A stretch of DNA of 64,000 bases, taken from Phycisphaerae bacterium. GTDB taxonomy: Bacteria; Planctomycetota; Phycisphaerae; SM23-33. A program made the translations under genes and the position numbers. The notes below the pieces were generated by a model. It searched no databases and had not been told where the DNA came from. It saw nothing but the letters and a program-made list of their open reading frames with translations. Positions 1 through 64,000 of this stretch are shown one piece after another; positions within the stretch are counted from its first letter, which is position 1, and each line of letters starts with the position of its first letter. The stretch is from positions 1,883-65,882 of the forward strand of contig JAFGJE010000233.1 in NCBI GenBank assembly GCA_016929245.1, given 5' to 3'.

Positions 1-465
1 CACAAATTCGACCCCATCGTACGGGCGATTTCCTCCGTGGCGATGCAGACGCATATGCTGGCTTTAAACGCCTCCGTGGAAGCCGTCCACGCCGGGGATA
101 TCGGGAAGGGATTCACTGTGGTCGCCGACGAGGTGAAAAAACTGGCGGAACGCTCAAAAGTGGAAGTGGCGAAAATCGGCCCGTACGCCGAGGAACTCGT
201 CAGCGCCTTCGCCACCATCGCGGAGAAAATTGCTCAGGCAAACAGCCAAAGTCATACGACGACGGAACTTACCCAGGAAATTCTGGAAGCGGCTATGCAA
301 ATCGCCCATGATACGGAAAAAGACATCGAGTCCGAGGAATTCCCACCGGTGGAACAAAAAGAGATCCGAAAAAATACCAAACCCGGTGAGTCAGAAAAAA
401 GAGCAACGGTAAAATGGAGAACGGAATCAAGCGTGGATGCAATACTGAAACAGGAAATGAAATAA
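1..465 (+). CDS. methyl-accepting chemotaxis protein, C-terminal signalling-domain fragment (5' end outside window)
   Basis: Translation contains the conserved MCP signalling motif [33 protein letters not shown]. The reading frame is open from base 1, so the gene is truncated by the window edge. Confidence 0.8.
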
Positions 466-873
466 GGAAGGATACGAATATTCCCTGTGCCTTTCTTCTC
501 TATAGAAGTATATATAAATTAAGTAGTAGATAGAGATAGAGAACGTGAGAAGTGTGAGAAACATTCTTTTGAAAGACGTAATTGCATGAGAAAGAACAAG
601 ATAGGAACGAAATACGCCGAAATTCAATCGTGAATATCCTGTTGATATTTCTGTATGTACTCCCGCAGGATATCCAGTGGATCTCACAAATCTTCAGGTC
701 GGATTCAGAAAACGATTATTACGAAACAAAATCGAATAACAATCAACACGCAGCCATAAACATATCCACACCTCGCGAAGAAAGGATTGTTGGTAATCCA
801 ACCCGCCTCCTCCAAACGAATCCGGTTATATCGGTACATCGATTCTGAAGGTAGCGTTTGAACGGAACAGGCG

Positions 874-1938
874 TTATTTCGACATATGTATGTCAGCGGA
901 AACGGGTTTATCTGGTTCGAACATGTTGATCAGGGCGAACGGCACGGTTAATTGCGTGGGAAACGGCAGGGGAGACTCGAAAATCTGGATCAATTGTCGC
1001 ACGGCTGCCATGGCAAGGCGTTCTCCCGACGTGGTAATCAGGGGGTAATTTCCAAGATGATACTTATCGATCAACTCGCGGGTGCTTCCGACGACGATGT
1101 TTCGGCTGTCGATGGGATTCCCGCGCATTTCTATGGCGTGGATGAATGATCTCGCTGTTCGCGCTTCGGGAACCAGGTAAGCGGTCGGAGGATTCGCCTG
1201 GGCCAGGAACGCGTCGGCCGCCGGTTCCCCGCCCGCGAAATCCTTTCCCGCCACGTGGATCCAGTCGGCCTCTGCCGGTAGGGAATGGTTCGCCAGCCCC
1301 AGACGATATCCCTCCAGCCAGAGCGAATAATACAGACCCTCCGGCAGGGTTTCGCAAACGAAACCGATACGCCGATGTCCCTGCTTCACGAGGTATTCGA
1401 CCGCGATTTTCCCCATGGTCAGATAGTCATAATCGACAATGTTTCCCTTGATCTTCGATACATTCGACTCTTTGTGCTGGTAATGCCCGATGGCGACATA
1501 GGGAATCGAACAACTTTCCAGCCAATCGAGAAGATTTTCTTTAACGTATCCCGTCACGATCAGACCGTCCACCCCCTTGGCAAAAGAGGAAACCTTTTCG
1601 CAGGCGTCGTCGGCCTTGTCGGGCTCGAGGGAAGCCATTTCGAATCGCATTCCCTGGGACGAGATATTCGCCGCCATGGTGTTGACGATCGTGGGATACA
1701 CCTCATGATGGTGAATGTTTCCGATCAGAAAAAAACCGATGCGCTTCAGTCCGCAGCGGACACCCGGTAAAGGCCGGACCCGCATCCGCTCCCGGCGGGG
1801 CGTATACCCAAGCTCCCGGCTGATTCGAATGACATCTTTTTTGGTCTTCTTGCTGATATTCGGATGATCCGAAAGGGCCATCGATACCGTGGACACGGAA
1901 CATTTACCTGCTTTGGCGATGTCTTTGAGTGTGATCAT
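874..1938 (-). CDS. LacI-family transcriptional regulator
   Basis: N-terminal HTH MITLKDIAKAGKCSVSTVSMALSDHPNIS followed by a periplasmic-binding-protein-like sugar-binding core. Divergent from the PEP-CTERM gene across an AT-rich promoter region. Confidence 0.85.
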   Translation of the reverse strand: MITLKDIAKAGKCSVSTVSMALSDHPNISKKTKKDVIRISRELGYTPRRERMRVRPLPGVRCGLKRIGFFLIGNIHHHEVYPTIVNTMAANISSQGMRFEMASLEPDKADDACEKVSSFAKGVDGLIVTGYVKENLLDWLESCSIPYVAIGHYQHKESNVSKIKGNIVDYDYLTMGKIAVEYLVKQGHRRIGFVCETLPEGLYYSLWLEGYRLGLANHSLPAEADWIHVAGKDFAGGEPAADAFLAQANPPTAYLVPEARTARSFIHAIEMRGNPIDSRNIVVGSTRELIDKYHLGNYPLITTSGERLAMAAVRQLIQIFESPLPFPTQLTVPFALINMFEPDKPVSADIHMSK

Positions 1939-2025
1939 GTACCTGCTTTATACAAACCAAGGACGGCGAATTCAAATCATTAACTACTTCAGTATACTCC
2001 GACTTTTACCATGATGCAAGAACGA

Positions 2026-2041
2026 ATTTGAAATTTCAAAT
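2026..2041. promoter_or_regulatory. 16-bp perfect palindrome ATTTGAAATTTCAAAT in the divergent lacI / PEP-CTERM intergenic region, candidate operator
   Basis: Perfect dyad of TG-N6-CA type read directly from the sequence. It lies about 90 bp upstream of the lacI start and about 190 bp upstream of the PEP-CTERM gene. Confidence 0.25.
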
Positions 2042-2232
2042 ATTTTTATATCCTCTTTATATAAATATATTTGCGTCTATATTTGTTCTTTTATATCAGT
2101 ATTATTTGAATAAAATAATTGAATATATATTTGATTTTTACTTGATTTTCAATCAACGTGGGGTATGATATGGGAGTTGCGGAAGGTCAAAGAAGGACGT
2201 TTACCCAATTCATTCGAGAAAGGAGAAAGACG

Positions 2233-3024
2233 ATGGAAATGGCAAAGAAACTGGCGATGATGGTTCTAACCATTGCGGCCATGAGCGCCTGTGCGAACGC
2301 GACAATGTTGATCAATGAGGATTTCAGTGGTACTGCCGGTGATGCCTTCGATACCACCGGGTGGACGACATGGGCTTTGGGCAATCGTTGGTATACCGAC
2401 AGTTCTCTCGCCGAAAACACCGAGAAGATACTTAGTCTCAAGTATTCCACGAATGGCACGATGGGTCACGCGGGCAGTACGGCAAATCCCGCGGCCATGG
2501 GAATCGTGAATGCCCAGGCTTTCAGCGGAACCGATACAGTCATTACATTTCGGAGCACCCATGATGTCTATGAGTGCGGAGCCATTATTTTCAACTACCA
2601 GGACAAGGACAATTACTACATCTTTGGCGCAAGAAGCATGGATACAGGGATTAACTCCGTGAGTGCCAGCGGGGCCTTATTCCGAAAAGTGGTCGACGGC
2701 ACACCCACCACGATTGCGACGTTTGAAAACCCCCAATGGGACGCCTATGGAGAATTTAAGGGAGTGAATCCGGACGGCGTGACGGTGACGGTCGCGGTGG
2801 ACGGTTCGGATTTCGAATTCAGTATTTCTCGAGCCGACAAGACCACGTTGACCTATACCGCCAGTGATGCGACGTTCGCCAGCGGCGGACAAGCGGGTTT
2901 TATTCTGCAGTCCAAAGTCAACCACAACGTCGCCGATTTATTTACAGTGGTTCCCGAACCGGCGACGATGCTGCTGCTGGCCGGTGGGGCCATGGGTGTG
3001 CTGATTCACAGGAAAGGTCGGTAA
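2233..3024 (+). CDS. PEP-CTERM sorting-domain protein with N-terminal beta-sandwich (lectin/glucanase-like) domain
   Basis: Signal peptide MEMAKKLAMMVLTIAAMSACANA. C-terminus VPEPATMLLLAGGAMGVLIHRKGR is a PEP motif followed by a TM helix and basic tail. AAGGAG Shine-Dalgarno sits 8 nt before the ATG at 2233. The track ORF starts further upstream, at 2158. Confidence 0.8.
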   Translation: MEMAKKLAMMVLTIAAMSACANATMLINEDFSGTAGDAFDTTGWTTWALGNRWYTDSSLAENTEKILSLKYSTNGTMGHAGSTANPAAMGIVNAQAFSGTDTVITFRSTHDVYECGAIIFNYQDKDNYYIFGARSMDTGINSVSASGALFRKVVDGTPTTIATFENPQWDAYGEFKGVNPDGVTVTVAVDGSDFEFSISRADKTTLTYTASDATFASGGQAGFILQSKVNHNVADLFTVVPEPATMLLLAGGAMGVLIHRKGR

Positions 3025-3104
3025 GCGTATAATGTTACTGTAGAGCAACATATCGGACGGCGGCGATTGTGTGTGCGACAACATTTTCTGGTATATCCCT
3101 GAAT

Positions 3105-3227
3105 TGTCATCCTGAGCGTGGCGAGTCTTCGAGCGAAGTCGAAGGATCTTACGCCTGCAAACGTGTGAGATTCTTCGACTTCGTCGCAGGTTCGCCACGC
3201 TCACAAGCGACTCCGCTCAGAATGACA
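3105..3227. repeat. large palindromic repeat element, copy 1 (TGTCATCCTGAGCG ... CGCTCAGAATGACA termini with nested inner hairpin)
   Basis: 14-bp terminal inverted repeats with one mismatch. Inner stem CGAAGTCGAAGGATC / GAGATTCTTCGACTTCG. A related copy lies at 61246-61341. The track ORF 3069-3272 (translation ...CHPERGESS...) is the spurious reading of this element. Confidence 0.6.
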
Positions 3228-3336
3228 ACTATGGGGGCGCCGGAAAAAATTGTCAAACACCGGCGATTTTAATCTGCCGCTGTCCAATGGATATGCGCCT
3301 TGCCAAAAGGACCGGAGCTGACAGAAGAACAAACGA

Positions 3337-4101
3337 ATGAATTCATCACGAAACAGGGCATTTACGTTGATAGAACTTCTCGTTGTGATCGCGATTCTTT
3401 CGCTGTTGGTCTCCATTTTACTGCCGTCTCTGACCTCCGCCAAAGAGTTAGCCCGTCAGGTGCAGTGCATGACGCAACTCCACACGATCGGCATGGCGGA
3501 GAATTATTATATCCAGGACCATAACGAACAGATTATTTACACCCGCGGCGAATATTTCACCCCGTACTGTTCCTTTTGGGCTTCGTTTATCTGGGAACAA
3601 ATGCACGGCAATCTCACCCAGATTCATCAGAACGACATTCGCCTGGATTCCGTGGAATTTCTGCGCTGCCCGACTACACCTTCGGACGGTTATCAAGGCT
3701 GGGCCGATTCTCCGCGAGGCGGGCAGCCGCGCCTGCCCTATACTACGTCTGGTATTTCGTATGAAGGCATTACGTATGCACGAAATTCATTTCATTATCC
3801 TAATGTTCTTTATGCGGATTCCAGGAACCCTGACCCTCAGACGATGGTTTCGATTAACGACTTCCAGGCTCCGGGGGATACCCCGGATGTTACAAATGGG
3901 CTCCATTTTCATGCCACCACGTGGACTCGTAATTGGGATATAGATGAACCTTCGAAACGCGTCGGCGGTCAACGATGCGTCGATTATCGGCATGTGGGAT
4001 TGGATTCGTTGAATCTCCTTCTCTGGGACGGCCATGTGGACAACGTGAAGGAATCCGTTTGGGATAATTACCACATGACGATCAAAGACGATGAAGATTA
4101 A
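3337..4101 (+). CDS. prepilin-type N-terminal cleavage/methylation domain protein (DUF1559 / H-X9-DG family pseudopilin-like)
   Basis: N-terminus MNSSRNRAFTLIELLVVIAILSLLVSILLPSL is a class III signal peptide plus pilin-like helix. C-terminal ...LLLWDGHVDNV is an H-X9-DG-like motif. Confidence 0.85.
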   Translation: MNSSRNRAFTLIELLVVIAILSLLVSILLPSLTSAKELARQVQCMTQLHTIGMAENYYIQDHNEQIIYTRGEYFTPYCSFWASFIWEQMHGNLTQIHQNDIRLDSVEFLRCPTTPSDGYQGWADSPRGGQPRLPYTTSGISYEGITYARNSFHYPNVLYADSRNPDPQTMVSINDFQAPGDTPDVTNGLHFHATTWTRNWDIDEPSKRVGGQRCVDYRHVGLDSLNLLLWDGHVDNVKESVWDNYHMTIKDDED

Positions 4102-4173
4102 TAATTTCCCGAAATCCATTTTCCGACTCATCGCTCAGAAATATCAACTCGTACGGAAAGACGAAATACGATT

Positions 4174-6657
4174 ATGAAGCGTACATTCTATATTCTTGTC
4201 CTTGTATTGATGGCTTCTTCGCGGGTATGGGCGTTGGAATTCGTGGCCGACGCACAGCCGCGGACGGTGATCGTGATTCCAAACGAGCCGTTGGAAGTGG
4301 TTCAAGCGGCGGCGGAAGAGTTGCAATATCACATTCAAAAGGCGACCGGCGCGACACTGCCCATCGCCAAAGAATCCCAAAAGCCTGAAGCAAAAGGGTA
4401 CGTCTACCTGGGCTCAACCCAGGCGGCGAAGCAGGCGGCCTTGCTGAAAAGATTCAAGCCGAATGCATTTGTCATCAAAACCGCCGGCGATACCCTCTAT
4501 ATCGCCGGCGATGATTCCGCGGGAAAAGTGTTTGGTCTTTTAAGCGCCAACACTACCCGCGTTGGTACGCTCCTGGGAGTGTATGAATTTCTGGAAACAA
4601 AACTCGGGGTTCGCTGGCTGTGGCCGGGTGAAGTCGGAGAAGTAATTCCTCACAGAGAAACGATTCGCGTGGAGGACTTTATGCAAACCGGCGGAACCAG
4701 ACTCATAAACAGCCGTTTTAGAGACGGAAGGAACATGAATCTGAAAGCCGGCTGGACAAACGACGCCAATCGACTCAAGTTTCTGAACGAGCAGAGCCGT
4801 TGGCTGCGCCGCCATCGTTTCGCCATCGTCGAGGACGACACCAGTGGACACGCCTATACTCGTTATTGGAAAAGGTTCGGCATAACACATCCGGAATATT
4901 TCAATCAGCTTCCGGACGGTACAAGAAGGCCGGAGGGGTATAGCGGCAATATTTCCATGTGTGTTTCTCAGCCGAAGCTCTGGAAGCAAATCGTGCGGCA
5001 GTGGCGGCAGAGTCGCCAAAAAGGTTCGGCGCGGCGCTCTTTGCTTTGTATTGCGGAAAATGATACGTCGGGCAAATGCACCTGCCCGAATTGTATGGCC
5101 TGGGATGCGCCAGATCCCGATCTGAAATTCCCTTATCACCAGAGGCTGGAGCGGGCCCGTAAGGCATTCATGGAAAAAGACCCCGATTGGGTGAAATATC
5201 TTGGTTCCTTGTCCGACCGATACGCGAAGTTTTATTTGGAGGTCCAAAAGGAGGCAAGGAAATATGATCCGAAGATCAAGGTTCTCGCCTATGCCTACGG
5301 GAATTATCGAAAACCGCCCATCAAAACCAAACTAAATGACGGTATTATCATCAAGAATGTTCCAGGAATAAGTTTTTCCGCGCCGGCAGAAACCTGGACG
5401 AAGTTTCAGGACAATTGGAAGGACTGGCGTCAAACCGGATGCATTCAGGTTCTTCGGCCGAATTACACGCTTACCGGCCATAATATGCCTATAAACTACG
5501 CGAAAACATTCGGGAAACACTTCGCATTCGTCGCCCGAGAAGGGCTGTATGGAACGGACTTTGATTCGTTGACCGGCCAATATGCCGCTCAGGGATTATC
5601 CCTGTATACCATCGCTCGGATGAACCATCGCCCGGATTTGCCCGTCGAGGCGATCCTGAAGGAGTATTATGACGGCTTCGGGCCCGCGGCAGATGCGATT
5701 AAAGCCTATTGGGATTTCTGGCAGGATCTACCCCGGGAATTAACCTCGACAAAGAGAAATGCGATCCGCGCCAGAAAGAAGATTCCCCATTCGCAATGGC
5801 GTCAAACGTACTGGCGGAAATTTGTGCTTTTCACGCCGGAGCTTTTTACGCCCGAACGATTCGAGCTGGGCTATGCGTTATTGGAAAAAGCCCGGACCGC
5901 CGCGGGCGAGGATAAACGGGTTCTGGCGAAAATCGACTTTCTGAAAAAAGGTCTCCGTCACGCGGAATTGACCGTGCAGGCGCAGAAGGCGGTGGATCAA
6001 TATCAATATTTCAAAACCGGCGATATTCACTCGATCGTAGCGGCCGTGAAACAACTGGACGCCTACCGCCGCCGGATCGAACACCATGGCATTTCCAACA
6101 TGGGGCTTCTTCGTGCCTCGGAAGCATTGTTCTGGCCTTTCGCGGACATCGAAGTCGCCGAGAAATCCGCCAAGCCGTTGCCCGAAGTCTGGAAGTTCAA
6201 ATGGGACCCGGAGGATCAGGGTTTACAAGACGGCTGGGCGGCCAGGGAATATGACGACGAGGTGTGGGATTCCATACGTACGGATGCACCCTGGGAGTTA
6301 CAGCCCATCGGGGAGGCCTGGAAGCGCGCCCACGGACAGGACTATGATGGTTACGCCTGGTACAGAACTTCGTTCACAATCGAGCCTGGTGAGTCTTCGG
6401 ATCGCAAGCGAAAGGTCTTTCTTATTTTCGGAGCGGTGGACGAAGCCTGCGTGATTTGGGTAAACGGACAGAAGGTATTAGACAGGCCGTTTCCCTATCA
6501 GGACAACCGGAACTCCTGGCGGGAGCCGTTTACGGTGGAGATCACCCCATATGTTGTCGCCGGCGAAAACAGCCTAGCCGTTCGCGTGGAAGACCGCGGC
6601 GGGCAGGGTGGAATTTTCAAGCCGGTCTGGTTGTCCGTGATGAATGAAGGCAAATAA
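4174..6657 (+). CDS. secreted 827-aa glycoside-hydrolase-like protein with C-terminal galactose-binding-like jelly-roll domain (GH2 sugar-binding-domain type)
   Basis: Signal peptide MKRTFYILVLVLMASSRVWA. Cys cluster CTCPNCMAWD. C-terminal YDGYAWYRTSF...VFLIFGAVDEACVIWVNGQKV resembles the jelly-roll sugar-binding domain of family-2 beta-galactosidases. The N-terminal catalytic family is not assignable by eye. Confidence 0.65.
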   Translation: MKRTFYILVLVLMASSRVWALEFVADAQPRTVIVIPNEPLEVVQAAAEELQYHIQKATGATLPIAKESQKPEAKGYVYLGSTQAAKQAALLKRFKPNAFVIKTAGDTLYIAGDDSAGKVFGLLSANTTRVGTLLGVYEFLETKLGVRWLWPGEVGEVIPHRETIRVEDFMQTGGTRLINSRFRDGRNMNLKAGWTNDANRLKFLNEQSRWLRRHRFAIVEDDTSGHAYTRYWKRFGITHPEYFNQLPDGTRRPEGYSGNISMCVSQPKLWKQIVRQWRQSRQKGSARRSLLCIAENDTSGKCTCPNCMAWDAPDPDLKFPYHQRLERARKAFMEKDPDWVKYLGSLSDRYAKFYLEVQKEARKYDPKIKVLAYAYGNYRKPPIKTKLNDGIIIKNVPGISFSAPAETWTKFQDNWKDWRQTGCIQVLRPNYTLTGHNMPINYAKTFGKHFAFVAREGLYGTDFDSLTGQYAAQGLSLYTIARMNHRPDLPVEAILKEYYDGFGPAADAIKAYWDFWQDLPRELTSTKRNAIRARKKIPHSQWRQTYWRKFVLFTPELFTPERFELGYALLEKARTAAGEDKRVLAKIDFLKKGLRHAELTVQAQKAVDQYQYFKTGDIHSIVAAVKQLDAYRRRIEHHGISNMGLLRASEALFWPFADIEVAEKSAKPLPEVWKFKWDPEDQGLQDGWAAREYDDEVWDSIRTDAPWELQPIGEAWKRAHGQDYDGYAWYRTSFTIEPGESSDRKRKVFLIFGAVDEACVIWVNGQKVLDRPFPYQDNRNSWREPFTVEITPYVVAGENSLAVRVEDRGGQGGIFKPVWLSVMNEGK

Positions 6658-6738
6658 TCCCACAATCGGCCAAATGCTATGATAGATACAATAGACAGCA
6701 GACGCAATCATACGCCGCGCGGGAAGCGATGTATTACT

Positions 6739-7446
6739 ATGCGAGAGAAGACGACAAGAAAGGATGTTCGGCAGATTGAACTGCCTGAAGTGAAGCAAGG
6801 TTTCACCCTCATAGAATTATTGGTCGTGATCGCGATCCTTTCGCTGCTGGTCAGCATTCTTGTACCGAGTCTCACCAAGGCCAGGGAACTCGCCAAAATG
6901 GTCGTCTGTGAGACGCAGTTGCGGAATATCGGATACGCCCTGGGTTTTTATGCGGACGACAATGGGGAATATTTACCCTCCGGCCGCGTCAGGAGAAACA
7001 AGGGGTACTTCTGGTGGTGCCTGTTGTATCCGTATCTGGATTCCAGGGATTACGGGGATAACCATTGGCCCGACCTGGAGGTGTTTCTCTGTCCCACGCA
7101 GGAAGCGCATTACACGCCGGGATCGATTTGGTCTCACTGCGATTACGCCGACAGTTACTGGTTCGGGTATGATCGGGCGCCCAATTCGGCGCCGGCGCCG
7201 GAGTACGATCCCGCGCAGGCGAAGATTTCTCAGGTTCTCCATCCCGCCGATACCGCCTATGCCGTCGACTCGAAAAGCGGGGTCCTTGGCGGCCCGTATG
7301 TATACGGCGCCACGGATCCGCGCGCGGACTTTCGTCATCTCGACGGCGTGACGGCGAACCTGCTTTTCGTCGACGGGCACGTGGAAAATCTTGACTATAG
7401 CGAGGCGGCCGACGTCGACTTCGGCGAAGACAATATTCAACGATAG
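6739..7446 (+). CDS. prepilin-type N-terminal cleavage/methylation domain protein (DUF1559 / H-X9-DG family), second copy
   Basis: ...KQGFTLIELLVVIAILSLLVSILVPSLTKARE with C-terminal ...LLFVDGHVENLDY. Start chosen at the internal Met (MREKTT...). The track ORF begins at 6679. Confidence 0.8.
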   Translation: MREKTTRKDVRQIELPEVKQGFTLIELLVVIAILSLLVSILVPSLTKARELAKMVVCETQLRNIGYALGFYADDNGEYLPSGRVRRNKGYFWWCLLYPYLDSRDYGDNHWPDLEVFLCPTQEAHYTPGSIWSHCDYADSYWFGYDRAPNSAPAPEYDPAQAKISQVLHPADTAYAVDSKSGVLGGPYVYGATDPRADFRHLDGVTANLLFVDGHVENLDYSEAADVDFGEDNIQR

Positions 7447-7510
7447 GCCTTTTCAAAGGTCGGCACGGCCTTTTTGAGGTTCGCCACTTGCTCCAATATG
7501 AAAAGAAAGG

Positions 7511-8785
7511 ATGATTCCTGTGAGAGTACCTAAACAGCATTTCTCCTTCGTATGTCTGATGTGGATGTTTGCGGCGTCTTTGGGGTTCGCCGATCTGCCG
7601 GCTGTGAAAAACGTTGAAGCAAAAGACGGCCGGGTTCTGGTCAACGGTAAACCGTTTTTGCCCATCGGCGTCTACCACGCCGCCCATCATCACAAAGCCG
7701 TTCCCGAAGTGGCTGCCAAGGGATTCAACACCGTGCAAGTATTCGGCGGGACGCCGGAAGCATTAAAAGAAGATCTGGATAATGCGTATGCAAACGGCAT
7801 GTATGGTTTTGCGGCATTACACGGTCTTTGTGAAGATTTAACCCGGCTGGAAAAAATCGTGTTATTGAATCGCGACCATCCCGGTTTGCTGGTCTGGTAT
7901 CTGCATGACGAACCGAATTCGCGTGTCGGAGGTCCTGAATATAAAGACAAACCCAAACACGAACATCCGTATAAAAGGCCTCCGGAGAAACTCAAACCCG
8001 CGTATGACCTGATTAAAAAACTGGACCCCAAACATCCGATCTGGGTCAATCTTGCCCATGGATGGGTAAAGGATTACGTCGCCTATGCACCCATCTGCGA
8101 TATCCTTTCCGGTGACGTGTATCCCGTTCCCAAGTACGGCCTGGAATTTGTGGCAACCTATGTGAATCTTGCAAAGAAGGGTGGTGCGGGCAAAAAAGTC
8201 CTATGGTCGCCGCTCCAGATGTCCCCCGTCCGTCCCGACATGAAAGGCGACGATCGTCCCCCGACGATGAAGGAAGTTCATTGTGCGACGTATATGGCGA
8301 TCGCACACGGCACTACCGGCCTTATGTATTATGCGTTCAATGAAGAAGGATGGGAAGTGGAAGGCTGGCCTTGGTCGAACTGGCGCACCAGCACATCCGC
8401 CCCGGCCTACTGGGCGCAGTGGTCGGACCTGACAGCCGAGTTGAATTCCCTCGCACCGTTGCTCCTTTCGCCGACGATGATAACCAGAATCGGAATACGC
8501 GATTTCAAGAGTACCGACGAAAAGGACGCCGCTAAAAGATCCGACCTGCACCTGGCGTTGAAAAAAGGCAAGGAAAGCTACCTGTTGATCGCCGTGAACG
8601 GCAGCGACAAGACCATCACAGCCTCGATTACACTACCGGAAGAGGTGAGAAAAGCCGACACAACCGCGGCTGTACGTTTTGAGAACCGATTACAGCCGTT
8701 GAAAAACAACATCATTTCGGACCAGTTCGGTCCGCACGAAGTTCACCTGTATGAGATTCCGTTCGCAAGGCCTGTTTCCAGATAG
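7511..8785 (+). CDS. secreted putative glycoside hydrolase (TIM-barrel, cellulase-like superfamily)
   Basis: Signal peptide. Motifs FNTVQVFGG and LLVWYLHDEPN resemble the NEP catalytic-acid region of GH5/GH42-type (beta/alpha)8 hydrolases. Follows the second pseudopilin-like gene. Confidence 0.55.
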   Translation: MIPVRVPKQHFSFVCLMWMFAASLGFADLPAVKNVEAKDGRVLVNGKPFLPIGVYHAAHHHKAVPEVAAKGFNTVQVFGGTPEALKEDLDNAYANGMYGFAALHGLCEDLTRLEKIVLLNRDHPGLLVWYLHDEPNSRVGGPEYKDKPKHEHPYKRPPEKLKPAYDLIKKLDPKHPIWVNLAHGWVKDYVAYAPICDILSGDVYPVPKYGLEFVATYVNLAKKGGAGKKVLWSPLQMSPVRPDMKGDDRPPTMKEVHCATYMAIAHGTTGLMYYAFNEEGWEVEGWPWSNWRTSTSAPAYWAQWSDLTAELNSLAPLLLSPTMITRIGIRDFKSTDEKDAAKRSDLHLALKKGKESYLLIAVNGSDKTITASITLPEEVRKADTTAAVRFENRLQPLKNNIISDQFGPHEVHLYEIPFARPVSR

Positions 8786-8790
8786 TCTCG

Positions 8791-9861
8791 TCACTGTCGC
8801 AGAAGGCAGGCGTGTTGGTGGGTGGGGTCCTTGGTGGTCGGCTTTAAGGTAGGAATTTCACACGTGCAGCGTTTGACTACGCGGTGTGTTTTGCCTTCGA
8901 TGCGAATTTCGGACGTTTCGGCGGCGGACATGCCCTCGGCCTTTTGGCGCGTCAACGGGCAACGCGGGTGGAACGGGCAACCCGTCGGTGGATTGATCGG
9001 CGAGGGCACTTCCCCCGGCAGGCGGATGCGATTCTTGCCCGCGCCCGGCTGGGCTACCGGGACGGCGGAGACCAGCGCCTCGGTGTACGGATGCTGCAGC
9101 CGGCCCGATTGACCCAGGACGATCTCCTTACCGGCGACTTCCACGATCTTGCCCAGGTACATCACGGCAACGTCGTCGGCGAAATGCTCCACCACCGCCA
9201 GGTTGTGGGCGATGAAAAGGTAGCTTAATCCCAGTTCCTCCTGCAGGTCGCTTAACAGGTTGAGAATCTGGGCCTGGATCGACACGTCCAGCGCGCTGAC
9301 GGGTTCGTCGCAGACGATGAAGTCCGGCTGACTCGCCAGCGCCCGCGCGATACCGATGCGTTGCCGCTGCCCGCCGGAGAACTCGTGCGGGTAGCGGTTG
9401 ACGTATTCCGGGGCAAGCCCGACGCGCTGGAGCAGCTCCGCGACGCGATCACGACGCTCGGAGCGAGACAGCGAGAAATGCACCTTCAGCGGTTCGGCGA
9501 CGATCCCGCCGACCGTCATGCGCGGGTTCAGCGAACCGGCGGGGTCCTGGAAGATCATCTGCATCCGCCGGCGGAGTTTTTTTAACTTTCGGCTTGAGAG
9601 AGAAAATATATCTTGTCCATCGAATTGAGCCTGACCCGCCGTCGCGGGGATCAGACGCAGCAGCGTTCTGCCGACGGTAGTCTTGCCCGAACCGCTCTCG
9701 CCGACCAGTCCGAGTGTGCGGCCTCGCTGGAGCGAAAAGCTCACGCCGTCGACGGCCTTGACGACCTTGCCGTGACGCAGAAATCCCCCGCCGACCGGAA
9801 AGTGCGTCTTGAGGTCGCTGACCGTCAGGAGCAGGTTGTTGGTGGTGTCGATCATTATCAT
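8791..9861 (-). CDS. oligopeptide/dipeptide ABC transporter ATP-binding protein (OppF/DppF-like)
   Basis: Walker [13 protein letters not shown] signature LSGGQRQR, Walker B DEPVSALD, and the C-terminal oligopeptide-ABC TOBE-like extension ...GCPFHPRCP... Confidence 0.9.
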
Positions 9862-9985
9862 TCAATGTCGAATGACGAAATTCGAATGACGATTGAATAT
9901 TGAATAATCCAATAACGAAAAAATTCCGTCCTTTTTCGTTTTCGAGCATTCGATATTGATTCGTCATTTATCATTCGAAAATTCG
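9862..9985. repeat. AT-rich 124-bp intra-operon spacer carrying four copies (two direct, two inverted) of a GAATGACGA(A) motif
   Basis: TCGAATGACGAAATTCGAATGACGA ... TTCGTCATTTATCATTCGAAAATTCGTCATTCC lies between the two ABC ATPase genes. Local GC is far below the flanking coding DNA. Confidence 0.4.
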
Positions 9986-10981
9986 TCATTCCTTCGGATA
10001 TCCTTCCGCTTCCCAGCAGGCGACGCAATGGCCCGGCGCGATTTCGCGCAGGGGCGGTTCCTGGGTTTGGCATCGTTTTTTATCGCAGCCGACGCTACAG
10101 CGCGGGTGAAACTTACACCCGCTGGGGAAATGCAGCGGATTGGGCACGGTTCCGGGGATCGTCTTCAGCCGTTCCTTCGTCTCACCGAGTTTCGGCACCG
10201 ATTTCAGCAGGCCTCGCGTGTACGGATGCAACGGCTGGGCGAAAAGGTTTTCCACACTCGCGGTTTCGACGATCTTCGAGGCGTACATCACCGCCACCTG
10301 GTGGGCGGTCTGCGCGACGACGGCAAGATCGTGCGTGATCAGCAGAATCGACAGGCCTTCGTCGGCTTGCAATTGGTTCAACAGGTCGAGAATCTGCGCC
10401 TGGATCGTCACGTCGAGGGCCGTCGTCGGTTCGTCGGCGATCAGCAGCTTCGGGCTGCACGACAGCGCCATCGCGATCATGATGCGCTGCCTCATGCCGC
10501 CGGAAAGCTGGTGGGGATAGGCGTCCAACCGCCCGGCTGGTTCGGCGATGCCGACCTTTTTCAGCAGTTCCATCGCCAGCCCGCGCGCGTCGCCGGCCGA
10601 GAGCTTGCGGTGCAGGCGAATGGCTTCGATGATCTGGTTGCCGCACGTGAAGACGGGGTTCAGCGAGGTCATGGGTTCCTGGAAGACCATGCCCACCTGC
10701 CCGCCGCGCACCTGGCGCATCTGCTTTTCGGAATATCCCAGCAAATCCCGGCCTTGTAAAACCACCTCGCCGTTTTCGATCCGCCCCGGCGGGCAGGGCA
10801 CGAGCCGCAGGATCGAAAACGCGGTAACGCTCTTCCCGCAGCCGCTCTCACCCACCAGCGCGAACGTTTTCGCCGCCGGAACGTCAAAACTCACCCCATC
10901 CACCGCGCGCAGAACACCGTCGTCCGTATGGAAACACGTCCGCAAATCGCGCACGGACAGCAGTGGTTCGCCAGGGATCAT
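9986..10981 (-). CDS. oligopeptide/dipeptide ABC transporter ATP-binding protein (OppD/DppD-like)
   Basis: [17 protein letters not shown]..., Walker A GESGCGKS, signature LSGGMRQR, C-terminal ...GCKFHPRC.... The true ATG at 10979-10981 overlaps the TGA of the upstream permease as ATGA. The 611-aa track ORF is an artefactual 5' extension. Confidence 0.9.
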
Positions 10982-11886
10982 ATCTGTTTGGTTTCCTTCG
11001 GGTCCAGGGCGATGCGCAGCCCTTCGCCGGTGATGTAAAACGCCAGCGTCGTGATAAAAATCGCCACGCCCGGGAACACGATCAGCCACCAGGCGTCGAG
11101 GATGTATTGTTTCCCGCCGGCGATGATGTTCCCCCAACTCGGATCGGGCGGCTGCACGCCGAAACCGAGGTAACTCAGCGACGCTTCGGAGAGAATCGCG
11201 CCGGCGACGCCCAATACGGCGCTGACGAGCACCGGCGGCAGTGCGTTGGGCAGAATATGACGAAAGACGATCCGCAGGTGTCCCGTACCCGTGGCGCGGG
11301 CCGCCTGGACGTAATCCATTTCGCGAAGGGTAAGGAACTCCGCCCGCACCAGCCGCGACGTGCCCATCCAACCGGTCAGGCCGATGATGGTCGCGACGTG
11401 CCAGATACTGGGTCGAAGCAAGGCCGCCACCGTCAGGATCAGGAAAAACGTCGGGATGCACATCATCATATCCACGAATCGCATGATGATCGTGTCCACC
11501 CATCCGCCGAAGTATCCGCTGATCGACCCGATAACCGTTCCGATGCAGATACTGATTCCGACAGCCAGGAAACCGATCAAAAGCGAAACGTGTGCGCCAA
11601 GCAGCACGCGGGACAGAACGTCCCGTCCCAGGTCGTCGGTGCCCAGCGGATGTTCCCAGCAGGGGGCGATTAACTGGGAAGGTGGATTGGGTTTTATCGG
11701 ATCGAACGGAATGTGAATCCCTCCCGAATTGAGCGACCAGTATCCCATACCGCCGACGAACAGCACCACCAAGACCACCAGCGCAATAACGGCGGGACGA
11801 TTCTTTCGGAATCGCCGCCACACGCTCGAGCGCAAAATCGTCGGCGCCTGGGTCAATCGCATGGTTGTCGCGGTTTCGTCGCTCAT
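10978..11886 (-). CDS. peptide ABC transporter permease (OppC/DppC-like)
   Basis: Six-TM BPD-transporter inner-membrane component with the conserved EAA-region motif ...[21 protein letters not shown].... Confidence 0.9.
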
Positions 11887-11904
11887 ATTCGTTCGTATCG
11901 GTTC

Positions 11905-12879
11905 CTACTCCAGTCGCACGCGCGGGTCCACCACGGCGTACAGAACATCCGCGATCAGGTTGCCCAGCAGCACCAGCACGGAACTGATCGTCAGGGAGAC
12001 CATAATCACGGGCATGTCCCGTTCGAGGATCGCCTGATACGTCAGCCGTCCCATACCGGGATATCCGAAAATCTGTTCGATAATCACCGATCCGCCGAGG
12101 AAGGCCGGCAGCAGGTATCCGATGAAGGTGATGATCGGGCGAAGGCTGTTTCGCAGCGCGTGTTTATAGACGACCCGGCTTTCCGGAAGTCCCTTCGCGC
12201 GCGCGGTGCGGATGTAATCCTCGTTCATCGCTTCGACCATCGACGCGCGCATGTAGCGGCTTTGGACAGCCACCCCGCCCAGCGCCAGCGTCAACGCCGG
12301 CAGGAATACGTGCCACAACCGGTCCGCCAGCGCGGCGTACCACGTGGCGTATTCCACACCGAAGGTGTGCGTGCCCAGTACCGGCAGGTGCCACACCTTC
12401 ACGATCACCAGCACGAGCATATACGCCACCCAGAACGTCGGCAGGGAAATCAACGCGAAGGACAGGATACTGACTCCCCGGTCCTGCCAGCGTCCTTTCT
12501 TTTTCGCGGCGTAGATCCCCAGGGGAATCGAACCGGCGTAGCTGATGATGAAGGCCATCACGCTCAACGCCAGCGTCGCCGGGGCGCGGGAGAGCACCTT
12601 TCGCAAAGCCGACTCGTTGTCTTTGAAACTGGCCAGATCGCCCGTGAACATGTCCCGCATCATGTAGAGATATTGCATATAGAGGGGTTTGTCGAAGTGG
12701 AACTGTTTGGAAATCATCTCGCGGATTTTGGGATTCAGTTCCGGGTTCATTTCGCTGCCCGGCAAGGCCATCTGTCCGCCGGGGGCGAGATTGATGACGA
12801 AAAAGCTCACGATCGAAATTCCGATCAGCAGCGGAATCGAAAGCAGCAGTCGTCGTAGTATGAACCGGATCATTTCCAA
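11905..12879 (-). CDS. peptide ABC transporter permease (OppB/DppB-like)
   Basis: [34 protein letters not shown]... is the typical OppB N-terminus. EAA loop ...[22 protein letters not shown].... Confidence 0.9.
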
Positions 12880-12886
12880 TATTCCG

Positions 12887-15043
12887 TCAGGGGGTGCGTT
12901 GCGGCATCATCGCCGCCGGCGCCCACCAGGGCATGTAAAAATCGTAACCGTTCAGGCCGGCTTTGGTGTTGCGGATGGGTTCGGTGATCCACGTTCCCGG
13001 ATGATCCTCATCGGGCCGTCGAACCACGTACATGTCGCGGTACAAGGCGAAGGAAGGCTTGCCTTCCAGCAGAAACAGGTACGGCTGATCGCGATAAATG
13101 ATTTCCTCGATTCGACGCGACAATTCCGCCAGCCGGTCTTTCTCAAACGTCGTGCGAATCTCCTCGGTGATTTTGTCCACTTCCGGGTTGGAATACGAAC
13201 AGAAATTCAGGCCCGGCGGTTCAATCTGCGAACTGTTCCAGAGTTGATACCGGTCGAGATTTCGTGGGATGAACCATCCCAGAATGCAGGCGTCGAACTG
13301 TTGCGTGTTGATATAGGTGTTGATAAAGACCGCCCATTCGTAAACGGCGGTATTGACCTTGATGCCCAACTGTCGCAGGTCGTCCTGCACGAGCATCTGA
13401 ATCAGCGCCCGCATGGGATTGCCGTGATTCGTGATCAGCGTGAATTCAAACGGCTGCCCGTTTTTGTCGAGAATTCCGTCGCCGTCGGTGTCCGCCCACC
13501 CGGCTTCGGCGAGAAGCGCCTTGGCGCGTTCGGGATCGAACGGAATGGGTTTAATGTCTTTATTGGAAAACCAGTACACGTCGGGAATCGGTCCAGTACT
13601 CGGCCGCGCCCAGCCGTAATAGACGTACCGAATGATTCGATTCGTATCCACCGCATGCGCCAGGGCGCGACGTACACGAACGTCCCTGAACATGGGTTTT
13701 TTCATATTCCAGCCGATGTAGAGATATCCCCGCGCCCAACGGCGGAACAACTGAAAACGATCCTGCTGGGCCTCGTACCGCTTTACCTGATGGAACATCA
13801 GTTGCGTGGTATCGAAACCGTGTTCCTGAAAGGCGATTTCGTTGACGAATGAGTCCGGGATCACGCGATACACGACGGCAGGAAGATTCGGCGCGCCTTC
13901 GTAATAGTCCGAGTTGGCGACCAGGCGCACGAATTCGTTTCGCTTCCACTCGGCGAATCGAAACGGTCCGGAGCCGACAGGTTTGGAATTGTAATGGTCC
14001 GCCCACCACTGGGGACTTTTCCCGGCCAGGATATGTTTGGGAATCAGCGCCATCGCCGACCAACTGTTCAGACAATCGACGTACGGCTTACGGTAGGTGA
14101 CGATCAACGTATAGGGATCGACGGTTTTGACATCCTTGACCAACCAGTAGGAACTGGCGCGCGGCGAACGGTACTGCGGGTCGACGATGCTGCGATAGGT
14201 GAATTCCGCGTCAGCGGCGGTGAGGGGCGCGCCGTCGTGCCAGCGAACATCCTTTCGCAGCTTGAACGTGATGATCGGTTCGTTCAGCAACGCCTCATCG
14301 AGAGTATCCATGATTTCGACGACCGCGGCGTCCTTGGCCCCGAAACGTTCGACGACGGCTTTGTGAAATCCCTCCACGTTTCCGAAGAGTGACACGCTGA
14401 GCATCGAATCGTTGATGGGAAACGCTTCATGGACGAACACGTCTTTTCGTTCCGTCGCCAGCGCGCGCAAGGCCTGCTTCACACCTTTCGTGTCGGCTTT
14501 CGTTCCTCCGGGAAGCGTTTTGCTCTCGTCGTGCACGATCGTCAGGATCGACACGGGCAGGAAAGCGGAACGGTTGACGATTTGAAACAATTTTGTTTCG
14601 TATCCCGTGCCGGCGGCGTCCTGTCCGTTGGGGTCGACAAATTCGAACAGCAGCATTCGCCCGTCCTGTCGGCAGGACGCGAGTTTCATGTCTTTCCATT
14701 GTTCCCGGGCGGCCTGAAGGATCGTCAGTGTTTTTTCCGCGTCCGCGGGAGTGTGACAAAAGGCGGTGGATCGCTGCGTCAGTTGAAACGTCTCGGCGAC
14801 CGCTCCTTCGAGATTCTGATGTTCATCCGAGCCGATCAGGGCGTTGAACAGGAACGCTTCGACTTCCGAGGCGGAGATGGTCTGAGAGAGGATGGGATTC
14901 AACGAATCCGGTTCGCCGATGGTCCCCAGGACAAGCTGCTGTTCCCGATGGGAAACGTTGTGTTCCCGAACCACGAACATCGCCGCGCCGATCCCGCAGG
15001 CTAGTAGAAGAAGCGGAACGATAAGCAGGGTTCGGACCAACAT
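12887..15043 (-). CDS. ABC transporter substrate-binding protein, family 5 (OppA-like), 718 aa with a large internal insertion
   Basis: Signal/anchor MLVRTLLIVPLLLLACGIGA. Motifs of SBP_bac_5 include ...FKLRKDVRWHDGAPLTAADAEFTYRSI.... About 170 extra residues interrupt the N-terminal lobe. It is the first gene of the minus-strand transporter operon. Confidence 0.85.
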   Translation of the reverse strand: MLVRTLLIVPLLLLACGIGAAMFVVREHNVSHREQQLVLGTIGEPDSLNPILSQTISASEVEAFLFNALIGSDEHQNLEGAVAETFQLTQRSTAFCHTPADAEKTLTILQAAREQWKDMKLASCRQDGRMLLFEFVDPNGQDAAGTGYETKLFQIVNRSAFLPVSILTIVHDESKTLPGGTKADTKGVKQALRALATERKDVFVHEAFPINDSMLSVSLFGNVEGFHKAVVERFGAKDAAVVEIMDTLDEALLNEPIITFKLRKDVRWHDGAPLTAADAEFTYRSIVDPQYRSPRASSYWLVKDVKTVDPYTLIVTYRKPYVDCLNSWSAMALIPKHILAGKSPQWWADHYNSKPVGSGPFRFAEWKRNEFVRLVANSDYYEGAPNLPAVVYRVIPDSFVNEIAFQEHGFDTTQLMFHQVKRYEAQQDRFQLFRRWARGYLYIGWNMKKPMFRDVRVRRALAHAVDTNRIIRYVYYGWARPSTGPIPDVYWFSNKDIKPIPFDPERAKALLAEAGWADTDGDGILDKNGQPFEFTLITNHGNPMRALIQMLVQDDLRQLGIKVNTAVYEWAVFINTYINTQQFDACILGWFIPRNLDRYQLWNSSQIEPPGLNFCSYSNPEVDKITEEIRTTFEKDRLAELSRRIEEIIYRDQPYLFLLEGKPSFALYRDMYVVRRPDEDHPGTWITEPIRNTKAGLNGYDFYMPWWAPAAMMPQRTP

Positions 15044-15087
15044 GTTTCCTTATGACGAAAGGGGCTCTTGAATTTGTACGTGTACCA

Positions 15088-16212
15088 CTATTCGCCCGCG
15101 GCGGAGGATTCTTTCACGCCTTTGGCTTTCAGGGCTTCGGCCCAGTGGACCAGGACGGCTTCCAGGACCGCCGCTCCTCGGGCGGGGACGTTGATTTTGG
15201 GGTTCAGTTTCTTCGCGAGGAATTCGTGTTTCGTGTCCGCCAGGAGGTTGAGGGTTTTTTCGCAGACGGATAACAACGTCGAACACGATTCCAGCAGGTC
15301 GGTACTGGTGGTGGAATTCTGCCACACCCGATCGTACCTCTGGGCGACGGCGGCGGACAGGTCGAACAGCATCTGCAGGCAGAGCGTCAGGGACTTGGCG
15401 TCTTTGGGATCGGCGCGTTTGAGGTCTTCCCCGATGCTCCCCAGCGCCGCGACGGCTGTCCGCAGCGCCGCGAGCAGTTCGACATTTTTGGATTTGGCTT
15501 TCTCCACCTGTCGGCAGCGAGACGCCCAGGAGCCTTGCAGCGCTTCCAGGAAGGCCTTGTCCGCCTGGAGGCGGAGCTTTTCGTTCACGTTTCCCTCGAT
15601 CTTTTGGAGGTTCATCACCTCATAGACGGCCGAGAGCAGGATCGGATTGGTTTCGGAGGCGACGGCTTTTTTCACGGCTTCCAGCAGCGGTTGAAGCTGC
15701 CTGGCTGTGCCGTTGAGCAGGTTCTTCCGCATCCGATCGTATCCCTGCCAGCCGATATAGCGCAAGCCTTCATTTTTGTCGGCGATCAGCATCTGCAGCG
15801 CCGGCTGCATCTGTGGCGGATCCATTTTCGTCAGCGTCAGGGCGGCGTTGATCCGTTTGAGCAATACGAAGGAATCGTCGTCGGAAAACGCCTTTCCATT
15901 CAGGACGTCCGTGTACTGCTTAAGGGTTTCCTCGGCGAAGGCCTGTTGATAGTACGGACTGGGATACAGCAGGTAGTCGCCCAGCAGTTTTTCCCCGGAA
16001 TGTTGAATCTCCGTTTCGCTTTTGGCCAACAGGAGACTCTCCTTCCACCAGTCGATACGGGCGTCGATCTGCTTGCGGTGGATGTCCAGGAGTTCCTCTT
16101 CCAGCAGGGGTTCGGGGATGACGATGGCGGGGGGAATTGCCGGGGCGGATGTCGCCGAAACCGCCACGCACACGAACATCAGAAGCAGCGTCTTTTTCAA
16201 AATATTCAGCAT
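15088..16212 (-). CDS. hypothetical secreted all-alpha protein
   Basis: Signal peptide MLNILKKTLLLMFVCVAVSATSA. Coding-like codon usage. Lies directly upstream of, and co-oriented with, the peptide ABC transporter. No recognisable domain. Confidence 0.55.
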   Translation of the reverse strand: MLNILKKTLLLMFVCVAVSATSAPAIPPAIVIPEPLLEEELLDIHRKQIDARIDWWKESLLLAKSETEIQHSGEKLLGDYLLYPSPYYQQAFAEETLKQYTDVLNGKAFSDDDSFVLLKRINAALTLTKMDPPQMQPALQMLIADKNEGLRYIGWQGYDRMRKNLLNGTARQLQPLLEAVKKAVASETNPILLSAVYEVMNLQKIEGNVNEKLRLQADKAFLEALQGSWASRCRQVEKAKSKNVELLAALRTAVAALGSIGEDLKRADPKDAKSLTLCLQMLFDLSAAVAQRYDRVWQNSTTSTDLLESCSTLLSVCEKTLNLLADTKHEFLAKKLNPKINVPARGAAVLEAVLVHWAEALKAKGVKESSAAGE

Positions 16213-16276
16213 TCCGTATCGTTCCTTCCACGCGAATGGTATCCCCCGGCGCGGCCGGCTGTCAACCCTCGGCCTT

Positions 16277-17182
16277 TCACGCGAACAGCGCCTCGACGAA
16301 GCTGTCGGGATCGAAGTGTTCCACGTCTTCGTAGCTTTCGCCCAGGCCCACGAATTTCACGGGCAGATTCACCTCGTTTCGGATGGCTACCACGATCCCG
16401 CCCTTGGCGGTACCGTCGAGTTTCGCCAGGAAGATGCCCGTCACGTCGATGGCGGACTGGAAGGCTTTGGCTTGCTGGATCGCGTTCTGCCCGGTCACGG
16501 CGTCCAGCACGAGCAGCACTTCGTGGGGCGCGCCGGGGATTTTCCGGGCGACCACGTCGCGGATTTTCGTCAGTTCGCGCATGAGGTGATCCTGCGTGTG
16601 CAGGCGTCCGGCGGTGTCGATCAGCAGCACGTCGGCCTGTCGCGCGACGGCGGCGTCGCAGGCGTCGTACACGACGGCTCCCGGATCGGCGCCGGAACCT
16701 TTGACGATGTCGCATCCGATCCGATCGGACCAGATCGTCAATTGTTCCACCGCCGCGGCGCGGAAGGTGTCGGCGGCTGCCAGAACCACTTTTTTCCCTT
16801 CCTGGTGAAACTGGTACGCCAGCTTGGCGATGGAGGTGGTTTTACCCGCTCCGTTGATCCCCGCGACCAGGATTACCGTCGGTCCGTCGGGCGCGAAATG
16901 CACGCCGCGATCGGACGAAGGCCAGTAGGTCTTCAACTCGGATTTGAGAAATTCCAGCACGTCTTCGCCCCCGGCGATGCGTCCGTCGGCATGGGCGGCC
17001 TGGAGATCCTCGCGGATGCGCGTCGCCGACTTAACGCCGATGTCGGCCTGGATGAGCGTCGCCTCGAGCTCCTCCAGCAACTCCGCGTCGATTCCGCGCC
17101 CCGTCAGCAGCGCCCGCAACCCTCCGACGAATCGTTCCTTCGTTCGGCTAAGTCCCTTCAGCAGTTTTTTCAATAACGCCAT
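16277..17182 (-). CDS. ftsY: signal recognition particle-docking protein FtsY (NG domain only)
   Basis: [18 protein letters not shown]..., GTPase motifs [15 protein letters not shown], and the C-terminal ...FVGLGE.... The track ORF has an arginine-rich spurious 140-aa N-terminal extension. Confidence 0.9.
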
Positions 17183-17304
17183 TTCCAGCTTCCTGAATGT
17201 CCGGTGAGTCCGAAGGGACGTATCATACCGAAACCGCCGGGAAAGGGGAAACGGAAACGACAGGGAAGAAAACGTCCTCCACACGCCGCGGAGAGGGTTT
17301 GAGC

Positions 17305-17898
17305 CTATTCCACGTCCAGATTGTATTCCACAATCTGCAGTCCGGTGACTTCCTCGAATTCCATTCGTCCGCCGACCAGGTTCTTTAATTGACGGGTCAT
17401 CTCCTGGTGGACTTCCTGTTTCGTATCCGCCGAAACGCGATGATCCAGGTCGGGAGAATATTCGTGGTAGGTTCCGTTTTTCTTCCAGGAAATACCGTGA
17501 AGATACAACTTGGAACGCGTCACTTCCTCGATCCAGGGAGATTCGATCTGTCGCGGAACGATGTCGCGGATTTCCGCCGGACGCAGCGGTTTCCGGAAAC
17601 ACTGGTTGATCCCCGCGCGCATGCTTTCAAAGGCAACCTCGCTGGACAACCCGGCGCTGACCAGAAGAATGGGAATCTCCTTGTACAAAGGATCTTCGCG
17701 AAGCCGTCGGGCGAAATCGATGCCGTTGCCGTCGTCCAGCAGATAATCGGTGATGACCATGTCGATCGGACCGTCGGCGAGGATTTCCTCGGCGTCCAGG
17801 ATCGTCGCGGCGCTGAAAACCTGCACGACGTCCTTGAGCATTCGCTCCATCATGCGCAAAGCCATCAGGCTGTCGTCGAGATAAAGAACTCGTTTCAT
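17305..17898 (-). CDS. response regulator, CheY-like receiver domain plus C-terminal domain of unknown function (~75 aa)
   Basis: MKRVLYLDDS...DMVITDYLLDDGNGIDFARRLRE...ILLVSA... is a REC domain with the phospho-acceptor Asp. GGAAAGGAAG ribosome-binding site before the ATG at 17898. The track ORF is extended to a GTG upstream. Confidence 0.75.
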   Translation of the reverse strand: MKRVLYLDDSLMALRMMERMLKDVVQVFSAATILDAEEILADGPIDMVITDYLLDDGNGIDFARRLREDPLYKEIPILLVSAGLSSEVAFESMRAGINQCFRKPLRPAEIRDIVPRQIESPWIEEVTRSKLYLHGISWKKNGTYHEYSPDLDHRVSADTKQEVHQEMTRQLKNLVGGRMEFEEVTGLQIVEYNLDVE

Positions 17899-18071
17899 GG
17901 AAGTCTTCCTTTCCATTCGATGAGAACGACAGCGTACGGGATACCCGGAAGAATCAGTTTCCCCGGAAATCCCCTCTTTGTCAACTTCGGTTTCATGGAA
18001 CGATATCTTTGGGAAATCTTTTCCGATCAAGACCACCCCGTGATGAATCCAACAGATTTACCGCAAGCGAC

Positions 18072-18635
18072 TTAAAACAACAGTACAAATTCACAGTTCC
18101 CCCCTTTTCCGCGCAGGGGGGACGGTATCGCCGCTCGCGGCGCGTATCCTTCCGAGGCGAGACGTTGCATCACCTCACGGGCGATATCGTTCGCTTGTTC
18201 ATCGCGTAAAGGAGCGTAAGGTTTTTTCCCGCCCTGCAGCTTGGTCAACTCGAAGTGCGGTTTGAGCAGGGAAAGAATTCGTCCGTTCTCGTTGCACCAT
18301 CGTTTGGCGGCGGGGAGAATCTGCTCCTGGGGCGTCCAGGCGACATCGATCACCACCAGGTCCACCGGCTGGGGCGGTTCGACGTACAAAGCGTTGGTTC
18401 GCTCCATCACCACGACGCGCGAATCCTGCCGCAACGTCCAGGCCAGCGCGCCGTATCCCGTGTCCACGGCGAAAACCTTCACCGCGCCGTGTCGGAGCAG
18501 GCAGTCGGTGAACCCACCGAGATTCGCTCCGAAGTCCGCGCAGATGCACCCAGCCGGGTTCACGTCAAACGCGCGCAGCGCCGCTTCGAGCTTCTCTCCC
18601 GCACGGGACACGTACTTACGCTCCGATTCCGCCAT
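18072..18635 (-). CDS. TlyA/FtsJ-like SAM-dependent rRNA 2'-O-methyltransferase (no S4 domain)
   Basis: MAESERKYVSRAGEKLEAAL...CADFGANLGGFTDCLLRHGAVKVFAVDTG matches the TlyA methyltransferase core. The track ORF includes a spurious 112-aa N-terminal extension. Confidence 0.7.
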   Translation of the reverse strand: MAESERKYVSRAGEKLEAALRAFDVNPAGCICADFGANLGGFTDCLLRHGAVKVFAVDTGYGALAWTLRQDSRVVVMERTNALYVEPPQPVDLVVIDVAWTPQEQILPAAKRWCNENGRILSLLKPHFELTKLQGGKKPYAPLRDEQANDIAREVMQRLASEGYAPRAAIPSPLRGKGGNCEFVLLF

Positions 18636-18737
18636 AAGGTCAGTATATACAAAAAACCGTCGTATTTCGCCCGGTGGGAAATACTTTCCCGGTGCGGCGC
18701 GTTGACTTTGACGGCCTGACGACGTAGAACAAGGAAC

Positions 18738-19556
18738 GTGGAATGGGTGGTACAACTCGGCGCCGGTGCTGTCCGGTGGCTGGACGATTTCGGGGCGTTC
18801 TGCCGGTTCTGCGGCCGTACGTTCGCCTGGATCGCCGCGGTCGTTTCGTCTCGACGGGGGTGGCGGGAGATTCTCTACCAGTTTTACCAGGTGGGAACGC
18901 GCTCCGTACCGGTGGTGATGGTCACGGGAGTGTTCGTTGGGGCGGTATTGGCGGTCCAGTCGGTACAGCAATTTAAAGCCATCGGCATGATCAGCCAGAT
19001 GGGCGCGATCGTGAACCTTTCGGTGCTTCGGGAACTCGGGCCGATCCTCGCGGGACTCGTGCTGGCCGGGCGCGTCGGCGGCGGGCAGACCGCGGAGCTG
19101 GGCACGATGCGCGTCACGGAACAGATCGAAGCCTTACGCGCCATCGGCGCCGACCCGATCCGCGTCCTGGTCGTGCCGCGTTTCCTCGCGTGCGTGCTGC
19201 TGATCCCGGTTCTGACGCTGTACGCGAGTTTCATGGGCATCCTGGGCGGATACATCGTCAGCGTGCACCTCTACGGCGCCAACGGCGCGGAATTCTGGTC
19301 CATCGCCGCCCGGAGCGTGCTGATTTCGGATGTTTTCTACGGGCCGATCAAATGCCTGTTCTTCGGCGGGGCGACCAGCCTGATCTGCTGTTACAAGGGA
19401 TTCACCTGTCAGCCTGGCGCCGCCGGCGTGGGACGGGCCTGCACCGAAAGCTTCGTCGCCAGCTGCATGGCGATCATCACGCTGGACTTCTTCCTCGGCA
19501 TGACGCTCAATACGATCATCATGATCCTCTGGGGCGTACAGATTGTGCTGGTGTAA
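18738..19556 (+). CDS. mlaE: MlaE-family ABC transporter permease (phospholipid/lipid-asymmetry maintenance)
   Basis: ...EILYQFYQVGTRSVPVVMVTGVFVGAVLAVQS...RVTEQIEALRAIGADPIRVLVVPRFLA... is the diagnostic MlaE/Ttg2B permease sequence. AAGGAA ribosome-binding site. Confidence 0.9.
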   Translation: MEWVVQLGAGAVRWLDDFGAFCRFCGRTFAWIAAVVSSRRGWREILYQFYQVGTRSVPVVMVTGVFVGAVLAVQSVQQFKAIGMISQMGAIVNLSVLRELGPILAGLVLAGRVGGGQTAELGTMRVTEQIEALRAIGADPIRVLVVPRFLACVLLIPVLTLYASFMGILGGYIVSVHLYGANGAEFWSIAARSVLISDVFYGPIKCLFFGGATSLICCYKGFTCQPGAAGVGRACTESFVASCMAIITLDFFLGMTLNTIIMILWGVQIVLV

Positions 19557-19558
19557 TC

Positions 19559-19822
19559 GTGATCAAACCCATCGAAAACTGGCTGGAACGTCATAAGAAT
19601 CCCACGAGCTTCTGGCTTCACATGATCGGGATTCCCGCGTGTTTTGTCGTGACACCCGTGTTGCTGTTCCTGCGACAATGGTGGCTGGCGGCGGTAATGT
19701 TCGTCGGCGGGTACATCCTGCAATTCCTCGGCCATCTCATCGAGGGAAACCGCTCCGGCGAAGAACTGTTCCTGCGCCGCATTCTGGGACGAGAACGAAA
19801 TCCCACCCGAAAAATAAACTGA
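19559..19822 (+). CDS. DUF962 (Mpo1-like) small membrane protein
   Basis: GTG start 3 nt after the mlaE stop. (M)IKPIENWLERHKNPTSFWLHMIGIPACFVVTPVLLF... matches the DUF962 N-terminal signature (W..H.NP.N...H..GIP). The upstream part of track ORF 19190-19822 overlaps mlaE out of frame and is rejected. Confidence 0.6.
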   Translation: MIKPIENWLERHKNPTSFWLHMIGIPACFVVTPVLLFLRQWWLAAVMFVGGYILQFLGHLIEGNRSGEELFLRRILGRERNPTRKIN

Positions 19823-20082
19823 CGTTTTCCTCCCACAGGAAAAATAGGCGATCCACCGTTTGGGAGTATTTCTTAATAACGCTTCCTGTCCGCAACATTA
19901 TCGGACTAAATCGAATCGTCTCTCCCTGGAAATATCCATAACCACTTTATATAAAAAGACATGCGCCTATCTCTTTTGTTTTCAGGAATATAGGGGTTCT
20001 TCGAGCGACCCCATACGCCGCAAATCGCTTAAATACATGTAAATAAAAAAGTTAAAAAAATTTTAATCTTTGGTTCCTTTCA

Positions 20083-20111
20083 TTGACAGGAAGGAATCCG
20101 GTCTGTATACT
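20083..20111 (+). promoter_or_regulatory. consensus sigma70-type promoter TTGACA-N17-TATACT preceded by an A/T-rich UP-like tract
   Basis: TTGACA at 20083-20088, 17-bp spacer, TATACT at 20106-20111. Upstream AAATAAAAAAGTTAAAAAAATTTTAATC tract. No protein-coding gene follows. Confidence 0.5.
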
Positions 20112-20117
20112 GCGCCA

Positions 20118-20239
20118 TTCGGTCGCTGGGTAAAACTCAACATTCTCGCTCAGGTGCATACTGAGCGTTTCAAAATCGGCTGTTTATCTAGCCGTGGCAG
20201 TCTCCGGCTCGCAGTTTCTGTGGGTCGGAGATTTTTTTT
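20118..20239 (+). ncRNA. candidate ~120-nt small RNA (promoter-to-terminator transcription unit, no credible ORF)
   Basis: The predicted transcription start (~20118) to the terminator U-tract (20239) encloses an internal hairpin GCTCAGgtgcataCTGAGC. The track ORF 20070-20267 runs through the terminator. It lies between convergent protein genes. Confidence 0.4.
20201..20239 (+). terminator. Rho-independent terminator (UCUCCG-N18-CGGAGA stem followed by U8)
   Basis: TCTCCGgctcgcagtttctgtgggTCGGAGA followed by TTTTTTTT, read directly from the sequence. Confidence 0.55.
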
Positions 20240-20537
20240 CATTCCATGTGATTTTGATATCCCGTGATATAGCAAATCGCTATGAACGCTCAGGAAGCAA
20301 CGATTGATTCCGTCAACCTTAACGCCCTTTCCTCCCCGGTTCTTTTTCGAGACGACGCCACGACGGCGTATCGGGATCGACGGCGGTGCTGTTTCGTTCT
20401 CCTTCCAACGAAGTCGGTGCACCGATCCGCGATCCTGGCGTGACGAAGGCGTTCTTACCCTGGGGCGGACGTCCTGTCCTGGAGCGATGAACTCTAAATC
20501 TGGTCCTGGCCGACGGCGGAATAATACGCGTTTCCGT

Positions 20538-22280
20538 TCACGCCAGCACGGCTTGGAGCGCCTGTGAGACCGACGCCAGCTCGAAGGGTTTCTGGAGATA
20601 CCCCGCGAGGGCGGCATCGGAGAACCGTTCAGCCGCGACTTCCCGGCTGTATCCGGAACACAGGATCACGCGCGCATCGGGCCTGACGTTCCGCAAGGCT
20701 TCCAGCGTGTCCTGTCCGTCCATCGCCGGCATGGACATATCCAGCAGGACGGCGAGAATTTCGTCTTTCCGTCGCGCGAATTGCTCCAGCGCTTCCGGGC
20801 CGTTGTTCGCGAGGATGGTGTCGAAGCCCAGCCGCTGGAGCATCATGTCGGCTACCCCCAACACGGACGGTTCATCGTCCACGACCATCACGAGTCCCCG
20901 TCCTTTCCATAATGTCGCTTTCCCGTTGGTGTCTTCGCGGGGAGTTTCCACCTTGTCGTCGCAAGCGGGCAGATACAGACGGAAGGAGGTTCCCACCCCC
21001 GGTGAGCTTTGAACCCGGATCGCGCCTTTATGGGCGCGAACGATTCCCAGGACGGCCGAGAGACCTAATCCCCGCCCCGTGAATTTCGTCGTGAAAAACG
21101 GTTCAAACATTTTCGTGAGGGTATCCGCGTCCATCCCAATACCCGTATCGGAAACCTCCAGCGTGACGTATTGTCCCTCATCCAGGTGTTCGCCGAGATA
21201 CATCTGGTGAATTTCTTCTCGCGAAAGGTCTTCGACATCGGTGCGAATATGGATGAAACCGGAGTTGTTTCCGACGGCTTCGGAGGCGTTGGTGATCAGA
21301 TTCATCAGCACCTGGCGGAGTTGCGTCATGTCGGCGCGGACGGCGGGAAGACGGTTCGTCAACTGATACCGCAACTGGGCCTTTCGCGTGACGCTGGTCC
21401 ACAGCAGCGAGGCCGTCTCGGAAATGAGTTTGTTCAGGTGAACCGGCTGAATATGGAACTGGGCTTTTCCGGCGTAAGCGAGCATCTGCTTGGTCAGTTC
21501 CGTCGCGCGAAGGGCGCAATTTCGGATGGACTCGACGCACTCCCGGGTGGGGGTCGTTTCGGGCAGGTCCCGCAGCGCCAGATCGGCGTTGCCCAGCACG
21601 CCCACGAGAAGATTGTTGAAGTCGTGCGCGATCCCGCCGGCCAACACCCCCAGACTCTGGAGTTTTTCCGTGTCCCGGAGATGTTCTTCGAACAGTTCCC
21701 GTTCCTGTTCATCCCGTTTTCGCTCGGTGATGTCCGAACCGACGCCGCACAATCCGATCGGGTTGCCCCTTTCATCGCGCATGATCCAGGTGTGACAATC
21801 GACGAATTTCTCCTGGCCGTCGGAACAACGATTCACCACCTCGCCGTGCCACGTGCCTTTGTCCAGCGTCTCCCGAATCATTTCCTTCTGCGTGGCGCCG
21901 CGAGACGGATCGCAGCCGTAGATGTCCACCGTCTTGCCGATCAATTCTTCGCGCGCGTATTTGAAAAACTCCACGGCGGCGTCGTTGACATAGGTGATGC
22001 GTCCCTCGAGATCCGTCGCCGTGATGGTGTCCCGGATGTGGTTGAGGATCAAGGACTGCAGGCGGAGTTTTTCGTCGGCATCGTGAAGTTCCCGCGTGAG
22101 ACGCTGAAGCGCTTCCCGCACGTTCCTCGGGGGGGAACCGATCTTGTGGAACGTTTCGTCCAGAACATCCAGAAAGGATGGGGATGGACTGTGGTTCCGT
22201 TCCGCGTCCTCCGTGAACAACGCCGTCGCGTACTCATCCGATGAGTGGCGACTCCGGGCGGAGGATTCCTCAATCGCCAT
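20538..22280 (-). CDS. hybrid sensor histidine kinase / response regulator (PAS - HisKA - HATPase_c - REC)
   Basis: PAS region ...AVEFFKYAREELIGKTVDIYG.... H-box GIAHDFNNLL. G-boxes ...DTGIGMD...GRGLGLSAV.... C-terminal receiver ...VMVVDDEP...LLDMSMPAMDG.... Confidence 0.9.
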   Translation of the reverse strand: MAIEESSARSRHSSDEYATALFTEDAERNHSPSPSFLDVLDETFHKIGSPPRNVREALQRLTRELHDADEKLRLQSLILNHIRDTITATDLEGRITYVNDAAVEFFKYAREELIGKTVDIYGCDPSRGATQKEMIRETLDKGTWHGEVVNRCSDGQEKFVDCHTWIMRDERGNPIGLCGVGSDITERKRDEQERELFEEHLRDTEKLQSLGVLAGGIAHDFNNLLVGVLGNADLALRDLPETTPTRECVESIRNCALRATELTKQMLAYAGKAQFHIQPVHLNKLISETASLLWTSVTRKAQLRYQLTNRLPAVRADMTQLRQVLMNLITNASEAVGNNSGFIHIRTDVEDLSREEIHQMYLGEHLDEGQYVTLEVSDTGIGMDADTLTKMFEPFFTTKFTGRGLGLSAVLGIVRAHKGAIRVQSSPGVGTSFRLYLPACDDKVETPREDTNGKATLWKGRGLVMVVDDEPSVLGVADMMLQRLGFDTILANNGPEALEQFARRKDEILAVLLDMSMPAMDGQDTLEALRNVRPDARVILCSGYSREVAAERFSDAALAGYLQKPFELASVSQALQAVLA

Positions 22281-22460
22281 GGGAGCGCCTTTCTAAAAAA
22301 ATATACAAACACCCCCTACGGGGCGAGTCATCACGTCCCCCGATTCAACAGTAATTCTAGGCAACGGGAGAACCGCGAGAAAAGGGAATTCGGAAAGTTT
22401 TTTCCGGCGCGAAGCGCACGGCATGGAATCGGCATGGTAGAAAAAGCGGCGAGGGATCGT

Positions 22461-23894
22461 TCAGCCGTTCTTTTCCTGGATGCGTTTTCGGATCGCTTCC
22501 AGGCGCGCCCGAACGTCCTTGTAATTGAAATCGATCTGCGCGAGACGCGATAATTGTTCCTGGGCCTGCTCGAGTTTACCGAGTTGTTCATAGCATAAAC
22601 CCAGGTTGTATCGAATGTCCTTGGAGCGATCTTCGGAGACGTCGCCCTGGAGAACGCGCTCGAAGGTGTCGATCGCCTCCTGCCACCATTCCTTGCGCAT
22701 GAACGCCTGCCCGAGGTAGTTCATCACCACCACGAACCGGCGCGGATCGCGCTGGGCCTGCTGGAGATATCCGATCGCGTCGTCGTACTCGCCCGCGAGG
22801 AACAGCCGGCGGCCCAGTTCGTATTTCAACGACAGGTCGGTCGGGTAGTTCGTCGCTCGTTCGCGGTATTCCCGCACCTCGAAGGTGAGTTGCTCCCGGG
22901 CGGCCTGGGTGGCGCCGTCCTTGTCGCCGGCGTCCTTGAGTTTGCGAAAGCGCCGGCTCATCTGGCGAATCTTGACGTCGCCGACGCGCATCTTGAACTG
23001 ATACGCTTTGGTGTCCTGGAAGGCCTTGTTCAACACGTCGATCGCCTGGTTCTCGTACGACTCGTCCTCAAATTTCAGCAGCGCATCGACGTAGCCGTTG
23101 ATCTTGCCCGGAACGGTGGGGGCTTCCAGGTAATCCTGTTCGGCTTTGGCGATCTGTTGCCTGAGAAATTCCTCATCCTTCACGAGCATGTCTTTCTGGA
23201 TCAGCTCTTTCTGCTTGTCCAGATCCTTCACGCCCTTGGTGAAGTCCCCCTCGACGCCGTATTGCCCCTTCTGCAGGGTGTACTCCGCGCCCAGGTCACC
23301 CAGGCGGTTTTCGAGTTCCGGATCGTTCGGCGCCGCCGTGAGCGCCAGGTTACAAGCCTGGACGGCCAGGTCGAAATGCTTCGCGCCGGCCATCCCGTCC
23401 ATGATCACCGTGCAGACGCGGCGATTGGGTTTGCGAGCTTTTTTTTGACTTTCCAGCATGATCTCGCCGATCCAGCGGATGACCTCGCGGTTGCCCACTT
23501 CGAGGGCGGATTTGAGGAACATTTCCATCAGCGCCTCCGAACCGGGATCCTTCGCCAGCAGGTAGCCGGCGTTGGCCAGGTTCACGGCGGGTTCTTTTCC
23601 GGGTTTATGCTTGCGACGATCCCCCATTCCCGCGGCTTTTCCGCCCTGCATTTTGCGCTTCAGCGCCACGTCGCGCAGTTTCTTATGGCCTCGCTCCATT
23701 TCATCCGGATCGAGCTTCAATCCCTCGGAATACAACTCGATCGCGAAATCCCAGTTGCCCGTACCGGCCACTTCGTCGGCGCGGTCGAAAAACACCTTGG
23801 CTTTCCTGGCCTTTTTGGCTTGTTCCTCGACCTCCTGGGGATCCAGCCCGTTGGATTCGTCTTCGATTTTGATGTCCTGTTCGCCTTCAGCCAT
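22461..23894 (-). CDS. TPR-repeat protein
   Basis: Start MAEGEQDIKIED... lies at an internal ATG; the first 29 aa of the track ORF are rejected. Multiple TPR-like helical repeats (...WWQEAIDTFERVL..., ...LGLCYEQLGKLEQAQEQL...). Confidence 0.7.
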   Translation of the reverse strand: MAEGEQDIKIEDESNGLDPQEVEEQAKKARKAKVFFDRADEVAGTGNWDFAIELYSEGLKLDPDEMERGHKKLRDVALKRKMQGGKAAGMGDRRKHKPGKEPAVNLANAGYLLAKDPGSEALMEMFLKSALEVGNREVIRWIGEIMLESQKKARKPNRRVCTVIMDGMAGAKHFDLAVQACNLALTAAPNDPELENRLGDLGAEYTLQKGQYGVEGDFTKGVKDLDKQKELIQKDMLVKDEEFLRQQIAKAEQDYLEAPTVPGKINGYVDALLKFEDESYENQAIDVLNKAFQDTKAYQFKMRVGDVKIRQMSRRFRKLKDAGDKDGATQAAREQLTFEVREYRERATNYPTDLSLKYELGRRLFLAGEYDDAIGYLQQAQRDPRRFVVVMNYLGQAFMRKEWWQEAIDTFERVLQGDVSEDRSKDIRYNLGLCYEQLGKLEQAQEQLSRLAQIDFNYKDVRARLEAIRKRIQEKNG

Positions 23895-24105
23895 TGCAGC
23901 GCCTTTATCCTGTCCACGGAACTGACGTTCGACCGGCCGGTCAGAACCGACGCGAGCGTTCTTATCACCACGTTGTCTCAACGACGACGCCTCGATCCAC
24001 AGGCCCGACGCCGTTCCTCAAGAGAATCAATGTACACAACCCGAAGCAAACGAGCAAGGGGTTTAACCGCCGTTGGCGGAAGGGAAATCCATTCGACGGG
24101 GCGAA

Positions 24106-25500
24106 TTACTTCCGGGATTTTCGGATGGGTGTGGGACCGGGCGTGGTGATGGTCTCCGGCGGGACCGTGGGATCCGTCAGGCGCGTGGCGGGAACCGTCG
24201 TTGGATTTGGTTTCGTCGCGGGAGGCGCTGGTGTCGTCGTCGGGGTTTGGACGGGAGGCTTGGGCGCGGGCGAACTATCTTTCGTCACGGTTTTCGGTTC
24301 CGTGAGGGATAAGAATTTCTCCGGCGGGGTGTCCAAGGGAACGGAAAGTTTCACGATGGTTTCGGTGGTTTGGAAGCGCGGGGAAATGATCTCCAGTCCC
24401 TTTCCCGCCAGGTTCGATTGCACCACGGTGGTATATACGTCCGCGCGAACGGGGATTTGTTTTTCCCCCCCCGGGCCGGGAAGCAGCACCTTGCGCTTCA
24501 GACCCTCTCTACCGTCCGTGGCGATGGTATAGTCCAGCGCAGCCACGTCGCCCAAACCTTCCCCGCGAGGTTCGATCAGCAGCGCCTCCACCCGCCAGCC
24601 GAGTCCTTCGATGGGCGTGATCCGAAACCCCGGAAATTCAGGATCAGCCTGGGGAAAATATTCCGGCTTCCAGCCGAGTTTCCGCGCCGCGTCGATCACG
24701 GCGTCGTATTGCTCGCGGGTTCGTAAAACCACACCGCCGGGATACCGAAGGAGCACCAGTTCCTCCGCCTTTTCGGCTGAATCGATCGGCGCAAAGGCGC
24801 CGCCGAAACAAGTCGGCTGCCAAATCTGCCCTTCCGGTTCCGTCAGCACCGTCTCGGGCGACGCCCCGCGCGGAGAGACGCGATAGGCCCGCACATCCCG
24901 CTTCGGTTGCAGATGAACGGTGCGAATCTTCATTCGACGGGCGTCGATGGTGTTGTCCGAGGGATAATCCAGGAGAATGGAATTCAGCACGGGGGAATAG
25001 GCGTTTTGAATGTGTCCCTGATCGTCGGTTGTCAAGACCAGCGGTGTGCGCGTCGGCCAACTCGCGCCGAGGTGTTTTTCAACGGCGTGGTCGAACAGAA
25101 CGCCCATCACCCATACGACGAAGGTTTTCCCGCGCGGGAGGTTTTTGGCGGTTTCCAGTTCTTCGTAATCCACGTCCAGCCGACAGTCCGTCCAGCGCGC
25201 GGGGTGTGGTTTTTCGGGGAGAAACAGGTGATTCCAGCGTTTCATGAACACTTTTCCGTCCGGCCGAATCAGCGGAACCGCCTGACTGAGGCGAAACTCC
25301 ATGTCCAGCGCCACCCAGCGATGCGGCGGTCCTTCCACCTGGAAGGCCGATCGCACGACGACGTACCCCGGTTCGGGCGTGTAGACGTCGTTGCGCAAAT
25401 ATTCCACCGTGACCGGAGGGGGGGTTTTCGCGGGTTCCTCCGCGTGAAGAGGATACCCCGGCGGGAATATCATCAGGATGGCGCAGAGACGAAAGCGCAT
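24106..25500 (-). CDS. secreted hypothetical protein with C-terminal Pro/Thr-rich low-complexity tail
   Basis: AAGGTGA ribosome-binding site then ATG (MRFRLCAILMIFPPGYPLHA, signal peptide). C-terminus ...PKPPVQTPTTTPAPPATKPNPTTVPATRLTDPTVPPETITTPGPTP. Confidence 0.65.
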   Translation of the reverse strand: MRFRLCAILMIFPPGYPLHAEEPAKTPPPVTVEYLRNDVYTPEPGYVVVRSAFQVEGPPHRWVALDMEFRLSQAVPLIRPDGKVFMKRWNHLFLPEKPHPARWTDCRLDVDYEELETAKNLPRGKTFVVWVMGVLFDHAVEKHLGASWPTRTPLVLTTDDQGHIQNAYSPVLNSILLDYPSDNTIDARRMKIRTVHLQPKRDVRAYRVSPRGASPETVLTEPEGQIWQPTCFGGAFAPIDSAEKAEELVLLRYPGGVVLRTREQYDAVIDAARKLGWKPEYFPQADPEFPGFRITPIEGLGWRVEALLIEPRGEGLGDVAALDYTIATDGREGLKRKVLLPGPGGEKQIPVRADVYTTVVQSNLAGKGLEIISPRFQTTETIVKLSVPLDTPPEKFLSLTEPKTVTKDSSPAPKPPVQTPTTTPAPPATKPNPTTVPATRLTDPTVPPETITTPGPTPIRKSRK

Positions 25501-25532
25501 TTTGGAATTCACCTTTCGGAACCCGCGGGTTC

Positions 25533-26792
25533 CTATTCTTCATCGTCTTCGTCGGGGAGCTTCTTGACGCGGAGTTTGGTAATCTTTCGTTCGTCGGCGT
25601 TTTGGATGGTGAATTCCGCGCCCTGGGCGGTGAAGGTTTCTCCCGAATGCGGTATGTACCCCAGTTCCGCGACGGCGAATCCGGCGACCGTGTCGTAATC
25701 CTCGTCCTCGGGCAATTCCAGGTCGAGTTCGTCGTTGAGTTCGTCCACGCGCAGTCGGCCGTCCACTTCCAGCGTGGTTTCGTTAATACGCCGCACCTGC
25801 TGTTCCTCGGCGCGGTCGTACTCGTCGGAAATCTCACCGACGATTTCCTCCAGCACGTCCTCGATACTGACCAGTCCCGCCGTCCCGCCGTATTCGTCCA
25901 GCACGATCGCCAGGTGCACCTTGCGGCTTTTGAATTCGCGCAGCAGATCGTCCAGGGGTTTGGTTTCCGGCACGAAATAGGGTTTCCGAACGAGACTCTC
26001 CAGCGTCGGAGCGTCGTCCTTCCCGACGTGCTGGAGCAGGTCCTTGGCGTAGAGGATGCCGATGATATCGTCGAGATTCTCCCGGTAGACCGGCACGCGC
26101 GTATGGCCGGCCTGGTGGATCTGGGCGGCGGCTTGGGCCCAGGGGGTTTCCGCGGGCAGGGCGAACATATCGGTTCGCGGGGTCATGATCTCCGCGGCGT
26201 CGGTGTCGCCGAATTCCATGACCGATTCGATCATGTCCACCTCGTCGGCGTCGACGGCGCCTTCGGCTTGACCTTCCGAAGCCGCCTGGAGGATTTCCTG
26301 TTTGGCGGCTTCGTCCTCGTCTTTTTCGCGGTGCCCGCTTAAGCGACGGATCGGCACGTCGAACACCCGCATGATCAGGACGACCGGAGAGAAAATGAAT
26401 CGCACCACCAGCAGAATCGGAAGCACCACCGCCAGGATTTTCTCCGCCGCCGCGTCCGCCCAGGCGTGCGGGATCCCCACGCTCAGAACGGCGATAACTC
26501 CCCCTGCCACACCGACGGCGGCGGCAAGATGAGTCCAATCAAGGATATCCTCGCAGAACAGGTGCACCACCGCCGCCACCAGCACCAGGTTCGCCAGGCT
26601 GCGACAGAGCGTCAGCGTCAGGCGCATCGCTTCCAGGTGGGTGTCCAGGCTCGCGAGCCTGCGCTGCTTCCGCCCCGAGCCGAGAAGTTCCTCCAGCCGG
26701 GCGCGGCTGAAGGATCGCAGGGAAAAACTGCTTAACGCAAAAAAGCCCGAAAGAATCGCCGCCGCGACGGCGACCCATAGTGCAGGGTCCAC
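25533..26792 (-). CDS. CNNM/CorC-HlyC family Mg2+/Co2+ transporter (DUF21 - CBS pair - CorC_HlyC)
   Basis: DUF21 TM region ...ILSGFFALSSFSLRSFSRARLEEL.... CBS pair ...AEIMTPRTDMFAL...HTRVPVY.... C-terminal transporter-associated domain. Start set at the GTG preceded by AAGGAG; the ATG 16 codons upstream has no ribosome-binding site. Confidence 0.8.
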   Translation of the reverse strand: MDPALWVAVAAAILSGFFALSSFSLRSFSRARLEELLGSGRKQRRLASLDTHLEAMRLTLTLCRSLANLVLVAAVVHLFCEDILDWTHLAAAVGVAGGVIAVLSVGIPHAWADAAAEKILAVVLPILLVVRFIFSPVVLIMRVFDVPIRRLSGHREKDEDEAAKQEILQAASEGQAEGAVDADEVDMIESVMEFGDTDAAEIMTPRTDMFALPAETPWAQAAAQIHQAGHTRVPVYRENLDDIIGILYAKDLLQHVGKDDAPTLESLVRKPYFVPETKPLDDLLREFKSRKVHLAIVLDEYGGTAGLVSIEDVLEEIVGEISDEYDRAEEQQVRRINETTLEVDGRLRVDELNDELDLELPEDEDYDTVAGFAVAELGYIPHSGETFTAQGAEFTIQNADERKITKLRVKKLPDEDDEE

Positions 26793-26901
26793 GGTATTGG
26801 TACTCCTTAAGTTGTTTATCCTATTGTACGCACAGTACATCGGAGCGAACAGCCCCGCGGAAAGAGAATTTTTTCCGTAAATGTTTCTGATATACGGTGC
26901 G

Positions 26902-28278
26902 TTAAACCGCCGCTTCCGCGACGGCCCGGGCGACGACGGCGTGGGTGGCGGGGTCCATCATTTCCGGAAGTAGATCCTTACCGGTCACCAGGTTCGCCAG
27001 GGCGTGAGAGGCCGCCATCATCATCGCGAAGGTGATTTTTTCCGCTCGAACGTTCATGGCGCCTCGGAAAATTCCCGGATACGCGATGGCGTTGTTCATC
27101 GCCCTGCCGTCCGCGTAAATGGCTGCCCCCGCCTCCAGGGCGTCCGGTTTGGAAATCTCGCTGACGGGATTCGCCAGCGGGAACAGGATGGGCTTCTTTC
27201 CCATCGAACGGACCATGTCCCGCGAGACGATGTTCGGCTGGCTGCACCCGATAAACAGGTCCGCGCCCTTCATCGCGTCGGCGAGGGTTCCGGTGAGATT
27301 TTCTTTGTTGGTTCGTTCGGCCAGGGCGATTTTTTCCTCGTTCAGGCCGTCCCTGCCTCGTGAGACGATCCCTTTCGAGTCGCACAGAATCACGTCGCCG
27401 ATCCCCGCTTCCTGAAGCAGGTCGGTAATCCCCGTGCCCGAAGCGCCCGCGCCGCTGATGGCGCAGCGGATGTTTTCCATTTTCTTACCGACTTTTTTCA
27501 ACGCGCTGTACAATCCCGCCAGGACAATCGTTCCCGTGCCGTGCTGGTCGTCGTGCATCACGGGGATGGGAAGTTTCGCGTCCAGTTCGCGGGTGATTTT
27601 GAAACATTCCGGGGCCTTGACGTCCTCCACCTGGATCGCGCCGAACGTCGGTGCGATTTTCGCGACGGTTTCGATGAACTCGTCCGGATCGTGCGTGTCC
27701 ACAAGAATCGGGACGGCGGAGATTTGCGCGAAGTTATAGAAGATCGCGCTCTTACCTTCCATCACCGGCATGCCGGCGACGTTGCCGATGTCACCCAGAC
27801 CGAGAATCGCCGTTCCGTTGGTGACGATGGCGACGGTGTTGTGGATGTTCGTAAATTCATACGCCAGCTCGGGATCGGCCTGGATGGCTTTGCAGACGCG
27901 CGCCACGCCCGGGGTATAGACGATGCGCAGATCGGTGTTGGACTCGATGGGGGGGGCGACCATCTCACATGCCCCGCCGCGGTGGGCTTCCATCGCCACG
28001 TCGATTACTTCGAGGATTTCAATTCCCTCGATCCCTTCGGCGGCCTTTCTCGCGGCGGCCATCTGATCGTCCCCGGTGGTAAACAGCGTCATGCGGCAGA
28101 TCAGATCGTCGGTGTCCTCGTCGATCTCGTCGACGCCCACGTCCGTGACGCGCGCACCCGTTTCCCGCACCGCGTGGATCAGCGAACCTTTCGGGTCGGC
28201 CTGCCCGATCACGCGAAACACCATCTCGAAAACAATCGGCCTGCCCAGCCGATCCTGCCATGCCTGCAACGATCCCAT
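26902..28278 (-). CDS. NAD(P)-dependent malic enzyme with N-terminal ACT domain
   Basis: ACT-like N-terminus, then malic-enzyme core ...RIVYTPGVARVCKAIQ..., ...GTGTIVLAGLYSALK..., and NAD site ...ISGAGASGTGI.... Confidence 0.9.
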   Translation of the reverse strand: MGSLQAWQDRLGRPIVFEMVFRVIGQADPKGSLIHAVRETGARVTDVGVDEIDEDTDDLICRMTLFTTGDDQMAAARKAAEGIEGIEILEVIDVAMEAHRGGACEMVAPPIESNTDLRIVYTPGVARVCKAIQADPELAYEFTNIHNTVAIVTNGTAILGLGDIGNVAGMPVMEGKSAIFYNFAQISAVPILVDTHDPDEFIETVAKIAPTFGAIQVEDVKAPECFKITRELDAKLPIPVMHDDQHGTGTIVLAGLYSALKKVGKKMENIRCAISGAGASGTGITDLLQEAGIGDVILCDSKGIVSRGRDGLNEEKIALAERTNKENLTGTLADAMKGADLFIGCSQPNIVSRDMVRSMGKKPILFPLANPVSEISKPDALEAGAAIYADGRAMNNAIAYPGIFRGAMNVRAEKITFAMMMAASHALANLVTGKDLLPEMMDPATHAVVARAVAEAAV

Positions 28279-28706
28279 GATCTATATCCTTTCACTGCGT
28301 AGGAAATACAGGCCGACCATTATAGCGATTCCAACGTCGGCGTCCATGGGGCGGTGAAGATGGATGAAAAACGCGTTGATAATGGAAATTGGAGTGTTGT
28401 TTTGACATAATATGTAATATCGATACTTTCGTGACGTTTATCGATATTAGAGCACCCATCAAAAAACAAAGGTTTTGATGACATGTTCGCCCAATAAATA
28501 CTTAAAATACAAGGAGTTAAAAAATTACATTCTTTAACTGTCACGACAGGAAATACGACCATTAGAAGATGGATACGCCCGTCAGCTACTCCGCAACGTC
28601 ATCCGGTGGAATATGTACTCTTCATCACGACATAATGATGATTCGGCGGAAACAAAATTTCTATCAGAGAAAGTCGTAATATCATTTTCGGAGAAAGGAT
28701 TTTGGG

Positions 28707-30218
28707 ATGAAGAATAAGATAAACTATTGGAGTACGATATCCTGGATTCTACTCATGACTACTTTCATTGAAAATTCCGCCTATAGCCAACAGCCCCCCG
28801 TCAAAATCGGCCACTATCACAATTTGTTCGTCGACGACTTTTTTATTTCGTCTATGAGTAACCTCGAGCGGAAGGTACATCAGCCCACCCGGCACGAGAA
28901 GAATCCACTGATCGGCGCCACCGGGCCGTGGGAGGAACTGCCGACCGGGCCATGGGAGGGTGTTCTCTTTCCGGTCATCCAGCGCGATGAAAGAACGGGC
29001 AAGTTTCGTGCGTGGTACGCGGGAGCCTGCAGGTATACCTTACCGTCGGGCGTGTCGGCCCGGTTTCCGGGGTGCTATGCCGAGTCGAATGACGGACTGA
29101 CCTGGGTAAAGCCCAAACTCGGGCTGCATTCCTTCAACGGCTCGAAGGACAATAATATCATCATCCCGGGCGGGAATATCTGGGGCGTCATCGAGGAGCC
29201 CGACGATCCGAATCCGAACCGGCGTTACAAGGCGATGGTGTGGCATGAGCCGAAATACGTGCCCGTCGAAGGATATTTTATCTACACGTCACCCGACGGG
29301 ATTCGCTGGACCCGCGAAACGCCGCTGGATAAACCCGTCATTCGTACCGTCGTCGGTTACAAAATCGACAGCGGCATCGGCGACACCAGTTCGTTCCGTT
29401 GGGATCCGATGTTGGGCAAATACGTGGGCGACGTGAAGCTCTTTCCCGGAAAGAAATTTCGTATCTTCGGACAGATCGAAAGCGACGACTTCGTGAACTG
29501 GACCAAACCGGTTGTCACGATTGAGCCTGACAAATATGACTTGCCGGACACGCAAATCTATCAGCATCGGGGTTTCAACTACGAAGGGCAATGGCTGGGC
29601 CTGGCTCGTATTTATCATGAAGATCTTACTTCCAGTTTCAAACAGACCAACGTCGAGCTGACCAGCAGCAGAGACGGCCGAACCTGGCAGCGCGTCGGAA
29701 CGCGAGGCCTCGGCGAGGGACGGCAGGAGTTCATGTCCGTCACGGACGACGAAATCTGGGACGGGAATTATCACGATCCCTGCCCTCCGATTCGGGTCGG
29801 TGACGAATTATGGATTTTCTATCGCAGCGTGCGACTTGGTAAGGACAAATCGGTCCTGCAATCGTATCATATCGGTTTGGCAACGTTGCGGCTGGACGGA
29901 TTCGTTTCACTCGACGCGGGGGATCAGCCCGGCACGATTACCACCGTACCGCTGGTATACAACGGCGAGGTGTTGACGGTCAACGCCGAGATCGCCGAGA
30001 ACGGCTACCTGAAAGCGGAATTGCAGGACGCCGCGGGGAACGTGTTGGACGGTTACCGCCTGAGCGATTGCAACAAAGTAACCGGTGACGACCTGGCGGC
30101 CCGGGTCGCCTGGAAACACCACGAACGGCTCCCCCAAAACGCGCCGCAAGGCCTGCGCCTGCGATTCGAACTGAAGAACGCTAAGCTCTATTCGTTCCGC
30201 ATTCAAAAATCGCGCTAA
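28707..30218 (+). CDS. secreted putative glycoside hydrolase (beta-propeller fold, GH32/43/130-like) with C-terminal beta-sandwich
   Basis: Signal peptide MKNKINYWSTISWILLMTTFIENSAYS. Repeated W/G-rich blade-like segments. C-terminal ...LRLDGFVSLDAGDQPGTITTVPL...GEVLTVNAE.... Family assignment is tentative. Confidence 0.5.
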   Translation: MKNKINYWSTISWILLMTTFIENSAYSQQPPVKIGHYHNLFVDDFFISSMSNLERKVHQPTRHEKNPLIGATGPWEELPTGPWEGVLFPVIQRDERTGKFRAWYAGACRYTLPSGVSARFPGCYAESNDGLTWVKPKLGLHSFNGSKDNNIIIPGGNIWGVIEEPDDPNPNRRYKAMVWHEPKYVPVEGYFIYTSPDGIRWTRETPLDKPVIRTVVGYKIDSGIGDTSSFRWDPMLGKYVGDVKLFPGKKFRIFGQIESDDFVNWTKPVVTIEPDKYDLPDTQIYQHRGFNYEGQWLGLARIYHEDLTSSFKQTNVELTSSRDGRTWQRVGTRGLGEGRQEFMSVTDDEIWDGNYHDPCPPIRVGDELWIFYRSVRLGKDKSVLQSYHIGLATLRLDGFVSLDAGDQPGTITTVPLVYNGEVLTVNAEIAENGYLKAELQDAAGNVLDGYRLSDCNKVTGDDLAARVAWKHHERLPQNAPQGLRLRFELKNAKLYSFRIQKSR

Positions 30219-30280
30219 ACTTTTCCGGAAAGTCGAATCGTATACGTCGGAAAAACGCGAAACACCCGGTGGATTTATTA

Positions 30281-30332
30281 ACACCGCCAAACGGCAAGCC
30301 GGAACAAGAATCGGCTTGCCGTTTGGCGGTGT
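30281..30332. repeat. conserved palindromic terminator-like element, copy 1 (ACACCGCCAAACGGCAAGCC-N12-GGCTTGCCGTTTGGCGGTGT)
   Basis: Perfect 20-bp inverted repeat with a 12-nt loop. Sits between the convergent hydrolase (+) and purH (-) genes. Confidence 0.6.
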
Positions 30333-30381
30333 TTGAAATACGGGGAACTACCCACTGTGTAATAATGAATATCGCTCTATA

Positions 30382-32010
30382 TCAATGGTTGAAATGTCTC
30401 GCGCCGGTGAAGATCATCGCCAGGCCCAGTTTGTCCGCGTAGGCGATGACGTCTTCGTCTTTCTTTCCGCCGCCGGGTTCGATGACGGCGGTGGCGCCGG
30501 CTTCTTTGGCCCAGTCGAGGCTGTCCGGGAATGGGAAAAACGCGTCGCTGGCGAGCACGCAACCGTTCAGGTCCACCTTGTCCCCGCCGCCGTACTGCTT
30601 GGCGATCTGGCCGGCGAGGAACGCGGAGTTCACGCGGCTCATCTGACCGGCTCCGGCGCCCAGCAGCGTCCGGTCTTTCGCCAGCACAATCGCGTTGGAC
30701 TTCACGTGCTTGCAGACCAACCAGGCGAATTTAAGGTCCGCCAGTTCCTGCTCGGAAGGTTGTCGCTTCGTGACGACCTTCCAGTCATCGGTGTTCAGGC
30801 CCAGCAGATCGCGATCCTGCACCAGCATTCCGCCGACGCAGTACTTAAGGAACCTTTCCTTGTTCCGTTTGCCGTCGAAGTCGCCGACTTCCAACAGCCG
30901 CACGTCCTGACCCCAGCCTTCGCGGGCCTGGATGGTTTCGATCGCGCCGTCCTCGAAGCTCGGTGCGATGACGATTTCGGCGAAGAATCCGCCGGCGCCG
31001 GCGTCTTTACCCCAGCGCTGGTACGTTTCGGTGATCGCCGCGGCAAGGTCCTTCGTGACCGGCCGATTGACCGCCACGATGCCGCCCATGCACGCGTTGA
31101 CGTCGCCGTAGTAGGCTTTGCGATACGCTTCGACCAGGTTCGCGTCGACCGCGCAGCCGGCGGGGTTGGCGTGCTTAATGATCGCGATGGCGGGATCGTC
31201 GAATTCCTTCACGAGCTCCAGCGCGCCGTTGGCGTCGAAGTAGTTGTTGTAGCTGATGGGTTTTCCGCCCAGAAGTTTCGCTCGGCCCATGCAGGGTTCG
31301 TTGGCGGCCTCCGAGGAAACGTAGAACGCGCCGGCCTGGTGGGGATTCTCGCCGTAGCGAAGCTCCTGGGATTTGGTATAGCTGAACGTCATCCGCTCGG
31401 GGAATTTCTCGTCAAGTTGCTCCGCGAGATACGTGCTGATGGCGGTGTCATACTGGGCCGTCAGGCTGAACGCCCGACGGGCGAACTTCCGCCGCAGCGC
31501 GAAGCTGGTTTCGCCGTTGCCGGCTTTCAATTCCGCGAGCAGTTCGTCGTACTGCGCCGTTTCGGTCACGACGGTGACGTACTTGTGATTCTTGGCGGCC
31601 GCCCGGACCATCGTCGGCCCGCCGATGTCGATCATCTCGACCGCCTCCGCGAGGGTCGTGCCTTCCTTCGCGATGACATCCGTGAAGGGATACAGCGACA
31701 CGACGACCAGGTCGAGGGGTTCCAGGCCGTATTTTTCGATGTCGGCCTGGTGCTCCGGATCGTCTCGCAGCGCGAGGATCGCGCCGTGAACTTTCGGATG
31801 CAGCGTCACCACGCGATGCCCCAGCATTTCCGGGAATCCCGTCCATTCCTGGACGTACCGCACGGGGATGCCCGCTTCTTCGATCTTCCCGGCTGTCCCG
31901 CCGGAGGAAATGATCTCCACGCCCATGTCCGCCAGCGCCCGGGCGAATTCCACGACGCCCGTCTTGTCAAATACGCTGATCAGCGCCCGCCGCACTCGTA
32001 CCGAATCCAT
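30382..32010 (-). CDS. purH: bifunctional AICAR transformylase / IMP cyclohydrolase PurH
   Basis: MDSVRVRRALISVFDKTGVVEFARALADMGVEIISSGGTA... and full-length colinear PurH motifs. Confidence 0.95.
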   Translation of the reverse strand: MDSVRVRRALISVFDKTGVVEFARALADMGVEIISSGGTAGKIEEAGIPVRYVQEWTGFPEMLGHRVVTLHPKVHGAILALRDDPEHQADIEKYGLEPLDLVVVSLYPFTDVIAKEGTTLAEAVEMIDIGGPTMVRAAAKNHKYVTVVTETAQYDELLAELKAGNGETSFALRRKFARRAFSLTAQYDTAISTYLAEQLDEKFPERMTFSYTKSQELRYGENPHQAGAFYVSSEAANEPCMGRAKLLGGKPISYNNYFDANGALELVKEFDDPAIAIIKHANPAGCAVDANLVEAYRKAYYGDVNACMGGIVAVNRPVTKDLAAAITETYQRWGKDAGAGGFFAEIVIAPSFEDGAIETIQAREGWGQDVRLLEVGDFDGKRNKERFLKYCVGGMLVQDRDLLGLNTDDWKVVTKRQPSEQELADLKFAWLVCKHVKSNAIVLAKDRTLLGAGAGQMSRVNSAFLAGQIAKQYGGGDKVDLNGCVLASDAFFPFPDSLDWAKEAGATAVIEPGGGKKDEDVIAYADKLGLAMIFTGARHFNH

Positions 32011-32116
32011 CGCTTTTATGTCCTTCCTGTTATCTTCCGAAAAAAAGAACCTTCATGAAAGCTGGTGGGACAGAGCCCCACCAGCCTTGGTGTTTGGGGA
32101 ACCCCAAAACCGTTTT

Positions 32117-33364
32117 CTATTTCGTCAGCATTTCCGCGGTCAGTCGCCCGGCCTTGGTGGGCCGAATGCAGAACAACTGTCCCGACCGCGTGGCGGTGTA
32201 GATCGCCGGCGCCCTGGTGTTCGGGGCGTAAAAATCGAAGCCGTCCAGCGGAACGACGACGTCCGTCTTTCCGGTGATTTCATTGACGAGATGCAGCTTC
32301 TTTTTCGCGTCCAGCACGTGGACCACGTTTTCCATAATCGACAATACCATTCGGCCTTCGGGCATCTTCCAGCGAACGTTCCCGTTGGTCACGTCGACGG
32401 CGTATAAGCCGTCGTTTTCGATGTACTGGAAAAGCGTCTTGTCGCCCATTTGCATCGGCCCGCCGACGGAACCCTTCACGACGACCGCCGGCCAAAGCGC
32501 CTTCCCGGTGGAAGGATGGAAGGCGTAAATACGGTTGTCGTTGCAGGCGAAAAACAATCCTTTTTCGTCCACGTGGCATTTTTCGGGGATCGAACCGTCG
32601 AACGTTCGCTGCCATTGCTTTTGGCCGTACTTCTCCACGCCGGCGCAGCGGAACAGTCCGTCCAGCGTGCTCATGAAGATATTCCGATTGTAATACGCCA
32701 TCGGCGCGGTGACATTCTGTCCGAGATATTCCTTCCAGATCAGGACGTTGGGCATGAGTTTGATCGCGCAATAATTCTTATCCGCGGTTCCGACGTAAAA
32801 CGACGTGCCGTCGCTGACGCCGGCGTCCGTGGCGATTCGGTCGGGGAAACGAACGTCCCGGTAGGTTTGGCCGTTTTTTCGATCCACGACCATCAGGTGC
32901 GTCATGCTGTTGACGAGAACGGCGTCGAATTCATCGAAGTCGGAGATCGTTTCCGGGTTGGCGATGTCGTTGATGGTGCCGATGCGTTTCGGCAGGCGCA
33001 TCCCCGGGACATGGGTGGGCTCGAAAATGCGATTGGTGTCATGTCCGACGCGCACGAACCATTTGGGATTTCCCACCGCCGCGTCCACCGCGCGGAGGCA
33101 GTGGGTGTTCGTGATGAGATACAGATTCTCCTCCAGGACGTACATGCGCGTGACGCGTTCTCCCCCGGCCAGCAGCATCTCCCGTTTCCAGTAATACTGC
33201 AGTCGAGCGGGCGCCAGATCGCTCGGTTGCGGATGGGCGGACACCGCCGGATGAACCGGTCGGCCTGGTTTGGGTTCCGCCGGCGCGGCGCGCCACAGCG
33301 TCGCCATCAACGCGAAAACCACCGCCGCGAGGACTGCGGGACGACGAAACAACTGCATTGTCAT
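32117..33364 (-). CDS. PQQ-like beta-propeller repeat protein (BamB-like fold), secreted
   Basis: GAGGAG ribosome-binding site 7 nt before the ATG of MTMQLFRRPAVLAAVVFALMATLWRAAPA (signal peptide). Repeated ...DG.LY..D..TG...W... blades. Confidence 0.7.
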   Translation of the reverse strand: MTMQLFRRPAVLAAVVFALMATLWRAAPAEPKPGRPVHPAVSAHPQPSDLAPARLQYYWKREMLLAGGERVTRMYVLEENLYLITNTHCLRAVDAAVGNPKWFVRVGHDTNRIFEPTHVPGMRLPKRIGTINDIANPETISDFDEFDAVLVNSMTHLMVVDRKNGQTYRDVRFPDRIATDAGVSDGTSFYVGTADKNYCAIKLMPNVLIWKEYLGQNVTAPMAYYNRNIFMSTLDGLFRCAGVEKYGQKQWQRTFDGSIPEKCHVDEKGLFFACNDNRIYAFHPSTGKALWPAVVVKGSVGGPMQMGDKTLFQYIENDGLYAVDVTNGNVRWKMPEGRMVLSIMENVVHVLDAKKKLHLVNEITGKTDVVVPLDGFDFYAPNTRAPAIYTATRSGQLFCIRPTKAGRLTAEMLTK

Positions 33365-33434
33365 GGGATGACTCCTCACTCCCGGCGAACGCGAAATTCC
33401 GGATGGGATTTCAACCGTCGCGCGCCGATTTCAT

Positions 33435-33755
33435 TTATGATTCCATTTTGACGTATTCGCTCAGGTCCACGTTATGATCCGTTTCAAACGCGCGCAGGCG
33501 ACGGATTCGCTCCAGATCGTCTTCGATCCGATGCGCCAGTTTGAAAATATAAGGCCGACCGGCCAGGCGGGCTTGCAGGTCCGCGACCATTTCATCCCAA
33601 CGGCCTTCGTACAACTCGTGCTTGAGGATCACCAGCATGCGCTCTTCATTTCCCAGCGCATCGACGAACCACTGCACGGGTCGGCCGGCTTCATCCGTGT
33701 CGGGCGCCACTGGAGAACCTCCGGCTGCCGATCCAAACTCACCGCGGGCGAACAC
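33435..33755 (-). CDS. hypothetical small protein (possibly shorter, starting at internal MLVILKHELYEGRW...)
   Basis: Open frame directly upstream of and co-oriented with the beta-propeller gene. No recognisable domain. Confidence 0.3.
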   Translation of the reverse strand: MFARGEFGSAAGGSPVAPDTDEAGRPVQWFVDALGNEERMLVILKHELYEGRWDEMVADLQARLAGRPYIFKLAHRIEDDLERIRRLRAFETDHNVDLSEYVKMES

Positions 33756-33971
33756 CGCCCCGGTATGGTAGTTCTACACTCTAGTGAAGCCCGCCGATCT
33801 TTGCAACCGATTTGTGGGCGGCCGGGCGGAGAGAGCTTTTCCCGCGTCGAAGGGAAGAGGCCTTTCAGGTTTTTTCAAAGAACTTTTCCTTCAGGTCCGA
33901 TATCCCTCCTGGACGATAAGGGTTTCATAGGATTGTATCCGCGCTCTGGATCATCGGACAAAGGAGCCGTC

Positions 33972-35483
33972 ATGTATCGTAAAACGATGCTGATCGGATG
34001 TGTTTTCGCTGCTGTACTGTTGTCTGCCTCGCCCCTGTCCGCCGGCGAAAATATTGAGGATCTCAAGGAGCAGGTTCGTCGGCTGAATCAAAGGCTGGAA
34101 AAAATCGAATCCGAAAAAACCCGGCGGATCGAGAAGGAAGAACTCGCCGGATTGATGAAGGAAATCCTGGACGAAGCCCAGGCCACCCCCGCCCTGCCGG
34201 ACTGGATGCGGAACCTGACGTTCTACGGCGATTTCCGCCTGCGATTCGAGCATCAAACGTTCCAGGGACGCCAGGGCGGCGGAACCACCGTCGCCAATCC
34301 GCGGGTCGGGGAACCGAAGGATCGTAATCGCATTCGCATGCGCCTGCGCTTCGGGTTCACCAAAACGTGGTGGGACGACCAGATGGAAGTCGGATTTCGA
34401 CTCTGTTCCGGAGACAATTCCCCCACTGGCGCGAACCAGACGATGACCGGCGACTTCTCCAAAAAGCCCATCTGGATCGACCTGATGTACGCCAAGTACA
34501 AACCCAACTGGGCCAAAGGCCTCGAAGTCGGCGGCGGTAAAGTGCTGAATCCCATCAAAACCCGCACGATGATCACCTGGGATTCCGGCCTGAATCCGGA
34601 AGGAATCTATATGGATTACGTCGCGCCGTTCTTCGGGGAATTCAAACCGTACGCCCAGATGGGGTTCTGGATGGTCAACGAAAACGGCACGCGCTCGGCA
34701 GCCGGGATGAATACCGGCGCGACCCTGCGGGACACGGTGATGTTCCATCAGGGGGCGGGTTTCGAGTGGAAGTTCATGGACGCGCTGGAATGGTTCTTCG
34801 GGATGACGTACTACGAATATAAAAACGTCGGCGCCTCCACGGGCGGTTTTATCGGGCGCTACGGCCCCGACGGGCAATGGGCGGACAACGGCCTGGGCGG
34901 ACAGACCCCCACGCAGAACGCCGCGGCGGCCACCCAGGCCTACGCGGCGGCGGATTTCCGCCAGTTGGAATTGACCACGAAAGTCGGATGGAAACTGGCG
35001 TTCCTGCCCACACCGCTGCAAAAATGGATGGCGTGGTTCACGTTCGTGCATAATTTCGAGGACGATTACAACGTGTGGAACAATCCCACCGTCCCCGCGC
35101 TGGGCGGAATCGGCGCGGACCGTCACTTCAAAAACGATCCCAATGCCTACGCCGCCGGATTCCAGGTCGGCGAAAACAGCAAGAAAAACGATATCTCCAT
35201 CGCCTACGCGTGCTACTACATCGAGTACGGATCGGTCGCGCAGGGCTTCGGCGACGGGGCGCTGGGCGGCCCGAACAGCAAGGGACATCTGCTCCAGGCG
35301 ATTTACAACATCGACGATTTCCTGACCGTCGGCGGCACGATGATCCTCTTCCAGCCGATCCATACCAACGACAATCCCGCCAACGCCAATAACGCCAACG
35401 CCGCCAACGGCCCGGCGGTGCTGTTCCCGCACAGCCAGGACCTCACCGCGACGTTCCGGCTGGAGCTGGTCTGGAAATTCTGA
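33972..35483 (+). CDS. putative outer-membrane porin (N-terminal coiled coil plus beta-barrel, C-terminal Phe)
   Basis: AAGGAG ribosome-binding site. Signal peptide MYRKTMLIGCVFAAVLLSASPLSA. Coiled-coil segment ...LKEQVRRLNQRLEKIESEK.... Aromatic/Gly-rich amphipathic strands ending ...FRLELVWKF. The antisense 493-aa track ORF is rejected. Confidence 0.65.
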   Translation: MYRKTMLIGCVFAAVLLSASPLSAGENIEDLKEQVRRLNQRLEKIESEKTRRIEKEELAGLMKEILDEAQATPALPDWMRNLTFYGDFRLRFEHQTFQGRQGGGTTVANPRVGEPKDRNRIRMRLRFGFTKTWWDDQMEVGFRLCSGDNSPTGANQTMTGDFSKKPIWIDLMYAKYKPNWAKGLEVGGGKVLNPIKTRTMITWDSGLNPEGIYMDYVAPFFGEFKPYAQMGFWMVNENGTRSAAGMNTGATLRDTVMFHQGAGFEWKFMDALEWFFGMTYYEYKNVGASTGGFIGRYGPDGQWADNGLGGQTPTQNAAAATQAYAAADFRQLELTTKVGWKLAFLPTPLQKWMAWFTFVHNFEDDYNVWNNPTVPALGGIGADRHFKNDPNAYAAGFQVGENSKKNDISIAYACYYIEYGSVAQGFGDGALGGPNSKGHLLQAIYNIDDFLTVGGTMILFQPIHTNDNPANANNANAANGPAVLFPHSQDLTATFRLELVWKF

Positions 35484-35520
35484 TCCTTTCGAAAATAAAC
35501 GAATACATCATCTGATGTTC

Positions 35521-35576
35521 CAACGACGCCAAACGGCAAGCCTCCACTGATATCGGCTTGCCGTTTGGCGTTGTTG
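35521..35576. repeat. conserved palindromic terminator-like element, copy 2
   Basis: CAACGACGCCAAACGGCAAGCC-tccactgatatc-GGCTTGCCGTTTGGCGTTGTTG followed by GAAAAAGAGG, 38 bp after the porin stop. Confidence 0.6.
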
Positions 35577-35684
35577 GAAAAAGAGGGGGATACAATGTCC
35601 GAAACTCGGTCGCAAGACACGCGCCGTGTAAAGCGGGAGGTTTTTTTTCTATCCGAATGATTATCCTTCGCAATTCATCATCGA

Positions 35685-35739
35685 TGCTCGAACCATTCCC
35701 GCCAGTCGTCGGGAAGATTGTACTGGGCGATGTGCGTCG
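35685..35739. repeat. 55-bp perfect direct repeat, left copy (duplicate of the MTAP gene 3' end) flanking the restriction-modification cassette
   Basis: TGCTCGAACCATTCCCGCCAGTCGTCGGGAAGATTGTACTGGGCGATGTGCGTCG is identical to 37736-37790. The reverse strand encodes ...LPDDWREWFEH. Confidence 0.85.
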
Positions 35740-35967
35740 GAAAGAACGTTCCTCAGACGTGCAAGGACGAAAAACAGGTTAGTTGACAATATTGGAATTG
35801 CCGGTTTCCACGCAAGAGGCTATAACATGGCTTATTCCGGTTTTCCCATTGTCAGTTCATATTTTAAAACCACATCCTCTGGGTGTTGATTCTTGAACTC
35901 GACGATGAGATATACGGTTGTTTGTATATTGATTCAGAATTAACTTCCTCAAAATTTTTTGAAAATA

Positions 35968-36687
35968 ATGTCGAAAATTCACCCGAAAATAAAAGCGCAA
36001 ATTGAAAAAGTCACCGGAAAGCGTTCTTTGGCTGTGATTCATCACATTGTGCAAAACGGTCGAATTACAACCGAAGAACTGAAGGAAATCTACGGATACA
36101 ATCACCCTCCACGCGCGGCGCGAGATGTCCGGGAACAAGGTGTGCCGTTGGATACTATCAAGGTTCGTGGTTCTGACGGCCGTCTTATTGCGGCGTATGT
36201 TTTCGGAGATCCTTCAAAAATAGAGCAACATAAACTCGGTGGTCGAAAAATATTTACAAAAGCATTCAAGAAACTACTTATCGAACAACAAGGATCGATT
36301 TGTGCCGTTACCGGTGAACCATTTCACCCGAGATACCTCTCGATTGATCATCGAATTCCTTACGAAGTGGCAGGAGATCAGATTTTCGGGGAAGACAATC
36401 CTTCGGCGTTTATGCTGATTTCCGCGGCGGCGCAGCGTCAAAAAAGTTGGTCCTGTGAGCAGTGCGAAAATTGGACCGAGGTAAAGAACCCGAAAATCTG
36501 TAAACGTTGTTACTGGGCTTTTCCTGAGAATTATAAGCATATTGCAATGGAGGAAAGGCGAAGGATCGAGATTGTCTGGATAGGATCGGATGAGGTGGCG
36601 GAATACGAACAATTACAAAAAACGTGCCGAAAAAACGGCGTGTCGCTGATTTTATTCATAAAACAGACAATGAAAAAAATTCTTTAA
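35968..36687 (+). CDS. HNH-family endonuclease, putative Type II restriction endonuclease
   Basis: Low-GC gene. N-terminal winged-helix-like segment, then an HNH core ...HPRYLSIDHRIPYEVAGD...N...C.QCENW...NPKICKRCYW... (His/Asn plus Cys4). Tail-to-tail 4-bp overlap with the Dam-class methyltransferase gene. Confidence 0.6.
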   Translation: MSKIHPKIKAQIEKVTGKRSLAVIHHIVQNGRITTEELKEIYGYNHPPRAARDVREQGVPLDTIKVRGSDGRLIAAYVFGDPSKIEQHKLGGRKIFTKAFKKLLIEQQGSICAVTGEPFHPRYLSIDHRIPYEVAGDQIFGEDNPSAFMLISAAAQRQKSWSCEQCENWTEVKNPKICKRCYWAFPENYKHIAMEERRRIEIVWIGSDEVAEYEQLQKTCRKNGVSLILFIKQTMKKIL

Positions 36688-37598
36688 TCAAATAATGTGC
36701 AAGTCCTTTGTCGCGTTTTTCGAAGAGGCAGCGGAATGGTTTTCAGTTTTTCGATCGCTGCGGGGGAAAGATACAAAGACTCATATGTATTATGACTCCG
36801 ACCAAGCAATGTGGCCTGCGTGGATCGACCAACAAGAATCTCACAATGGAATAAGTTGAGTGATTCAGGTAGTTTTTCACCGTAAGTCGTGTCTCCTGTA
36901 CGCCCATCATAACTTACGACGAAGGGAATTTGTTTCGCATTTAAAGCGTTTAATTCCTCAACGAATTCATCAAAAACAATACCCTTGACATATCGATTGT
37001 CTCGATTTCGACATACTCCCTGATATGGGGGATCCATATAGACAAAATCCGTCTTTTTTGTTTTACGAAGAACGGCTTTGAAATCACTCGTTGAAACCGT
37101 CGTTCTGTCACACAATACCTTGTGAACCAGGATGATATTATTCCTCATCGTGTCGGGTTTCATTCCAAGCCGTCGGTGATCCGGACTATTGTTAAATTCC
37201 CCGTTCCTGTTGTACCGAATCGCCGCTTTCACACAACGGGCCAGGAGAAAAAGGAAATCCGCCGGTTGCTGTGTGCGATTGAATTTATTTCGAACTAAAT
37301 TATAATATTCTTTTTCCCGTCCAAGTTGTTCCGTCCAGATTCGTTCATAATCATCCGCGAGAGCAAGAGGGGAAGTAAGAATACAATTCCATAACGAAAT
37401 AAGGGGTTGGTGCGCATCATTCAACCAAAAGGTTTCCGCCACTCCATTCCAGGCGGCCGCAACGGATATCGCAGCGGAACCCGCGAAGGGTTCCAGCAAA
37501 CGGCGCGTGCCTTTGGGAATACAGGAGAGAATAACGGAGGCCAGCTTTCGCTTGCTTCCTTGATACGGAAACGGTTGTGGAACGTTTCGTATTCGCAA
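36684..37598 (-). CDS. N6-adenine DNA methyltransferase, D12 (Dam) class
   Basis: ...PFPYQGSKRKLA...LLEPFAGSAAIS... is motif I. ...DFVYMDPPYQG... is motif IV (DPPY). Low GC relative to the surroundings. Confidence 0.9.
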   Translation of the reverse strand: MRIRNVPQPFPYQGSKRKLASVILSCIPKGTRRLLEPFAGSAAISVAAAWNGVAETFWLNDAHQPLISLWNCILTSPLALADDYERIWTEQLGREKEYYNLVRNKFNRTQQPADFLFLLARCVKAAIRYNRNGEFNNSPDHRRLGMKPDTMRNNIILVHKVLCDRTTVSTSDFKAVLRKTKKTDFVYMDPPYQGVCRNRDNRYVKGIVFDEFVEELNALNAKQIPFVVSYDGRTGDTTYGEKLPESLNLFHCEILVGRSTQATLLGRSHNTYESLYLSPAAIEKLKTIPLPLRKTRQRTCTLFD

Positions 37599-37728
37599 AA
37601 ACTTGTACTTCCTCTCCGCGTTATATTGTTGGAACTGTTTTTATCGCGTAATTATCATTTCGTGGAATCATCGGCTTTTGTCCGATTGTAACGTTTTTTG
37701 TGGAAAAATACACCCGTGATCAACTACG

Positions 37729-38604
37729 TCAACGGTGCTCGAACCATTCCCGCCAGTCGTCGGGAAGATTGTACTGGGCGATGTGCGTCGCCTGGGACGC
37801 CGCCGGGGCGTAAGTTTCCAGGTTCAACTCCGCCAAGCCGATCGCGAGATTCGCGGCGATGCGTCCCAGCGCCCCGGCCGGCCCGCCGCGACGGTCCGCG
37901 TCGGCAGGATCGTCCAGGTCCTTGAACAACCCCCCTCCCGTGAAAGGCTGTCGCCGGTTGCCCATCTCCGCGTACGCGGTGACGTAGCAGACGGCCGCGT
38001 ATCCCATCTGAAGCTCCCGCGCGAGAAACGGTTCGGGCAGGAACGTCCGCGTGACGATCTCCGCGCCGATCATCGAGAGCATGCGCACCTCCGCGGGGGT
38101 TTCCAGGCGCGGGCCTTCCCGCACGGCCGCCACCCCGGAGGTGTGATACACCAGCTTCATGTCCTGAAGCGTTCCCGCCAGCCGGCGGCGGAGTTCCTCG
38201 CAGAAGACGGGAAACTGTCGCAATCCCCCCAGCGGGGAATCCTCGAAGAACGTGCTCGCTCGCTGGTGCGTCTGGTCGATCACGTCGCTGAGGATGACCA
38301 GGTCGCCCTCGGTGATGTTGTGCGTAATCGCGGCGCCCGGTCCCCAGCCGAGGATGCAATGCACTCCGAGATCCTTCAGCGCGTAGAGATTCGCGCGGGC
38401 GTTGACGCGATGCGGCGCCGTTTTGTCCATGCCCGACGCCCGGCGCGCCAGCAGGTAATACGACGCTTCGTCGCCGCGGATATGAAAGACATCCCCGCTC
38501 TCGCCGTAGGGCGTCGCGCGACGACCCAGCGCCTGACCCTGGATCAGGCCGGCGGACCACTGGCGGTACATTTCGTCGTCGGCAATGCAGGCTAAGACAG
38601 CCAT
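37729..38604 (-). CDS. purine nucleoside phosphorylase family 2 protein, S-methyl-5'-thioadenosine (or thioinosine) phosphorylase-like
   Basis: MAVLACIADDEMY... then ...APHRVNARANLYALKDLGVHCILGWGPGAAI... matches the MTAP motif (H..P..VNYRANIWALKELGV). The track ORF has a 30-aa spurious N-terminal extension. Confidence 0.8.
   Translation of the reverse strand: MAVLACIADDEMYRQWSAGLIQGQALGRRATPYGESGDVFHIRGDEASYYLLARRASGMDKTAPHRVNARANLYALKDLGVHCILGWGPGAAITHNITEGDLVILSDVIDQTHQRASTFFEDSPLGGLRQFPVFCEELRRRLAGTLQDMKLVYHTSGVAAVREGPRLETPAEVRMLSMIGAEIVTRTFLPEPFLARELQMGYAAVCYVTAYAEMGNRRQPFTGGGLFKDLDDPADADRRGGPAGALGRIAANLAIGLAELNLETYAPAASQATHIAQYNLPDDWREWFEHR
37736..37790. repeat. 55-bp perfect direct repeat, right copy (native 3' end of the MTAP gene)
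   Basis: Identical to 35685-35739. Forms the last ~18 codons of the minus-strand MTAP-family gene. Confidence 0.85.
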
Positions 38605-38869
38605 CCAAACGTCCTCGCGCAAAAAAGGGATCGAACAACAATACAAGGGGATTATGAAACGCCGACCACCGAAATGCAAGGCGTCGTTATACAAGAAAGA
38701 TATCGCGGAATAGAATCCTCCGCGTGTTGGACGTCATGGCGCGAGGAAGTCGTCCCTGAAAAAATTTCCATACCCTATATTCATGGGCTGAAAATTTTGT
38801 TCGGGCGGGGTATAGTTTGCAGGGAATTCACGGAGGAACCCACAAAACCTTGCAAAACAGGACGGAACC

Positions 38870-39240
38870 ATGAAGCCCAAACGCCAGCCCCGCGACACGT
38901 TCGAACTCTTCCGATCCCGCTTCGATCCAATCCTCAATCCGGACCACGAATTGATCCGGTTGGCCCAGCAGATCGACGGACCCCGCTTCGAGACGGCCTT
39001 CGCGGATTATTATTCGCCGGATATGGGTGCGCCGGGCAAGGACCGCAAACGATACGAATTCGGCCAGAAGATATCGGTCGCCACGACGAATCGAAGCCAT
39101 TGGTTCCGTCGCCGCGGAGTTGTGCGAGGGGAATCCCTACGACGGCCATACGTTGGCCTCGACATTGCAAGCCGTCGAAACCAACACCGGCGTCGCGGTA
39201 CAAGAGGCACGACTCATTCGAGAAGAATATGGTTTATAAA
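38870..39240 (+). pseudogene. internally deleted/frameshifted IS5/IS1182-family transposase remnant
   Basis: One frame reads ...FELFRSRFDPILNPDHELIRLAQQIDGPRFETAFADYYSPDMGAPGKD..., the InsH-type N-terminal domain. Another frame reads ...EGNPYDGHTLASTLQAVETNTG..., a DDE-domain fragment. There is no intact ORF. Confidence 0.45.
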
Positions 39241-39435
39241 ATTGTTCAAGGCGTCCGCGTTGATGAATCCGCCCTTCGATGATTTTTGTATTTTCGTTTC
39301 TTTGACTTTCCGTTATGGCATGGTATCTTAACTCCCATGACAGGCCGTCGACGAAAAGAAACGCCGTTTCCGGCGTAGCCATTGACATTTTCAACGAATT
39401 TTATTTTGTGATAACTGTATAGAATAAATAAACTT

Positions 39436-39509
39436 ACCCCGGTAGCTCAGCAGGATAGAGCATCGGTTTCCTAAACCGAAGGTCAGAGGTTCGAGTCCTC
39501 TCCGGGGTA
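39436..39509 (+). tRNA. tRNA-Arg (anticodon CCT)
   Basis: Cloverleaf folded by hand. Acceptor ACCCCGG/CCGGGGT, D-arm GCTC/GAGC, anticodon stem TCGGT/ACCGA with loop TTCCTAA, T-arm AGAGG-TTCGAGT-CCTCT, discriminator A. CCA is not encoded. Confidence 0.9.
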
Positions 39510-39586
39510 ATACTTTGAATGAGAGGAATAGAAAAAAACGCGGCGGGAACGATTCCCGCCGCGCGAGGACTTGTTGGGGTTGTTTG

Positions 39587-40918
39587 CTAATTGATTTCCC
39601 GGAAATGCAGGCCGTGCTCCGTTAAGCGTTGTCGCATTTCGCTCAGGCTGGTTTGGCCGAAGTTCTTCTGACCGAGCAGTTCGGCTTCGGTCTTGGCGGC
39701 CAGTTCACCGAGGGTTCGGACGTTGAGTTGTTCCAGCACGCGCCGGGCGCGGACGGAAAAATCCACCTGTTCGATGGTCAGCGCCCGGGCGGCGGCATTG
39801 GGATCGTTCGGAAGCGACTCGGCTTCCTCCAGCAGGCCTGACAACTCGCCGGCGGTTTCGGATTCCTGTCCGAGGCGCAGGCCCTTGGCGGACAGCATGT
39901 CCTTGATCTCCTTCAGCGAGGTTTCGCCGAAGTTTTTGTATCCCAGCAGTTCGGCTTCGCTGGTGCGGACCAGGTCGCCGAGGGTCAGGATGTTCATTTT
40001 CTTGAGGCAGTTTCGCGCCCGCACGGACAGCTCGAAGTCCGTCACGGGGATGTCCAGGACGGCGTTTCGCTTGGCGATGCGACGGGCCTGGTCTTCGTCG
40101 TAGTACATATGGCGGGACGCCTGGGTGTCGCGCAGGAACAGCCGGGCGCGCGGGTGGTTCGGGTTGACCGCCAGCAGCCTCTTGAGGCACGCGATGGATT
40201 TTTCGTACTGTCCCACGTCCTCGTACAGCACCGCCAGGTTCAGCAGGGCGCTGGCGTAAATGGGAGGATGACTCAGGCAATCGCGGTACAGATCGATCGC
40301 TTCCTCCTCCTGGCCGTGCAGGTCGAGATAATACGCCAGGCGGAAGGAGGCTTCCGGATGGGCGGGATGCGCTTCGCGGGCCTGTTCATACAGCCGGGTC
40401 GCGTCCTCGCCGCGGCCGTCCAGTTCCGCCAGCAGGCCTTGCAGGTAGAAACCCGTCGCGGCGCCTTCGATCTGTTTTTCGATGGATTTAAGGGTTTTGG
40501 CGGCCTGGTCGGTCTGTCCGGCCAGCGCGAGGGTTTCGACGATCAGCGCGTCGCAGTCCGGTCCTTCCCAGCCTTTGGCTTTGGCGCGTTGAAAGGCCTC
40601 GAGCGCCTGGGCGTAGTTCTTTCGGGCGCGATGACATTGCCCGACGAAGAAATGCCGTTCCCGGTTGTCGGTGGCGTCGGCGAGAACCTCCAGCGCCTCG
40701 GGGAACCGACACAGCAGGTAGCGCAACATGCCGATCATCAGCGCCTTGGCGCCTTTGGGCGTGGGGTGGTTCGCTTCCAGATCCGCTAAAATCTGCCGGC
40801 AGCGATTGGACGCGTTCGGCGTGGCGCCCAGCGCCTCCAGCAATTCCTGATACTCCTGCATCGTCCATGCGTCCCTGGCCAGGATCGCATCCAATGTATC
40901 CAAAGCAGCCTGTTCCAT
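39587..40918 (-). CDS. TPR-repeat protein with two C-terminal RNA polymerase alpha-subunit CTD-like (helix-hairpin-helix) domains
   Basis: GAGGAGA ribosome-binding site before MEQAALDTLD.... TPR repeats in the N-terminal 280 aa. Two copies of the alphaCTD signature, ELSVRARNCLKKMNILTLGDLVRTSEAELLGYKNFGETSLKEIK and DFSVRARRVLEQLNVRTLGELAAKTEAELLGQKNFGQTSLSEMR. Confidence 0.8.
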   Translation of the reverse strand: MEQAALDTLDAILARDAWTMQEYQELLEALGATPNASNRCRQILADLEANHPTPKGAKALMIGMLRYLLCRFPEALEVLADATDNRERHFFVGQCHRARKNYAQALEAFQRAKAKGWEGPDCDALIVETLALAGQTDQAAKTLKSIEKQIEGAATGFYLQGLLAELDGRGEDATRLYEQAREAHPAHPEASFRLAYYLDLHGQEEEAIDLYRDCLSHPPIYASALLNLAVLYEDVGQYEKSIACLKRLLAVNPNHPRARLFLRDTQASRHMYYDEDQARRIAKRNAVLDIPVTDFELSVRARNCLKKMNILTLGDLVRTSEAELLGYKNFGETSLKEIKDMLSAKGLRLGQESETAGELSGLLEEAESLPNDPNAAARALTIEQVDFSVRARRVLEQLNVRTLGELAAKTEAELLGQKNFGQTSLSEMRQRLTEHGLHFREIN

Positions 40919-41088
40919 TGATCGTGTCTCCTCGTTATGCTCGTTGTCGTTCGGATTTCTTCTCCACGGCGAAATCAACAGCCGTATGGCGGATTGCCTT
41001 TACCGTGGAAATCGGTATTATAGTCACCCTGCCGGCGACTGCAATCCCATTTGCATCCTGTCGGGGCGTCGGCGGAGAAACAACAGGT

Positions 41089-42027
41089 ATGATCGAAACC
41101 GGAAAACCCGTGCACGTGGTGATCAATCCCCGCAGCGGATACGGGGGGCAGAAGCGTCTGCTGGGCGAATTGCGCCGGGAAATCCGCCTCGCGGGGTGGG
41201 AGGTCGTCGAATACGTCACCCAGGCGGTCGCCGACGCCACCCGGTACGCGAAGTCCATCGTATCAGACGCCGCCGCGGTCATCGCGTGGGGCGGCGACGG
41301 GACGGTCAACGAAGTCGCCAACGGTCTGGCGGGAACGAACGTGCCGCTGCTGGCGGTCCGCGCGGGTACGGAAAATCTGCTGGCCAAGGAATTGTCCATC
41401 CCCAAGCGCCCGATCGACCTGGTCGGGCTGCTGCTATCCGGCGAGATCATGTCCTGCGATATCGGGATGATCAACGGCCTGAGCTTTCACTCGATTCTCG
41501 GGGTGGGGTTCGACGCCGAAGTGGTTCGGCGCGTCAGCCAGACCCGAACGGGACATATTTCCCACCTGAGCTACTTTTGGCCGATCTGGCGGACGTTTTG
41601 GGAGCACGACTTTCCGCGCCTGTCCGTGCGGGCGGACGGTGAAAATCTATTCGAGGGGCGCGGACTGGTGTTCGTGGGCAATATCTCCCGGTACTCCACG
41701 GGACTTCGCATCTGTCGCGACGCCCGATTCGACGACGGGCTGCTGGACCTCGTGATCTTCGAGTGCGATCAACAGGCCCGGTTGTTACTGCACGCCACCT
41801 GGACGCTTCTGCGCCGGCATCCCTTGAAAGGCAACGTGATCTATCGACAGGCCAAGTCGATTCACGTGGAATCCGACGAACCCGTCCATTGCGAACTCGA
41901 CGGCGATCTCGGACCGACCACCCCGCTGGATATTTCCATTTCTCCGCATCGGATTCAACTGATCGTACCGTCGAATCCCACCGGTTGGCCCGGACCGATT
42001 TGGCCTTGGAAAGGAGCTCCCGTATGA
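41089..42027 (+). CDS. diacylglycerol/lipid kinase catalytic-domain protein (YegS/DagK family)
   Basis: MIETGKPVHVVINPRSGYG...VIAWGGDGTVNEVANGL... is the DAGK_cat GGDG motif. The track ORF has a spurious 74-aa N-terminal extension. Stop overlaps the kdsA ATG as ATGA. Confidence 0.85.
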   Translation: MIETGKPVHVVINPRSGYGGQKRLLGELRREIRLAGWEVVEYVTQAVADATRYAKSIVSDAAAVIAWGGDGTVNEVANGLAGTNVPLLAVRAGTENLLAKELSIPKRPIDLVGLLLSGEIMSCDIGMINGLSFHSILGVGFDAEVVRRVSQTRTGHISHLSYFWPIWRTFWEHDFPRLSVRADGENLFEGRGLVFVGNISRYSTGLRICRDARFDDGLLDLVIFECDQQARLLLHATWTLLRRHPLKGNVIYRQAKSIHVESDEPVHCELDGDLGPTTPLDISISPHRIQLIVPSNPTGWPGPIWPWKGAPV

Positions 42028-42863
42028 ACAAACCCGACCTTTGCATCATCGGCGACGTGACGTTCGGCGACGGTCGATTGGCGCTGATCTCCGGTCCCTG
42101 CATGGCTGAGAGTCTGGAGTTGTGCCTGTCCGTCGCTCATCATATGAAATCCCTGTGCGATCGGTTTGGTGTCGGATACGTTTTCAAGGCCAGTTTTGAT
42201 AAAGCCAATCGTTCCAGCACGGACAGTCATCGCGGGCCGGGCATGAAGGACGGTTTGGCGTGGCTGGCGAAGGTCGCCCGGGAGGTGCGCGTGCCCGTGT
42301 TGACGGACATTCATGAACCGCACCAGGCGGCGCCCGCGGCGGAGGTGGTGGATTGCCTGCAAATTCCCGCGTTTTTATGTCGCCAGACGGATTTACTGAT
42401 CGCGGCGGGGAAGACCGGAAAGGCGGTGAATATCAAGAAGGGACAATTCATGGCCCCCTGGGACATGAAACACGCCGTGGCGAAGGTTAACGCGTATATC
42501 AATCACGGAGTCGTCCTGACGGAACGGGGCACGTTTTTCGGGTACAATCGCCTGGTCACGGATTTACGTTCGATTCCGCAAATGCAGGAATTCGCCCCGG
42601 TGATCTTCGACGCGACGCATTCCGTCCAGCAGCCGGGCGGATTGGGCGCCGCCTCGGGAGGCGAGCGGGAATATGCCCCCCTCCTGGCGAAGGCGGCGTT
42701 GGCGGCCGGGGCGGACGGGCTGTTCATCGAAACCCATCCCGCGCCGGAAAAGGCGTTATCCGACGCCGCCAGCCAGATCGCCCTGAACGACATGGAAACC
42801 GTCCTGCAACAATGCGTGGCGGTCTTTGAAGCGGTTCGAGGAAACGAACCAAAGCGTTCGTGA
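42024..42863 (+). CDS. kdsA: 3-deoxy-8-phosphooctulonate (KDO-8-P) synthase
   Basis: MNKPDLCIIGDVTFGDGRLALISGPCMAES...VFKASFDKANRSS...IPAFLCRQTDLL...FDATHSVQQPGG.... AAAGGAG ribosome-binding site. The track ORF is 5'-extended. Confidence 0.95.
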   Translation: MNKPDLCIIGDVTFGDGRLALISGPCMAESLELCLSVAHHMKSLCDRFGVGYVFKASFDKANRSSTDSHRGPGMKDGLAWLAKVAREVRVPVLTDIHEPHQAAPAAEVVDCLQIPAFLCRQTDLLIAAGKTGKAVNIKKGQFMAPWDMKHAVAKVNAYINHGVVLTERGTFFGYNRLVTDLRSIPQMQEFAPVIFDATHSVQQPGGLGAASGGEREYAPLLAKAALAAGADGLFIETHPAPEKALSDAASQIALNDMETVLQQCVAVFEAVRGNEPKRS

Positions 42864-43071
42864 ATTCTTTGGAATTCCCACCGGAGGATTCCGAAGTAAA
42901 TTTGTTGAGGTATTTTGTTCGTTACGTCGTGTAAAATATAGAGTTGGACGAAGCGTGGTCGCCGAACCGCCGGTTCCCATATCCAGAACGAATCCCCGCG
43001 CTGCACGCGCGCCGGGAAAACGGTAACGGGGCACGCGAGCTTCACGTCCCGGATCAGGTCGGGCTCCATCC

Positions 43072-46000
43072 ATGGAAGAGATGAGTTGTATGTGTAAGCG
43101 AAGAATGTTGATCCTGTCGCCGCGAGGGGCTGGTGATGTCATGCTGCGCGTGCTGTTGTTGTGTGTCGTTCTGTTCTCGATAGGAGACAGGGGATTCGCC
43201 CAGAGCTTACCGACGGTTCCGATCCGTTCGCGCGTTCTGCACCTGGACTCGTATCATCACGACTCGTTATGGTCCGCAAGCCTGCATCATGGCATCGAGA
43301 TGATTCTGGGCAAAGACCCCAATATCGACCTTCGCCTGGAACATATGGACACGAAGTTTCTCTCGACCCCCGAGTATTTCGCGGACCTGGCGGATTTCTA
43401 CGGGAAGAAATACGGAAACACCCGCTTTAACGTCATCATCGCGTCGGACAACAACGCGTTGAATTTTCTACTCCAATATCGGGAACGGCTGTTTCCGGGC
43501 GTTCCGGTGGTGTTTTGCGGCATCAACAACTACACGCCTGAGATGCTCGAAGGGCAGGTCGGGTACACCGGCGTCGTCGAAGCGGTGGACGTTGGCCAAA
43601 CGCTCCTGATCGGACAACAGCTCTTTCCCCGCGCCAAAAGCCTGTTTGTCATCACGGACAAAACCACCACCGGACAGGTGAACAAGCAGTTGTTCCTTCA
43701 GGCGGTCCAGCAAACCATGTTCCCGATTCCCTTCACCATCCGCGAAGAATGGGACATGGAGAGTTTGCTGCGGGAGGTCGAAGCGCTGCCGGCGGATTCT
43801 CTCGTGTTGCGGCTGGCGTTGAATCGGGACAAGTACGGCTGTTTCGTGGACGAGATCGAGGGGATCGCCCGCGTGGCGCGACGATCCAAGGCGCCGGTGC
43901 TGACGTGTTGGGAATATACGATGAATACCGGCGTGTTGGGCGGGAAAGTCGTTAGCGGATTTCTGCAAGGTCTGGAAGCGGGACAGCTCGCGCGCCGGAT
44001 ATTAAACGGTGAGGCCGCCGACGGAATTCCCGTCAACACCGAAAGTCCCAATCGATACACCTTTGACGGAGAGGCGCTGCATCGATTCGGTGCGGACGTC
44101 TCCCGCTTGCCCGCCGGATCAAAGATCCTTTCTCCTCGGCCTTCGTTTTATCGGCGACACCGAGGCCTCCTTCTGGCGGCGGGCGCGTTGTTCGTCGGAT
44201 TGTCCCTGTTGGTTCTGTTTCTGCTGGCGTACATCCTGCGTCGCCGACGGAACGAAATACGACTCCAGCGGCGCGAGGCGCATTGGCGCATGCTGTACGA
44301 AGGACTGCCCGGATACAGTTACATCGTCAACGAGGAATGTCGAATCGAGGACGTCAACGAAGTTCTTTGTCAACTGACGGGATACACCCGGGAGGAATTG
44401 CTGGGCCAGTCCTGCCAAATGCTGTGTTCCGAATCGTCTGAAACGTGTCTGATCCAGGAAAAGGACGCGGAACCCTGCGTCAACGTGGAAGGCGTGATTT
44501 ACACGAAGGACGGCCGCGAAATTCCGGTGCTTCGCGGTTTTCGAAGGATTTCCCTGGATGAACGAAATGTGGTCATCGTGAATTTCCAGGACATCACCGC
44601 CCGCAAACGGGCGGAGGAATCTCTGCGGACATCCGAAGAGATGGAACGATTGTCGCGCGAACAACTGACGGATCTGCACGAAGTCATCGTGGACTTAACG
44701 ACCCAGCGCGACTGGGAGGGGCTTTGTCGACGAGCGGTCATCCTGGCCCATGAACGCCTGGGATTCGAGCGCGTCGGCATCTGGTTCAAAAGCGACGATC
44801 CGAATATCGTGTACGGTTCCTACGGGATCGACGAAAACGGCGAATTCCGCGACGAGCGGGGAAATCAATTGTCCATCGCCGGGGACGATCTGGTTCGGGA
44901 GGCGCTGCTGGAATCCTCGCCGAAAACCTATTATCGAATCCGAACGTTGTTCAACCATCTCGCCCAACCGGTCGGCAGGGGTCCCAACGCCGTCGCGACG
45001 CTCTGGAACGGGCACGAGGTGATCGGGTATATCTCCGCCGACTCCTTCCTCACGGGCAAGGAAATTTCCCCCGTGCAGCAACGGGTGCTGACCCTGCTCG
45101 CCGCGACGCTGGCGAACCTCATCACCGGCGTCAACGCCGAACGCGAACGCGTGCGACTGGCTTCGGCGATCGAACAGGCTTCCGAGGCGATCATCATCAC
45201 CGCCAACGACGGGACCGTCGAATACGTCAACCAGGGAATGACGAAAATTCTCGGATACGAAGCCGACGACGTGCTCGACCACAACATGAGCATTTTCTAT
45301 AACCGGCAGAATGATTCCGAGACGCTGGAGGAGATGTGCCGGGCCATGTACGAGGAACGCGCCTGGTTGAAGCGCATGGTGGTGCGGAAGAAGGACGACC
45401 AGGCGCTCGAGGTGGAAGTCAACCTCTCCCCCGTTCGTCATTCGCAGGGAGGCGTGACCCACTTCGTGCACATCCTGCGGGACGTGTCCAAGGAAATGCA
45501 ACTGGAAGCCCAGCTGCGACAGGCCGCCAAAATGGAAGCGATCGGCCGATTGGCCGGCGGGATCGCGCACGACTTCAACAACCAACTGACCGTGGTGCGC
45601 GGATACTGCGACCTGCTGATGCGCGACCTGGACGCCTCCAGCCCCGTGCGGGAATGCATCGAACAGGTGGACCACGCCACGCGACAGGCGTCCACCCTCA
45701 CCAGCGAACTGCTGTCCTTCAGCCGCAAGCAGATCTTAAAACCGCAGGTCGTCAATCCCAATCGGATCATCGAGGACATTCGCAAATCGCTGGGTCTGGT
45801 CGGCGAGGACATCCGCCTGAAACTGGAACTGCAGGAAGACGTCGGACACATTCGCGTCGATCCGAACCGGCTGGAACAGGCCGTGATGAACCTGACCATC
45901 AACGCCCGCGACGCCATGCCCAACGGCGGGGACCTCGTGATCCGCACCGTCAATATCGAACAACCCGACGACATCCTGGCGCTGCAGGCGAAGGGACGAC

Positions 46001-46662
46001 ACGAACCCATGGTGATGATCGAAGTGAAGGACACCGGCACGGGCATGGACGCCGCGACGACGGAGCAGATTTTCGAGCCGTTTTTCTCGACGAAGAAAAA
46101 AGGGCAGGGCACCGGCCTGGGCCTGGCGATGGTGTACGGATTCGTCCAGCAAAGCGACGGGCACATCCAGGTGAAAAGCACGCCGGGGGTGGGAACGTCG
46201 TTCCGGATGTACCTGCCGCGCGTGGCGGATCCCCTGGACGTCGAAACGCCCCTGCCGGAAACGCCCCCCGCCGAAAGAGGCAACGAAACGATTCTCGTCG
46301 TCGAGGACGACGCCACCGTCCGGCAGCTCGTGGTGCGCGTCCTGCGGGAACACGGATATACGGTGATCGAAACCGGCGTTCCGGAAGACGCGCCCGGCAT
46401 GGTGGATAAGTCCGAAAGGCCGATCGATCTGCTGGTCTCGGACGTCGTCATGCCCGGCACGAGCGGGCCGACGCTGGCGCGAATGCTTCAGCAGCGACAC
46501 AATAACCTGCGCGTCCTGTTCATCTCCGGATTCACCGACGAAAAAACGCTGCGGCGGGAAATTCATTTCGCCAAGGTGAACTTCCTCCAGAAACCCTTCG
46601 CCCCCGAAGAACTCTGCCACGCCGTAACCCGCGCCCTGCGAGGACAGGACAACCAGGAATGA
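43072..46662 (+). CDS. large hybrid sensor histidine kinase / response regulator with N-terminal periplasmic solute-binding-protein-like sensor, PAS/GAF modules, HisKA, HATPase_c and REC
   Basis: Signal/TM segment, then a periplasmic-binding-like region. PAS segments. H-box GIAHDFNNQLTVV. G-boxes ...DTGTGMD...GTGLGLAMV.... C-terminal receiver ...ILVVEDD...VSDVVMPG.... The start may be the internal Met at about 43141. Confidence 0.9.
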   Translation: MEEMSCMCKRRMLILSPRGAGDVMLRVLLLCVVLFSIGDRGFAQSLPTVPIRSRVLHLDSYHHDSLWSASLHHGIEMILGKDPNIDLRLEHMDTKFLSTPEYFADLADFYGKKYGNTRFNVIIASDNNALNFLLQYRERLFPGVPVVFCGINNYTPEMLEGQVGYTGVVEAVDVGQTLLIGQQLFPRAKSLFVITDKTTTGQVNKQLFLQAVQQTMFPIPFTIREEWDMESLLREVEALPADSLVLRLALNRDKYGCFVDEIEGIARVARRSKAPVLTCWEYTMNTGVLGGKVVSGFLQGLEAGQLARRILNGEAADGIPVNTESPNRYTFDGEALHRFGADVSRLPAGSKILSPRPSFYRRHRGLLLAAGALFVGLSLLVLFLLAYILRRRRNEIRLQRREAHWRMLYEGLPGYSYIVNEECRIEDVNEVLCQLTGYTREELLGQSCQMLCSESSETCLIQEKDAEPCVNVEGVIYTKDGREIPVLRGFRRISLDERNVVIVNFQDITARKRAEESLRTSEEMERLSREQLTDLHEVIVDLTTQRDWEGLCRRAVILAHERLGFERVGIWFKSDDPNIVYGSYGIDENGEFRDERGNQLSIAGDDLVREALLESSPKTYYRIRTLFNHLAQPVGRGPNAVATLWNGHEVIGYISADSFLTGKEISPVQQRVLTLLAATLANLITGVNAERERVRLASAIEQASEAIIITANDGTVEYVNQGMTKILGYEADDVLDHNMSIFYNRQNDSETLEEMCRAMYEERAWLKRMVVRKKDDQALEVEVNLSPVRHSQGGVTHFVHILRDVSKEMQLEAQLRQAAKMEAIGRLAGGIAHDFNNQLTVVRGYCDLLMRDLDASSPVRECIEQVDHATRQASTLTSELLSFSRKQILKPQVVNPNRIIEDIRKSLGLVGEDIRLKLELQEDVGHIRVDPNRLEQAVMNLTINARDAMPNGGDLVIRTVNIEQPDDILALQAKGRHEPMVMIEVKDTGTGMDAATTEQIFEPFFSTKKKGQGTGLGLAMVYGFVQQSDGHIQVKSTPGVGTSFRMYLPRVADPLDVETPLPETPPAERGNETILVVEDDATVRQLVVRVLREHGYTVIETGVPEDAPGMVDKSERPIDLLVSDVVMPGTSGPTLARMLQQRHNNLRVLFISGFTDEKTLRREIHFAKVNFLQKPFAPEELCHAVTRALRGQDNQE

Positions 46663-46669
46663 AAACGTT

Positions 46670-46688
46670 CGCGGGCATCCTGCCCGCG
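46670..46688. repeat. GC hairpin CGCGGGCAUCCUGCCCGCG 8 nt after the kinase stop codon (a near-identical copy lies at 63393-63411)
   Basis: 7-bp perfect stem with a 5-nt loop. No U-tract follows. Differs by one loop base from the hairpin at 63393. Confidence 0.35.
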
Positions 46689-46793
46689 CGTAACGAGTCG
46701 GCGCTCCGCGCGGAAGGAATCTTCCGAAGGGATCCCTGACGGACTTCCCCCCGCGTTTCGATTTAACTTTCCTTGTTGTACAATGGCAACGCC

Positions 46794-47666
46794 ATGAAAA
46801 TTCTCATCACCGCCGATCTGCATTACGACGTCCGTCGCTCGCGCGCCCCCGCCGAAGAGCTGGCCGGGCGCGTCGGCGACATGCGGGCCGACGCGCTGGT
46901 GCTGCTGGGGGATTCCGCCGGGGCGGACCTCGACGTGCTGCGTCAGTGCCTGCGAATGTTCGCCGATTTCCCGGGCCGAAAACTCCTCGTGCCGGGAAAC
47001 CACTGCCTGTGGTGTCACCGCGAGGAAACCTCCCTCCAACGCTACGAACAACTCATCCCCGCCGCGGCGAAGGAGGAAGGTTTTTCCGTCCTGGATCACG
47101 AACCGGCGATCCTGGGCGACACAGCCCTGGTGGGATCCATCGGCTGGTATGACTATTCCCTGCGGGAGGAGTCGTTGAACATTCCCATCGAGTTTTATCG
47201 GGAGAAAATTTCCCCCGGCGCGGCGAAGTATTACGGCGGTTATGACGAACTCCTCGCTAAATACGCCGACGTGCTGGGCGAGAGGCAATACGCGCTCGGG
47301 GCGCGGTGGATGGACGGCTGGCGCTGCCGGCTGGGCATGACGGACGAAGAATTTCTCCGGCGTCTGCTCGACACGCTCGAAACGCAACTGACGGATTGCG
47401 CCGTTCGCGCGGAACGCGTGATCGTGTTTCTACACCATCTGCCTTACGCGACTCTCGTTCCGAAGAACCGGCCCGACCATTTCGCCTTCGCGGCTGCTTA
47501 TATGGGTTCCGAACGACTGGGCGAACTGCTGCTGCGATACGAGAAGATCACCGACGTGTACTGCGCCCATTCCCACTGGCCGGGACGCATCCGTGTCGGG
47601 AATATGAACGTCGTGAACATCGGCAGCACGTATCGGTGGAAGAATCTTGAAATCCTGGAGGTGTAA
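46794..47666 (+). CDS. metallophosphoesterase (calcineurin-like phosphoesterase)
   Basis: MKILITADLHYD...LVLLGDSAG...LVPGNHC... are the metallophosphatase motifs (DxH, GD, GNH). Confidence 0.75.
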   Translation: MKILITADLHYDVRRSRAPAEELAGRVGDMRADALVLLGDSAGADLDVLRQCLRMFADFPGRKLLVPGNHCLWCHREETSLQRYEQLIPAAAKEEGFSVLDHEPAILGDTALVGSIGWYDYSLREESLNIPIEFYREKISPGAAKYYGGYDELLAKYADVLGERQYALGARWMDGWRCRLGMTDEEFLRRLLDTLETQLTDCAVRAERVIVFLHHLPYATLVPKNRPDHFAFAAAYMGSERLGELLLRYEKITDVYCAHSHWPGRIRVGNMNVVNIGSTYRWKNLEILEV

Positions 47667-47702
47667 TGTGGTATTCTGGAGACGTCCTATAGGATTCATT
47701 CC

Positions 47703-48758
47703 ATGATGAAACGTCGAACCGGTTTAACGATCATCGCCTTTCTGCTTGTGGTCGGCGCTTCGGCGCCGTCTCAGACAGCCGACGACGCCAAACGGGCGGA
47801 GGAACTTCGCGAACGATTTCTCCGGACCGTTCAGCCGACAGCCGACCAGGAAGTGCAACTCGACCGGATTTGGCTGACGCATCAACAGGCTTTGGCGAAC
47901 TGGCGACGTGAAAACGACCAGAAACTCCAGGCCGCGCAGAACCTGCAACTCGAAGCGCTAAAGACCGACGATCGCGACACCCTCCAGGCCGTCCGCGGGG
48001 AACTCCTGGCGCTGCTGGAATCCCGGCGACGATTACGGCAGTCGATGATGAACCAGATGGAGGAGGTGCTGACAGAACAGCAGTTCGCCAAAGCCCGAAA
48101 ACTCTTTCGTTCGTCACTCACCGGCGCGGAAACGTTGCGAGTGATGCAACAACTTCAGCTCTCCGACATCCAGAAGACGGAGATGAAGCGGATTCTCGAC
48201 AAGGCAGCCTTGGCATCCCGAAAGGAAGAGAATCCCGCCGACCGCGAGGCGATCATGGACGACGCGCTGGAGACCATCGAGCAAACCGTCCTGAGCGTCC
48301 CGCAGCGAACGGCGCTGCAGCGACGGATCGAGCAAGACCGTCAACAGAAGCGCCGACAGGAAATGCTCGGGAAAATGGAATTCACCGAGGAGCAAAAGGC
48401 GAAAATCCGGGCCATCCTCGCCGAGGCGCGGCAAAAAGCCGAACACGCGAAAACCTCCCCGGAAAAACAGGCCGTCCTCGCCGAAGCGCATCGCGTCATT
48501 CGCCGGGACGTCTGGACCGAAAAACAGCGCGAGCAGTTCACCCTCGCCCAGATCGAACGGCAGTGTCGACAATTGCGAACCCTCGGCCTGTCCGAAGCCC
48601 AGATCGCCCAGGCGGAAAAAATCCTCCTCGACGCCCATGTCAAAGCCCAGGCCGCCCCCCGCGACGAGGAAAAACGTCAAATCCTCCGCGACGCCCACGA
48701 AAAAATCCGCACACAGCTTTTACAAACGAACCAACGGGAACATCCCAACCCCCGATAA
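47703..48758 (+). CDS. periplasmic LTXXQ-motif repeat protein (Spy/CpxP-like)
   Basis: Signal peptide MMKRRTGLTIIAFLLVVGASAPS. At least six LTXXQ-like repeats (LTHQQ, LTEQQ, LSDIQ, FTEEQ, WTEKQ, LSEAQ) in a charged helical protein. Confidence 0.65.
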   Translation: MMKRRTGLTIIAFLLVVGASAPSQTADDAKRAEELRERFLRTVQPTADQEVQLDRIWLTHQQALANWRRENDQKLQAAQNLQLEALKTDDRDTLQAVRGELLALLESRRRLRQSMMNQMEEVLTEQQFAKARKLFRSSLTGAETLRVMQQLQLSDIQKTEMKRILDKAALASRKEENPADREAIMDDALETIEQTVLSVPQRTALQRRIEQDRQQKRRQEMLGKMEFTEEQKAKIRAILAEARQKAEHAKTSPEKQAVLAEAHRVIRRDVWTEKQREQFTLAQIERQCRQLRTLGLSEAQIAQAEKILLDAHVKAQAAPRDEEKRQILRDAHEKIRTQLLQTNQREHPNPR

Positions 48759-48836
48759 GCCCGTCCAAAACTCATTCAAAAAATACTTCGTGAAATTCGT
48801 GTAATTCGTGGACACCCTCCGGGTAGGATAGTCCTC

Positions 48837-49205
48837 ATGATCGCCCTTACGACATGGGAATATCGCCTGCTGCTGATCGCGGCCTTCGTTGCGGCGCTGA
48901 TTATCTCGGCGTTTCGGATGGCCCGGATCGCCGGGCGCATCGGGCGCTCCCGGTGGGTGTGGTTCTTCATCAGTCTGTTCTTTACCGCCATCCCCGCGAC
49001 GGTGGTATTCTGGCACGACCGCATGAAAAGCATCTCCGCCGGGTACTCGCAAAACGACGATGACACAAAATCACCCGGTAAAAAAAAATCCCCAGCCGTC
49101 GCAGGCCGATGCCCGCATTGCGGAGCGATTCTCACCGTCGCCGACCGGGCCGCGGGCAAGTGCCCGCGGTGCAAAATGATCCTGGAAGAAGGACACTACG
49201 CATGA
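48837..49205 (+). CDS. small membrane protein with C-terminal zinc-ribbon (CPHCG...CPRCK)
   Basis: Two predicted TM helices, then a Lys-rich linker and a CxxC-N13-CxxC motif. Stop overlaps the cinA ATG (ATGA). Confidence 0.5.
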   Translation: MIALTTWEYRLLLIAAFVAALIISAFRMARIAGRIGRSRWVWFFISLFFTAIPATVVFWHDRMKSISAGYSQNDDDTKSPGKKKSPAVAGRCPHCGAILTVADRAAGKCPRCKMILEEGHYA

Positions 49206-50455
49206 CGTCTCCCGCGAATCTTCGCGCGCGAATCCTGTCCGTCGGAAATGAACTGACGATGGGCCAGACCGTGGACACCAACAGCGCCTACCTCGCGCAA
49301 CAGTTGGCCGGCGTGGGGATCGAAACCATCGGTCATGAAACCGTCGGCGACAATCAACCCGCGATCGTCCAGGCCCTCCGCCGGGCGGCGGAACTGGCGG
49401 ACGTGGTGATTGTCAGCGGCGGGCTGGGGCCAACCCCCGACGACGTGACCCGCCAGGCGCTTGCCGAAGCAATGGGCGCACCCCTCGAACTCGACGAAGC
49501 AAGCCTGGCGAATATCGAAGCCTATTTCCGCAAGCGCAGCCGCACGATGACACCGAGTAACCGCGTCCAGGCGATGGTTCCCAAAGGCGCCGAACCGCTC
49601 CCCAACACGCGCGGGACGGCCCCGGGGATCGCCGCGAAGCTGGGCGAAGCGCAAGTGTTCGTCCTGCCGGGTGTGCCGTATGAAATGCGGGCGATGTTCG
49701 AGTTCGCCGTCGCGCCGCGATTACCCGCCGGGCGAGGCGTGATTTTGCATCGCATCGTCCGGCTGTTCGGAACCGGCGAATCGAACTTCGCCGAAATGCT
49801 CCGGGATCTGCTGACCGACGCCGGGCCTTTGGTCGTTGGAACGACGGTCGCGGCGGGCTTGGTGTCGATCCGCGTCCATTCCCGCGCCGAGACGCACGAA
49901 CAGGCCGAGCGCCAGGCGCAAAAACGAATCGAGCAGATTCTCCAATGTGTCGGCGAGCGGGCGCTGGGCGTGGGCGAAGAAGCGACGATGGAATCCGCCG
50001 TCGGAGCGCTGCTGCGGAAAACCGGCAAAACCCTCGCGACCGCGGAAAGCTGTACCGGCGGGTTGGTCGGGCAGATGATGACAGCCGTCCCGGGCGCGAG
50101 CGAATATTACCTCGGTGGAGTCGTCTCCTACGCCGACCGCGTGAAGGAAGAACAACTCGGCGTACCCGGCGATGTGCTCCGGCAGCACGGTGCCGTCAGC
50201 GAACCGGTCGCCAAGGCGATGGCTATCGGCGTGCGCGAACGGCTGGGAGCGGATTACGGAATCGCCATAACCGGCATCGCGGGACCGGCCGGAGGAACTG
50301 ACGAAAAACCGGTAGGCCTGGTCTACACCGCCCTGGCAGGTCCAAATGGAACCGCCGTCGAGAAACACCTTCTTTCGGGCGACCGCCCCATGATCCGCCT
50401 GCGAGCCGCCCTGGCGGCTTTAAATCCCCTCCGACTGCAACTGCTGAAACAATAA
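49202..50455 (+). CDS. cinA: competence/damage-inducible protein CinA (MoCF-binding domain plus C-terminal nicotinamide-nucleotide amidohydrolase PncC domain)
   Basis: ...RILSVGNELTMGQTVDTNSAYLAQQL...VVIVSGGLGPTPDDVT... is the N-terminal domain. ...TLATAESCTGGLVGQMMTAVPGASEYYLGGVVSYAD... is the CinA C-terminal domain. The track ORF is 5'-extended by 31 aa. Confidence 0.9.
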   Translation: MTSPANLRARILSVGNELTMGQTVDTNSAYLAQQLAGVGIETIGHETVGDNQPAIVQALRRAAELADVVIVSGGLGPTPDDVTRQALAEAMGAPLELDEASLANIEAYFRKRSRTMTPSNRVQAMVPKGAEPLPNTRGTAPGIAAKLGEAQVFVLPGVPYEMRAMFEFAVAPRLPAGRGVILHRIVRLFGTGESNFAEMLRDLLTDAGPLVVGTTVAAGLVSIRVHSRAETHEQAERQAQKRIEQILQCVGERALGVGEEATMESAVGALLRKTGKTLATAESCTGGLVGQMMTAVPGASEYYLGGVVSYADRVKEEQLGVPGDVLRQHGAVSEPVAKAMAIGVRERLGADYGIAITGIAGPAGGTDEKPVGLVYTALAGPNGTAVEKHLLSGDRPMIRLRAALAALNPLRLQLLKQ

Positions 50456-50512
50456 GGTTCGATAAGAATCCATACTTCGCATCCTGTATTTCACTATGTT
50501 ATTCATTCCATT

Positions 50513-50574
50513 TTCCAACACCGCCAAACGGCAAGCCGATTTGAATATCGGCTTGCCGTTTGGCGGTGTTGGAA
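50513..50574. repeat. conserved palindromic terminator-like element, copy 3 (perfect 25-bp arms)
   Basis: TTCCAACACCGCCAAACGGCAAGCC-gatttgaatatc-GGCTTGCCGTTTGGCGGTGTTGGAA followed by AAAGAGG. Lies 58 bp after the cinA stop. Confidence 0.6.
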
Positions 50575-51081
50575 AAAGAGGAAAATATTATTTTTCAGTC
50601 AACAGGTGTTGAAATGTGCGCAAAAAAAAGGCGACCCAGGTACAGCGGGATCGCCCTCTATTGAAAAAACCGCCTCGCGGGACGGGTTATTGCGGATGGG
50701 GAACGGAAAAGCGCCTTTCGGCGCGCAGTGGTACAGAAAAACGAAACCGTCCTATGTTCAGGGATTCAACCGCCTTCGGTACAACCAACTCTCACCGCCG
50801 GTGCGCCCTCCATAGCCGGTGTCCCTTTCGCCTCCAGAATCAAAAATCGCACGACTGCCCAACGTTTGTGCAATGCAACGGAGAACTCATTATACGCCAA
50901 AAGGGGATTTTGTCAAGGGAACTCATGCAATTCCTCGGAAATGTTCGATAGAAATACGGTAGGGTATCCGCGCCGTTCTCGGCCGGCGGAGGCCTTGTGT
51001 CGTGAATGAACGAGTATTCCGGTTTTGCGCGACGGGTGAGAAAATTCTCGCGCCGGACTGGACTTTTCCCGAAAGCGTGGT

Positions 51082-52518
51082 ATGAGAAACGGTATGGAGA
51101 CCGAACGAGAATCCCGGACGGATCAATCCTCGACGTCCTATCTAGGCCGTCGCGTGCACTTAATCGGTATCGGCGGATCGGGCATGAGGGGCTTGGCGCA
51201 GATGCTGCTCGACGCCGGCGCGGTCGTCAGCGGATCGGATTCCTGCGGGAACGGCTCGCTCCAGCGCCTGCGGGACGCCGGCGCGACGGTGGCTGTGGGC
51301 CAGGCGCCGGAGAATCTTCCCGACGGCTGCGAACTGGTCGTGTACACCGCGGCGGTCAGCGATCAGAATCCCGAACGGATCGCCGCGAAGCGACGCGGGA
51401 TCGAGGTGATCAAGTACGCCGAAATGCTCGGTAGGCTGATGCGGCGGAAGACCGGGCTGGCCGTCGCGGGAACGCACGGAAAGAGCACCACGACCGCGAT
51501 GGTCGCCTATGCCCTTCGCCAGGCCGGCGCGGATCCCAGCTTCATCGTCGGCGCGACGGTGGAACAACTCGGCGGACCCAGCGGCGCCGGCGCGGGCGAA
51601 CACTTCGTAGCCGAGGCCTGCGAGTTCGACCGCAGCTTCCTGAACCTTTCCCCGAAGTACGCCGCCATCCTGAACATCGAGGAAGACCACCTCGACTGCT
51701 ACCGCGACCTCGAGGCGATTATCGAAGCCTTCCGCGCGTTTACGTCCCGCGTCGGTTCCGACGGCGTGTTGATCGCCAACGGCGAGGACCGCAACGTCCT
51801 CGAAGCGACGCGCGACGCGCTGTGTGACGTGGAAACCTTCGGATTCACGGATGACTGTCATTGGCGGGGCGAGGTGCTCGGGGACGATCGAGGCCGGGTG
51901 CATCTGGTGATGTACAAAGCCGGCGAGGAATTTTGTCGCTTCACGGCCTCCTTGCCGGGTATGCACAATGCGTATAATTCCCTGGCGGCGGCGGGGTTGT
52001 TGTACCACGCGGGGTTGAAACCCAGCCAGATCGCCGAACACTTGGCGACCTTCGGCGGGGCGAAACGGCGCATGACGCTAAAAGCCCAGGACGGCGGGAT
52101 CACCGTGGTGGACGATTACGCCCATCATCCCACGGAAATCCAGGCCTCCCTGCGGGCGCTGCGGGATTATTATCGTCCCGAGCGGATGCTGTGCATCTTT
52201 CAGCCGCACCAGCACAGTCGCACCCGGTTTCTGCTGAAGGATTTCGCCGCGAGTTTCGCCCAGGCGGACGAAGTCATCCTGCCGGACATCTATTTCGTCC
52301 GCGACAGCGAAAAGGAAAAGGACCACATTTCCTCGAGTGACCTGGTCGCGCAGATTCGCATGCGCGGCGGGTCGGCGCGATACGAACCGACGTTCGAGGG
52401 AATTCTGGAATATATGAAAACCACACTTCGTGACGGCGACCTGGTGGTGACCATGGGCGCCGGGAACGTATGGGAACTGGCCGATGAACTTGTTCGATGG
52501 ATTCGAGAAGATCGTTAA
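51082..52518 (+). CDS. murC: UDP-N-acetylmuramate--L-alanine ligase MurC
   Basis: ...VHLIGIGGSGMRGLAQMLLDAGAVVSGSD...GTHGKSTTTAM... and colinear Mur ligase domains. Confidence 0.95.
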   Translation: MRNGMETERESRTDQSSTSYLGRRVHLIGIGGSGMRGLAQMLLDAGAVVSGSDSCGNGSLQRLRDAGATVAVGQAPENLPDGCELVVYTAAVSDQNPERIAAKRRGIEVIKYAEMLGRLMRRKTGLAVAGTHGKSTTTAMVAYALRQAGADPSFIVGATVEQLGGPSGAGAGEHFVAEACEFDRSFLNLSPKYAAILNIEEDHLDCYRDLEAIIEAFRAFTSRVGSDGVLIANGEDRNVLEATRDALCDVETFGFTDDCHWRGEVLGDDRGRVHLVMYKAGEEFCRFTASLPGMHNAYNSLAAAGLLYHAGLKPSQIAEHLATFGGAKRRMTLKAQDGGITVVDDYAHHPTEIQASLRALRDYYRPERMLCIFQPHQHSRTRFLLKDFAASFAQADEVILPDIYFVRDSEKEKDHISSSDLVAQIRMRGGSARYEPTFEGILEYMKTTLRDGDLVVTMGAGNVWELADELVRWIREDR

Positions 52519-53362
52519 AGAGAACGAACCCCTGGCGGCTCACACGTGGTTCCGCATCGGCGGGCCCGCGCGGTATTTTATCGAACCCGAAACGTTCGAC
52601 GATCTCTGCCGCGTCGTGAAACGCTGCCGGGAGAACGAAATTCCGATGTACGTCCTGGGCGGTGGGGCGAATCTGCTGGTCGCCGACGCGGGCGTGAAGG
52701 GCGCGGTGATCCGCCTGGCGGGGGAAGAGTTCCAGAAGGTGAAGTTCGACGACGCGAACCTGACCGTCGGCGCCGGCGCGGACATGGGCAAAATCGTCCT
52801 GCGCTGCGTCCGCGAGGGGCGCAGCGGTCTGGAAGGCCTAACGGGCGTGCCCGGTACGGTCGGCGGGTGCGTGCGCATGAACGCCGGCGGCGCGTTCGGC
52901 GACGTCGGTTCGACCATCGAATCCGTGACCGTGATGGACGAGGAGGGTAACACCTTCCAGCGGTTTCGGCCGGATTTGGCGTTCGCGTATCGAAGCACGA
53001 ATATCACCGCGAAGTTCATCCTATCTGCCACCTTCAGCATGGCCGACGACGACCCGCACCGGATCTTAAAGGAGATCAAGCAGATCTGGATGCACAAGAA
53101 GAACACCCAACCCTTAGCGGCCCGCAACGCCGGGTGCGTTTTTAAAAATCCGCGCGGTATGAGCGCCGGGGCGCTGATCGACAAAGCCGGGATGAAAGGG
53201 CGCCGCGTCGGCGGGGCGTACGTGTCGGAAAAACACGCTAATTTCATCCTCGCCGAGAAGGGCGCGACGGCCTTCGACGTGCTGCGACTGATCGATATGA
53301 TCCGCGACGCCGTGGCGCGGGAATTCAACGTGAACCTGGAAAAAGAAATCGAAGTGTGGTGA
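52484..53362 (+). CDS. murB: UDP-N-acetylenolpyruvoylglucosamine reductase MurB
   Basis: ...HTWFRIGGPARYFIEP...VLGGGANLLV... is the FAD-binding domain. ...GAYVSEKHANFIL... is the C-terminal domain. Overlaps the murC 3' end by 35 nt. Confidence 0.9.
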   Translation: MNLFDGFEKIVKENEPLAAHTWFRIGGPARYFIEPETFDDLCRVVKRCRENEIPMYVLGGGANLLVADAGVKGAVIRLAGEEFQKVKFDDANLTVGAGADMGKIVLRCVREGRSGLEGLTGVPGTVGGCVRMNAGGAFGDVGSTIESVTVMDEEGNTFQRFRPDLAFAYRSTNITAKFILSATFSMADDDPHRILKEIKQIWMHKKNTQPLAARNAGCVFKNPRGMSAGALIDKAGMKGRRVGGAYVSEKHANFILAEKGATAFDVLRLIDMIRDAVAREFNVNLEKEIEVW

Positions 53363-53380
53363 GTCGGTTGACGGGTTGAT

Positions 53381-53513
53381 TTGTTAACTGGTTAACTGGA
53401 AAAGCATTACAAATTTTTCTCGCAATAAAAGCTTTGGGAATTTTCCATATTGGTTTGATCATGAATTTCTGTATTTTTTCCCGGTTAACCAATGAACAAA
53501 GTAACCGGTTAAC
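53381..53513. promoter_or_regulatory. AT-rich intergenic region with four GTTAAC palindromes (tandem GTTAACTGGTTAACTGG; inverted GGTTAACC...AACCGGTTAAC) upstream of ddl
   Basis: Motif copies at about 53384, 53391, 53485 and 53508. Sharp GC drop relative to the flanking genes. Confidence 0.3.
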
Positions 53514-53645
53514 AGAATATAGGGTAAAACCTTTACACGGTTATTTCCGATAATAAACTATTAAGAAGCACCGCACGATCAGCCGCGTTGGGCTGCCGGG
53601 AGGAATGCAACGAACGCGTGCGGAAATACGGATGGGGTGATAGAC

Positions 53646-54617
53646 ATGGAAGTCTTTGAGATGACAGAAGCTGTGAAACGAGAGCTGTACGACATCACGG
53701 TGTTGATGGGAGGTCCGTCCAAAGAACGCGAGGTGAGTTTACTCAGCGGCGCCGCTGTCGCCAAAGCCCTGCAGGAAGCGGGTCATAAGGTCACGCGGGC
53801 CGACATCACCCCGCGGGACACCTCCGCGCTGGACCGTCCGGGTATGGACATCGCGTTTATCGCCCTGCACGGGGAGTTCGGCGAGTCCGGCGAGCTTCAA
53901 CAACTCTGCGAGGAGCGGGGTGTGCGATATACCGGTTCCCCGCCGCGCGCCAGCCGGCTGGGCATGGACAAAGCCGCCACCAAGCAACTCCTCCTTCGCT
54001 CCGACATCCACACGCCCGAATGGATGATTATCGAAAAATTTCACTCCCGCAAGGACGTGGATCGCTGGGTGAAGGAAATCGACCCGCCCGTGGTCGTCAA
54101 ACCCGTCAACGACGGTTCCAGCCTGGACGTGTACATCTGCCCCGACGCCGCCGGCCGGAATGAAGCCCTGGAAGAACTACTGGACACCTATGGCCGGGCG
54201 ATGCTCGAAGAGTATGTCGAAGGCAGGGAACTGACCGTCGGCATCCTCGGCAGGGCGGCGCTGCCGATTATTGAAATCGTCCCCTCGCGGAAATTCTTCG
54301 ATTACAAAGCCAAATACGCCGACGACTCCGGCACGGAATATATCATCAATCCGAATCTGCCCGACGACGTCGCCCGACGCGTGAAGGTCGACGCGATCAA
54401 GGCCCACGACATTCTCGGCTGTCGGGATTTTTCGCGCGTGGACTTCATTCTCGATCACGAAAACGTTCCGCAATTCCTGGAGATCAACACGATTCCGGGA
54501 TTCACGAGTCACTCCCTCGTGCCGATGGCCGCCCGCCAGTTGGGCATCGGTATGCCCGACCTGTGCGATCGGATCGTCCGCATGGCGATGGAACGACAAA
54601 TGTGCCCCAGCGCGTAA
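53646..54617 (+). CDS. ddl: D-alanine--D-alanine ligase
   Basis: ...ITVLMGGPSKEREVSLLSGAAVAKAL... then the ATP-grasp core ...ELTVGILG.... The track ORF starts at a GTG at 53637. The ATG at 53646 or 53661 is more likely. Confidence 0.9.
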   Translation: MEVFEMTEAVKRELYDITVLMGGPSKEREVSLLSGAAVAKALQEAGHKVTRADITPRDTSALDRPGMDIAFIALHGEFGESGELQQLCEERGVRYTGSPPRASRLGMDKAATKQLLLRSDIHTPEWMIIEKFHSRKDVDRWVKEIDPPVVVKPVNDGSSLDVYICPDAAGRNEALEELLDTYGRAMLEEYVEGRELTVGILGRAALPIIEIVPSRKFFDYKAKYADDSGTEYIINPNLPDDVARRVKVDAIKAHDILGCRDFSRVDFILDHENVPQFLEINTIPGFTSHSLVPMAARQLGIGMPDLCDRIVRMAMERQMCPSA

Positions 54618-54696
54618 GACGCTTCTCACGTTACTTTCCACCCATATCGGATACCCGGCGCTTTATTCTTTTCGTGTTGGTTTTTATGATACTTCC

Positions 54697-55854
54697 ATGA
54701 CCGACGACAAAAATCCGTCCGCGACGGATGCTTTCCATTCCCCCGTCGTGGATCGCGTTCGGAATGATCCCGAACCGAATCGCTGGATTCTCCCGCGGGG
54801 GGAATTGGTTTTACCGCGCGTGTTCGGATTCTGCCGCGGGGTGAAACGCGCCTTGGCGCTGGCGGCCCGCGCGACCGATGAACACGCGCGTCGCGTCGCG
54901 CCAGGTCGACTGGTTCTGCTGGGGGAGATCATCCACAATCCCTGGGTCAACGCCTACTTCCAAAATCGCGGCGTGACCATTCTGACCCGCCCGCAACGGC
55001 AGGACGTTGAAGAACATGTCACGAGCGAAGATTGCGCGATTATCCCCGCGTTCGGCGTGCCGTTGCCCATCGAGCGACGCCTGCGCGACATCGGCTGTCA
55101 GATCGTGGACTGCACCTGCGGCGACGTGCGACGCTTATGGACCTGGAGCGAGCAGGCGGCCCGCGACGGATACGGCGTGATCGTGTTCGGCCGTTCGGAG
55201 CACGACGAAACCGTCGTGACGAAAAGTCGCCTCACCGAAGCGGGCGGGGTGTATCTGGTGCTCGAGACCCTTCCGCAGGTGGAAACATTTGGAACCATGC
55301 TCCGCAATGGAGTCCGTGACGCGGAATTTCAGGCGTCGTTTTCCCCCTCGACCACGAACGCCGAGAGTATGAAGGCCTTTGAGACGCTCGCCCAGGTCAG
55401 CCAGACGACCATGCTTTATCATCACACCCAGCGCGTGCGGGAGATTCTCACAGCCGCGTACTCTGCCCGTTTTGGGGAGACGGCGGCGGAACGACTGCGA
55501 TTTCAACCCACCGTCTGCCGTGCCACGCAGGACCGGCAGGACGCTGCCGTCGAGTTGTGTCAGTCCCGGTGCGATCTGGTGATCGTCGTGGGGGGATTCG
55601 GTTCGTCCAACACGCGCCACCTGCACGAACTGGCCCGCCGGTACGCGCCGGCGTATCTCATCGAAAACGCCGAAGCGATCCAGTCGGCGGAGCAGCTGCA
55701 GGCCTACAACCGTCAAGCCGACGCCGCCGAAACGATCCGCGACTGGTTGCCGAATAAGCGACCCCTTCACGTCGGTCTGCTGGCCGGCGCGTCCAGCCCG
55801 GAAATCGTCATCGGACAGGTGCTCCAGCGCCTCGCGGAATTCCTCACCCATTGA
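54697..55854 (+). CDS. ispH: 4-hydroxy-3-methylbut-2-enyl diphosphate reductase IspH/LytB (with insertions, 385 aa)
   Basis: Three Cys-containing motifs typical of IspH (...FGFCRGVKRAL..., ...DCTCGDVRRLW..., ...VVGGFGSSNTRHL...) and ...IIHNPWV.... Confidence 0.85.
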   Translation: MTDDKNPSATDAFHSPVVDRVRNDPEPNRWILPRGELVLPRVFGFCRGVKRALALAARATDEHARRVAPGRLVLLGEIIHNPWVNAYFQNRGVTILTRPQRQDVEEHVTSEDCAIIPAFGVPLPIERRLRDIGCQIVDCTCGDVRRLWTWSEQAARDGYGVIVFGRSEHDETVVTKSRLTEAGGVYLVLETLPQVETFGTMLRNGVRDAEFQASFSPSTTNAESMKAFETLAQVSQTTMLYHHTQRVREILTAAYSARFGETAAERLRFQPTVCRATQDRQDAAVELCQSRCDLVIVVGGFGSSNTRHLHELARRYAPAYLIENAEAIQSAEQLQAYNRQADAAETIRDWLPNKRPLHVGLLAGASSPEIVIGQVLQRLAEFLTH

Positions 55855-55866
55855 GCAAAAGTCAAT

Positions 55867-56835
55867 TTATTCCCAGATCACATCCCCAGCCGGGAATACC
55901 GGGCCGTCGGTGCAGCAGAGTTTATACGACCAGCCTTGTTCGCCGGCGTCGCGGATTTTCACCACGCAGGACTGGCAGGTGCCCATACCGCAGGCCATGT
56001 GACGCTCGAGCGAGAGGTAACATTCGATATCCCGCGCGATGCAGATTTCACCCACGCGCCGCATCATGACTTCCGGGCCGCAGGAATAGACGACCAGTTG
56101 ATTCCCGGCTGCAGCGCCTGAATCCAGCCATTGCTCGAACGCCTGGGTGATGAATCCTTTGACGCCCAACGAACCGTCGTCGGTGGTCAAAACCGTTGGT
56201 GTCTCAGCCTGGGCGAATTCCGCTGTGCAAAGGGTGGGCGTTCCATCCGTCGCCGCCGGCTGGACGCCTTTCGCCAACGGCAGCAATTCCCTGCTTCGCG
56301 CCCCGCAGAAGGCTGTCGCTTTTTTCCCCGCCTCCTGAAGCGCGTGAGCGAGATAGATCATCGGCGGAATTCCCACGCCTCCACCGACCAGCGCGGCGGC
56401 GGGTTTGGCGTCGATGATCGGCAGGGGATGTCCTAACGGACCGAGAACGGACAGCTCCTGTCCCGCCCGGACATTCGCCAGCCGGCGCGTTCCCGCACCG
56501 ACCGTGCGGTAGAGGATTTCCAGTTCCACCGCGCCCGCGTCGTCGCGGCGTCCCGCCAGCGACAAAGGCCTGCGCAGCAGCGGTTCGGTTCCCATAAGTT
56601 CCGGCTGGGTGAATTGCGGCGGTTTATTTTCGGGCCAATCGACGACGGCTGCGCCGAGTTGCGGCGCGGGGGGACGACACTGCAACTGCACGAACTGCCC
56701 CGCCCGACTGGGCGGAAACTCCGTCAATCGCAGCCGTAAGCGATAATGCTCATCACAAACGGCGTCGTTGGCAGCCACCGTCGCTACATACACACCCCGC
56801 GAGGATAAGGTTTCATTGCACATGATCCGCATCAT
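55867..56835 (-). CDS. FAD/NAD(P)-binding oxidoreductase with C-terminal 2Fe-2S cluster (PyrK-like dihydroorotate dehydrogenase electron-transfer subunit family)
   Basis: Ferredoxin-reductase-like fold. C-terminal Cys cluster ...CGMGTCQSCVV.... Confidence 0.7.
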   Translation of the reverse strand: MMRIMCNETLSSRGVYVATVAANDAVCDEHYRLRLRLTEFPPSRAGQFVQLQCRPPAPQLGAAVVDWPENKPPQFTQPELMGTEPLLRRPLSLAGRRDDAGAVELEILYRTVGAGTRRLANVRAGQELSVLGPLGHPLPIIDAKPAAALVGGGVGIPPMIYLAHALQEAGKKATAFCGARSRELLPLAKGVQPAATDGTPTLCTAEFAQAETPTVLTTDDGSLGVKGFITQAFEQWLDSGAAAGNQLVVYSCGPEVMMRRVGEICIARDIECYLSLERHMACGMGTCQSCVVKIRDAGEQGWSYKLCCTDGPVFPAGDVIWE

Positions 56836-56956
56836 ACCAAAGACAATATGACTTTGCGCGGTGGGAATCTTTTCACTCCGCGCATTTACTCAAGAATTAA
56901 TCTCGACAGTCGGGTGCCGTGGTTCGCGGAGCGCAGCGGAGCAACCACGGCACCCT

Positions 56957-58006
56957 TTAATGACGCACGGTGGCGGTGGCTGCCAGTCCCAGATCGGAAG
57001 TCCGCCCCGCCTGGAGATAGTGATACCCCAATCCGGCGATCATAGCCGCGTTGTCGGTGCAGTATTTCAAAGGAGGACGTCGCAATGTGCAGCCGAGTTT
57101 CTTCGCCAGTGTTTCCGCGGCCGCGCGCAGGGCGGAGTTGGCCGCCACGCCGCCGCCCAGGAGAATCGTCTTCGCGCCGGTCTGTTGGACGGCCCGTCGG
57201 ATTTTCGTCGTCAGCACCTCCACGACCGCCTGCTGAAAGCTCGCGGCGATGTCGTGAATTTCCTGCCGCGAAAAATGCTCCAGCCCGCGCGGATGATCGT
57301 ATTGCATACCCGGCACGCCGTTGACGTGGTACAGCACGGCTGTCTTGATTCCGCTGAAACTGAAATCCAGCGATTGCCCTTTCAAGAGCGTTCGCGGAAA
57401 ACGAACCGCGGCGGGATCGCCTTCTTTCGCGGCCCGGTCGATCACGGGCCCACCGGGGTATCCCAGTTGCAGAATACTGGCGACCTTGTCGAATGCCTCC
57501 CCGGCGGCGTCGTCGATGGTCGTGCCGAGAAGGTTCATCTCGATCGGCCCGGTGCAATGATACAGGGACGTGTGTCCGCCGCTGGCGATCAGCGCCACGG
57601 CGGGGTAGTTGATGGGTTCCTCGTCCAGCGCCGGCGCGCAGGCGTGGGCGTAGACGTGGTTGACGCCCACGAGCGGAACGTCCCAGACCCACGCGAGCGT
57701 CTTGGCGGCCATCAGCCCCACCAGCAGCGACCCGATCAATCCCGGCTGATGCGTCACCGCGACGGCGGAGATGTCCCCGGGATCCACGCCGCCGGCCTGC
57801 AGCGCCTCGGCGATGACGGAATTGATCTGCTCCACGTGGGCGCGGGACGCCAGTTCCGGAACGACCCCGCCGAAACGGGTGTGCAGGTCGATCTGACTGG
57901 CGACGGCGTTGGCGAGCACCTCGCGTCCGTCGCGCACCAGGGCGCAGGCGGCTTCGTCGCAACTGCTTTCCACCCCCAGGAGAATCGTATGGTTTGGAGG
58001 TGTCAT
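56957..58006 (-). CDS. tsaD: tRNA N6-adenosine threonylcarbamoyltransferase TsaD (Kae1/YgjD)
   Basis: ...ILLGVESSCDEAACALV...NHVYAHA...SGGHTSLY...VSGGVAANSALR... are all TsaD hallmarks. Overlapping 499-aa and 378-aa track ORFs are rejected. Confidence 0.95.
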   Translation of the reverse strand: MTPPNHTILLGVESSCDEAACALVRDGREVLANAVASQIDLHTRFGGVVPELASRAHVEQINSVIAEALQAGGVDPGDISAVAVTHQPGLIGSLLVGLMAAKTLAWVWDVPLVGVNHVYAHACAPALDEEPINYPAVALIASGGHTSLYHCTGPIEMNLLGTTIDDAAGEAFDKVASILQLGYPGGPVIDRAAKEGDPAAVRFPRTLLKGQSLDFSFSGIKTAVLYHVNGVPGMQYDHPRGLEHFSRQEIHDIAASFQQAVVEVLTTKIRRAVQQTGAKTILLGGGVAANSALRAAAETLAKKLGCTLRRPPLKYCTDNAAMIAGLGYHYLQAGRTSDLGLAATATVRH

Positions 58007-59418
58007 TTCGTGTTTTTATCATCCGTTTTCGCGCGGCGTTCCTGTTGCTCCAGTTTTTTGCGATACGCCTCCTCGGCGCGACGATTCTTCGCCGCCAGGG
58101 CGTCGAGAATCGCTTCCATGTCCCTGGGTTTGTTCAGCAGCGCCTCGGCCATCATCAGTTGCGGGTCGGCGTTCCAGGCCCGGGGCGGCGGGGAAGATTG
58201 TGTCGCCGGACGCGTCGTCGAGGATTTCTCCGGGCGCGGCAGGACGCATAATTCCCGGCGCCGTTTTCGGATGGCTGTCGCCTGGTCGTCGCGGAGTTTC
58301 AGCGTCACCTGTGGAGCGACGCCCCATTCCTTCGCGCCGCGTCGTCGCTGGATCGGCTGATCCGGCGGGACGAGGAACTCCGCGGTCGTCAGATGGATCT
58401 GCCCCAGCTCATTCGGCAGGCGGATCATGGTCTGCACGCACCCCTTGCCGCGCGTTCGCCGGCCCAGAAGAACCGCCCGGGTGTTGGCCGCCAGCGCCCC
58501 GGCGACGATCTCCGCCGCGGACGTGGTTTTCTCGTCGATCAGCACGACCATCGGCACGTCGGCGTAGGGGGTGTCGGCGTGGGCGCGATGCGTTTGCCGT
58601 TCCTCGTCCCGCGCCAGAACATGCACGATCGAACCGTCGCGAAGGAACAGGTCCGCCACAGCCACCCCGTCGGACAACACCCCGCCGGGATTGTCGCGCA
58701 GGTCCAGAACGATCCCGTGAATCTCCCCCAGGCTCCGAAGGACGTTTCCCAATTGCCGGGCGGTGTCGGAGCAGAATTCGGGAATCCGCAGGTAGTACAC
58801 CCCGACTTTTTCCCCCAGCCGATACTGCCACATCCCCGTCGCGTCGCGCTGCAGGCCTTGCACGGTCTCGACGGGATACGCTTCGGGCGTCAGCCGCACC
58901 GGTCGCGATTGGCCGGTGTCGGCGTCCAGAATCGTCAACGCGACGCTTTGACCCTTCCGCGGCGAAAGGAAGGAACGAATCTCTTTCGGCGCGAGGGTTT
59001 GAATCGCCTTCTCGTTGATGGCCGTGACGCGGTCGCCGCGAAACAGCCGGGCCTTGTGGGCCGGGGAATCGGGCCGCGGGCCGAGGATGAGAAGCCCTTT
59101 CTCGTCGAGCGTCCATTCCAGTCCCAGATCCCGCCCGGCCCCCAGAATGCGGTCCGTCAGCGCCTGGGCGTTTTCGTGCGATACATACGTGGAGAATTCA
59201 TCGAGCCTGCCTACCATCCCACGAACGGCGGATCGCTGGAGTTCCTTCGCGTCGACGGGTTGATAATACTGCTCGCGGATCACGCGGTACGTCTGCTCGA
59301 CCGGCCCGAATTCGCCCCGCCCGCCGACGCGCGGCACGCGGGGCTGGCGCCAGACCAGCAGCAGCACAGCCGCCATCGCCAGCAGGATCGCGATCCAGAT
59401 AAGGTTTCGTCTCGGCAT
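58003..59418 (-). CDS. carboxy-terminal processing protease (S41 family, CtpA/Prc-like) with PDZ domain
   Basis: N-terminal TM anchor. ...LDLRDNPGGVLSDGVAVADLF... plus ...EKTTSAAEIVAGAL...RTRGKG... is the S41 catalytic Ser/Lys region. Confidence 0.85.
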   Translation of the reverse strand: MPRRNLIWIAILLAMAAVLLLVWRQPRVPRVGGRGEFGPVEQTYRVIREQYYQPVDAKELQRSAVRGMVGRLDEFSTYVSHENAQALTDRILGAGRDLGLEWTLDEKGLLILGPRPDSPAHKARLFRGDRVTAINEKAIQTLAPKEIRSFLSPRKGQSVALTILDADTGQSRPVRLTPEAYPVETVQGLQRDATGMWQYRLGEKVGVYYLRIPEFCSDTARQLGNVLRSLGEIHGIVLDLRDNPGGVLSDGVAVADLFLRDGSIVHVLARDEERQTHRAHADTPYADVPMVVLIDEKTTSAAEIVAGALAANTRAVLLGRRTRGKGCVQTMIRLPNELGQIHLTTAEFLVPPDQPIQRRRGAKEWGVAPQVTLKLRDDQATAIRKRRRELCVLPRPEKSSTTRPATQSSPPPRAWNADPQLMMAEALLNKPRDMEAILDALAAKNRRAEEAYRKKLEQQERRAKTDDKNTK

Positions 59419-59646
59419 GGGAGGGAAGTTCCTGTAGGAAGGATGCTAGCAAAAAGCCCCCCAATGGGCAAGTTGCGCCACAATCTGTTTTTTGACCACA
59501 GAGGCACAGGGGACACAGAGTCAAGAAGGCAGAAGATAGAAGCTGGGAGTTAGAATTCGTCCGCTTATTCAGAGCTCAATATGAAGCTCCCGGCTTCTAA
59601 CTTCTTGTTTTCCTCCGTGATCTCTGTGCCTCTGTGGTTAAAGTTT

Positions 59647-61056
59647 TTATTGCGGCGCGTGCATGTACCCCGGGGCCGCCTGCACGAAGCGGGTGCATTC
59701 CGGGCGGAAGACCAGGTCCACGATCCCCGTCGGGCCGTTTCGCTGTTTTTCGATTATCAATTTCGTCAGGCCCGTCGCTTCGTAGGTGTCCTCACCGCGG
59801 TGATAATAATCCTCGTTGTGCAGCAGCGCCACGACGTCGGCGTCCTGCTCGATCGATCCCGATTCCCGCAGGTCGCTCATGCGCGGCACGTGCGTGGGGC
59901 GGTCGGCTGGGCCTCGGTTGAGCTGGGCCGCCAGCACCACCGGGATATCCAGTTCGCGCGCCAGGGCCTTCATCGAACGGCTCATCGTGGCGATCTGTTC
60001 CTGGCGGTTGTCCGCCCGGCCGTAATAGGTCATCAACTGAAGATAGTCGATAAACACCGCCTGGATGTCGAATTGGCTTTTCATGCGCCGGGCTTTGGCG
60101 CGAAGTTGCAGCGGGGTCAGCGTGGAGGAATCGTCGATCAGCAGCGGCGCCTGCTCCAGCGCTCCCGCGGCCGTCTGAAGCTCCGTCCAGTCCTCCGGGG
60201 AAATCGTCGTCCGGCGCAGATTCCGCAGATTGAATTGCGCATGGCTGGCGAGCAGTCGCTGGGTAACCTGCATCTTGGACATTTCCAGCGAGAAAAACGC
60301 GATGGGCCGTTTGTCCACCACGGACATGTATTCGGAAATGTTCAGCAGCAGCGCGGTTTTGCCCATGGAAGGCCGAGCCGCCAGGATGATCATTTCGCCG
60401 CGCTGGAACCCAGCCGTCAGTTCATCCAGTTGCGTGAACCCGGTCGCCAGGCCGGTGATGGCTTTGCCTTCGTGCTCCTGGAGAAGCTCGAACGTCGAAT
60501 GCAGCAGTTCCTTCAGGCTGGTCGTTTCTCCGGTGATCTGCTGCTGGGCGATCTCGAAGATCTGCTGCTCCGCGCGGTCGACGACGGCCTGGGCTTCGTC
60601 GGGCGAGTCGTAGGCCTCCTCCAGGATATCCCGGCTGACGCGAATCAGGCTTCGCAGAAGGGCCTTGTCGCGGACGATGGCGGCGTAGTATTCGACGTTG
60701 CTTACCCCCGGCACGCCTTCGGCGACGGTGACGAGATACTCCACGCCCCCGACGGCATCGAGCTGTTTCGTGCGTTCCAGTTCCGCGCGCAGGGAGACCA
60801 GGTCGATGGGTTTACCCCGGTCGCGCATCGTCAGGAGGGTGTCGTAGAGGATCACGTGCGCTGGGCAGTGGAAGTATTCGCTTCGGAGAAACTGCACGAC
60901 GACGTCGATGCAGACGGCGTCGAGGATCATCGCACCCAGGACGCAGGCTTCGGCTTCCACGGAACTGGGCACGACGCGGGCCAGTTCGTCGTCGAGGCGC
61001 ACCGGAGCCCGATCCGATGTGTATTGCCCAGTCGATTGGATGTCCATAGCCATCAA
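59647..61056 (-). CDS. dnaB: replicative DNA helicase DnaB
   Basis: N-terminal ...SVEAEACVLGAMILD.... Walker A ...ARPSMGKTALLLNI.... RecA-like C-terminal domain. The antisense 558-aa track ORF is rejected. Confidence 0.95.
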   Translation of the reverse strand: MMAMDIQSTGQYTSDRAPVRLDDELARVVPSSVEAEACVLGAMILDAVCIDVVVQFLRSEYFHCPAHVILYDTLLTMRDRGKPIDLVSLRAELERTKQLDAVGGVEYLVTVAEGVPGVSNVEYYAAIVRDKALLRSLIRVSRDILEEAYDSPDEAQAVVDRAEQQIFEIAQQQITGETTSLKELLHSTFELLQEHEGKAITGLATGFTQLDELTAGFQRGEMIILAARPSMGKTALLLNISEYMSVVDKRPIAFFSLEMSKMQVTQRLLASHAQFNLRNLRRTTISPEDWTELQTAAGALEQAPLLIDDSSTLTPLQLRAKARRMKSQFDIQAVFIDYLQLMTYYGRADNRQEQIATMSRSMKALARELDIPVVLAAQLNRGPADRPTHVPRMSDLRESGSIEQDADVVALLHNEDYYHRGEDTYEATGLTKLIIEKQRNGPTGIVDLVFRPECTRFVQAAPGYMHAPQ

Positions 61057-61245
61057 GCGCCCTCCGTAGCATCAACATTCCGTCGGATCAGCCATTCCCT
61101 CGTGGACGTCACCGGCGGGGAGATTTCTCTTTTGTTGTTATTGAACGAAGACACTACGATATTCGCATCCGACGAAAATTGCAAGAACTCCATAGTCCAT
61201 CGCGGGAAGAAAGTGAGTGAGAATCTCTATTGTGAGTACCCTATA

Positions 61246-61341
61246 CTGTCATCCTGAGCGGAGCGAAGCGGAGTCGAAAGACCTTACGCCCACCTACCCG
61301 TGAGGTCCTTCGACTCCGCTGCGCTCCGCTCAGGATGACAG
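61246..61341. repeat. large palindromic repeat element, copy 2 (CTGTCATCCTGAGCGGAGCGAAGCGGAGTCGAA ... TTCGACTCCGCTGCGCTCCGCTCAGGATGACAG)
   Basis: 33-bp arms with one mismatch around a ~30-nt centre. Same TGTCATCCTGAGCG termini as the element at 3105-3227. Sits in the divergent dnaB / DUF721 intergenic region. Confidence 0.6.
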
Positions 61342-61491
61342 CGAGAACGCGTTAATCCTTCCTGGCGATTCCATTTACGCTTTCTTCTTGACCGTGCCGA
61401 TATTTCTGATATCCTCCCTTCCTGAGCAGTTCGGGCGGTTGGAACGGGTTGTTTTTCGTGAAACCCCCGTTATTTTCGGGAGACGCCTGTC

Positions 61492-61875
61492 ATGGACGAC
61501 GCACAACTTCAGACCATCTGGCAGCAGCGACGGGTGGATTCCGGCGCGACTCCGCTGGGGGCGGTTCTGGGTGCGTTCATGAAGCATCACCTCGGCCGGC
61601 GCGTCAAACAGTTGAGCGAACTGGCGATTCTCTGGGACGAAATCATCCCCGCCGACCTTCGTCGCCACACCGCGCTGGACCATTTTCAACGCGGGGTATT
61701 GACGGTGATGGTGGACTCTGCCTCCCATCGTTTCCAATTGCAAACCCTTCTGCGCGACGGATTGCTTAAGGCGATTCGGCAACGATTCACCGGCGCGTTG
61801 GATCGAATCCGCCTTGTTCCGGGGCAATTCTACACCGTCGACGCGGAAACCGGCCGACAACGCTACGAAGTGTAA
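61492..61875 (+). CDS. DUF721-domain protein (DciA-like putative replicative-helicase loader)
   Basis: ...AILWDEIIPADLRRHTALDHFQRGVLTVMVDSASHRFQLQTLLRDGLLKAIRQRF...DRIRL matches the DUF721 consensus (W.EvvG...a.ht.p..l.dGvL.V.vdSs.w..eL...). The antisense track ORF 61375-62007 is rejected. Confidence 0.6.
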   Translation: MDDAQLQTIWQQRRVDSGATPLGAVLGAFMKHHLGRRVKQLSELAILWDEIIPADLRRHTALDHFQRGVLTVMVDSASHRFQLQTLLRDGLLKAIRQRFTGALDRIRLVPGQFYTVDAETGRQRYEV

Positions 61876-61893
61876 GGAACGAGACGTTTTTCC

Positions 61894-61949
61894 AAACAGC
61901 GCCGCGCGGCAAGCCGATATCGATATCGGCTTACCGCGCGGCGCTGTTG
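61894..61949. repeat. conserved palindromic terminator-like element, copy 4 (variant arms CAGCGCCGCGCGGCAAGCC / GGCTTACCGCGCGGCGCTG)
   Basis: Same architecture, 12-nt loop GATATCGATATC, and trailing GTTGAAAAAA. Lies 19 bp after the DUF721 gene stop. Confidence 0.55.
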
Positions 61950-62178
61950 AAAAAATACCTCGTCGTCCCTGAAAAAGTCGTTTATGCGGCGGAAGGCGCC
62001 AGCGCAAAAGAAAGCAGCCGCGGCAGCTTTAGGGGGTTAATCTGGGGACACCATGGAATGGTCCGAGGTTAAGCGAATTGGGGTGATAAAGAAGATTTTC
62101 TTTTACGGCGAAATGAGTGGAAAACACTTAGAGCCTGTCCCCCGTTAATCCGCAGAAAACGAGATTTCCCCATATTTC

Positions 62179-62218
62179 GTTTAGGAAACCGATGCTCTAT
62201 CCTGCTGAGCTACCGGGG
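62179..62218 (-). pseudogene. partial inverted copy of the tRNA-Arg(CCT) 5' half (positions ~2-41)
   Basis: The reverse complement reads CCCCGGTAGCTCAGCAGGATAGAGCATCGGTTTCCTAAAC. This is 40/40 identical to the tRNA at 39436 up to the anticodon stem, then diverges. Confidence 0.6.
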
Positions 62219-62352
62219 CGGGTTTCTTCGTAACAATATGTTGAAGCAAGAAAGATACCACGATCTGACGGGAAATTACATCAGGAAAATCCTGCCGGCC
62301 GGTTTATGACTCTAGTAAAGATCAAATCGTAACGGGAAATGGGGAATTACAG

Positions 62353-62736
62353 ATGCCGTATTGTCAGGTAAAGGCCCGGGCGGTAAAATATTCGTGGCGA
62401 ACCGGCGGAAAGGATCCAACCGTGACCACGCAAAAATTACTTCAGGAGATTAAAACACGACTCCTCGAAACTCATGGCCGGCGTTTGCGCGGTGTGGTTT
62501 TGTATGGTTCCGAAGTACGCGGTGACGCCGGGCTTGATAGCGACGTCGATGTGTTGGTGCTTCTGGATGATCCCATCGACTATGGCCGGGATTTGGAAAC
62601 CAACCTGGATGCTCTGTATTCTCTTTCGCTGGAACTCGGGCGACGAATCAGCGCGAAGCCCGTATCGGCCCGGCAATATGAAACGATCGATTGTCCACTC
62701 TATCGGGAAGCACATCGGGAAGGTGTTGCGGCATGA
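62353..62736 (+). CDS. nucleotidyltransferase-domain protein (MNT-type antitoxin)
   Basis: ...LRGVVLYGSEVRGDAGLDSDVDVLVLLDD... is the minimal nucleotidyltransferase motif (GS-x9-13-DxD). Confidence 0.8.
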   Translation: MPYCQVKARAVKYSWRTGGKDPTVTTQKLLQEIKTRLLETHGRRLRGVVLYGSEVRGDAGLDSDVDVLVLLDDPIDYGRDLETNLDALYSLSLELGRRISAKPVSARQYETIDCPLYREAHREGVAA

Positions 62737-63116
62737 AGGAATTCGCCGCCGTGGAATGGGATCGCGCACAACGGACATTGGACTCCGCCCGACACCTTTT
62801 GGACACCGATTCTGACTCATCGGCATCATGGGCATACTATGCGGCATTTCATGCTCTCACCGCCTTGTTCGGATTGCGAGGCCAAACCTTCACAAAACAT
62901 TCGGCTCTTCGCGCCGCTCTTCATCGGGACTTGATTCAACAGGGAATCATCGAAAAAAAATTGGGCAAAGATTACGACTACCTGATGGACCTTCGCGAAA
63001 CGGGAGACTACGGGGGTGTTACACAAGTTTCCGAGGAAGATGCGCAACGGGCCATCGTAAAAGCTCAACTTGTTATCAATGCCGTTGCCGCTGCTTGTCC
63101 AGATGTAATGAAGTAG
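62733..63116 (+). CDS. HEPN-domain protein (toxin partner of the MNT gene)
   Basis: MKEFAAVEWDRAQRTLDSARHLL...SASWAYYAAFHALTALF... is an all-alpha HEPN-like fold. Start overlaps the MNT stop (ATGA). The track ORF is extended upstream to 62691. Confidence 0.7.
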   Translation: MKEFAAVEWDRAQRTLDSARHLLDTDSDSSASWAYYAAFHALTALFGLRGQTFTKHSALRAALHRDLIQQGIIEKKLGKDYDYLMDLRETGDYGGVTQVSEEDAQRAIVKAQLVINAVAAACPDVMK

Positions 63117-63342
63117 CATCTTCGATAAGTTCAACCACAAATAGATGAACGTTCCTAATGAATCCCAGAGACATGCCGGGGAATATCCTTCCATCGTCCT
63201 TTTTGATTCTTCTTGGTTCGAAATTCATCATCAAACGATTTGTTTCCTCCCGGTTCCGGAGGAACCGGAAGGCAAACCGGGATGGTTGAATTAACCGTCA
63301 CGATTTTACAGGCGTTCCTCGCCGTGTCGTTTCACCCTCTGC

Positions 63343-63372
63343 TTGTCTGCGCGATTCCCGCGGGACTATAAT
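63343..63372 (+). promoter_or_regulatory. putative sigma70 promoter TTGTCT-N18-TATAAT
   Basis: TATAAT at about 63367-63372 with TTGTCT 18 bp upstream. Precedes the twin-hairpin leader. Confidence 0.35.
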
Positions 63373-63392
63373 ATTAGAATGATAGATCGTGT

Positions 63393-63451
63393 CGCGGGCA
63401 TCTTGCCCGCGAGTGCCGAGAGCATCTTGCTCTCGGAATGGCCTTTTTTTT
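63393..63451 (+). terminator. twin hairpins with identical CAUCUUG loops followed by U8 (candidate attenuator or short sRNA terminator)
   Basis: CGCGGGcatcttgCCCGCG, then CCGAGAGcatcttgCTCTCGG, then aatggcc and TTTTTTTT (about 63444-63451). Lies 47 bp upstream of the next ATG. Confidence 0.4.
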
Positions 63452-63497
63452 CGCGGTTCTGGGGTTTGGATTGTTTGGAAACAGAAAGGGTAGTCCC

Positions 63498-64000
63498 ATG
63501 AAAAAAGTATTGATGGTGCTGGGCATTGTGTTTCTCGTGTTGATCGCGGCGGTTGTCGCCCTGATGGTCTGGGCGCACGGCGCCGGCGAGGAGCGGCAGG
63601 AGGAATTCTTCCAGGCGGCCGGAACCGGCGACCCGCAAAAACTCCTGTCCCTGTGCGATCCTGCCTTGGCGGACGACCTGGATGTTCCGGTCCTCAAGAT
63701 GTGGATGGACGGCCTGAATCGGCAGCTGGGCCCGTACAAGGGGCTCTCGAAGGCGAATTTCAGCACCTCCTCGAATACGACCAACGGAAGGAAGTTCGTC
63801 GAGAGCAAAGGGACGGCCTTGTTCGAGAAGGGCGAGGCGCAGGTGGAAATGCAAAGCGTCAACGGCAAGATCACCGCTTTCAGGGTGACCAGCGAGAAGC
63901 TTCAGCCGAAGGATTGGTTCACCAAACCGCCGGCGGAGTTTTATTATCAAAAAGGCGAAAAGATGATTACTCTCCTGCTGACGGGCAAGGAAGCCGACGC
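63498..64000 (+). CDS. membrane-anchored hypothetical protein (3' end outside window)
   Basis: AAAGGG ribosome-binding site. MKKVLMVLGIVFLVLIAAVVALMVWA (N-terminal TM), then a soluble domain. The frame is open to the window end, which is why it is absent from the ORF track. GC3-rich codon usage like the host genes. Confidence 0.55.
   Translation, partial: MKKVLMVLGIVFLVLIAAVVALMVWAHGAGEERQEEFFQAAGTGDPQKLLSLCDPALADDLDVPVLKMWMDGLNRQLGPYKGLSKANFSTSSNTTNGRKFVESKGTALFEKGEAQVEMQSVNGKITAFRVTSEKLQPKDWFTKPPAEFYYQKGEKMITLLLTGKEAD

Follow-up and report, generated by a model that had tools for sequence, protein, structure and literature searches.

Investigation of the window, that is, the whole 64 kb stretch of Phycisphaerae bacterium DNA that was analysed, revealed a block of six genes at positions 874-8785, and the coordinates of all six in the ORF listing agree with those of a first-pass annotation of this DNA. 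The gene on the minus strand (874-1938) encodes a LacI-family transcription regulator with an HTH and a periplasmic-binding-protein-like sugar-sensing domain (PF00356, 45.2 bits; PF13377 and PF00532 also exceed their Pfam cut-offs), and both the Pfam matches and the coordinates bear out its description as a regulator upstream of, and divergent from, the plus-strand genes. The first of these (2158-3024, probable start at 2236, MEMAKKL...) encodes a secreted protein with a Sec-type signal peptide that can be read off the sequence (...ACANA/TM) and a PEP-CTERM signature (PF07589, 26.7 bits; TIGR02595). The lectin/glucanase-like domain also attributed to it could not be upheld, as Pfam at E <= 1 gives only PF07589 and a sequence search against the PDB gave no informative match; its full-length likeness to the PepA flocculation PEP-CTERM family is weak (24.8 bits, cut-off 80).

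The remaining four genes, at 3337-8785, lie on the plus strand with prepilin and enzyme genes alternating: prepilin A (3337-4101), a DUF4838 enzyme of 827 aa (4174-6657), prepilin B (6739-7446, within an ORF that opens at 6679) and a TIM-barrel glycoside hydrolase-like protein of 424 aa (7511-8785), with gaps of 72, 81 and 64 bp. The best promoter-like site of the region, a plus-strand sigma-70-like match at 3005-3033 (TTCACA-17-TATAAT, 11/12), lies shortly 5' of these genes and is a candidate promoter by its consensus; a weaker site at 3222-3250 follows a palindromic hairpin element (3104-3228) located between the PEP-CTERM gene and prepilin A, and lies 87 nt 5' of the latter. From 3000 to 8800 a sequence scan detected no terminator-like site on the plus strand, and the four genes are probably co-transcribed as an operon. 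The GC3 of the block (0.55-0.66 vs 0.70-0.83) gives it a distinct composition. The two consecutive units that had been noted are real as prepilin-enzyme pairs, but they are not a tandem duplication, which is ruled out by the 32% identity of the two prepilins, the lack of any repeat at the DNA level and the different families of the two enzymes.

Regarding the enzymes, the 827-aa protein matches PF16126 with 83.5 bits (cut-off 26.6), has a C-terminal GH2_N-type jelly-roll sugar-binding domain (PF02837, 55.5 bits), a weak match to a GH67N-like N-terminal domain (PF03648) and a Sec-type signal peptide read from its N-terminus (...SSRVWA/LE), and a homology search found more than 1100 homologues. 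DUF4838 is the catalytic domain of the CAZy families GH163 and GH185, and its sequence space is highly diverse (PMC10570127). The domain is common to the 827-aa protein, the endo-beta-N-acetylglucosaminidase BT1035 (GH163) and the 6-sulfo-GlcNAcase Sp_0475 (GH185); like BT1035, the 827-aa protein has a putative carbohydrate-binding domain at its C-terminus, although of the GH2_N rather than the F5/8 type. It is probably a GH163/GH185-type, hexosaminidase-type glycosidase that is distantly related to GH20. The 424-aa protein belongs to a small GH42/GH35-like family of 42 homologues, has a marginal and partial match to PF02449 (21.9, cut-off 21) and also begins with a Sec-type signal peptide (...SLGFA/DL). 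Its AF2 model (pLDDT 88.9) predicts a (beta/alpha)8 barrel with a beta-sandwich, for which Foldseek gives a probability of 1.0 to structures of GH35, GH13, GH140, GH5 and GH164. The acid/base Glu lies in a D-E-P-N motif at the end of beta-4 and is invariant in the family (E134), while the position of the clan GH-A nucleophile Glu is taken by Gln (Q236 in 35/37 members). Both downstream proteins thus have signal peptides and hydrolase-type folds, and their earlier description as secreted and hydrolase-like therefore stands. Judging by their families and by the genes repeatedly found next to relatives of the two (BNR/sialidase-like, SASA esterase and GHL10), the enzymes probably act jointly on a polymer that contains HexNAc/Gal and is N-glycan- or mucin-like.

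The prepilin N-terminal motifs of A and B are the only ones that a motif search detected in the 64 kb, and the methylation domains assigned to both are confirmed by PF07963 (32.7 and 30.6 bits, cut-off 21.2) and TIGR02532. In prepilin A the 8-residue leader MNSSRNRA puts Ala at -1 and the core FTLIELLVVIAIL carries Glu at +5, followed by a globular domain that is variable and, at the C-terminus, the motif RH-X11-DGH; prepilin B has Gly at -1, the core FTLIELLVVIAIL, a conserved Cys pair and the same C-terminal motif. The H-X9-DG motif named in the first-pass annotation reads H-X11-DG in both proteins, and a strict H-X9-DG/DUF1559 label is not backed by the HMMs, since PF07596 (DUF1559) gives 24.1 bits for prepilin B, barely over the cut-off of 23.3, and 17.5 bits for prepilin A, under it, and TIGR04294 matches neither at E <= 0.01. 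PF07596 is present in homologues of prepilin B, whose source names include 'H-X9-DG protein'. With the N_methyl + SBP_bac_10 (DUF1559) family of Planctomycetes, of which Tuwongella immobilis has 91 copies and Planctopirus limnophila 68, both prepilins share the N-terminal motif, the variable domain and the C-terminal His...Asp-Gly, but they are shorter (235-254 aa), have a spacer of 11 rather than 9 residues, and lie at or below the PF07596 cut-off and outside TIGR04294. Two copies of this family are essential in P. limnophila (PMC10632474).

The best N-terminal matches of the prepilins in NCBIfam are to GspG (TIGR01710), at 35.8 and 44.6 far under the cut-off of 88.85, and their globular domain is about twice as large as that of GspG. 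The predicted structure of prepilin B has a pilin/pseudopilin fold and aligns to EpsG and PulG; a structure search gave no fold match beyond pilins for the small globular part, and no carbohydrate-binding module was recognised in either prepilin with Pfam or NCBIfam. Thousands of paralogues share an unchanging FTLIELLVV core with Glu at +5, and the Cys pair is likewise invariant within the prepilin family, while the globular domain is hypervariable (mean column identity 21%). Gly occupies -1 in 111/120 close homologues of prepilin B, and in only 3/27 Lentisphaerota prepilins, the other 24 having R, S, C, I, K or other residues before FTLIELL, which makes canonical pseudopilin processing questionable in Lentisphaerota; together with the Ala at -1 of prepilin A, this means that many members may remain uncleaved or unpolymerised.

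Across about 170 related loci that were compared, pilin-like genes and carbohydrate-active enzymes are paired above chance. A prepilin-like gene lies immediately 5' of DUF4838 homologues in 17/27 cases in Lentisphaerota, 3/13 in Planctomycetota and 1/24 in Armatimonadota, compared with about 2-3% of genes in the background (11 further prepilin genes in 467 kb), with a binomial p <= 3e-11 even at an assumed background of 10%, in a sample of phylogenetically non-independent loci that are CAZyme-rich by construction. The paired DUF4838 enzymes form at least 13 clusters with less than 50% identity between clusters. In the closest relative (L001) pair A is kept, with 74% identity of the DUF4838 enzyme and 55% of the prepilin directly 5' of it, and a Lentisphaerae MAG (L006) shows the identical layout of four genes, one of which encodes a homologue of the 424-aa protein; none of five loci examined for relatives of the latter had a prepilin neighbour.

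Several PVC bacteria have kept such pairs, whose two members are co-inherited. For 19 of the 21 DUF4838-paired prepilins the nearest relative is another DUF4838-paired prepilin (about 51% expected, p = 1.7e-4), and prepilin and enzyme distances are correlated (Mantel r = 0.74, p = 2e-4), although with a Spearman coefficient of only 0.14, so that co-inheritance is clear only among closer pairs. Other prepilin genes in the compared loci precede GH39, GH28, GH2, GH109-like, GH123-like and DUF4838 genes; in three loci (L169, L172 and L173) the prepilin is followed by GH123, DUF4838 or Laminin_G_3+GH123_N, and L172 has three regulator-prepilin-enzyme modules side by side. In L171 and L172, such modules repeatedly have LacI/GntR-PBP regulators immediately 5' of them. 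In an independent metagenome sample, glycan-active enzymes or sulfatases made up 9/25 co-directional downstream neighbours of prepilin genes vs 1/45 upstream neighbours (Fisher p = 2.4e-4), the upstream neighbours being rich in LacI-type and other regulators. The pairing is partial and confined to certain lineages. About 35-60% of the prepilin genes sampled are accompanied by an enzyme gene, and about a third to a half stand before one; downstream of the rest lie small CarboxypepD_reg lipoprotein genes, regulator or housekeeping genes, or prophage blocks. In Armatimonadota, Omnitrophota and other groups, enzymes of these families are encoded with no prepilin gene next to them. The one-to-one pairing proposed earlier is thus repeated and specific, but it does not extend to the whole prepilin family.

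It is quite likely that the prepilin-enzyme pairs are functional modules. In the reading preferred here, the block at 874-8785 would be a small glycan-utilisation locus in which the LacI-type, sugar-responsive regulator controls the four-gene operon, both enzymes would leave the cytoplasm by Sec, and the DUF1559-like pilin-fold paralogue preceding each enzyme would be its cognate envelope accessory. The pilin-like protein would enter the inner membrane via its invariant FTLIELL helix, could be cleaved by a prepilin peptidase encoded elsewhere, with Gly or Ala before Phe as in the window, and would join a T2SS/T4P-type pseudopilus, where its fast-evolving globular domain may bind the partner enzyme, which would then cross the outer membrane or stay at the cell surface. 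This reading as a whole is offered tentatively, at slightly less than even chances, and a mechanism by which the partner enzyme is exported or presented at the surface is possible but somewhat doubtful.

Known systems offer partial likenesses. The pul secreton of Klebsiella is a pseudopilin system tied genetically and by regulation to one secreted glycoside hydrolase, pullulanase (PulA), whereas here there is a single pilin-like gene per enzyme instead of a whole secreton, and no gsp or pul genes are adjacent. We know of no T2SS for which cargo loading by pseudopilins has been demonstrated. T6SS VgrG/PAAR paralogues are each encoded beside their own cargo effector, and by analogy the prepilin pairs may follow a like logic, with scattered paralogues of a fibre subunit directly 5' of a co-inherited gene for secreted cargo, although the machinery and protein families are unrelated. 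As in the PULs of Bacteroidota, secreted CAZymes occur together with a regulator and an envelope protein that is not catalytic, in repeated modules (three in L172), but the prepilin modules have neither SusC/SusD nor a TonB-dependent transporter; they are minimal, with one accessory per enzyme, and their non-catalytic component has a pilin fold.

A serious rival, if an unlikely one, is that the pilin-like protein binds the polysaccharide substrate or products of the enzyme rather than the enzyme itself and, either exposed on a fibre or tethered to the envelope, captures or senses the glycan. Binding proteins of these kinds include the pilin-family cellulose-binding proteins of Ruminococcus albus and the SusD/SusE-type proteins of Bacteroidota PULs. 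The hypervariable globular domain sorts with the family of the partner enzyme, hence with its likely substrate, and the modules stand behind sugar-sensing LacI/GntR-PBP regulators; the non-enzymes and sulfatases found as partners besides glycoside hydrolases fit a substrate-centred logic. However, neither prepilin has a recognised carbohydrate-binding module or a globular fold other than that of pilins. The strict pilin-first order, gaps of 7-100 bp and pairing with one enzyme resemble adaptor-cargo pairs, and a shared binding protein of a multi-enzyme locus would fit this arrangement less well. SusC/D-type systems are absent from these organisms (Kiritimatiella, PMC5148204), which favours glycan binding by pilins.

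Distinctly less probable is a role of the prepilin helix as an uncleaved signal-anchor, by which the protein would act as inner-membrane tether, chaperone or maturation factor for a periplasmic enzyme without any pilus or T2SS, the enzymes acting on imported oligosaccharides in the enlarged PVC periplasm. The residues at -1 in 24/27 Lentisphaerota prepilins are incompatible with the canonical Gly requirement, and the Ala of prepilin A points the same way, but Gly at this position in nearly all close homologues of prepilin B does not. Also in its favour, the Cys pair, being invariant, points to a disulfide in the periplasm or elsewhere outside the cytoplasm. If pilin assembly or processing machinery no longer read the FTLIELLVV core, however, its invariance, with Glu at +5, would be difficult to account for, and the predicted fold is the one found in pilins that assemble. 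Annotation of all but a few ORFs of the 64 kb detected no ATPase, secretin or platform protein of a T2SS/T4P and no prepilin peptidase, which is in keeping with an anchor and counts against the preferred reading. Tuwongella N_methyl/DUF1559-type proteins fractionate with detergent-soluble membrane fractions (PMC8567305), as an anchor would.

That there is no direct coupling, and numerous DUF1559-like genes merely gather in accessory, laterally mobile CAZyme islands through shared regulation or joint duplication and transfer, is very unlikely: the distinct GC3 of the block, the non-enzyme neighbours of many prepilin genes, the enzymes that function without prepilin partners in other phyla and the kinship of the sampled loci, which inflates the counts, are in its favour, but the precise position (immediately 5', same strand, short gaps) in most Lentisphaerota cases, its persistence in different phyla and in at least 13 enzyme lineages of deep divergence, the asymmetry of downstream enzymes and upstream regulators, and the clustering of prepilins by partner family all speak against it.

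No specific, co-inherited pairing with glycoside hydrolases behind LacI-type regulators came up in the searchable literature, where only a general remark precedes it; the conserved prepilin-enzyme pairs offer a testable lead on what the very large DUF1559 family of pilin-like proteins does. Regarding the hairpin element 5' of prepilin A, it is a long, almost perfect palindrome (RNA MFE -80.7 kcal/mol, z = -9.5) that matched no Rfam family. A second copy, which can be aligned with the first, is present at 61248-61339, where the terminal motif GTCATCCTGAGCG occurs again as an exact inverted pair at 61248/61339.

The repeated pairing of a pseudopilin with a secreted enzyme, which the first-pass annotation had proposed for the block 874-8785, is real, with some details corrected below, and statistics and comparative loci reveal a conserved, directional and co-inherited genomic association that is statistically and evolutionarily supported and reaches well beyond the window. 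All open reading frames were recovered where that annotation had placed them, comprising a LacI-family regulator on the minus strand (874-1938), a PEP-CTERM protein (2158-3024, probable start 2236) and, on the plus strand, prepilin A (3337-4101), an 827-aa DUF4838 protein (4174-6657), prepilin B (6739-7446, in an ORF open from 6679) and a 424-aa protein (7511-8785). The gaps between the four plus-strand genes are 72, 81 and 64 bp, the best promoter-like site is located at 3005-3033, a second and weaker one lies at 3222-3250, and no terminator-like site was found on the plus strand before 8785; the genes at 3337-8785 are probably a compact, co-transcribed unit. A convergent oligopeptide ABC transporter operon starts 5 bases beyond the gene of the 424-aa protein. 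In a six-frame scan of the 64 kb the motif G/A-F-T-L-I-E-L-L occurred twice, both times in this block, and GC3 is 0.55-0.66 in the block vs 0.70-0.83 for most other genes of the window. The remaining genes are housekeeping genes (FtsY, PurH, DAHP synthase, malic enzyme, MurC, TsaD, DnaB, histidine kinases, porin), and no genes of type II secretion or type IV pilus machinery were found within the 64-kb window. A recent tandem duplication of the two pairs was rejected, as the prepilins share 32% protein identity, a DNA repeat is absent and the enzymes are unrelated.

Investigation of 80 genomic loci that encode DUF4838 homologues (33-74% identical), in which prepilin-like ORFs were detected by tblastn and an iterated HMM and a pair was counted when a prepilin-like gene immediately preceded the DUF4838 gene in the same orientation (gaps 7-318 bp), revealed an upstream prepilin at 17 of the 27 loci in Lentisphaerota, at 3/13 in Planctomycetota, at 1/24 in Armatimonadota (locus L055) and at 0/11 in other phyla. 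The three Planctomycetota pairs are those of two Phycisphaeraceae and of L001, the closest relative of the window locus, with an enzyme 74% and a prepilin 55% identical to their counterparts in the window. The flanks of the Lentisphaerota loci contain 11 other prepilins in 467 kb, about 2-3% of genes, and even at a background of 10% the DUF4838 pairing has a binomial p of 3e-11; the paired enzymes form at least 13 clusters below 50% identity, and the pairing is thus not one recent lineage counted repeatedly. For 19 of the 21 DUF4838-paired prepilins the nearest relative is also DUF4838-paired (~51% expected, p = 1.7e-4), and one nearest-relative link crosses phyla, joining the prepilins of L006 (Lentisphaerae) and L080 (Phycisphaeraceae), which are 47% identical. 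Enzyme distances and distances of the prepilin globular domains are correlated in a Mantel test (r = 0.74, p = 2e-4) with a Spearman coefficient of only 0.14, so that co-inheritance is clear among the closer pairs and saturates at depth. The four-gene layout of the window recurs in the Lentisphaerae MAG locus L006, the fourth gene of which shares 28% identity with the 424-aa protein over 365 residues (E = 1e-23). The lower GC3 of the block, the unusual similarity of the L006 and L080 prepilins and this Lentisphaerae layout may indicate that modules moved laterally between PVC phyla or that MAG contigs were mis-binned. The possibility that pairing is a property of the enzyme family was rejected, since most DUF4838 genes of Armatimonadota and Pirellulaceae and all relatives of the 424-aa protein at the sampled loci (5/5) have no prepilin neighbour.

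Regarding other partners, further prepilin genes in the DUF4838 loci precede GH39, GH28, GH2, GH109-like, GH123-like and additional DUF4838 genes, and the pairing is not tied to a single enzyme family. An independent metagenome sample, selected by similarity to prepilin B, contained 94 prepilin ORFs in 80 loci, with 25 co-directional downstream and 45 upstream neighbours annotated. Nine of the 25 downstream neighbours are glycan-active, namely a DUF4838 protein, two sulfatases, an FGE-sulfatase domain, two beta-helix proteins, a GH65C-like protein, an AXE1-like esterase and a TAT-signal GFO oxidoreductase, and the others include two to three small CarboxypepD_reg lipoproteins and five housekeeping genes. 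None of the 45 upstream neighbours has a GH catalytic family, a sulfatase or a beta-helix, and one is a GFO oxidoreductase; these neighbours include LacI/GntR-PBP, AraC and histidine-kinase regulators, three ConA-like Laminin_G_3 proteins and transporters. The enrichment downstream vs upstream is significant by Fisher's exact test (p = 2.4e-4; 0.02 by a conservative recount). Six annotated contexts of prepilin B homologues hold 10 prepilin genes, five of which are directly followed by a large enzyme (GH123, DUF4838 twice, Laminin_G_3+GH123_N and an 841-aa unknown). The clearest repeated three-part module is that of L172 (JGI 3300062303 contig, 20.7 kb), where a LacI/GntR-PBP regulator, an N_methyl+DUF1559 prepilin and a large enzyme follow each other in three consecutive modules, the enzymes being a DUF4838 protein, the Laminin_G_3+GH123_N protein and the 841-aa unknown, and which mirrors the LacI-prepilin-DUF4838 order of the window. 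The pairing is partial, and some prepilin genes precede regulators or adjoin prophage blocks.

Prepilins A and B both match the models of the prepilin N-terminal motif, PF07963 (32.7 and 30.6 bits, cut-off 21.2) and TIGR02532 (28.8 and 33.0 bits, cut-off 16.3), and direct reading places a Glu at +5 in both (FTLIE) and, at -1, a Gly in B and an Ala in A. The pilin fold, a long N-terminal alpha-1 helix on an antiparallel beta-sheet, was found for prepilin B. The best full-family match is the GspG model TIGR01710, with 35.8 and 44.6 bits far under its cut-off of 88.85 and spanning the N-terminal helix only (about 55 residues). These proteins had been labelled DUF1559/H-X9-DG. The first part of the label is marginal for prepilin B, with 24.1 bits for PF07596 (cut-off 23.3) over profile positions 2-87 only, and prepilin A stays below the cut-off (17.5 bits); the second part was not borne out, since the C-terminal motif of both is RH-X11-DGH, with a spacer of 11 rather than nine residues, and neither matches TIGR04294 at E <= 0.01. 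Thus, both prepilins are divergent relatives rather than strict members of DUF1559/H-X9-DG. Among 120 homologues the spacer between the His and the Asp-Gly has nine residues in 59, 10 in 12 and 11 in 11. Prepilin B has more than 7000 homologues, many of which are named DUF1559/H-X9-DG by their source and many of which contain PF07596.

The 827-aa protein contains DUF4838 (PF16126) at residues 152-514 with 83.5 bits (cut-off 26.6), together with an N-terminal domain weakly similar to GH67N and, at the C-terminus, a jelly roll of the GH2_N type. Two CAZy families have DUF4838 as their catalytic domain, GH163, including the endo-beta-N-acetylglucosaminidase BT1035 acting on complex N-glycans, and GH185, including the 6-sulfo-GlcNAcase Sp_0475 with the catalytic residues D309 and Y436, and both families are distantly related to GH20 (PMC10570127). 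Among the DUF4838 relatives of the 827-aa protein, E295-N-D297 and several Tyr residues are family-invariant. Plausible Sec signal peptides were read directly at the start of both enzymes and of the PEP-CTERM protein. The public annotations begin at later GTG codons, 23 codons into the 827-aa enzyme (window 4174-4242, leaving 804 aa) and three codons into the 424-aa protein (window 7511-7519, leaving 421 aa); the later start of the DUF4838 protein cuts off its predicted signal peptide, and the longer ORFs are more plausible because homologues retain an N-terminal signal peptide.

Regarding the second enzyme, the earlier description of the downstream proteins as hydrolase-like stands for the DUF4838 domain and for the barrel fold of the 424-aa protein, with catalytic residues in the latter that depart from the canonical ones. 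The AF2 model (pLDDT 88.9) predicts a (beta/alpha)8 barrel with a C-terminal beta-sandwich and matches structures of GH35, GH13, GH140, GH5 and GH164. PF02449 (GH42) reaches 21.9 bits (cut-off 21) over profile positions 219-339 of 376 only, and no NCBIfam match was found. With beta-strands assigned by DSSP on the model, E134 follows beta-4 within D-E-P-N and is invariant in this small family (42 matches). The two-Glu active site of clan GH-A was rejected, as the end of beta-7, where that clan has its nucleophile Glu, carries a Gln in 35/37 family members. The model is therefore read as a hydrolase fold with a chemistry that appears not to be canonical; a substrate-assisted mechanism is possible from the sequence pattern, and the family is perhaps an undescribed GH family. 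Homologues in the loci L081, L084, L085 and L086 repeatedly adjoin DUF4838, GHL10, BNR/sialidase-like, SASA (sialate O-acetylesterase) and DUF6785 genes even without a prepilin, an indication that one class of glycan, possibly sialylated or rich in HexNAc, is handled by a conserved set of enzymes. The protein of the window deviates at near-invariant family residues (N104H, H189Y, R257H, D201G).

The LacI regulator has an HTH and a periplasmic-binding-protein-like effector domain (PF00356, PF13377 and PF00532, all over cut-off), and a search for a LacI operator in the gap 1939-2157 detected only AT-rich palindromes. The PEP-CTERM protein carries the sorting motif at its C-terminus (PF07589 26.7 bits, TIGR02595 21 bits); its supposed lectin/glucanase-like character was not upheld, a ConA-like domain (Laminin_G_3, DUF1080) being absent at Pfam E <= 1 and in PDB sequences.

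In the proposed mechanism, the LacI protein would control the four-gene unit in response to a sugar, and both enzymes would act on one HexNAc/Gal-containing glycan, as suggested by the functions of their families and by the sialidase-like and esterase genes that recur as neighbours. In this scheme each pilin-like protein would be the cognate envelope accessory of the enzyme encoded next, and the enzyme would be exported or retained at the surface through physical coupling to a pseudopilus of the T2SS/T4P type. Such coupling is the favoured reading of these sequences because of the invariant assembly-type N-terminus, the adaptor-before-cargo order and the presence of one accessory per enzyme. 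Alternatively, the pilin-like protein might be an uncleaved inner-membrane tether or chaperone. A Gly before the FTLIELL core, present in 111/120 close homologues of prepilin B, is nearly absent in Lentisphaerota (3/27 prepilin-like genes of the loci L006-L078, with R, S, C, I and K common), which favours the tether or chaperone and makes canonical prepilin-peptidase cleavage doubtful in the whole Lentisphaerota branch despite the retained Glu at +5; membrane fractionation in Tuwongella points the same way (PMC8567305). The protein might also be a glycan-binding pilin. The present data are compatible with pseudopilus coupling, the tether or chaperone and the glycan-binding pilin, and a pilin-like protein with no direct coupling to its enzyme is the least likely alternative.

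Among described entities, the N_methyl+SBP_bac_10 (DUF1559) expansion in Planctomycetes comes closest, with 68 paralogues in P. limnophila, two of them essential (PMC10632474), and a general remark has been made for Tuwongella on the signal-peptide neighbours of such genes (PMC8567305). In a non-exhaustive literature search, neither a prepilin pairing with CAZymes or sulfatases, nor co-inheritance of such pairs, nor a regulator-prepilin-enzyme module was found described. The association had thus been partly remarked in general terms, and what is new is a PUL-like module around a pilin-fold accessory of a known, uncharacterised family. Analogies are provided by the Klebsiella pul secreton with its pullulanase, VgrG/PAAR-effector modules, SusC/D PULs and the pilin-family cellulose-binding proteins of Ruminococcus. 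In many PVC genomes no paralogous families are larger than those of the DUF1559/H-X9-DG prepilin-like proteins, which number tens to hundreds, some of them essential, and no assigned function was found for them in the literature searched. PVC phyla play a major part in the degradation of sulfated and complex glycans and, to our knowledge, lack the SusC/D systems that account for glycan use in Bacteroidota. Since the pairs are conserved, directional, co-inherited and often located behind a LacI-type regulator, the function of this large orphan family becomes directly testable on defined pairs, as binding to the neighbour enzyme vs its glycan and as a need for export or surface retention. A wider generalization, entertained here as a rather unlikely one, is that PVC bacteria (Lentisphaerota, Phycisphaerae, other Planctomycetota and probably relatives) would degrade glycans via minimal modules of a sugar-sensing regulator, a cargo-specific pseudopilin and a secreted enzyme, with the hundreds of DUF1559/H-X9-DG paralogues in a genome serving as a library of cognate adaptors that load individual enzymes on a shared T2SS/T4P-like fibre for export or display. 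If true, type II secretion would select its substrates by a new principle and phyla without SusC/D would have a counterpart of PULs, and a pilin-like cargo adaptor would bear on the long-standing problem of substrate recognition by the T2SS.

Among minor observations, a nearly perfect long palindromic hairpin precedes prepilin A (window 3104-3228; RNA MFE -80.7 kcal/mol, z = -9.5), with the terminal motif GTCATCCTGAGCG...CGCTCAGRATGAC and a shorter second copy at 61248-61339, near the other end of the window. A scan of Rfam gave no family, only a sub-threshold miRNA-like match judged an artefact, and the element resembles REP/MITE-type repeats; insulation or termination of the PEP-CTERM gene is a possible role, as is a place in the 5' leader of the operon. 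In two of the six annotated contexts of prepilin B homologues (L168:1918-3520 and L171:10001-10696), DUF1559-type prepilin genes are immediate neighbours of prophage-like blocks, one with an SU10 major capsid gene and the other with terminase, portal and capsid genes, which may be a coincidence or a favoured integration neighbourhood. A second low-GC3 island (0.42-0.48) is located at window 35959-39282, where unannotated ORFs adjoin a D12-class N6-adenine DNA methyltransferase (36684-37598), and may be a restriction-modification or mobile cassette.

Follow-up and report, generated by a model that had tools for sequence, protein, structure and literature searches.

The window analysed here, a 64-kb stretch of a Phycisphaerae genome, holds two long palindromes, referred to below as copy 1 (3105-3227) and copy 2 (61247-61340), and only these two copies were found in it. 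The core of copy 1 lies within a degenerate palindrome that extends over about 193 bp (3070-3262), and copy 1 is overlain by a small open reading frame (ORF), while copy 2 lies between two divergently transcribed genes. The features are as follows (coordinates, strand, description).

3069..3272, plus strand: ORF over copy 1, 67 aa (..CHPERGESS..PLRMTT..), nearly all of which is copy 1
3070..3104, no strand: left half of the outer degenerate palindrome of copy 1, TGTGCGACAACATTTTCTGG...
3105..3148, plus strand: copy 1 left arm, with TGTC tag at 3105-3108 and ATCCT (3109-3113) pairing with AGGAT (3143-3147)
3149..3168, no strand: copy 1 spacer, with complementary ends TTACG..CGTGTGA
3169..3227, minus strand: copy 1 right arm, minus-strand reading TGTCATTCTGAGCG...CGAAGAATC, TCT/AGA type
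3228..3262, no strand: right half of the outer degenerate palindrome of copy 1, CCGGAAAAAATTGTCAAACA
59647..61056, minus strand: dnaB-like ORF, divergent from DciA
61247..61283, plus strand: copy 2 left arm, TGTCATCCTGAGCG GAGCGAAGCGGAGT CGAAAGACC, containing GCGAAGC
61284..61303, no strand: copy 2 spacer, TTACGCCCACCTACCCGTGA
61304..61340, minus strand: copy 2 right arm, minus-strand reading TGTCATCCTGAGCGGAGCGCAGCGGAGTCGAAGGACC
61388..61415, plus strand: DciA promoter, TTGACC-16-TATCCT, extended TG
61492..61875, plus strand: DciA/DUF721 gene, whose protein is matched at 100% identity in a Phycisphaerae MAG

A motif scan of the window for TGTCATCCTGAGCG returned exact matches at 3105-3118 (+), 61247-61260 (+) and 61327-61340 (-), while the right end of copy 1 (3214-3227, -) reads TGTCATTCTGAGCG, with one mismatch. 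At two mismatches or fewer, six matches were found in the window compared to a shuffle mean of 0.52, and six were reached in 0 of 100 shuffles. The remaining two of these six, at 38286 and 43137, lie within coding sequence and were attributed to chance. A preliminary description, made from the letters of the window, had assigned both elements identical 14-15-bp termini, which is correct for three of the four ends; the right end of copy 1 carries a single compensated change, its TCT (for CCT) being offset by AGAAT (for AGGAT) in the same arm at 3169-3177 (GATTCTTCG). The apparent mismatch is a covarying pair and not decay.

Aligned to each other, the two copies match along both arms and differ in arm insertions and in the centre, the latter as the preliminary description had stated. 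Its account of copy 2 as a near-perfect palindrome was also confirmed, since the inverted-repeat search gave arms of 43 nt that are 93% complementary with 10 nt between them, folding as a single hairpin (-49.6 kcal/mol, z = -14.8). Copy 1 consists of nested inverted repeats (-40.9 kcal/mol, z = -7.3). The arms in the window are long-loop variants (loops of 21-40 nt) which, taken singly, fold unconvincingly under nearest-neighbour DNA parameters. The left arm of copy 1, with the long loop GAGCG TGGCGAGTCTTCGAGCGAAGT CGA, is of the CCT/AGG type, whereas the right arm is of the TCT/AGA type and has an additional 16-nt insertion, which makes copy 1 a heterodimer. On the closing side, copy 2 has AC where AT is expected, while copy 1 has AT in both arms. 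The outer module of copy 1 also flanks the element of a related MAG locus (L122), and the entire copy 1 composite is common to the two, at different loci; the core of the copy 2 spacer, ACGCCCACCTACCCG, was found again in the element spacer of related MAG locus L025. Because the 67-aa ORF coincides with the copy 1 repeat, calling it spurious, as had been done from the start, is reasonable.

Compared across loci, the arm reads TGTC, then ATCCT-GA-GC-GAA-GC-GA-AGGAT, then C, or in general 5'-(Y)TGTC, AT-NNN, GA-GC-GNA-GC-GA or a longer loop, N'N'N'-AT, and C. The canonical fold, ....(((((..((...))..))))).., comprises five Watson-Crick pairs, tandem G.A, two GC pairs and a 3-nt GNA loop, with a C(T/C) tail. 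All four arms in the window begin with TGTC; at position -1 a pyrimidine prevails (C in 56 and T in 34 of 123), and loci with a GIY-YIG nuclease gene (see below) show C/TGTC tags. Covariation of the arms was directly observed: among loci picked by protein only, the stem triplet is fully complementary in 147 of 154 arms and occurs as six Watson-Crick types (CCT/AGG 55, TCC/GGA 26, CCC/GGG 22, TCT/AGA 20, GTC/GAC 20 and GCT/AGC 4), with the two arms of one unit often carrying unlike triplets, similar to copy 1. Two arms placed head-to-head with their tags outward form a doublet around a lineage-specific spacer of 20-70 nt, an arrangement seen in both window copies and in the copies listed from other loci.

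The preliminary description spoke of a two-member family, which holds for the copies within the window but not for the family, as an exact-terminus scan found copies at no fewer than 114 loci in many phyla. Among the matches listed, these include Bacteroidota, Acidobacteriota, Gemmatimonadota, Chloroflexota, Planctomycetota, Verrucomicrobiota, Eremiobacterota, Firmicutes, Actinobacteria, Spirochaetes, Patescibacteria, Proteobacteria and Nitrospirota, and in the same matches nAG-CGAAGGAYC is near-universal beside the forced termini without being demanded by the search pattern. Doublets are mostly intergenic, with a long open frame crossing 27 of 135 doublets compared to 1131 of 1350 random positions. 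Turnover is visible in a filled/empty pair, in which L194 and L195 hold a 145-bp doublet plus 8 nt within a resident arm, the arm being uninterrupted in L197, L206 and L191, as well as in tandem arm arrays (L040, L042 and L024) and a tandem doublet array (L044); the latter is a tandem duplication and not CRISPR-like, because its “spacers” are identical. The element had no BLAST match among plasmids or cultured phages, and it is therefore not plasmid- or phage-borne; in IMG/VR it matched 6 contigs only. A full-text literature search for sequence strings of the element returned unrelated primer matches only. The elements were also compared with attC-like sites, hammerhead or other ribozymes, CsrA sites, LexA or DnaA boxes and CRISPR-like arrays, all of which were set aside because the consensus disagrees.

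One gene family recurs with the arms. A GIY-YIG nuclease gene lying between arms was first noticed in four loci (L004, L029, L046 and L039), whose proteins share invariant Y, Y, R, H and E positions, which we take to be the expected GIY-YIG catalytic residues. The bracketed protein matches Pfam GIY-YIG with E values of 1e-16 to 1e-18, as well as PDB 1zg2 and 1ywl (UPF0213) and SLX1. The association was tested in reverse with 80 metagenome loci retrieved by protein similarity alone, of which 66 had an arm within 400 nt and 41 had outward arms on both sides. In the 55 non-redundant assessable loci of this test, which covers GIY-YIG genes close to seeds themselves discovered beside arms, arms were present on both sides in 28, on one side in 14 and on neither in 13 by the motif used, compared to both sides in 0 of 578 and one side in 24 of 578 control windows. 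The modal distance between arm and gene match is 58 nt on the upstream side and 64 nt on the downstream side. Further bracketed cases, in which inverted arms directly bound the ORF, are L207 (a Chthoniobacter MAG, with an inverted repeat of about 46 nt) and L208/L209. The gene-bearing unit measures 350-450 bp, its arms tightly enclosing a stand-alone, Slx1-like UPF0213 gene of about 95 aa. No GIY-YIG gene was found within the 64-kb window. The arms of copy 2 are 90-97% identical to arms that flank such genes (left arm, 92-94% identical to those in L200, L176 and L152; right arm, 95-97% identical over 38-41 nt to those in L200 and L152). No other recurrent neighbour or cargo family was found: among the 114 loci listed, ECF sigma factors, short-chain dehydrogenases and RsmG-like methyltransferases recur merely as common genes, and a search for other cargo between arms yielded only ordinary genes separating two distinct doublets and chance motif pairs.

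The closest known repeats are the CGTC REPs, described as carrying a CGTC/TGTC tag and AT first stem pairs and as forming head-to-head dimers with spacers of 20-100 bp, which “apparently lack a dedicated transposase” (Di Nocera, De Gregorio and Rocco 2013, BMC Genomics 14:522, PMC3733652). The elements agree with these repeats in the unpaired outer CGTC/TGTC tag, the stem opening with A-T and T-A, the tags-out doublets with 20-100 bp spacers and often complementary spacer ends, the occurrence of some within longer palindromes, and the multi-copy, mostly intergenic distribution over several phyla with no adjoining transposase; the reading frame GTC-AT...AT-C also fits that of R. palustris CGTC-3 (VIAGLDPAIH). 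As described there (PMC3733652), however, the CGTC REPs have a stem of 8-9 bp, a loop of 4-5 nt and a CCA tail, compared to ATNNN, tandem G.A, GC and either a GNA triloop or long structured loops here; five phyla are listed for them, which the phyla found here exceed (Planctomycetota included), and a GIY-YIG link is absent. Judged by that description (PMC3733652), the mismatch in stem, loop and tail points to a new family or a variant of the CGTC/TGTC superfamily. As for the protein, stand-alone Slx1-like GIY-YIG proteins (UPF0213; PDB 1zg2 and 1ywl) are of the same family and size, with a minimal catalytic domain and no auxiliary domain, and were considered likely repair enzymes of unknown function, with flanking repeats unmentioned (Dunin-Horkawicz et al. 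2006, PMC1564403).

Overall, the elements in the window are passengers that resemble REPINs and belong to a known class of repeats. We regard them, with a probability of roughly two in three, as gene-less head-to-head doublets of a tagged hairpin repeat and relatives of the GIY-YIG-bracketed unit, and we infer that the family spread by a nuclease-and-repair route. The physical association with the GIY-YIG gene is plain, and the tiny nuclease is a probable new partner enzyme of these repeats, which may be the one that the class has been lacking. GIY-YIG enzymes hydrolyse DNA with no covalent intermediate, and so cannot transpose DNA alone. In the proposed route, the arms would form hairpins when the DNA is single-stranded, or the doublet would extrude as a cruciform, and a structure-specific GIY-YIG nuclease would recognise the tag and hairpin and nick or cut there. 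Repair synthesis templated by another copy, a conjectural step for which the filled/empty pair is the one example, would then bring arms and doublets into the broken site. The outcome would be dispersal, tandem arm arrays, nested palindromes and arm replacement, all without target-site duplication. A wider reading, in which the UPF0213 Slx1-like GIY-YIG protein would be the dedicated partner of the whole CGTC/TGTC-tagged REP superfamily and constitute a second, non-transposase type of REP system spread over many bacterial phyla, is tentative and falls a little short of even odds. Locus L161 hints at such a link for the classical CGTC families, which include the alpha-proteobacterial VIAGLDPAIH type, Neisseria dRS3 and Rickettsia RPE-4 and RPE-6.

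Alternatively, the arms and doublets could be older, and the GIY-YIG gene a free-standing homing-endonuclease-like gene that inserted into the doublet spacer and parasitises the repeats rather than spreading them. We consider this unlikely, although several observations fit it: the ORF fills the entire interior between the arms, as expected of such an insertion, and gene-less doublets far outnumber gene-bearing units among the matches listed. Also, no gene-less doublet with the Verrucomicrobia-type inner extension CTCCAATATCC was found on search, hence gene-less doublets are unsupported as deletion derivatives. However, gene-bearing units are mostly found at orthologous positions in related genomes, so that the gene looks vertically inherited and not mobile, and their flanks are as diverged as the unit itself, which suggests vertical descent and no recent homing. 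Moreover, arms adjacent to the gene are hot spots of further arm or doublet gain, and the 95-aa protein is without the DNA-binding domain typical of sequence-specific GIY-YIG homing enzymes (PMC1564403).

Locus-specific or RNA-level regulatory hairpins, acting as a terminator, mRNA stabiliser, sRNA or modulator of the dnaB/dciA promoters, are an improbable explanation. As the preliminary description had noted, copy 2 lies between the divergent dnaB and DciA-like genes; it is separated from the dnaB ORF start (61056) by about 190 nt of upstream sequence and ends 47 nt before the -35 element that belongs to the DciA promoter. This promoter is conserved across orthologous loci of relatives with and without the element. 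Because it is kept without the element and lies outside copy 2, the element is not a required part of it. The comparison of orthologous regions that had been proposed revealed presence/absence polymorphism, with the element absent upstream of DciA in L121 and L123-L126 and another subtype present in L122. Copy 2 is an intergenic passenger in the region that separates the divergent promoters of dnaB and DciA. The very stable folds would suit a regulatory role, copy 1 lies 81 nt past a stop codon and its outward ATGACA termini are weak -35-like matches, and REPs of other bacteria influence mRNA stability. Against this, a search for a T-tract terminator was negative, the elements are present in all contexts of gene orientation, and in an Rfam search of the window, run at gathering and E-value thresholds, only a tRNA passed the gathering threshold, the elements themselves giving sub-threshold junk matches to miRNA hairpins. 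The distinction drawn at the outset between a repeat family and hairpins tied to their loci also came out in favour of the family, whose position is not conserved over its many loci. Secondary exaptation at single loci is possible.

It is very improbable that the elements are REPINs moved by a RAYT (an IS200-like tyrosine transposase) or another ordinary transposase, with the GIY-YIG association incidental. RAYTs act in trans and are single-copy, so one would rarely be seen beside a copy, and the doublets share their anatomy with REPINs. Like the REPIN-RAYT system (Bertels and Rainey 2011, PMC3116915), the dispersed unit here is an inverted doublet of REP hairpins with a spacer, forming one long hairpin, and a small gene sits between the same repeats, seemingly vertical at a stable locus; unlike that system, the probable partner is a hydrolytic GIY-YIG nuclease and not an HUH tyrosine transposase (PMC3116915). 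In addition, the tag is YGTC and not GTAG, and one arm consensus extends across many phyla. Transposase genes flanked by CGTC repeats were sought by Di Nocera et al. and none were found (PMC3733652). Here, no transposase was found near the window copies or by neighbour-gene clustering among the 114 loci listed, and phmmer found no IS200-like ORF in these loci or in the window, which is a weak test as the query was an approximate IS200 TnpA. GIY-YIG is the only recurrent neighbouring family found, and its association is far above controls.

The comparison to MITE/REP-like mobile palindromes made in the preliminary description stands in so far as this is a dispersed REP-like family, but not for MITEs in the strict sense. 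The elements resemble Correia/ERIC MITEs in being short, palindromic, multi-copy and intergenic with presence/absence polymorphism, and differ from them in having self-folding hairpins as ends, no target-site duplication and no IS parent. DDE-type MITEs with terminal inverted repeats of 14-25 bp can be dismissed as scarcely credible: the termini do read 5'-TG...CA-3' and the repeated end motifs of the tandem arm arrays resemble multi-site transposon ends, but the search for target-site duplications suggested earlier showed, around 125 copies, no excess of 2-9 bp direct repeats over chance, a transposase-bearing parent was not found, the only gene-bearing version carrying GIY-YIG, and the conserved ends covary as internal hairpins.

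For the window itself the message is modest: both palindromes are passengers, and the copy 1 ORF does not merit annotation. More widely, the repeat accounts for many of the spurious small ORFs (..CHPERSEGS.., ..SLRMT..) and probably for some contig breaks in metagenome assemblies. REPs are among the commonest bacterial non-coding repeats, and the GTAG class alone is known to have a partner enzyme (RAYT). In 2013 the CGTC/TGTC class was expressly described as having none (PMC3733652). A cross-phylum branch of this class is now tied to a minimal GIY-YIG gene lying between the same hairpins, which offers a testable answer, suggests a nuclease-and-repair route of repeat spread in which no transposase is needed, and provides a functional lead for the UPF0213/Slx1-like proteins, whose structures are solved while their role is unknown. 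If true, a UPF0213 partnership would explain the missing transposase of the CGTC/TGTC REPs and would give a large protein family a function.

The preliminary description had picked out two long palindromes with shared, identical termini, and motif matches, arm complementarity, predicted folds and mutual alignment together establish that this observation is real. In a motif scan of the window, TGTCATCCTGAGCG was found exactly at 3105 (+), 61247 (+) and 61327 (-), while the match at 3214 (-) carries 1 mismatch, so that identity holds for three of the four termini. At ≤2 mismatches there were six matches, a number reached by no dinucleotide shuffle of the window; the other two lie inside coding sequence and were rejected as chance matches. 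The features concerned are:

3069-3272: open reading frame composed of copy 1
3105-3227: copy 1, nested inverted repeats
61246-61341: copy 2, 43-nt arms, 93% complementary, around a 10-nt centre
61388-61415: sigma-70-type promoter TTGACC-16-TATCCT with extended TG, 47 nt beyond copy 2

Copy 2 folds as a single hairpin (-49.6 kcal/mol, z = -14.8) and is indeed a near-perfect palindrome, while copy 1 (-40.9 kcal/mol, z = -7.3) accounts for the open frame attributed to it. Their alignment spans both arms, and the differences are the centre and insertions in the arms. The flanks of copy 1 (3070-3104 and 3228-3262) are mutually complementary and extend it into a longer outer palindrome, a module that also encloses an element at a different locus in a related MAG (L122). 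Weak sigma-70-like matches reading outward from copy 1 (3083-3110 and 3222-3250) consist of ATGACA at both of its ends and A/T-rich hexamers of the outer palindrome.

The family is not confined to these two members. A scan of one genome per species for two exact termini 60-90 nt apart returned at least 114 loci. Judging by record titles, the matches listed include Hymenobacter, Flavobacterium, Acidobacteriota, Gemmatimonadota, Chloroflexota, Pirellulales, Phycisphaerae, Chthoniobacter, Eremiobacterota, Clostridia, Bifidobacterium, Treponemataceae, Patescibacteria, Proteobacteria and Nitrospirales. Among these matches, nAG-CGAAGGAYC beside the termini is almost universal, though the pattern fixed only the 14-nt termini, and the centres vary in a lineage-specific manner. 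The element was absent from the plasmid and cultured-phage collections searched and rare in IMG/VR; the elements matched no Rfam family, and their sequence strings occur in no searchable paper. The sole gathering-level Rfam match in the window is a tRNA gene (39436-39509, 70.9 bits). A long open frame runs through 27 of 135 copies vs 1131 of 1350 random positions, and the copies are therefore mostly intergenic. The window belongs to a Phycisphaerae MAG, since the DciA protein it encodes is 100% identical to one from such a MAG at NCBI. Copy 1 lies between genes for a PEP-CTERM protein and a prepilin-type protein on one strand, copy 2 between divergent dnaB and dciA (the DUF721 protein gene), and both are best read as intergenic passengers.

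Each element is a doublet of two inverted arms with their tags outward, and the canonical arm reads TGTC / ATCCT-GA-GC-GNA-GC-GA-AGGAT / C, with which the predicted fold agrees; all four bases are found at the N of the GCGNAGC core. The arm types compared were GTCAT-CCT...AGG-ATC and its counterparts with -CCC...GGG-, -TCT...AGA-, -TCC...GGA-, -GTC...GAC-, -GCT...AGC- and -TGC...GCA-. Using a motif that does not require complementarity, at loci picked by protein only, we found that the triplets pair completely in 147/154 arms and fall into six Watson-Crick types. The triplets often differ between the two arms of one unit, and copy 1 itself shows such covariation (CCT/AGG left, TCT/AGA right); conservation therefore concerns the small hairpin of each arm and not just the long inter-arm helix. 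The oligonucleotide d(GCGAAGC) is reportedly, from the work of Hirao and colleagues, a classic DNA mini-hairpin of very high stability that contains a sheared G.A pair, and its presence in the arms would fit their acting as single-stranded DNA.

This anatomy is that of a known kind of repeat. As defined by Di Nocera et al. 2013 (PMC3733652), CGTC-tagged REPs carry a terminal CGTC, often TGTC, their stems nearly always open with A-T and T-A, and they occur mostly as HH dimers in which the tags face outward and the spacer measures 20-100 bp. Some spacers have complementary ends, and some dimers lie within longer palindromes; the REPs are reported from five phyla and as "not associated to transposase genes". 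The supplement gives R. palustris CGTC-3 as VIAGLDPAIH, which back-translates to GTC-AT...AT-C, a frame shared with VILSEAKDL of the present elements. As HH dimers the window elements fit this superfamily, but they differ in stem, loop and tail, and on these departures from the published description (PMC3733652) we class them as a putative new family or variant. They are REPIN-type CGTC/TGTC-tagged REP doublets, here in a new lineage and in variant form.

A small GIY-YIG protein was found by ORF clustering in a few of the listed loci, and in three (L004, L046, L039) its gene lies between arms; in L039 these are of the TGC/GCA type, in tandem repeats on both sides of the gene. In the reverse test, 80 metagenome loci were fetched solely by similarity to four GIY-YIG proteins: an arm motif lay ≤400 nt from the gene in 66/80 and outward-facing arms on both sides in 41/80, against a background of 39 motifs per 168 kb. 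After removal of units ≥95% identical, 55 loci were assessable, all with genes closely related to the arm-adjacent seeds, and arms stood on both sides in 28, on one in 14 and on neither in 13; control windows at the same loci had both arms in 0/578 and one in 24/578. The arms sit close against the ORF: tags are found from as near as 43 nt upstream and 31 nt downstream of the gene match (modes 58 and 64 nt), and the C-terminal codons extend into the right arm in some units. In L207 (a Chthoniobacter MAG) and in L208/L209, fetched by protein identity, the ORF is directly bounded by inverted arms (~46 nt in L207). Across 38-41 nt, the arms of copy 2 share 90-97% identity with those at the GIY-YIG genes of L200, L152 and L176.

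The protein is a GIY-YIG domain alone (Pfam E 1e-16 to 1e-18) of the UPF0213/prokaryotic Slx1-like group (PDB 1zg2, 1ywl, then SLX1), a minimal, mostly vertically inherited group with a presumed repair function (Dunin-Horkawicz et al. 2006, PMC1564403). Units that resemble one another usually have flanks that do so too, and the gene therefore appears to pass down vertically at a stable position, in the manner of RAYTs. Searchable open-access text yielded no tie of GIY-YIG proteins to REPs, REPINs or bacterial MITEs, although such a tie may have been described elsewhere. The L169 unit is inverted relative to the conserved flanks of L163, L199 and L196, the expected product of inverted-arm recombination. 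In L161 (20-115), a typical alpha-proteobacterial-type CGTC doublet (CGTCATGGCCGGGCTTGTCCCGGCCATCC ... GGATGCCCGGCCCAAGGTCGGGCATGACG) replaces the expected left arm, which hints that classical CGTC families share the GIY-YIG link. The L200 copy (1106-1402) carries D (VAQDRRG) where the R...EH motif otherwise has an invariant H, and may be a decaying gene still keeping its arms. A different setting is seen in Flavobacterium soyae (L032:650-1600), with two tandem copies of a tRNA gene plus a distant GIY-YIG-like ORF and no tagged arms.

Slx1-family enzymes are structure-specific. We propose that the nuclease would recognise the tagged hairpin or the doublet cruciform and cut there, and that repair copying from another repeat could then spread the elements without target duplication. 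The main weakness of this mechanism is that a hydrolytic nuclease cannot by itself join DNA; those of the nuclease as partner are that no such gene was found in the 64-kb window and that the tested genes are near-relatives of arm-adjacent seeds. The best rival is that the GIY-YIG gene is a homing-type insertion into already existing doublets.

Mobilisation by a RAYT or DDE enzyme is poorly supported, because no target-site duplication was found at 125 copies and ORF clustering around the ≥114 loci revealed no transposase; of the suggested MITE/REP-like mobile palindromes, it is the REP doublet that stands. Position -1 is mostly a pyrimidine and position +1 mostly a purine, and about 1/10 of copies, window copy 1 among them, are enclosed by a much longer outer palindrome. 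Turnover is seen in a clean filled/empty pair, where L194 and L195 hold a 145-bp doublet plus 8 bases within a resident arm that stays whole in L197, L206 and L191. An Eremiobacterota MAG (L044:6308-7225) carries at least six tandem doublets with a period of ~136 bp; a CRISPR-like array was rejected, since the 33-nt pieces between doublets are identical, which indicates tandem duplication of doublet and flank. At L040:2611-2765, L042:5899-6048, L024:4009-4140 and L039:5880-6600, a 20-26 nt arm end (tag plus half hairpin) is tandemly repeated 2-5 times on one side, often with a mirror image on the opposite side. The L161 and L194/L195 loci and the arrays of L040, L042 and L024 suggest that further arms or doublets are gained preferentially at existing arms. 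Four contigs (L025, L046, L049, L064) start or end at, or within ~70 nt of, a doublet, and those of L121 and L122 start a few hundred nt upstream of dciA; doublet repeats may break metagenome assemblies.

A purely local regulatory role is also poorly supported: the dciA promoter lies beyond copy 2, and its sequence is kept in front of dciA at five related loci, including relatives without the element. Presence or absence does vary between orthologous regions, as L122 (DciA 79% identical) has an element of a different subtype ~50 nt before the conserved promoter, and L121, L123/L124 and L125/L126 (DciA 77-69% identical) have none. The empty-site boundaries of copy 2 cannot be drawn exactly because the relatives' upstream neighbour is a tRNA or other gene, not dnaB. 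The promoter (TTGACC-N16/17-(TG)-TATCCT, then CCCTTC) is strongly conserved among these Phycisphaerae (window, L121-L126), with dnaB, a tRNA, or a LacI-type or PBP-like gene upstream of it. The interest of the finding lies in the GIY-YIG nuclease as a probable partner enzyme for the CGTC/TGTC repeat class.

Follow-up and report, generated by a model that had tools for sequence, protein, structure and literature searches.

Spot 42, RyhB and MicF are examples of trans-encoded small regulatory RNAs (sRNAs) of Enterobacteria, whose intergenic genes form stand-alone units. These RNAs are about 90–120 nt long, are transcribed from their own sigma-70 promoter and contain two to three hairpins and accessible single-stranded regions. 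Each ends in a Rho-independent terminator that has a long U tail, is devoid of an open reading frame (ORF) and is conserved within a limited lineage only. A further type is represented by DapZ and MicL, which are associated with the 3′ UTR of an upstream gene; these sRNAs possess their own promoter and share the terminator with the upstream mRNA. In the literature searched, no description of sRNAs in Phycisphaerae or other Planctomycetes was found.

Here, we analysed a stretch of 64,000 nucleotides (the window) from the metagenome-assembled genome of an uncultured Phycisphaerae bacterium, in which an earlier note had described a candidate free-standing sRNA of about 120 nt. The analysis supports this description, as the unit possesses its own promoter and terminator, would yield an RNA of 123 nt and is conserved among relatives, with compensatory changes in its stems (Table 1). 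Judged from the sequence, it is very probably a real conserved RNA gene. In addition, the gene, the expression of which is predicted, probably founds a new family of small non-coding RNAs so far restricted to one subclade of uncultured Phycisphaerae. Similar to Spot 42, RyhB and MicF, this is a stand-alone unit with its own promoter, hairpins, accessible stretches and a terminator with a U tail, and it carries no ORF. Unlike these RNAs, it belongs to a different phylum and shows no similarity to Rfam families, and its strongest conservation falls on a paired stem-loop beside the terminator instead of on an obvious single-stranded seed.

Table 1. Coordinates of the unit, its parts, its neighbours and its homologues. 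Positions are those of the window unless another source is given.
Feature	Source	Coordinates	Strand	Remark
mlaE	window	18738–19556	+	precedes mpo1
mpo1, Mpo1-like (DUF962)	window	19559–19822	+	Pfam; conserved same-strand neighbour upstream
A/T-rich upstream tract (UP-element-like)	window	20040–20082	+	contains TTAAAAAAAT at 20052–20061; sequence and alignment
−35 hexamer TTGACA	window	20083–20088	+	invariant in 5/5 members
−10 hexamer TATACT	window	20106–20111	+	17-nt spacer after −35; promoter with 11/12 consensus matches
GC-rich discriminator GCGCC	window	20112–20116	+	GCGCG in relatives; sequence and alignment
Predicted transcript, 123 nt	window	20117–20239	+	start A20117 inferred, 6 nt after −10
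P1, 5′ strand GUCG	window	20122–20125	+	pairs with UGGC 20195–20198; possible long-range stem
Small 5′ hairpin UGGGU-AAA-ACUCA	window	20127–20139	+	fold; candidate, only weak 3-bp counterparts in relatives
Central hairpin P2, CGCUCAG-GUGCAUA-CUGAGCG	window	20147–20167	+	hairpin of the earlier note; conserved pairing
C/A-rich single-stranded linker UUUCAAAAU	window	20168–20176	+	predicted accessible, unpaired probability >0.9
SL3, CGGCUG-UUUAUC-UAGCCG	window	20177–20194	+	most conserved part of the RNA
P1, 3′ strand UGGC	window	20195–20198	+	pairs with GUCG 20122–20125
Intrinsic terminator	window	20199–20239	+	fold; 16-bp stem 20199–20233 (8/16 G-C), 3-nt loop, U8 20232–20239
Window-specific spacer	window	20240–20537		similarity to relatives ends at 20240
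Hybrid PAS histidine kinase gene, convergent	window	20538–22280	−	downstream of the unit in the window
L166, full unit	Logan SRR27370448	4555–4684
L168, full unit	JGI 3300023203	701–840
L170, full unit	JGI 3300056875	654–777
L169, partial unit	JGI 3300063170	1265–1333		cut by contig end; promoter and 5′ 69 nt

The unit lies in a 715-nt A/T-rich spacer with a GC content of 0.37–0.51, compared with about 0.6 in the genes. The histidine kinase and the Mpo1-like protein encoded on either side have identical counterparts among NCBI proteins, which occur on a single contig; the genome is the one that carries protein MBN1556064.1. In the window, this spacer is indeed a gap between convergent genes, as the earlier note had stated. 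However, this arrangement does not extend to L166, L168 and L170, where the next gene after the unit encodes a HAD hydrolase and is co-directional.

The reported promoter, in which TTGACA and TATACT are separated by 17 nt and preceded by an A/T tract, is exact to the base (20083–20111) and conserved in all five members of the family. Located about 60 nt upstream in the conserved promoter, TTAAAAAAAT is invariant in the window, L166, L168 and L170, and differs by one base in L169, and TGTATACTGCGC of the −10 region is invariant in all five members. The predicted start nucleotide is a purine in every member. In E. coli, rrn (stable-RNA) promoters contain a GC-rich discriminator and an A/T tract, and by analogy the promoter of this unit appears to resemble them. 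Transcription from A20117 would be carried out by the housekeeping sigma factor.

The RNA appears to have a promoter of its own that is of the same class as the tRNA promoters of the clade. Upstream of the relatives' tRNA genes, TTGnnn-16/17-TATACT is found at a fixed short distance; among the scored tRNA promoters with at least 9/12 matches, 10 of 16 use TATACT as the −10 hexamer, with a TTGnnn −35 hexamer 16–17 nt upstream. Since this motif is shared with the relatives' tRNA promoters, it probably marks working promoters in the clade, and the combination of TATACT and TTGnnn is taken as the clade-typical strong promoter of this Phycisphaerae group. tRNA promoters of the TATACT type are present in loci L006, L009, L010, L020, L083, L087, L124, L131, L148 and L162, and TTGACA-TATACT also occurs ahead of a protein gene in L171. 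In the poorly conserved spacer between mpo1 and the promoter, the motif (T)GTTATCGGAC(C)AAAAT is situated at 19895–19911 of the window and at matching positions of L166, L169 and L170. A second motif, GAAATGT-N4-GAATC, is common to the four relatives and absent from the window. Either motif could be a putative regulator binding site.

At the other end of the unit, the strong intrinsic terminator with its eight U residues lies exactly where it had been reported and is kept in the four full members (the window, L166, L168 and L170). Its hairpin alone folds at −24.5 kcal/mol (z = −7.4), and all 16 pairs are formed in each of these members, with two pairs changed on both sides and five on one side. 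The RNA would end, as the terminator itself predicts, within the U tract 20232–20239, which would give it a defined 3′ end. The window contains three promoters with at least 11/12 matches, compared with 0.15 expected, and eight strong terminators, compared with 1.9 expected. Moreover, two promoter-to-terminator pairs within 40–350 nt were found, versus none in 60 dinucleotide shuffles; such a pair is therefore not expected by chance.

Two other places in the window carry related signals. On the minus strand at 50620–50916, a second free-standing unit shows a perfect TTGACA-16-TATAAT promoter (12/12) and three successive terminator-like hairpins with T runs within about 300 nt, antisense to its two plus-strand neighbours. 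Its RNA is not more structured than shuffled sequences (z = +1.8) and has no Rfam match, and the unit contains GGAGG followed by a 15-codon ORF (MEGAPAVRVGCTEGG). At 3005–3240, an 11/12 promoter (TTCACA-17-TATAAT) at the end of a protein gene precedes a long inverted repeat, TGTCATCCTGAGCG ... CGCTCAGAATGACA. Here, the C-terminus of the upstream protein is putatively PEP-CTERM-like and the N-terminus of the downstream product putatively prepilin-like, as read by eye from the translations.

The predicted 123-nt transcript contains no AUG. A single ORF of 65 codons (20070–20267) spans the unit and, together with the position of the locus at a synteny breakpoint, might speak for a small-protein gene or for a chance or relic promoter-terminator pair without function. 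However, this ORF starts before the predicted transcript, reads through the terminator and lacks a coding GC3 pattern. A search of 1.84 billion representative proteins returned no real homologue of it; the only database match of the ORF is an artefact of summed repeats, with a BLASTP E value of 42 per stretch. Furthermore, the full members measure 123 nt in the window and 130, 140 and 124 nt in the relatives, and these differences of 7, 17 and 1 nt exclude a shared reading frame, since such indels break any frame. The absence of a plausible ORF, as claimed in the earlier note, was hence borne out on each of these points. A functionless relic is at odds with conservation above that of neutral sites and with compensatory changes. 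Combined, these observations make both a small-protein gene and a functionless pair very improbable.

The proposed Rfam check was run with Rfam 15 at gathering and permissive thresholds on the window, a 141-nt stretch and the four homologous loci, and no family was matched. Nothing on the unit scored above 13.5 bits, and the best scores were well below every gathering score.

Homologues were found by way of the closest Mpo1-like proteins in a collection of 5.8 billion protein clusters, and then on the contigs of these relatives. Related contigs from Phycisphaerae carry four homologous units in synteny, all of them metagenome-derived like the window itself, in agreement with the conservation that was to be checked. 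A single-sequence covariance model (R1) matches L166 at 4566–4683 (72 bits), L168 at 715–840 (71 bits) and L170 at 654–777 (65 bits), with E values of about 1e-13, and R1 together with a four-sequence model (R3) matches the homologues at 65–132 bits. By blastn, the 3′ 65–69 nt are 91–93% identical in L166 and L168. Each homologue is situated downstream of mlaE-mpo1 on the same strand, and the distance from the mpo1 stop codon to the 77-nt promoter region amounts to 213–217 nt in all five members.

The close relatives L001, L083/L164 and L171 lack the unit; in them, the corresponding slot is occupied by an inverted repeat followed by a convergent gene, by tRNA-Asp and by a protein gene, respectively. 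The unit is likewise absent from the remaining 160-odd related loci when these are searched with R3. Because of this absence from other relatives, the unit marks a small Phycisphaerae subclade. Searches by blastn, nhmmer and covariance model gave no match in 80 MlaE-anchored loci from GTDB species-representative genomes or in 80 Mpo1-anchored loci from JGI metagenomes, nor was the unit found in three loci carrying orthologues of the kinase (L081, L082 and L163; 61–65% identity). When metagenomes and viral contigs were scanned for exact copies of the 21-mer of P2, no match was returned either; this 21-mer is the wrong probe, because P2 is specific to the window in sequence. The conserved 25-mer had no exact match in viral contigs.

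The family consists of four full sequences and one partial sequence, L169. In alignment A9, which was registered by module and by hand and therefore leans towards structure, all 134 of the 134 cells belonging to 34 proposed pairs are standard pairs, and in seven of the 34 pairs, five of them in P2 and two in the terminator, both partners have changed. These values were not reached in any of 500 column shuffles, and when the partners were slid by 1–3 columns as a control, only 34–46% remained paired. A plain MAFFT alignment misaligns P2, while the three other helices are 100% paired there. The compensatory stem changes for which the earlier note had suggested looking are thus present, with P2 remaining paired despite its different sequence. 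P1 and SL3 show one-sided changes and no double changes, so that their pairing is unproven.

At the level of sequence, the 3′ module is 85–92% identical between members, compared with 76–81% for the mpo1 coding sequence, 48–66% for the fourfold degenerate sites of mpo1 and 55–67% for the remaining spacer from mpo1 to the unit in global alignment. Across the four full sequences, both sequence and structure appear to be conserved beyond neutral expectation. Taken as a whole, the alignments show that the unit is under purifying selection, with pairing kept by compensatory change.

For the 123-nt RNA, the predicted folding energy is −50.4 kcal/mol (z = −6.9); taken alone, the first 83 nt from the 5′ end reach z = −2.9 (6 of 1000 shuffles). 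The 5′ end reads GUUCAGUC in the window and (G/A)UUC(A/G)GUC in the members. P1 is formed by 4/4 pairs in all four full members, with one change from G-U to A-U. P2, the perfect hairpin highlighted in the earlier note, is present and its pairing is kept: it is fully paired (6–8 bp) in all five members despite different sequences, with loops of 4–9 nt and five of eight pairs changed on both sides. However, P2 is the least sequence-conserved part of the RNA, and the conserved core consists of the 3′ stem-loop and the terminator.

The linker between P2 and SL3 follows a CAA...AU pattern common to the members. Hfq-dependent sRNAs have a terminator hairpin with a long U tail and an A/U-rich site; in this respect, the U8 tail and the linker UUUCAAAAU can be read from the sequence of the unit. 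SL3 is invariant in four members except for a switch from G-U to G-C at the loop-closing pair, giving the consensus CGGCUG-UUUAUC-YAGCCG, which is joined directly to the terminator; the segment AUCGGCUGUUUAUC(U/C)AGCCGUGGCA is nearly invariant among the members. The invariance of both stem and loop would fit either a protein-binding site or a site of loop-based pairing. Besides the linker, accessibility (unpaired probability above 0.9) is predicted for the first five nucleotides of the RNA, for ACAUUCU and for the loops of P2 and SL3.

In L166, L168 and L170, the same-strand HAD-family gene begins 78–97 nt beyond the terminator. The unit could therefore be imagined as a cis-regulatory leader, a riboswitch or attenuator that controls read-through into this gene, the window then carrying a copy stranded after gene loss. 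The order of promoter, structured RNA of about 80 nt and terminator, with a co-directional gene next in three relatives, is indeed that of terminator-type leaders. However, such leaders contain an antiterminator. When the 3′ strand of the terminator was blocked to search for one, no competing fold appeared; the only alternative was a 4+4-bp structure of about 2 kcal/mol, against 24.5 kcal/mol for the terminator. Moreover, a separate promoter-like motif, TTGCAA-17-TAAGGT, is conserved between the terminator and the HAD start. It is followed by GGTCTGCTSCT and located at 4717–4746 in L166, about 893–922 in L168 and 818–847 in L170, and it probably represents the HAD gene's own promoter with a very short leader, as far as its sequence indicates.

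The window itself contains no plus-strand gene downstream of the unit, and the unit persists intact there although neither a HAD gene nor a remnant of one is found in the 64 kb. No Rfam riboswitch match was obtained either. Since the unit is intact without the HAD gene and an antiterminator is lacking, a role as HAD leader is unlikely, and the leader reading was rejected. In this respect the earlier statement that the unit is neither a leader nor a 3′ UTR holds. For the 3′ UTR, however, gene arrangement alone is insufficient, because the unit is co-directional with mlaE-mpo1.

As is characteristic of a 3′-UTR-type sRNA, the unit lies downstream of a conserved operon on the same strand with no terminator in between, and it holds the only recognisable terminator after mlaE-mpo1, as no other plus-strand terminator is found between 19822 and 20199. 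In this it resembles DapZ and MicL. It differs from them in that its promoter is situated about 260 nt past the stop codon in an A/T-rich spacer and not within coding sequence, and in that terminator sharing is inferred. These features, together with the constant distance from mpo1, could also mean that the unit is mainly the 3′ end of the mlaE-mpo1 operon, i.e., a stability or termination element of the 3′ UTR to which the internal promoter is secondary. Against this, the promoter is conserved in full, including the A/T tract, the −35 hexamer, the spacer length, the −10 hexamer, the discriminator and the start purine, whereas little conservation is seen elsewhere in the spacer that follows mpo1. 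A mainly 3′ UTR element therefore seems improbable. The two readings are compatible, however, and both RNAs could share one terminator, so that the unit may double as the terminator of mlaE-mpo1.

In several relatives, tRNA-Val, tRNA-Asp or tRNA-Leu is located downstream of mpo1 on the same strand, most of them with the same promoter type. The sRNA unit shares with these tRNA units (e.g., tRNA-Val-TAC after mpo1) the slot, the promoter class, the short distance from −10 to the RNA and a hairpin directly after. In addition, the minimum-energy fold of the window RNA is a cloverleaf-like four-way junction, which is given by only 2–3% of shuffles. A tRNA-like RNA or a decayed tRNA gene, with the 5′ 77 nt as the cloverleaf, was therefore considered and rejected. 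ARAGORN was negative at its default, 95, 90 and 80% thresholds, no Rfam tRNA match was obtained even on the 141-nt stretch, and a model built from 13 tRNA-Val genes of relatives (R2) matches nothing on the plus strand of the unit. T-loop and D-loop signatures are missing on reading the sequence, no significant alignment to the tRNA units extends beyond the promoter hexamers, where homology is confined to the consensus, and L166 and L168 do not adopt the cloverleaf topology in their minimum-energy folds. We therefore regard a tRNA origin as extremely improbable.

The tRNA slot shows further peculiarities of its own. In L083 (1562–1850; the same sequence in L164 and L165), tRNA-Asp follows mpo1, and about 150 nt further on there is a duplicate of its 3′ end (GCGAATCCCGTCGGCCCCGTTCA), which resembles the attachment-site repeat that an integrating element leaves behind. 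L087 and L088 share an identical spacer and tRNA-Val, followed by wholly different DNA; L087 runs into an ORF that could, as a guess, encode an integrase. This divergence after tRNA-Val suggests an integration hot spot at the tRNA position behind mpo1, in keeping with the break in synteny observed in the window. Elsewhere in the window, the 5′ portion of the tRNA-Arg(CCU) gene (39436–39509, plus strand) recurs as a perfect 40-nt copy at 62180–62219 on the minus strand, about 22.7 kb away and inverted. The copy spans the acceptor strand, the D arm and most of the anticodon arm, and probably marks a tRNA-associated rearrangement.

Downstream of the unit, the 298 nt at 20240–20537 contain no protein homologue and no Pfam domain, and they show no similarity to the downstream DNA or HAD gene of the relatives; a pseudogene or small gene at this place was rejected on these grounds. 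A perfect 10-nt direct repeat, GCAAATCGCT, flanks the promoter-sRNA-terminator unit at 20020–20029 and 20272–20281. Its left copy is within the region alignable to the relatives and its right copy just beyond the end of homology. Such a repeat is approximately at chance level in 1 kb, and it is possibly microhomology at a rearrangement junction. A mobile-element origin of the unit was rejected, as neither phages nor plasmids showed similarity to it and the window contains it only once.

For the sRNA reading, a mechanism can be proposed in which transcription would start at A20117 and end in the U tract, so that the RNA would be made independently of its neighbours and act in trans. The C/A-rich linker and the invariant SL3 loop would bind mRNA or protein, and the terminator hairpin with its U tail would give the RNA stability. 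We consider a trans-acting regulatory role a tentative assignment, with a chance slightly short of even. Predicted duplex energies with 50 gene starts of the window were not above those of shuffled controls, and the same was true for the mlaE, mpo1 and HAD starts of the members. Alternatively, the unit may encode a compact structured RNA and not a simple base-pairing sRNA. In that case, P1 would close a junction of several helices, and the invariant SL3 would recognise a protein or a small molecule. Expression would come from a promoter of the stable-RNA type with its GC-rich discriminator, and co-inheritance with the Mla lipid-transport genes would reflect a role in regulating envelope or lipid homeostasis in Phycisphaerae. 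This appears rather unlikely.

As a small non-coding RNA gene, the unit can serve in several ways. The conserved sequence ATCGGCTGTTTATCYAGCCGTGGCA (a 25-mer) together with model R3 provides a family probe for metatranscriptomes. The unit is also a natural example of a strong promoter and terminator in this clade, which can help both annotation and the design of genetic tools in Planctomycetota. On present evidence the finding overturns no concept and reveals no surprising mechanism; its value lies in a new RNA family and an entry point, giving initial access to post-transcriptional regulation in a phylum whose members are difficult to cultivate.

Follow-up and report, generated by a model that had tools for sequence, protein, structure and literature searches.

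Long near-perfect palindromes in a Phycisphaerae MAG lineage, a probable lineage-specific dispersed repeat

Bacterial genomes are shaped by dispersed palindromes, which flag where transcripts end, change the stability of mRNAs, give rise to rearrangements and interrupt assemblies; as far as we are aware, nearly all knowledge of them is from Proteobacteria. The Correia elements of Neisseria, which are miniature transposons (MITEs) with long terminal inverted repeats, sit close to the ends of genes, and their transcripts form long hairpins open to cleavage by RNase III; the inverted DUS pairs of Neisseria double as terminators. REP-like palindromes are mainly found downstream of genes and in between convergent ORFs, and untagged families exist (PMC3733652). 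In Planctomycetes, Y1 transposases accompanied by flanking repeats are abundant (PMC3733652). Furthermore, Y1-HUH proteins of Class 3 occur chiefly in Planctomycetes and Acidobacteria, and their genes are flanked by atypical hairpins in up to ~600 copies (PMC6006769). The palindrome family described here would extend the catalogue of dispersed palindromes to Planctomycetota and could lead to a mobilising enzyme.

Four palindromes of one family (copies 1 to 4) were found in the 64-kb window, that is, the whole stretch of DNA analysed. The family unit was a near-perfect palindrome of 55–70 bp with the consensus TTTTCCAACACCGCCAAACGGCAAGCC(GAT)-N6-(ATC)GGCTTGCCGTTTGGCGGTGTTGGAAAA. The preliminary description had claimed four conserved palindromes with arms of 20–25 bp; all four were present and the arms were near-perfect, but they extended further than claimed, with stems of 22–31 bp. 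The predicted RNA folds (−45 to −63 kcal/mol) were −45.4, −49.8, −62.6 and −55.1 kcal/mol for copies 1, 2, 3 and 4, respectively, with z-scores of −8.5 to −14.3. No other hairpin in the 64-kb window came near them in length, the runner-up having 14 pairs. The 15-nt core GCCAAACGGCAAGCC occurred exactly six times, in both arms of copies 1–3, versus 0 expected from 100 shuffles, and copy 4 deviated from it by three mismatches. A covariance model of the family matched the four sites only (88.1, 86.4, 96.6 and 83.6 bits for copies 1–4, respectively), the rest of the 64-kb window scoring at most 16 bits. Outside the four palindromes, the window held neither 11- or 12-mers of the arms nor further 15-mers with up to three mismatches to the core. 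At the gathering threshold of Rfam, one tRNA was the only match and the palindromes matched no family; an E-value scan of the palindromes added no more than generic hairpin similarity to miRNA precursors, below threshold. Each palindrome folded as one single helix, its arms being self-complementary over a trivial 3 bp only. The hairpin feet were TTTTCCAAC and GTTGGAAAA; the latter, taken earlier for a separate trailer, is the mirror image of the TTTTCCAAC leader and hence part of the palindrome.

All four copies were intergenic, spaced 5–15 kb apart among housekeeping genes (purH, murC, dnaB), and followed plus-strand stop codons. The gaps after the stop were 61, 34, 53 and 12 nt for copies 1–4, respectively, close to the 20–60 bp given before. 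Copy 1 (30280–30333; AACACCGCCAAACGGCAAGCCG - 10 nt - CGGCTTGCCGTTTGGCGGTGTT) had 22-nt arms with 100% complementarity and lay between convergent genes, as had been described: a plus-strand 503-aa ORF whose stop ended at 30218, and purH on the minus strand (stop 30382–30384; AICARFT_IMPCHas, E=2e-108). Copy 2 (35518–35579; TTCCAACGACGCCAAACGGCAAGCC - 12 nt - GGCTTGCCGTTTGGCGTTGTTGGAA) had 25-nt arms with 96% complementarity and followed a plus-strand Porin_5 gene. About 105 nt to its right lay the duplicated 3' end of a minus-strand PNP_UDP_1 gene (55-bp direct repeats at 35685–35739 and 37736–37790), and the ancestral setting therefore appears to have been convergent. Copy 3 (50509–50578; TTTTCCAACACCGCCAAACGGCAAGCCGAT - 6 nt - ATCGGCTTGCCGTTTGGCGGTGTTGGAAAA) was the most complete, with 31 pairs and a fold z-score of −14.3, and its inner span at 50511–50576 had 30-nt arms with 100% complementarity. 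It followed cinA (CinA) and faced the terminator that ends a small conserved transcript on the minus strand (~50625–50882, with predicted promoter and terminator) upstream of murC (MurC). Copy 4 (61888–61955; TTTTCCAAACAGCGCCGCGCGGCAAGCCGATATC / GATATCGGCTTACCGCGCGGCGCTGTTGAAAAAA) was diverged, with 34-nt arms of 88% complementarity, and followed dciA (DciA). Three of the four copies were thus between convergent units, copies 1 and 3 now and copy 2 ancestrally, and none of the four was in a divergent promoter region.

The copies had in common identical arm cores of 18–22 nt, parts of the loop and flanking sequence, which indicates that the four are homologous, forming a dispersed repeat by common descent. 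Across copies 1–3 and a fifth copy from the same sample (L002), the arms were identical at 21–26 of 27 positions, with an invariant central 18 nt, and the loops at merely 5–8 of 12. A 3' ATC was common in the loops, with AGAATC and ATATC as variants, and loop 3' ends and trailers went together by sub-type. In copy 4, AAA/TTT was replaced by GCG/CGC and C/G by G/C with pairing intact, apart from one C-A mismatch; about 5–6 of its 28 pairs were altered on both sides. The covariation score was 0.19, versus 0.10 in shuffles and at most 0.09 with the partner slid. Where the stem sequence changed, pairing was retained, and the loop drifted. Assuming neutral divergence of the loops, stems as perfectly conserved as these require strong constraint at the sequence level, which simple recent transposition alone fails to explain.

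The distribution in relatives was compared over ~100 kb from eight genomes (L004, whose PurH had 95% aa identity, L005, L067, L068, L069, L070, L007 and L008). No covariance-model match above 21 bits was obtained in this ~100 kb. The palindrome was absent after purH in L004, L005 and L067–L070, after dciA in L004, and after cinA in L007 and L008, where the adjacent minus-strand small-RNA unit was conserved. This comparison of orthologous loci, proposed in the preliminary description, suggests a recent, lineage-specific acquisition in a Phycisphaerae MAG lineage. Together with the common arm cores, loop parts and flanks, it bears out the earlier view of a dispersed repeat rather than independently evolved terminators. 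In 185,579 species genomes and the JGI metagenomes, the exact two-arm pattern was found at two other loci only (L001/L003 and L002). In L001, from another planctomycete, the same 15+15 core stood after rpsA and was followed by a real T-rich tail. The copies seen amounted to four per 64 kb, with at most one or two more in the same sample.

The copies are probably one lineage-specific, non-coding, dispersed palindromic repeat, like REPs, 'untagged stem-loops' or miniature transposons in kind. They resembled the REP/REPIN elements of RAYT systems as short extragenic GC-rich palindromes at gene 3' ends and between convergent genes, with a conserved stem, a variable loop and lineage-specific families, and also in that RNA hairpins of REPs can stabilise upstream mRNA (PMC3733652, PMC6006769). 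However, REP stems are typically 8–20 bp with bulges, whereas those found here were 22–31 bp and nearly perfect, and the REP/REPIN foot tag GTAG/GTGG (or CGTC) was absent. Moreover, a REPIN consists of two inverted REP units, each a stem-loop, whereas the arms of the present palindromes were not palindromic and so made no doublet. REPs number tens to hundreds per genome, and the cognate Y1-HUH gene of REP/RAYT systems is flanked by the repeat; in the 64-kb window no RAYT was found. Class 3 TnpA-Y1 'REPtron-like' and TIRYT/TIR repeats were similar in their hosts (Planctomycetes, Acidobacteria) and in having atypical hairpins or long inverted repeats without GTAG; their hairpins are at times moderately to highly repeated, and some TIR repeats are self-complementary (PMC6006769, PMC3733652). 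The CnGA foot and GGGGWSAS motif reported for Class 3 TnpA-Y1 were missing at the palindrome feet, and no consistent unpaired GTAG, GTGG, CGTC or CnGA tag was found at the feet of the four copies and L002. Like Correia-type MITEs, the palindromes were small, non-coding and largely inverted repeats, and their arms could act as TIRs, but they had no target-site duplication and no internal core beyond the 6–12 nt spacer, and no parent insertion sequence with such ends was seen. The family had unusually long perfect stems, no known tag and a population-level breakpoint at its edge. In addition, integron attC sites were considered and rejected on the perfect bulge-free stems, the 5–15 kb spacing and the lack of cassette arrays; CCAAC/GTTGG in the palindromes bore only a loose likeness to attC R sites (RYYYAAC/GTTRRRY ends).

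For such a dispersed repeat, a sequence-specific DNA process would have multiplied the palindrome within the lineage. In one route, a transposase recognising the hairpin or its arms might mobilise it in trans, as RAYT/Y1-HUH does for REPs; another might be recombination between palindrome copies. The palindrome would survive at harmless insertion sites, i.e., downstream of genes. When transcribed, it would give a 22–31 bp RNA hairpin, which may act as a barrier to 3' exonucleases, as an insulator between convergent units or as an RNase III substrate. Against this reading, Pfam scans of ~60 ORFs in the 64-kb window, Y1_Tnp included, found no transposase gene, and no target-site duplications or direct repeats flanked any copy.

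The palindromes are also rather likely to be neither independently evolved nor classical transcription terminators. On both strands, a T-run lay upstream of the stem and an A-run downstream, the inverse of the polarity of a bidirectional intrinsic terminator. At most 3 U occurred in the 8 nt after the stem, followed by A's; as stated earlier, none of the four copies had a canonical U-tract, which would be 7–9 nt long and directly behind the hairpin, and a terminator scan flagged none of them. The same scan found a textbook terminator on the minus strand at 39538–39564 (12 pairs then T7). Furthermore, the minus-strand small transcript beside copy 3 ends with a terminator (~50625–50665), and in L067 a hairpin-plus-T-tract terminator follows purH (3405–3440). 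The lineage therefore uses U-tract terminators, and mycobacterial RNA polymerase also requires a U-tract (PMC3993855). A role as a classical factor-independent terminator is unlikely, as neither strand has a U-tract behind the stem, and the earlier labels of 'terminator-type' element and organism-specific termination signal are not supported, given the reversed T/A polarity and the ordinary terminators of the lineage. In annotation, such sites should not be called intrinsic terminators. Bidirectional intrinsic terminators and 'I-shaped' hairpins without a U-trail likewise have a symmetric GC-rich hairpin between convergent genes and flanking homopolymer runs that lengthen the stem, but with T upstream and A downstream neither transcript of the present palindromes gains a U-tract. 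Near-identity across unrelated loci, as seen here, is not a property of terminators. A selected terminator or insulator family, in which convergent and tandem units end at a hairpin that stops or pauses RNA polymerase with no need of a U-tract, possibly assisted by NusG, NusA or Rho, and in which one optimal hairpin was copied and its sequence hence kept, is a less likely explanation. It would fit the position of all four copies 12–61 nt past stop codons, three of them at convergent junctions, as well as the very stable stems and the compensatory change that maintains pairing. The T-rich tail of the L001 core directly after rpsA makes a terminator role possible for at least some family members. 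Besides the flank polarity, the poverty in U, the canonical terminators nearby and the U-tract requirement even of the mycobacterial enzyme, this explanation has to face the sequence identity over at least 40 nt, which termination does not require, and the orthologous gene ends of relatives, which do without the palindrome.

The conserved arm sequence with a free spacer, the strict symmetry and the occurrence of several copies in a 32-kb neighbourhood might also be read as double-stranded DNA sites for a dimeric or multimeric protein (nucleoid-structuring, partition or regulatory), with the arms as half-sites. This is very unlikely: half-sites of 22–30 bp far exceed known operators or parS sites, the compensatory changes in copy 4 (about 5–6 positions per arm) maintain the pairing rather than any set recognition sequence, a housekeeping site would be expected in the relatives too but is missing there, and no copy lay in a divergent promoter region. 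Less probable still are inverted pairs of a DNA-uptake-type signal comparable with Neisseria DUS pairs. A conserved word repeated in inverted orientation across a spacer of varying length, downstream of genes, was indeed reminiscent of DUS-pair terminators, but no single arm occurred in the 64-kb window (11-/12-mers, or 15-mer with up to three mismatches), the conserved unit of 25–30 nt was much longer than uptake signals, and the density was low.

The fifth copy, L002, had two alternative right flanks that parted exactly at the arm edge. The Logan contig L073 was the same as L002 up to ...GGCGGTGTT, except for one T>C in the arm, and had an unrelated flank beyond. Given the k=31 assembly, we infer that L073 is no chimera, because overlapping k-mers link the locus-specific loop, the C variant and the new flank. 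The start of an ORF (19 aa, MVIGYHIILTGYGHWLPND) adjoined the L073 variant, and searches with this gene fragment gave no family assignment. The palindromes might even be the mobile or target part of a new REPtron-like system, used by the host as U-tract-independent insulators between convergent transcripts, a doubtful idea that we rate slightly below a selected terminator family. An enzyme able to recognise hairpins, perhaps encoded by the gene with its opening 19 codons beside the L073 variant, would then copy or recombine perfect palindromes of 60–70 bp that lack a GTAG-type tag and bear an inverted T/A clamp. In metagenome assembly, such palindromes can cause mis-joins or mis-binning. Across copy 3, the independent Logan contig L006 was identical to the window.

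Four near-perfect palindromes, as claimed in the preliminary description, were present at all four sites by site reading and an inverted-repeat scan. Copy 1 was located at 30280-30333 with 22-nt arms (100% complementary), copy 2 at 35518-35579 with 25-nt arms (96%), copy 3 at 50511-50576 with 30-nt arms (100%), extending to 31 pairs at 50509-50578, and copy 4 at 61888-61955 with 34-nt arms (88%). These were by far the longest hairpins of the window, the runner-up having 14 pairs. The RNA fold energies of copies 1-4 were -45.4, -49.8, -62.6 and -55.1 kcal/mol, respectively, with z-scores of -8.5 to -14.3. The 15-nt core GCCAAACGGCAAGCC occurred exactly six times in the window, namely in both arms of copies 1-3, and none was expected by chance according to 100 dinucleotide-preserving shuffles; copy 4 showed three mismatches to this core. 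A covariance model trained on the four window copies and two external copies, and run with filters off, recovered exactly copies 1-4 from the 64 kb, with no other match above 16 bits and no additional diverged copy. The full unit was about 66-70 bp, with the form TTTTCCAACACCGCCAAACGGCAAGCC(GAT)-N6-(ATC)GGCTTGCCGTTTGGCGGTGTTGGAAAA. The 'GTTGGAAAA' previously described as a separate trailer mirrors the 'TTTTCCAAC' leader and hence belongs to the palindrome. Furthermore, an independent Logan assembly (L006, run SRR13394437) was identical to window 48783-51100, copy 3 included, so that an artefact of a single assembly is excluded.

The copies are homologous rather than convergent. Among copies 1-3 and an external copy on contig L002, the arms were identical at 21-26 of 27 positions with an invariant central 18 nt, and the 12-nt loops at only 5-8 of 12. 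The 3' ends of the loops were shared, being AGAATC in copy 1 and L002 and ATATC in copies 2-4. Copies 2 and 3 carried the trailer GGAAAAAGAGG, and a second trailer type, GAA(A)TA.., was common to copies 1 and 4 and L002. Copy 4 carried compensated changes at several positions of the stem (AAA/TTT to GCG/CGC, C/G to G/C). In total, 6 of 28 stem pairs were altered on both sides, and the covariation score was 0.19, compared with 0.10 in shuffles and at most 0.09 with slid partners. Therefore, the stem sequence is conserved, and pairing is kept where the sequence moves. Wobble and mismatch positions favoured neither strand, with a G-T on the plus strand in copy 2 and on the minus strand in copy 4.

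The genes around the copies were assigned by Pfam scans of the window ORFs. Copy 1 is flanked by a 503-aa ORF (plus, gap 61 nt) and purH (minus, gap 48 nt), copy 2 is 34 nt 3' of a Porin_5 gene, copy 3 is 53 nt 3' of cinA and ahead of murC-murB-ddl, and copy 4 is 12 nt 3' of dciA. The window CinA was 100% identical over the shared region to MBN1556085.1 from a Phycisphaerae bacterium MAG. A 417-aa CinA (P0121) was also 100% identical over the region common to the window ORF, and its look-up led only to a 2.3-kb Logan contig. A low-GC block of 2 kb (GC 0.48, 35685-37790) follows on the right of copy 2, and perfect direct repeats of 55 bp at its two ends (35685-35739 and 37736-37790) duplicate the 3' end of a minus-strand PNP_UDP_1 gene. 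On the minus strand the block encodes a D12-class N6-adenine DNA methyltransferase (36684-37598) and on the plus strand a 242-aa ORF (35959-36687) with no Pfam match, and it has the appearance of a restriction-modification cassette that was inserted here. Since both repeats correspond to the 3' end of PNP_UDP_1, copy 2 stood before the insertion between the porin gene (plus) and PNP_UDP_1 (minus). Given this ancestral context and a minus-strand unit to the right of copy 3, the setting of the copies is mostly convergent.

Two minor features were observed beside the copies. Directly after copy 2, a 21-codon ORF, MSETRSQDTRRVKREVFFLSE (35595-35660), with AGAGGGGGA as a good Shine-Dalgarno-like sequence, stops next to a T8 run; it is probably fortuitous because no counterpart was found after copy 3. 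Just right of copy 4, in lower-GC DNA ahead of a nucleotidyltransferase (MNT-like) gene, a 40-nt fragment at 62179-62218 (minus) repeated the 5' half of tRNA-Arg(CCT) exactly. The intact tRNA gene lies 22.7 kb away at 39435-39510 (plus), in inverted orientation to the fragment, which is likely the scar of an inversion or integration event.

The distribution of the family was studied with an exact two-arm pattern scan of 185,579 species, each represented by one genome, and of JGI metagenomes. Beyond the window, only two other loci were found. One was a Planctomycetaceae MAG (L001), identical to metagenome contig L003, in which the same 15+15 core is directly 3' of rpsA, with a genuine T-rich tail behind it. 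The other was L002, a contig of 3 kb that came from the same sequencing project and had been assigned to an 'Acidobacteria' bin; its copy was 92% identical to copy 3 including flanks. A looser 9+9 pattern gave 58 loci in viral contigs, which were rejected as unrelated hairpins of different sequences with at most 42 bits. Blastn found nothing of the family in plasmids and phages, Rfam gave nothing relevant for the palindromes, and no paper on the core sequence was found in the literature.

The nearest reachable relatives, about 100 kb in total, were compared with the window. The amino acid identity of PurH was 95% for L004, 85% for L005 and L067, 82% for L068, and 81% for L069 and L070, and that of CinA was 74% for L007 and 70% for L008. 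No covariance-model match above 21 bits was found in these eight relatives, compared with about 6 copies expected in 100 kb at the window density of 1 per 16 kb. In the presence/absence comparison at orthologous loci, the element was absent 3' of purH in six relatives, 3' of dciA in L004, and 3' of cinA in L007 (two unrelated hairpins instead) and L008 (no hairpin). The family was thus acquired recently and is restricted to this lineage, a behaviour typical of REP- or MITE-type repeats and not of a conserved regulatory site. In addition, gene order was interrupted at copies 1 and 4 with respect to L004, L005, L068 and L069. The gene downstream of purH was different in every relative, and dciA was directly followed by PNP_UDP_1 in L004, compared with 23 kb between these genes in the window. 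The palindromes lie at synteny breakpoints, which at the given divergence may be a coincidence.

The palindromes had also been described as terminator-like, and their anatomy did not support this reading, which is the less probable one. The transcript on either strand has the form UUUUCCAAC-stem-GUUGGAAAA, with a U-run 5' and an A-run 3' of the stem, and this polarity is the inverse of a bidirectional intrinsic terminator. A consensus terminator scan called none of the four copies; the same scan called a textbook terminator at 39538-39564 (minus, 12 pairs + T7) after an RpoA-CTD/TPR gene, as well as the terminators of the small minus-strand unit beside copy 3. Moreover, one relative had a standard terminator 3' of purH, and the lineage therefore uses ordinary U-tract terminators. 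For mycobacterial RNA polymerase, hairpins without U-tracts do not terminate alone (PMC3993855). A promoter role of the trailer was not borne out, as scanning gave no promoter-like site at any copy. By analogy with REP and Correia elements, a hairpin of 22-31 bp located 12-61 nt past the stop codon is predicted to impede 3' exonucleases and to be an RNase III substrate, and could possibly aid factor-dependent termination or insulation between convergent units. Three candidates were rejected: integron attC sites on the tested features and the gene map, uptake-signal pairs with no single half-sites in the window, and protein operators on the tested features.

The dispersed-repeat reading holds, as the copies are homologous and the family is absent from the orthologous gene ends of relatives. 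The palindromes are a real, homologous, lineage-specific family of long-stem intergenic repeats, and the closest known kind is the REP/REPIN world. REP-type elements are extragenic palindromes that lie mainly 3' of genes and between convergent ORFs, and many of their families are species-specific; some families lack a tag, and numerous Y1 transposases with repeats at their flanks have been noted in Planctomycetes (PMC3733652). Furthermore, class 3 Y1-HUH proteins, which occur above all in Planctomycetes and Acidobacteria, have atypical flanking hairpins in up to about 600 copies (PMC6006769). However, the window palindromes differ from both in having no GTAG, CGTC or CnGA foot tag, and their arms are not stem-loops themselves, unlike those of REPIN. 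Pfam scans found no transposase or RAYT in the window, and no target-site duplications were found at the copies. Membership in the REP/REPIN or class 3 Y1-HUH-associated families is not established. We infer a mobilising mechanism, by which the palindromes would spread.

The L002 locus recurred in run SRR13394437 as contig L073. The two were identical over 2.1 kb, including the locus-specific loop, except for one T>C in the right arm, and directly after ...GGCGGTGTT L073 continued into unrelated sequence (junction …GGCGGTGTT|TCTTGATAGATTCCGACTATGGTCATAGGGTATCAC…). Overlapping 31-mers joined the new flank to both the loop and the C variant, and the stretch common to any other copy was <30 nt; we therefore infer a real structural variant rather than a chimeric assembly. 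An ORF, MVIGYHIILTGYGHWLPND, starts in this flank and runs off the contig after 19 residues. Its start is similar to the first beta-strand region of IS200/RAYT-like Y1-HUH proteins, and this likeness is a lead, not evidence. The ORF start gave nothing meaningful against Pfam, NCBIfam and PDB, nothing in a plasmid tblastn (query padded to 20 aa with a proline absent from the sequence, a weakness of this one negative alone), and nothing or chance matches in two back-translated pattern scans of viral contigs. A search with the 616-aa protein of L002, meant to place the contig taxonomically, retrieved nothing but the protein itself and a single 49% homologue.

The minus-strand unit right of copy 3 (50625-50916), a candidate new small RNA, is about 255 nt long, with a perfect sigma-70 promoter, TTGACA-16-TATAAT (50916-50889), and two 3' hairpins with a T8 terminator ending near 50625. 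Counterparts were found in two other Phycisphaerae, L007 (3950-4280) and L008 (11290-11600), always convergent with cinA; the promoter and 3' end were conserved, and the middle was diverged with some compensated pairs. The unit had no Rfam match and no conserved ORF.

A second, larger palindromic family, starting CTGTCATCCTGAGCG...AGTCGAAGGA, had two window copies (3104-3228 and 61246-61341). Outside the window, relatives included, it was observed in L002 (538-574), L007 (4310-4378) and both ends of Logan contig L071. As L071 breaks inside this repeat at both ends, a high copy number in the sample is suggested. L002 also carried at least five different strong palindromes on its 3 kb (440-800 and 2871-2971), and the stem of the one at 2944-2971 (CGCGGCGGGAA...TTCCCGCCGC) was nearly the same as that of the canonical window terminator at 39539-39563. 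The tetranucleotide similarity of L002 to the window (r=0.87) was inside the window's own range and not decisive. Because both repeat families are common to L002 and the Phycisphaerae window, its 'Acidobacteria' bin may be wrong.
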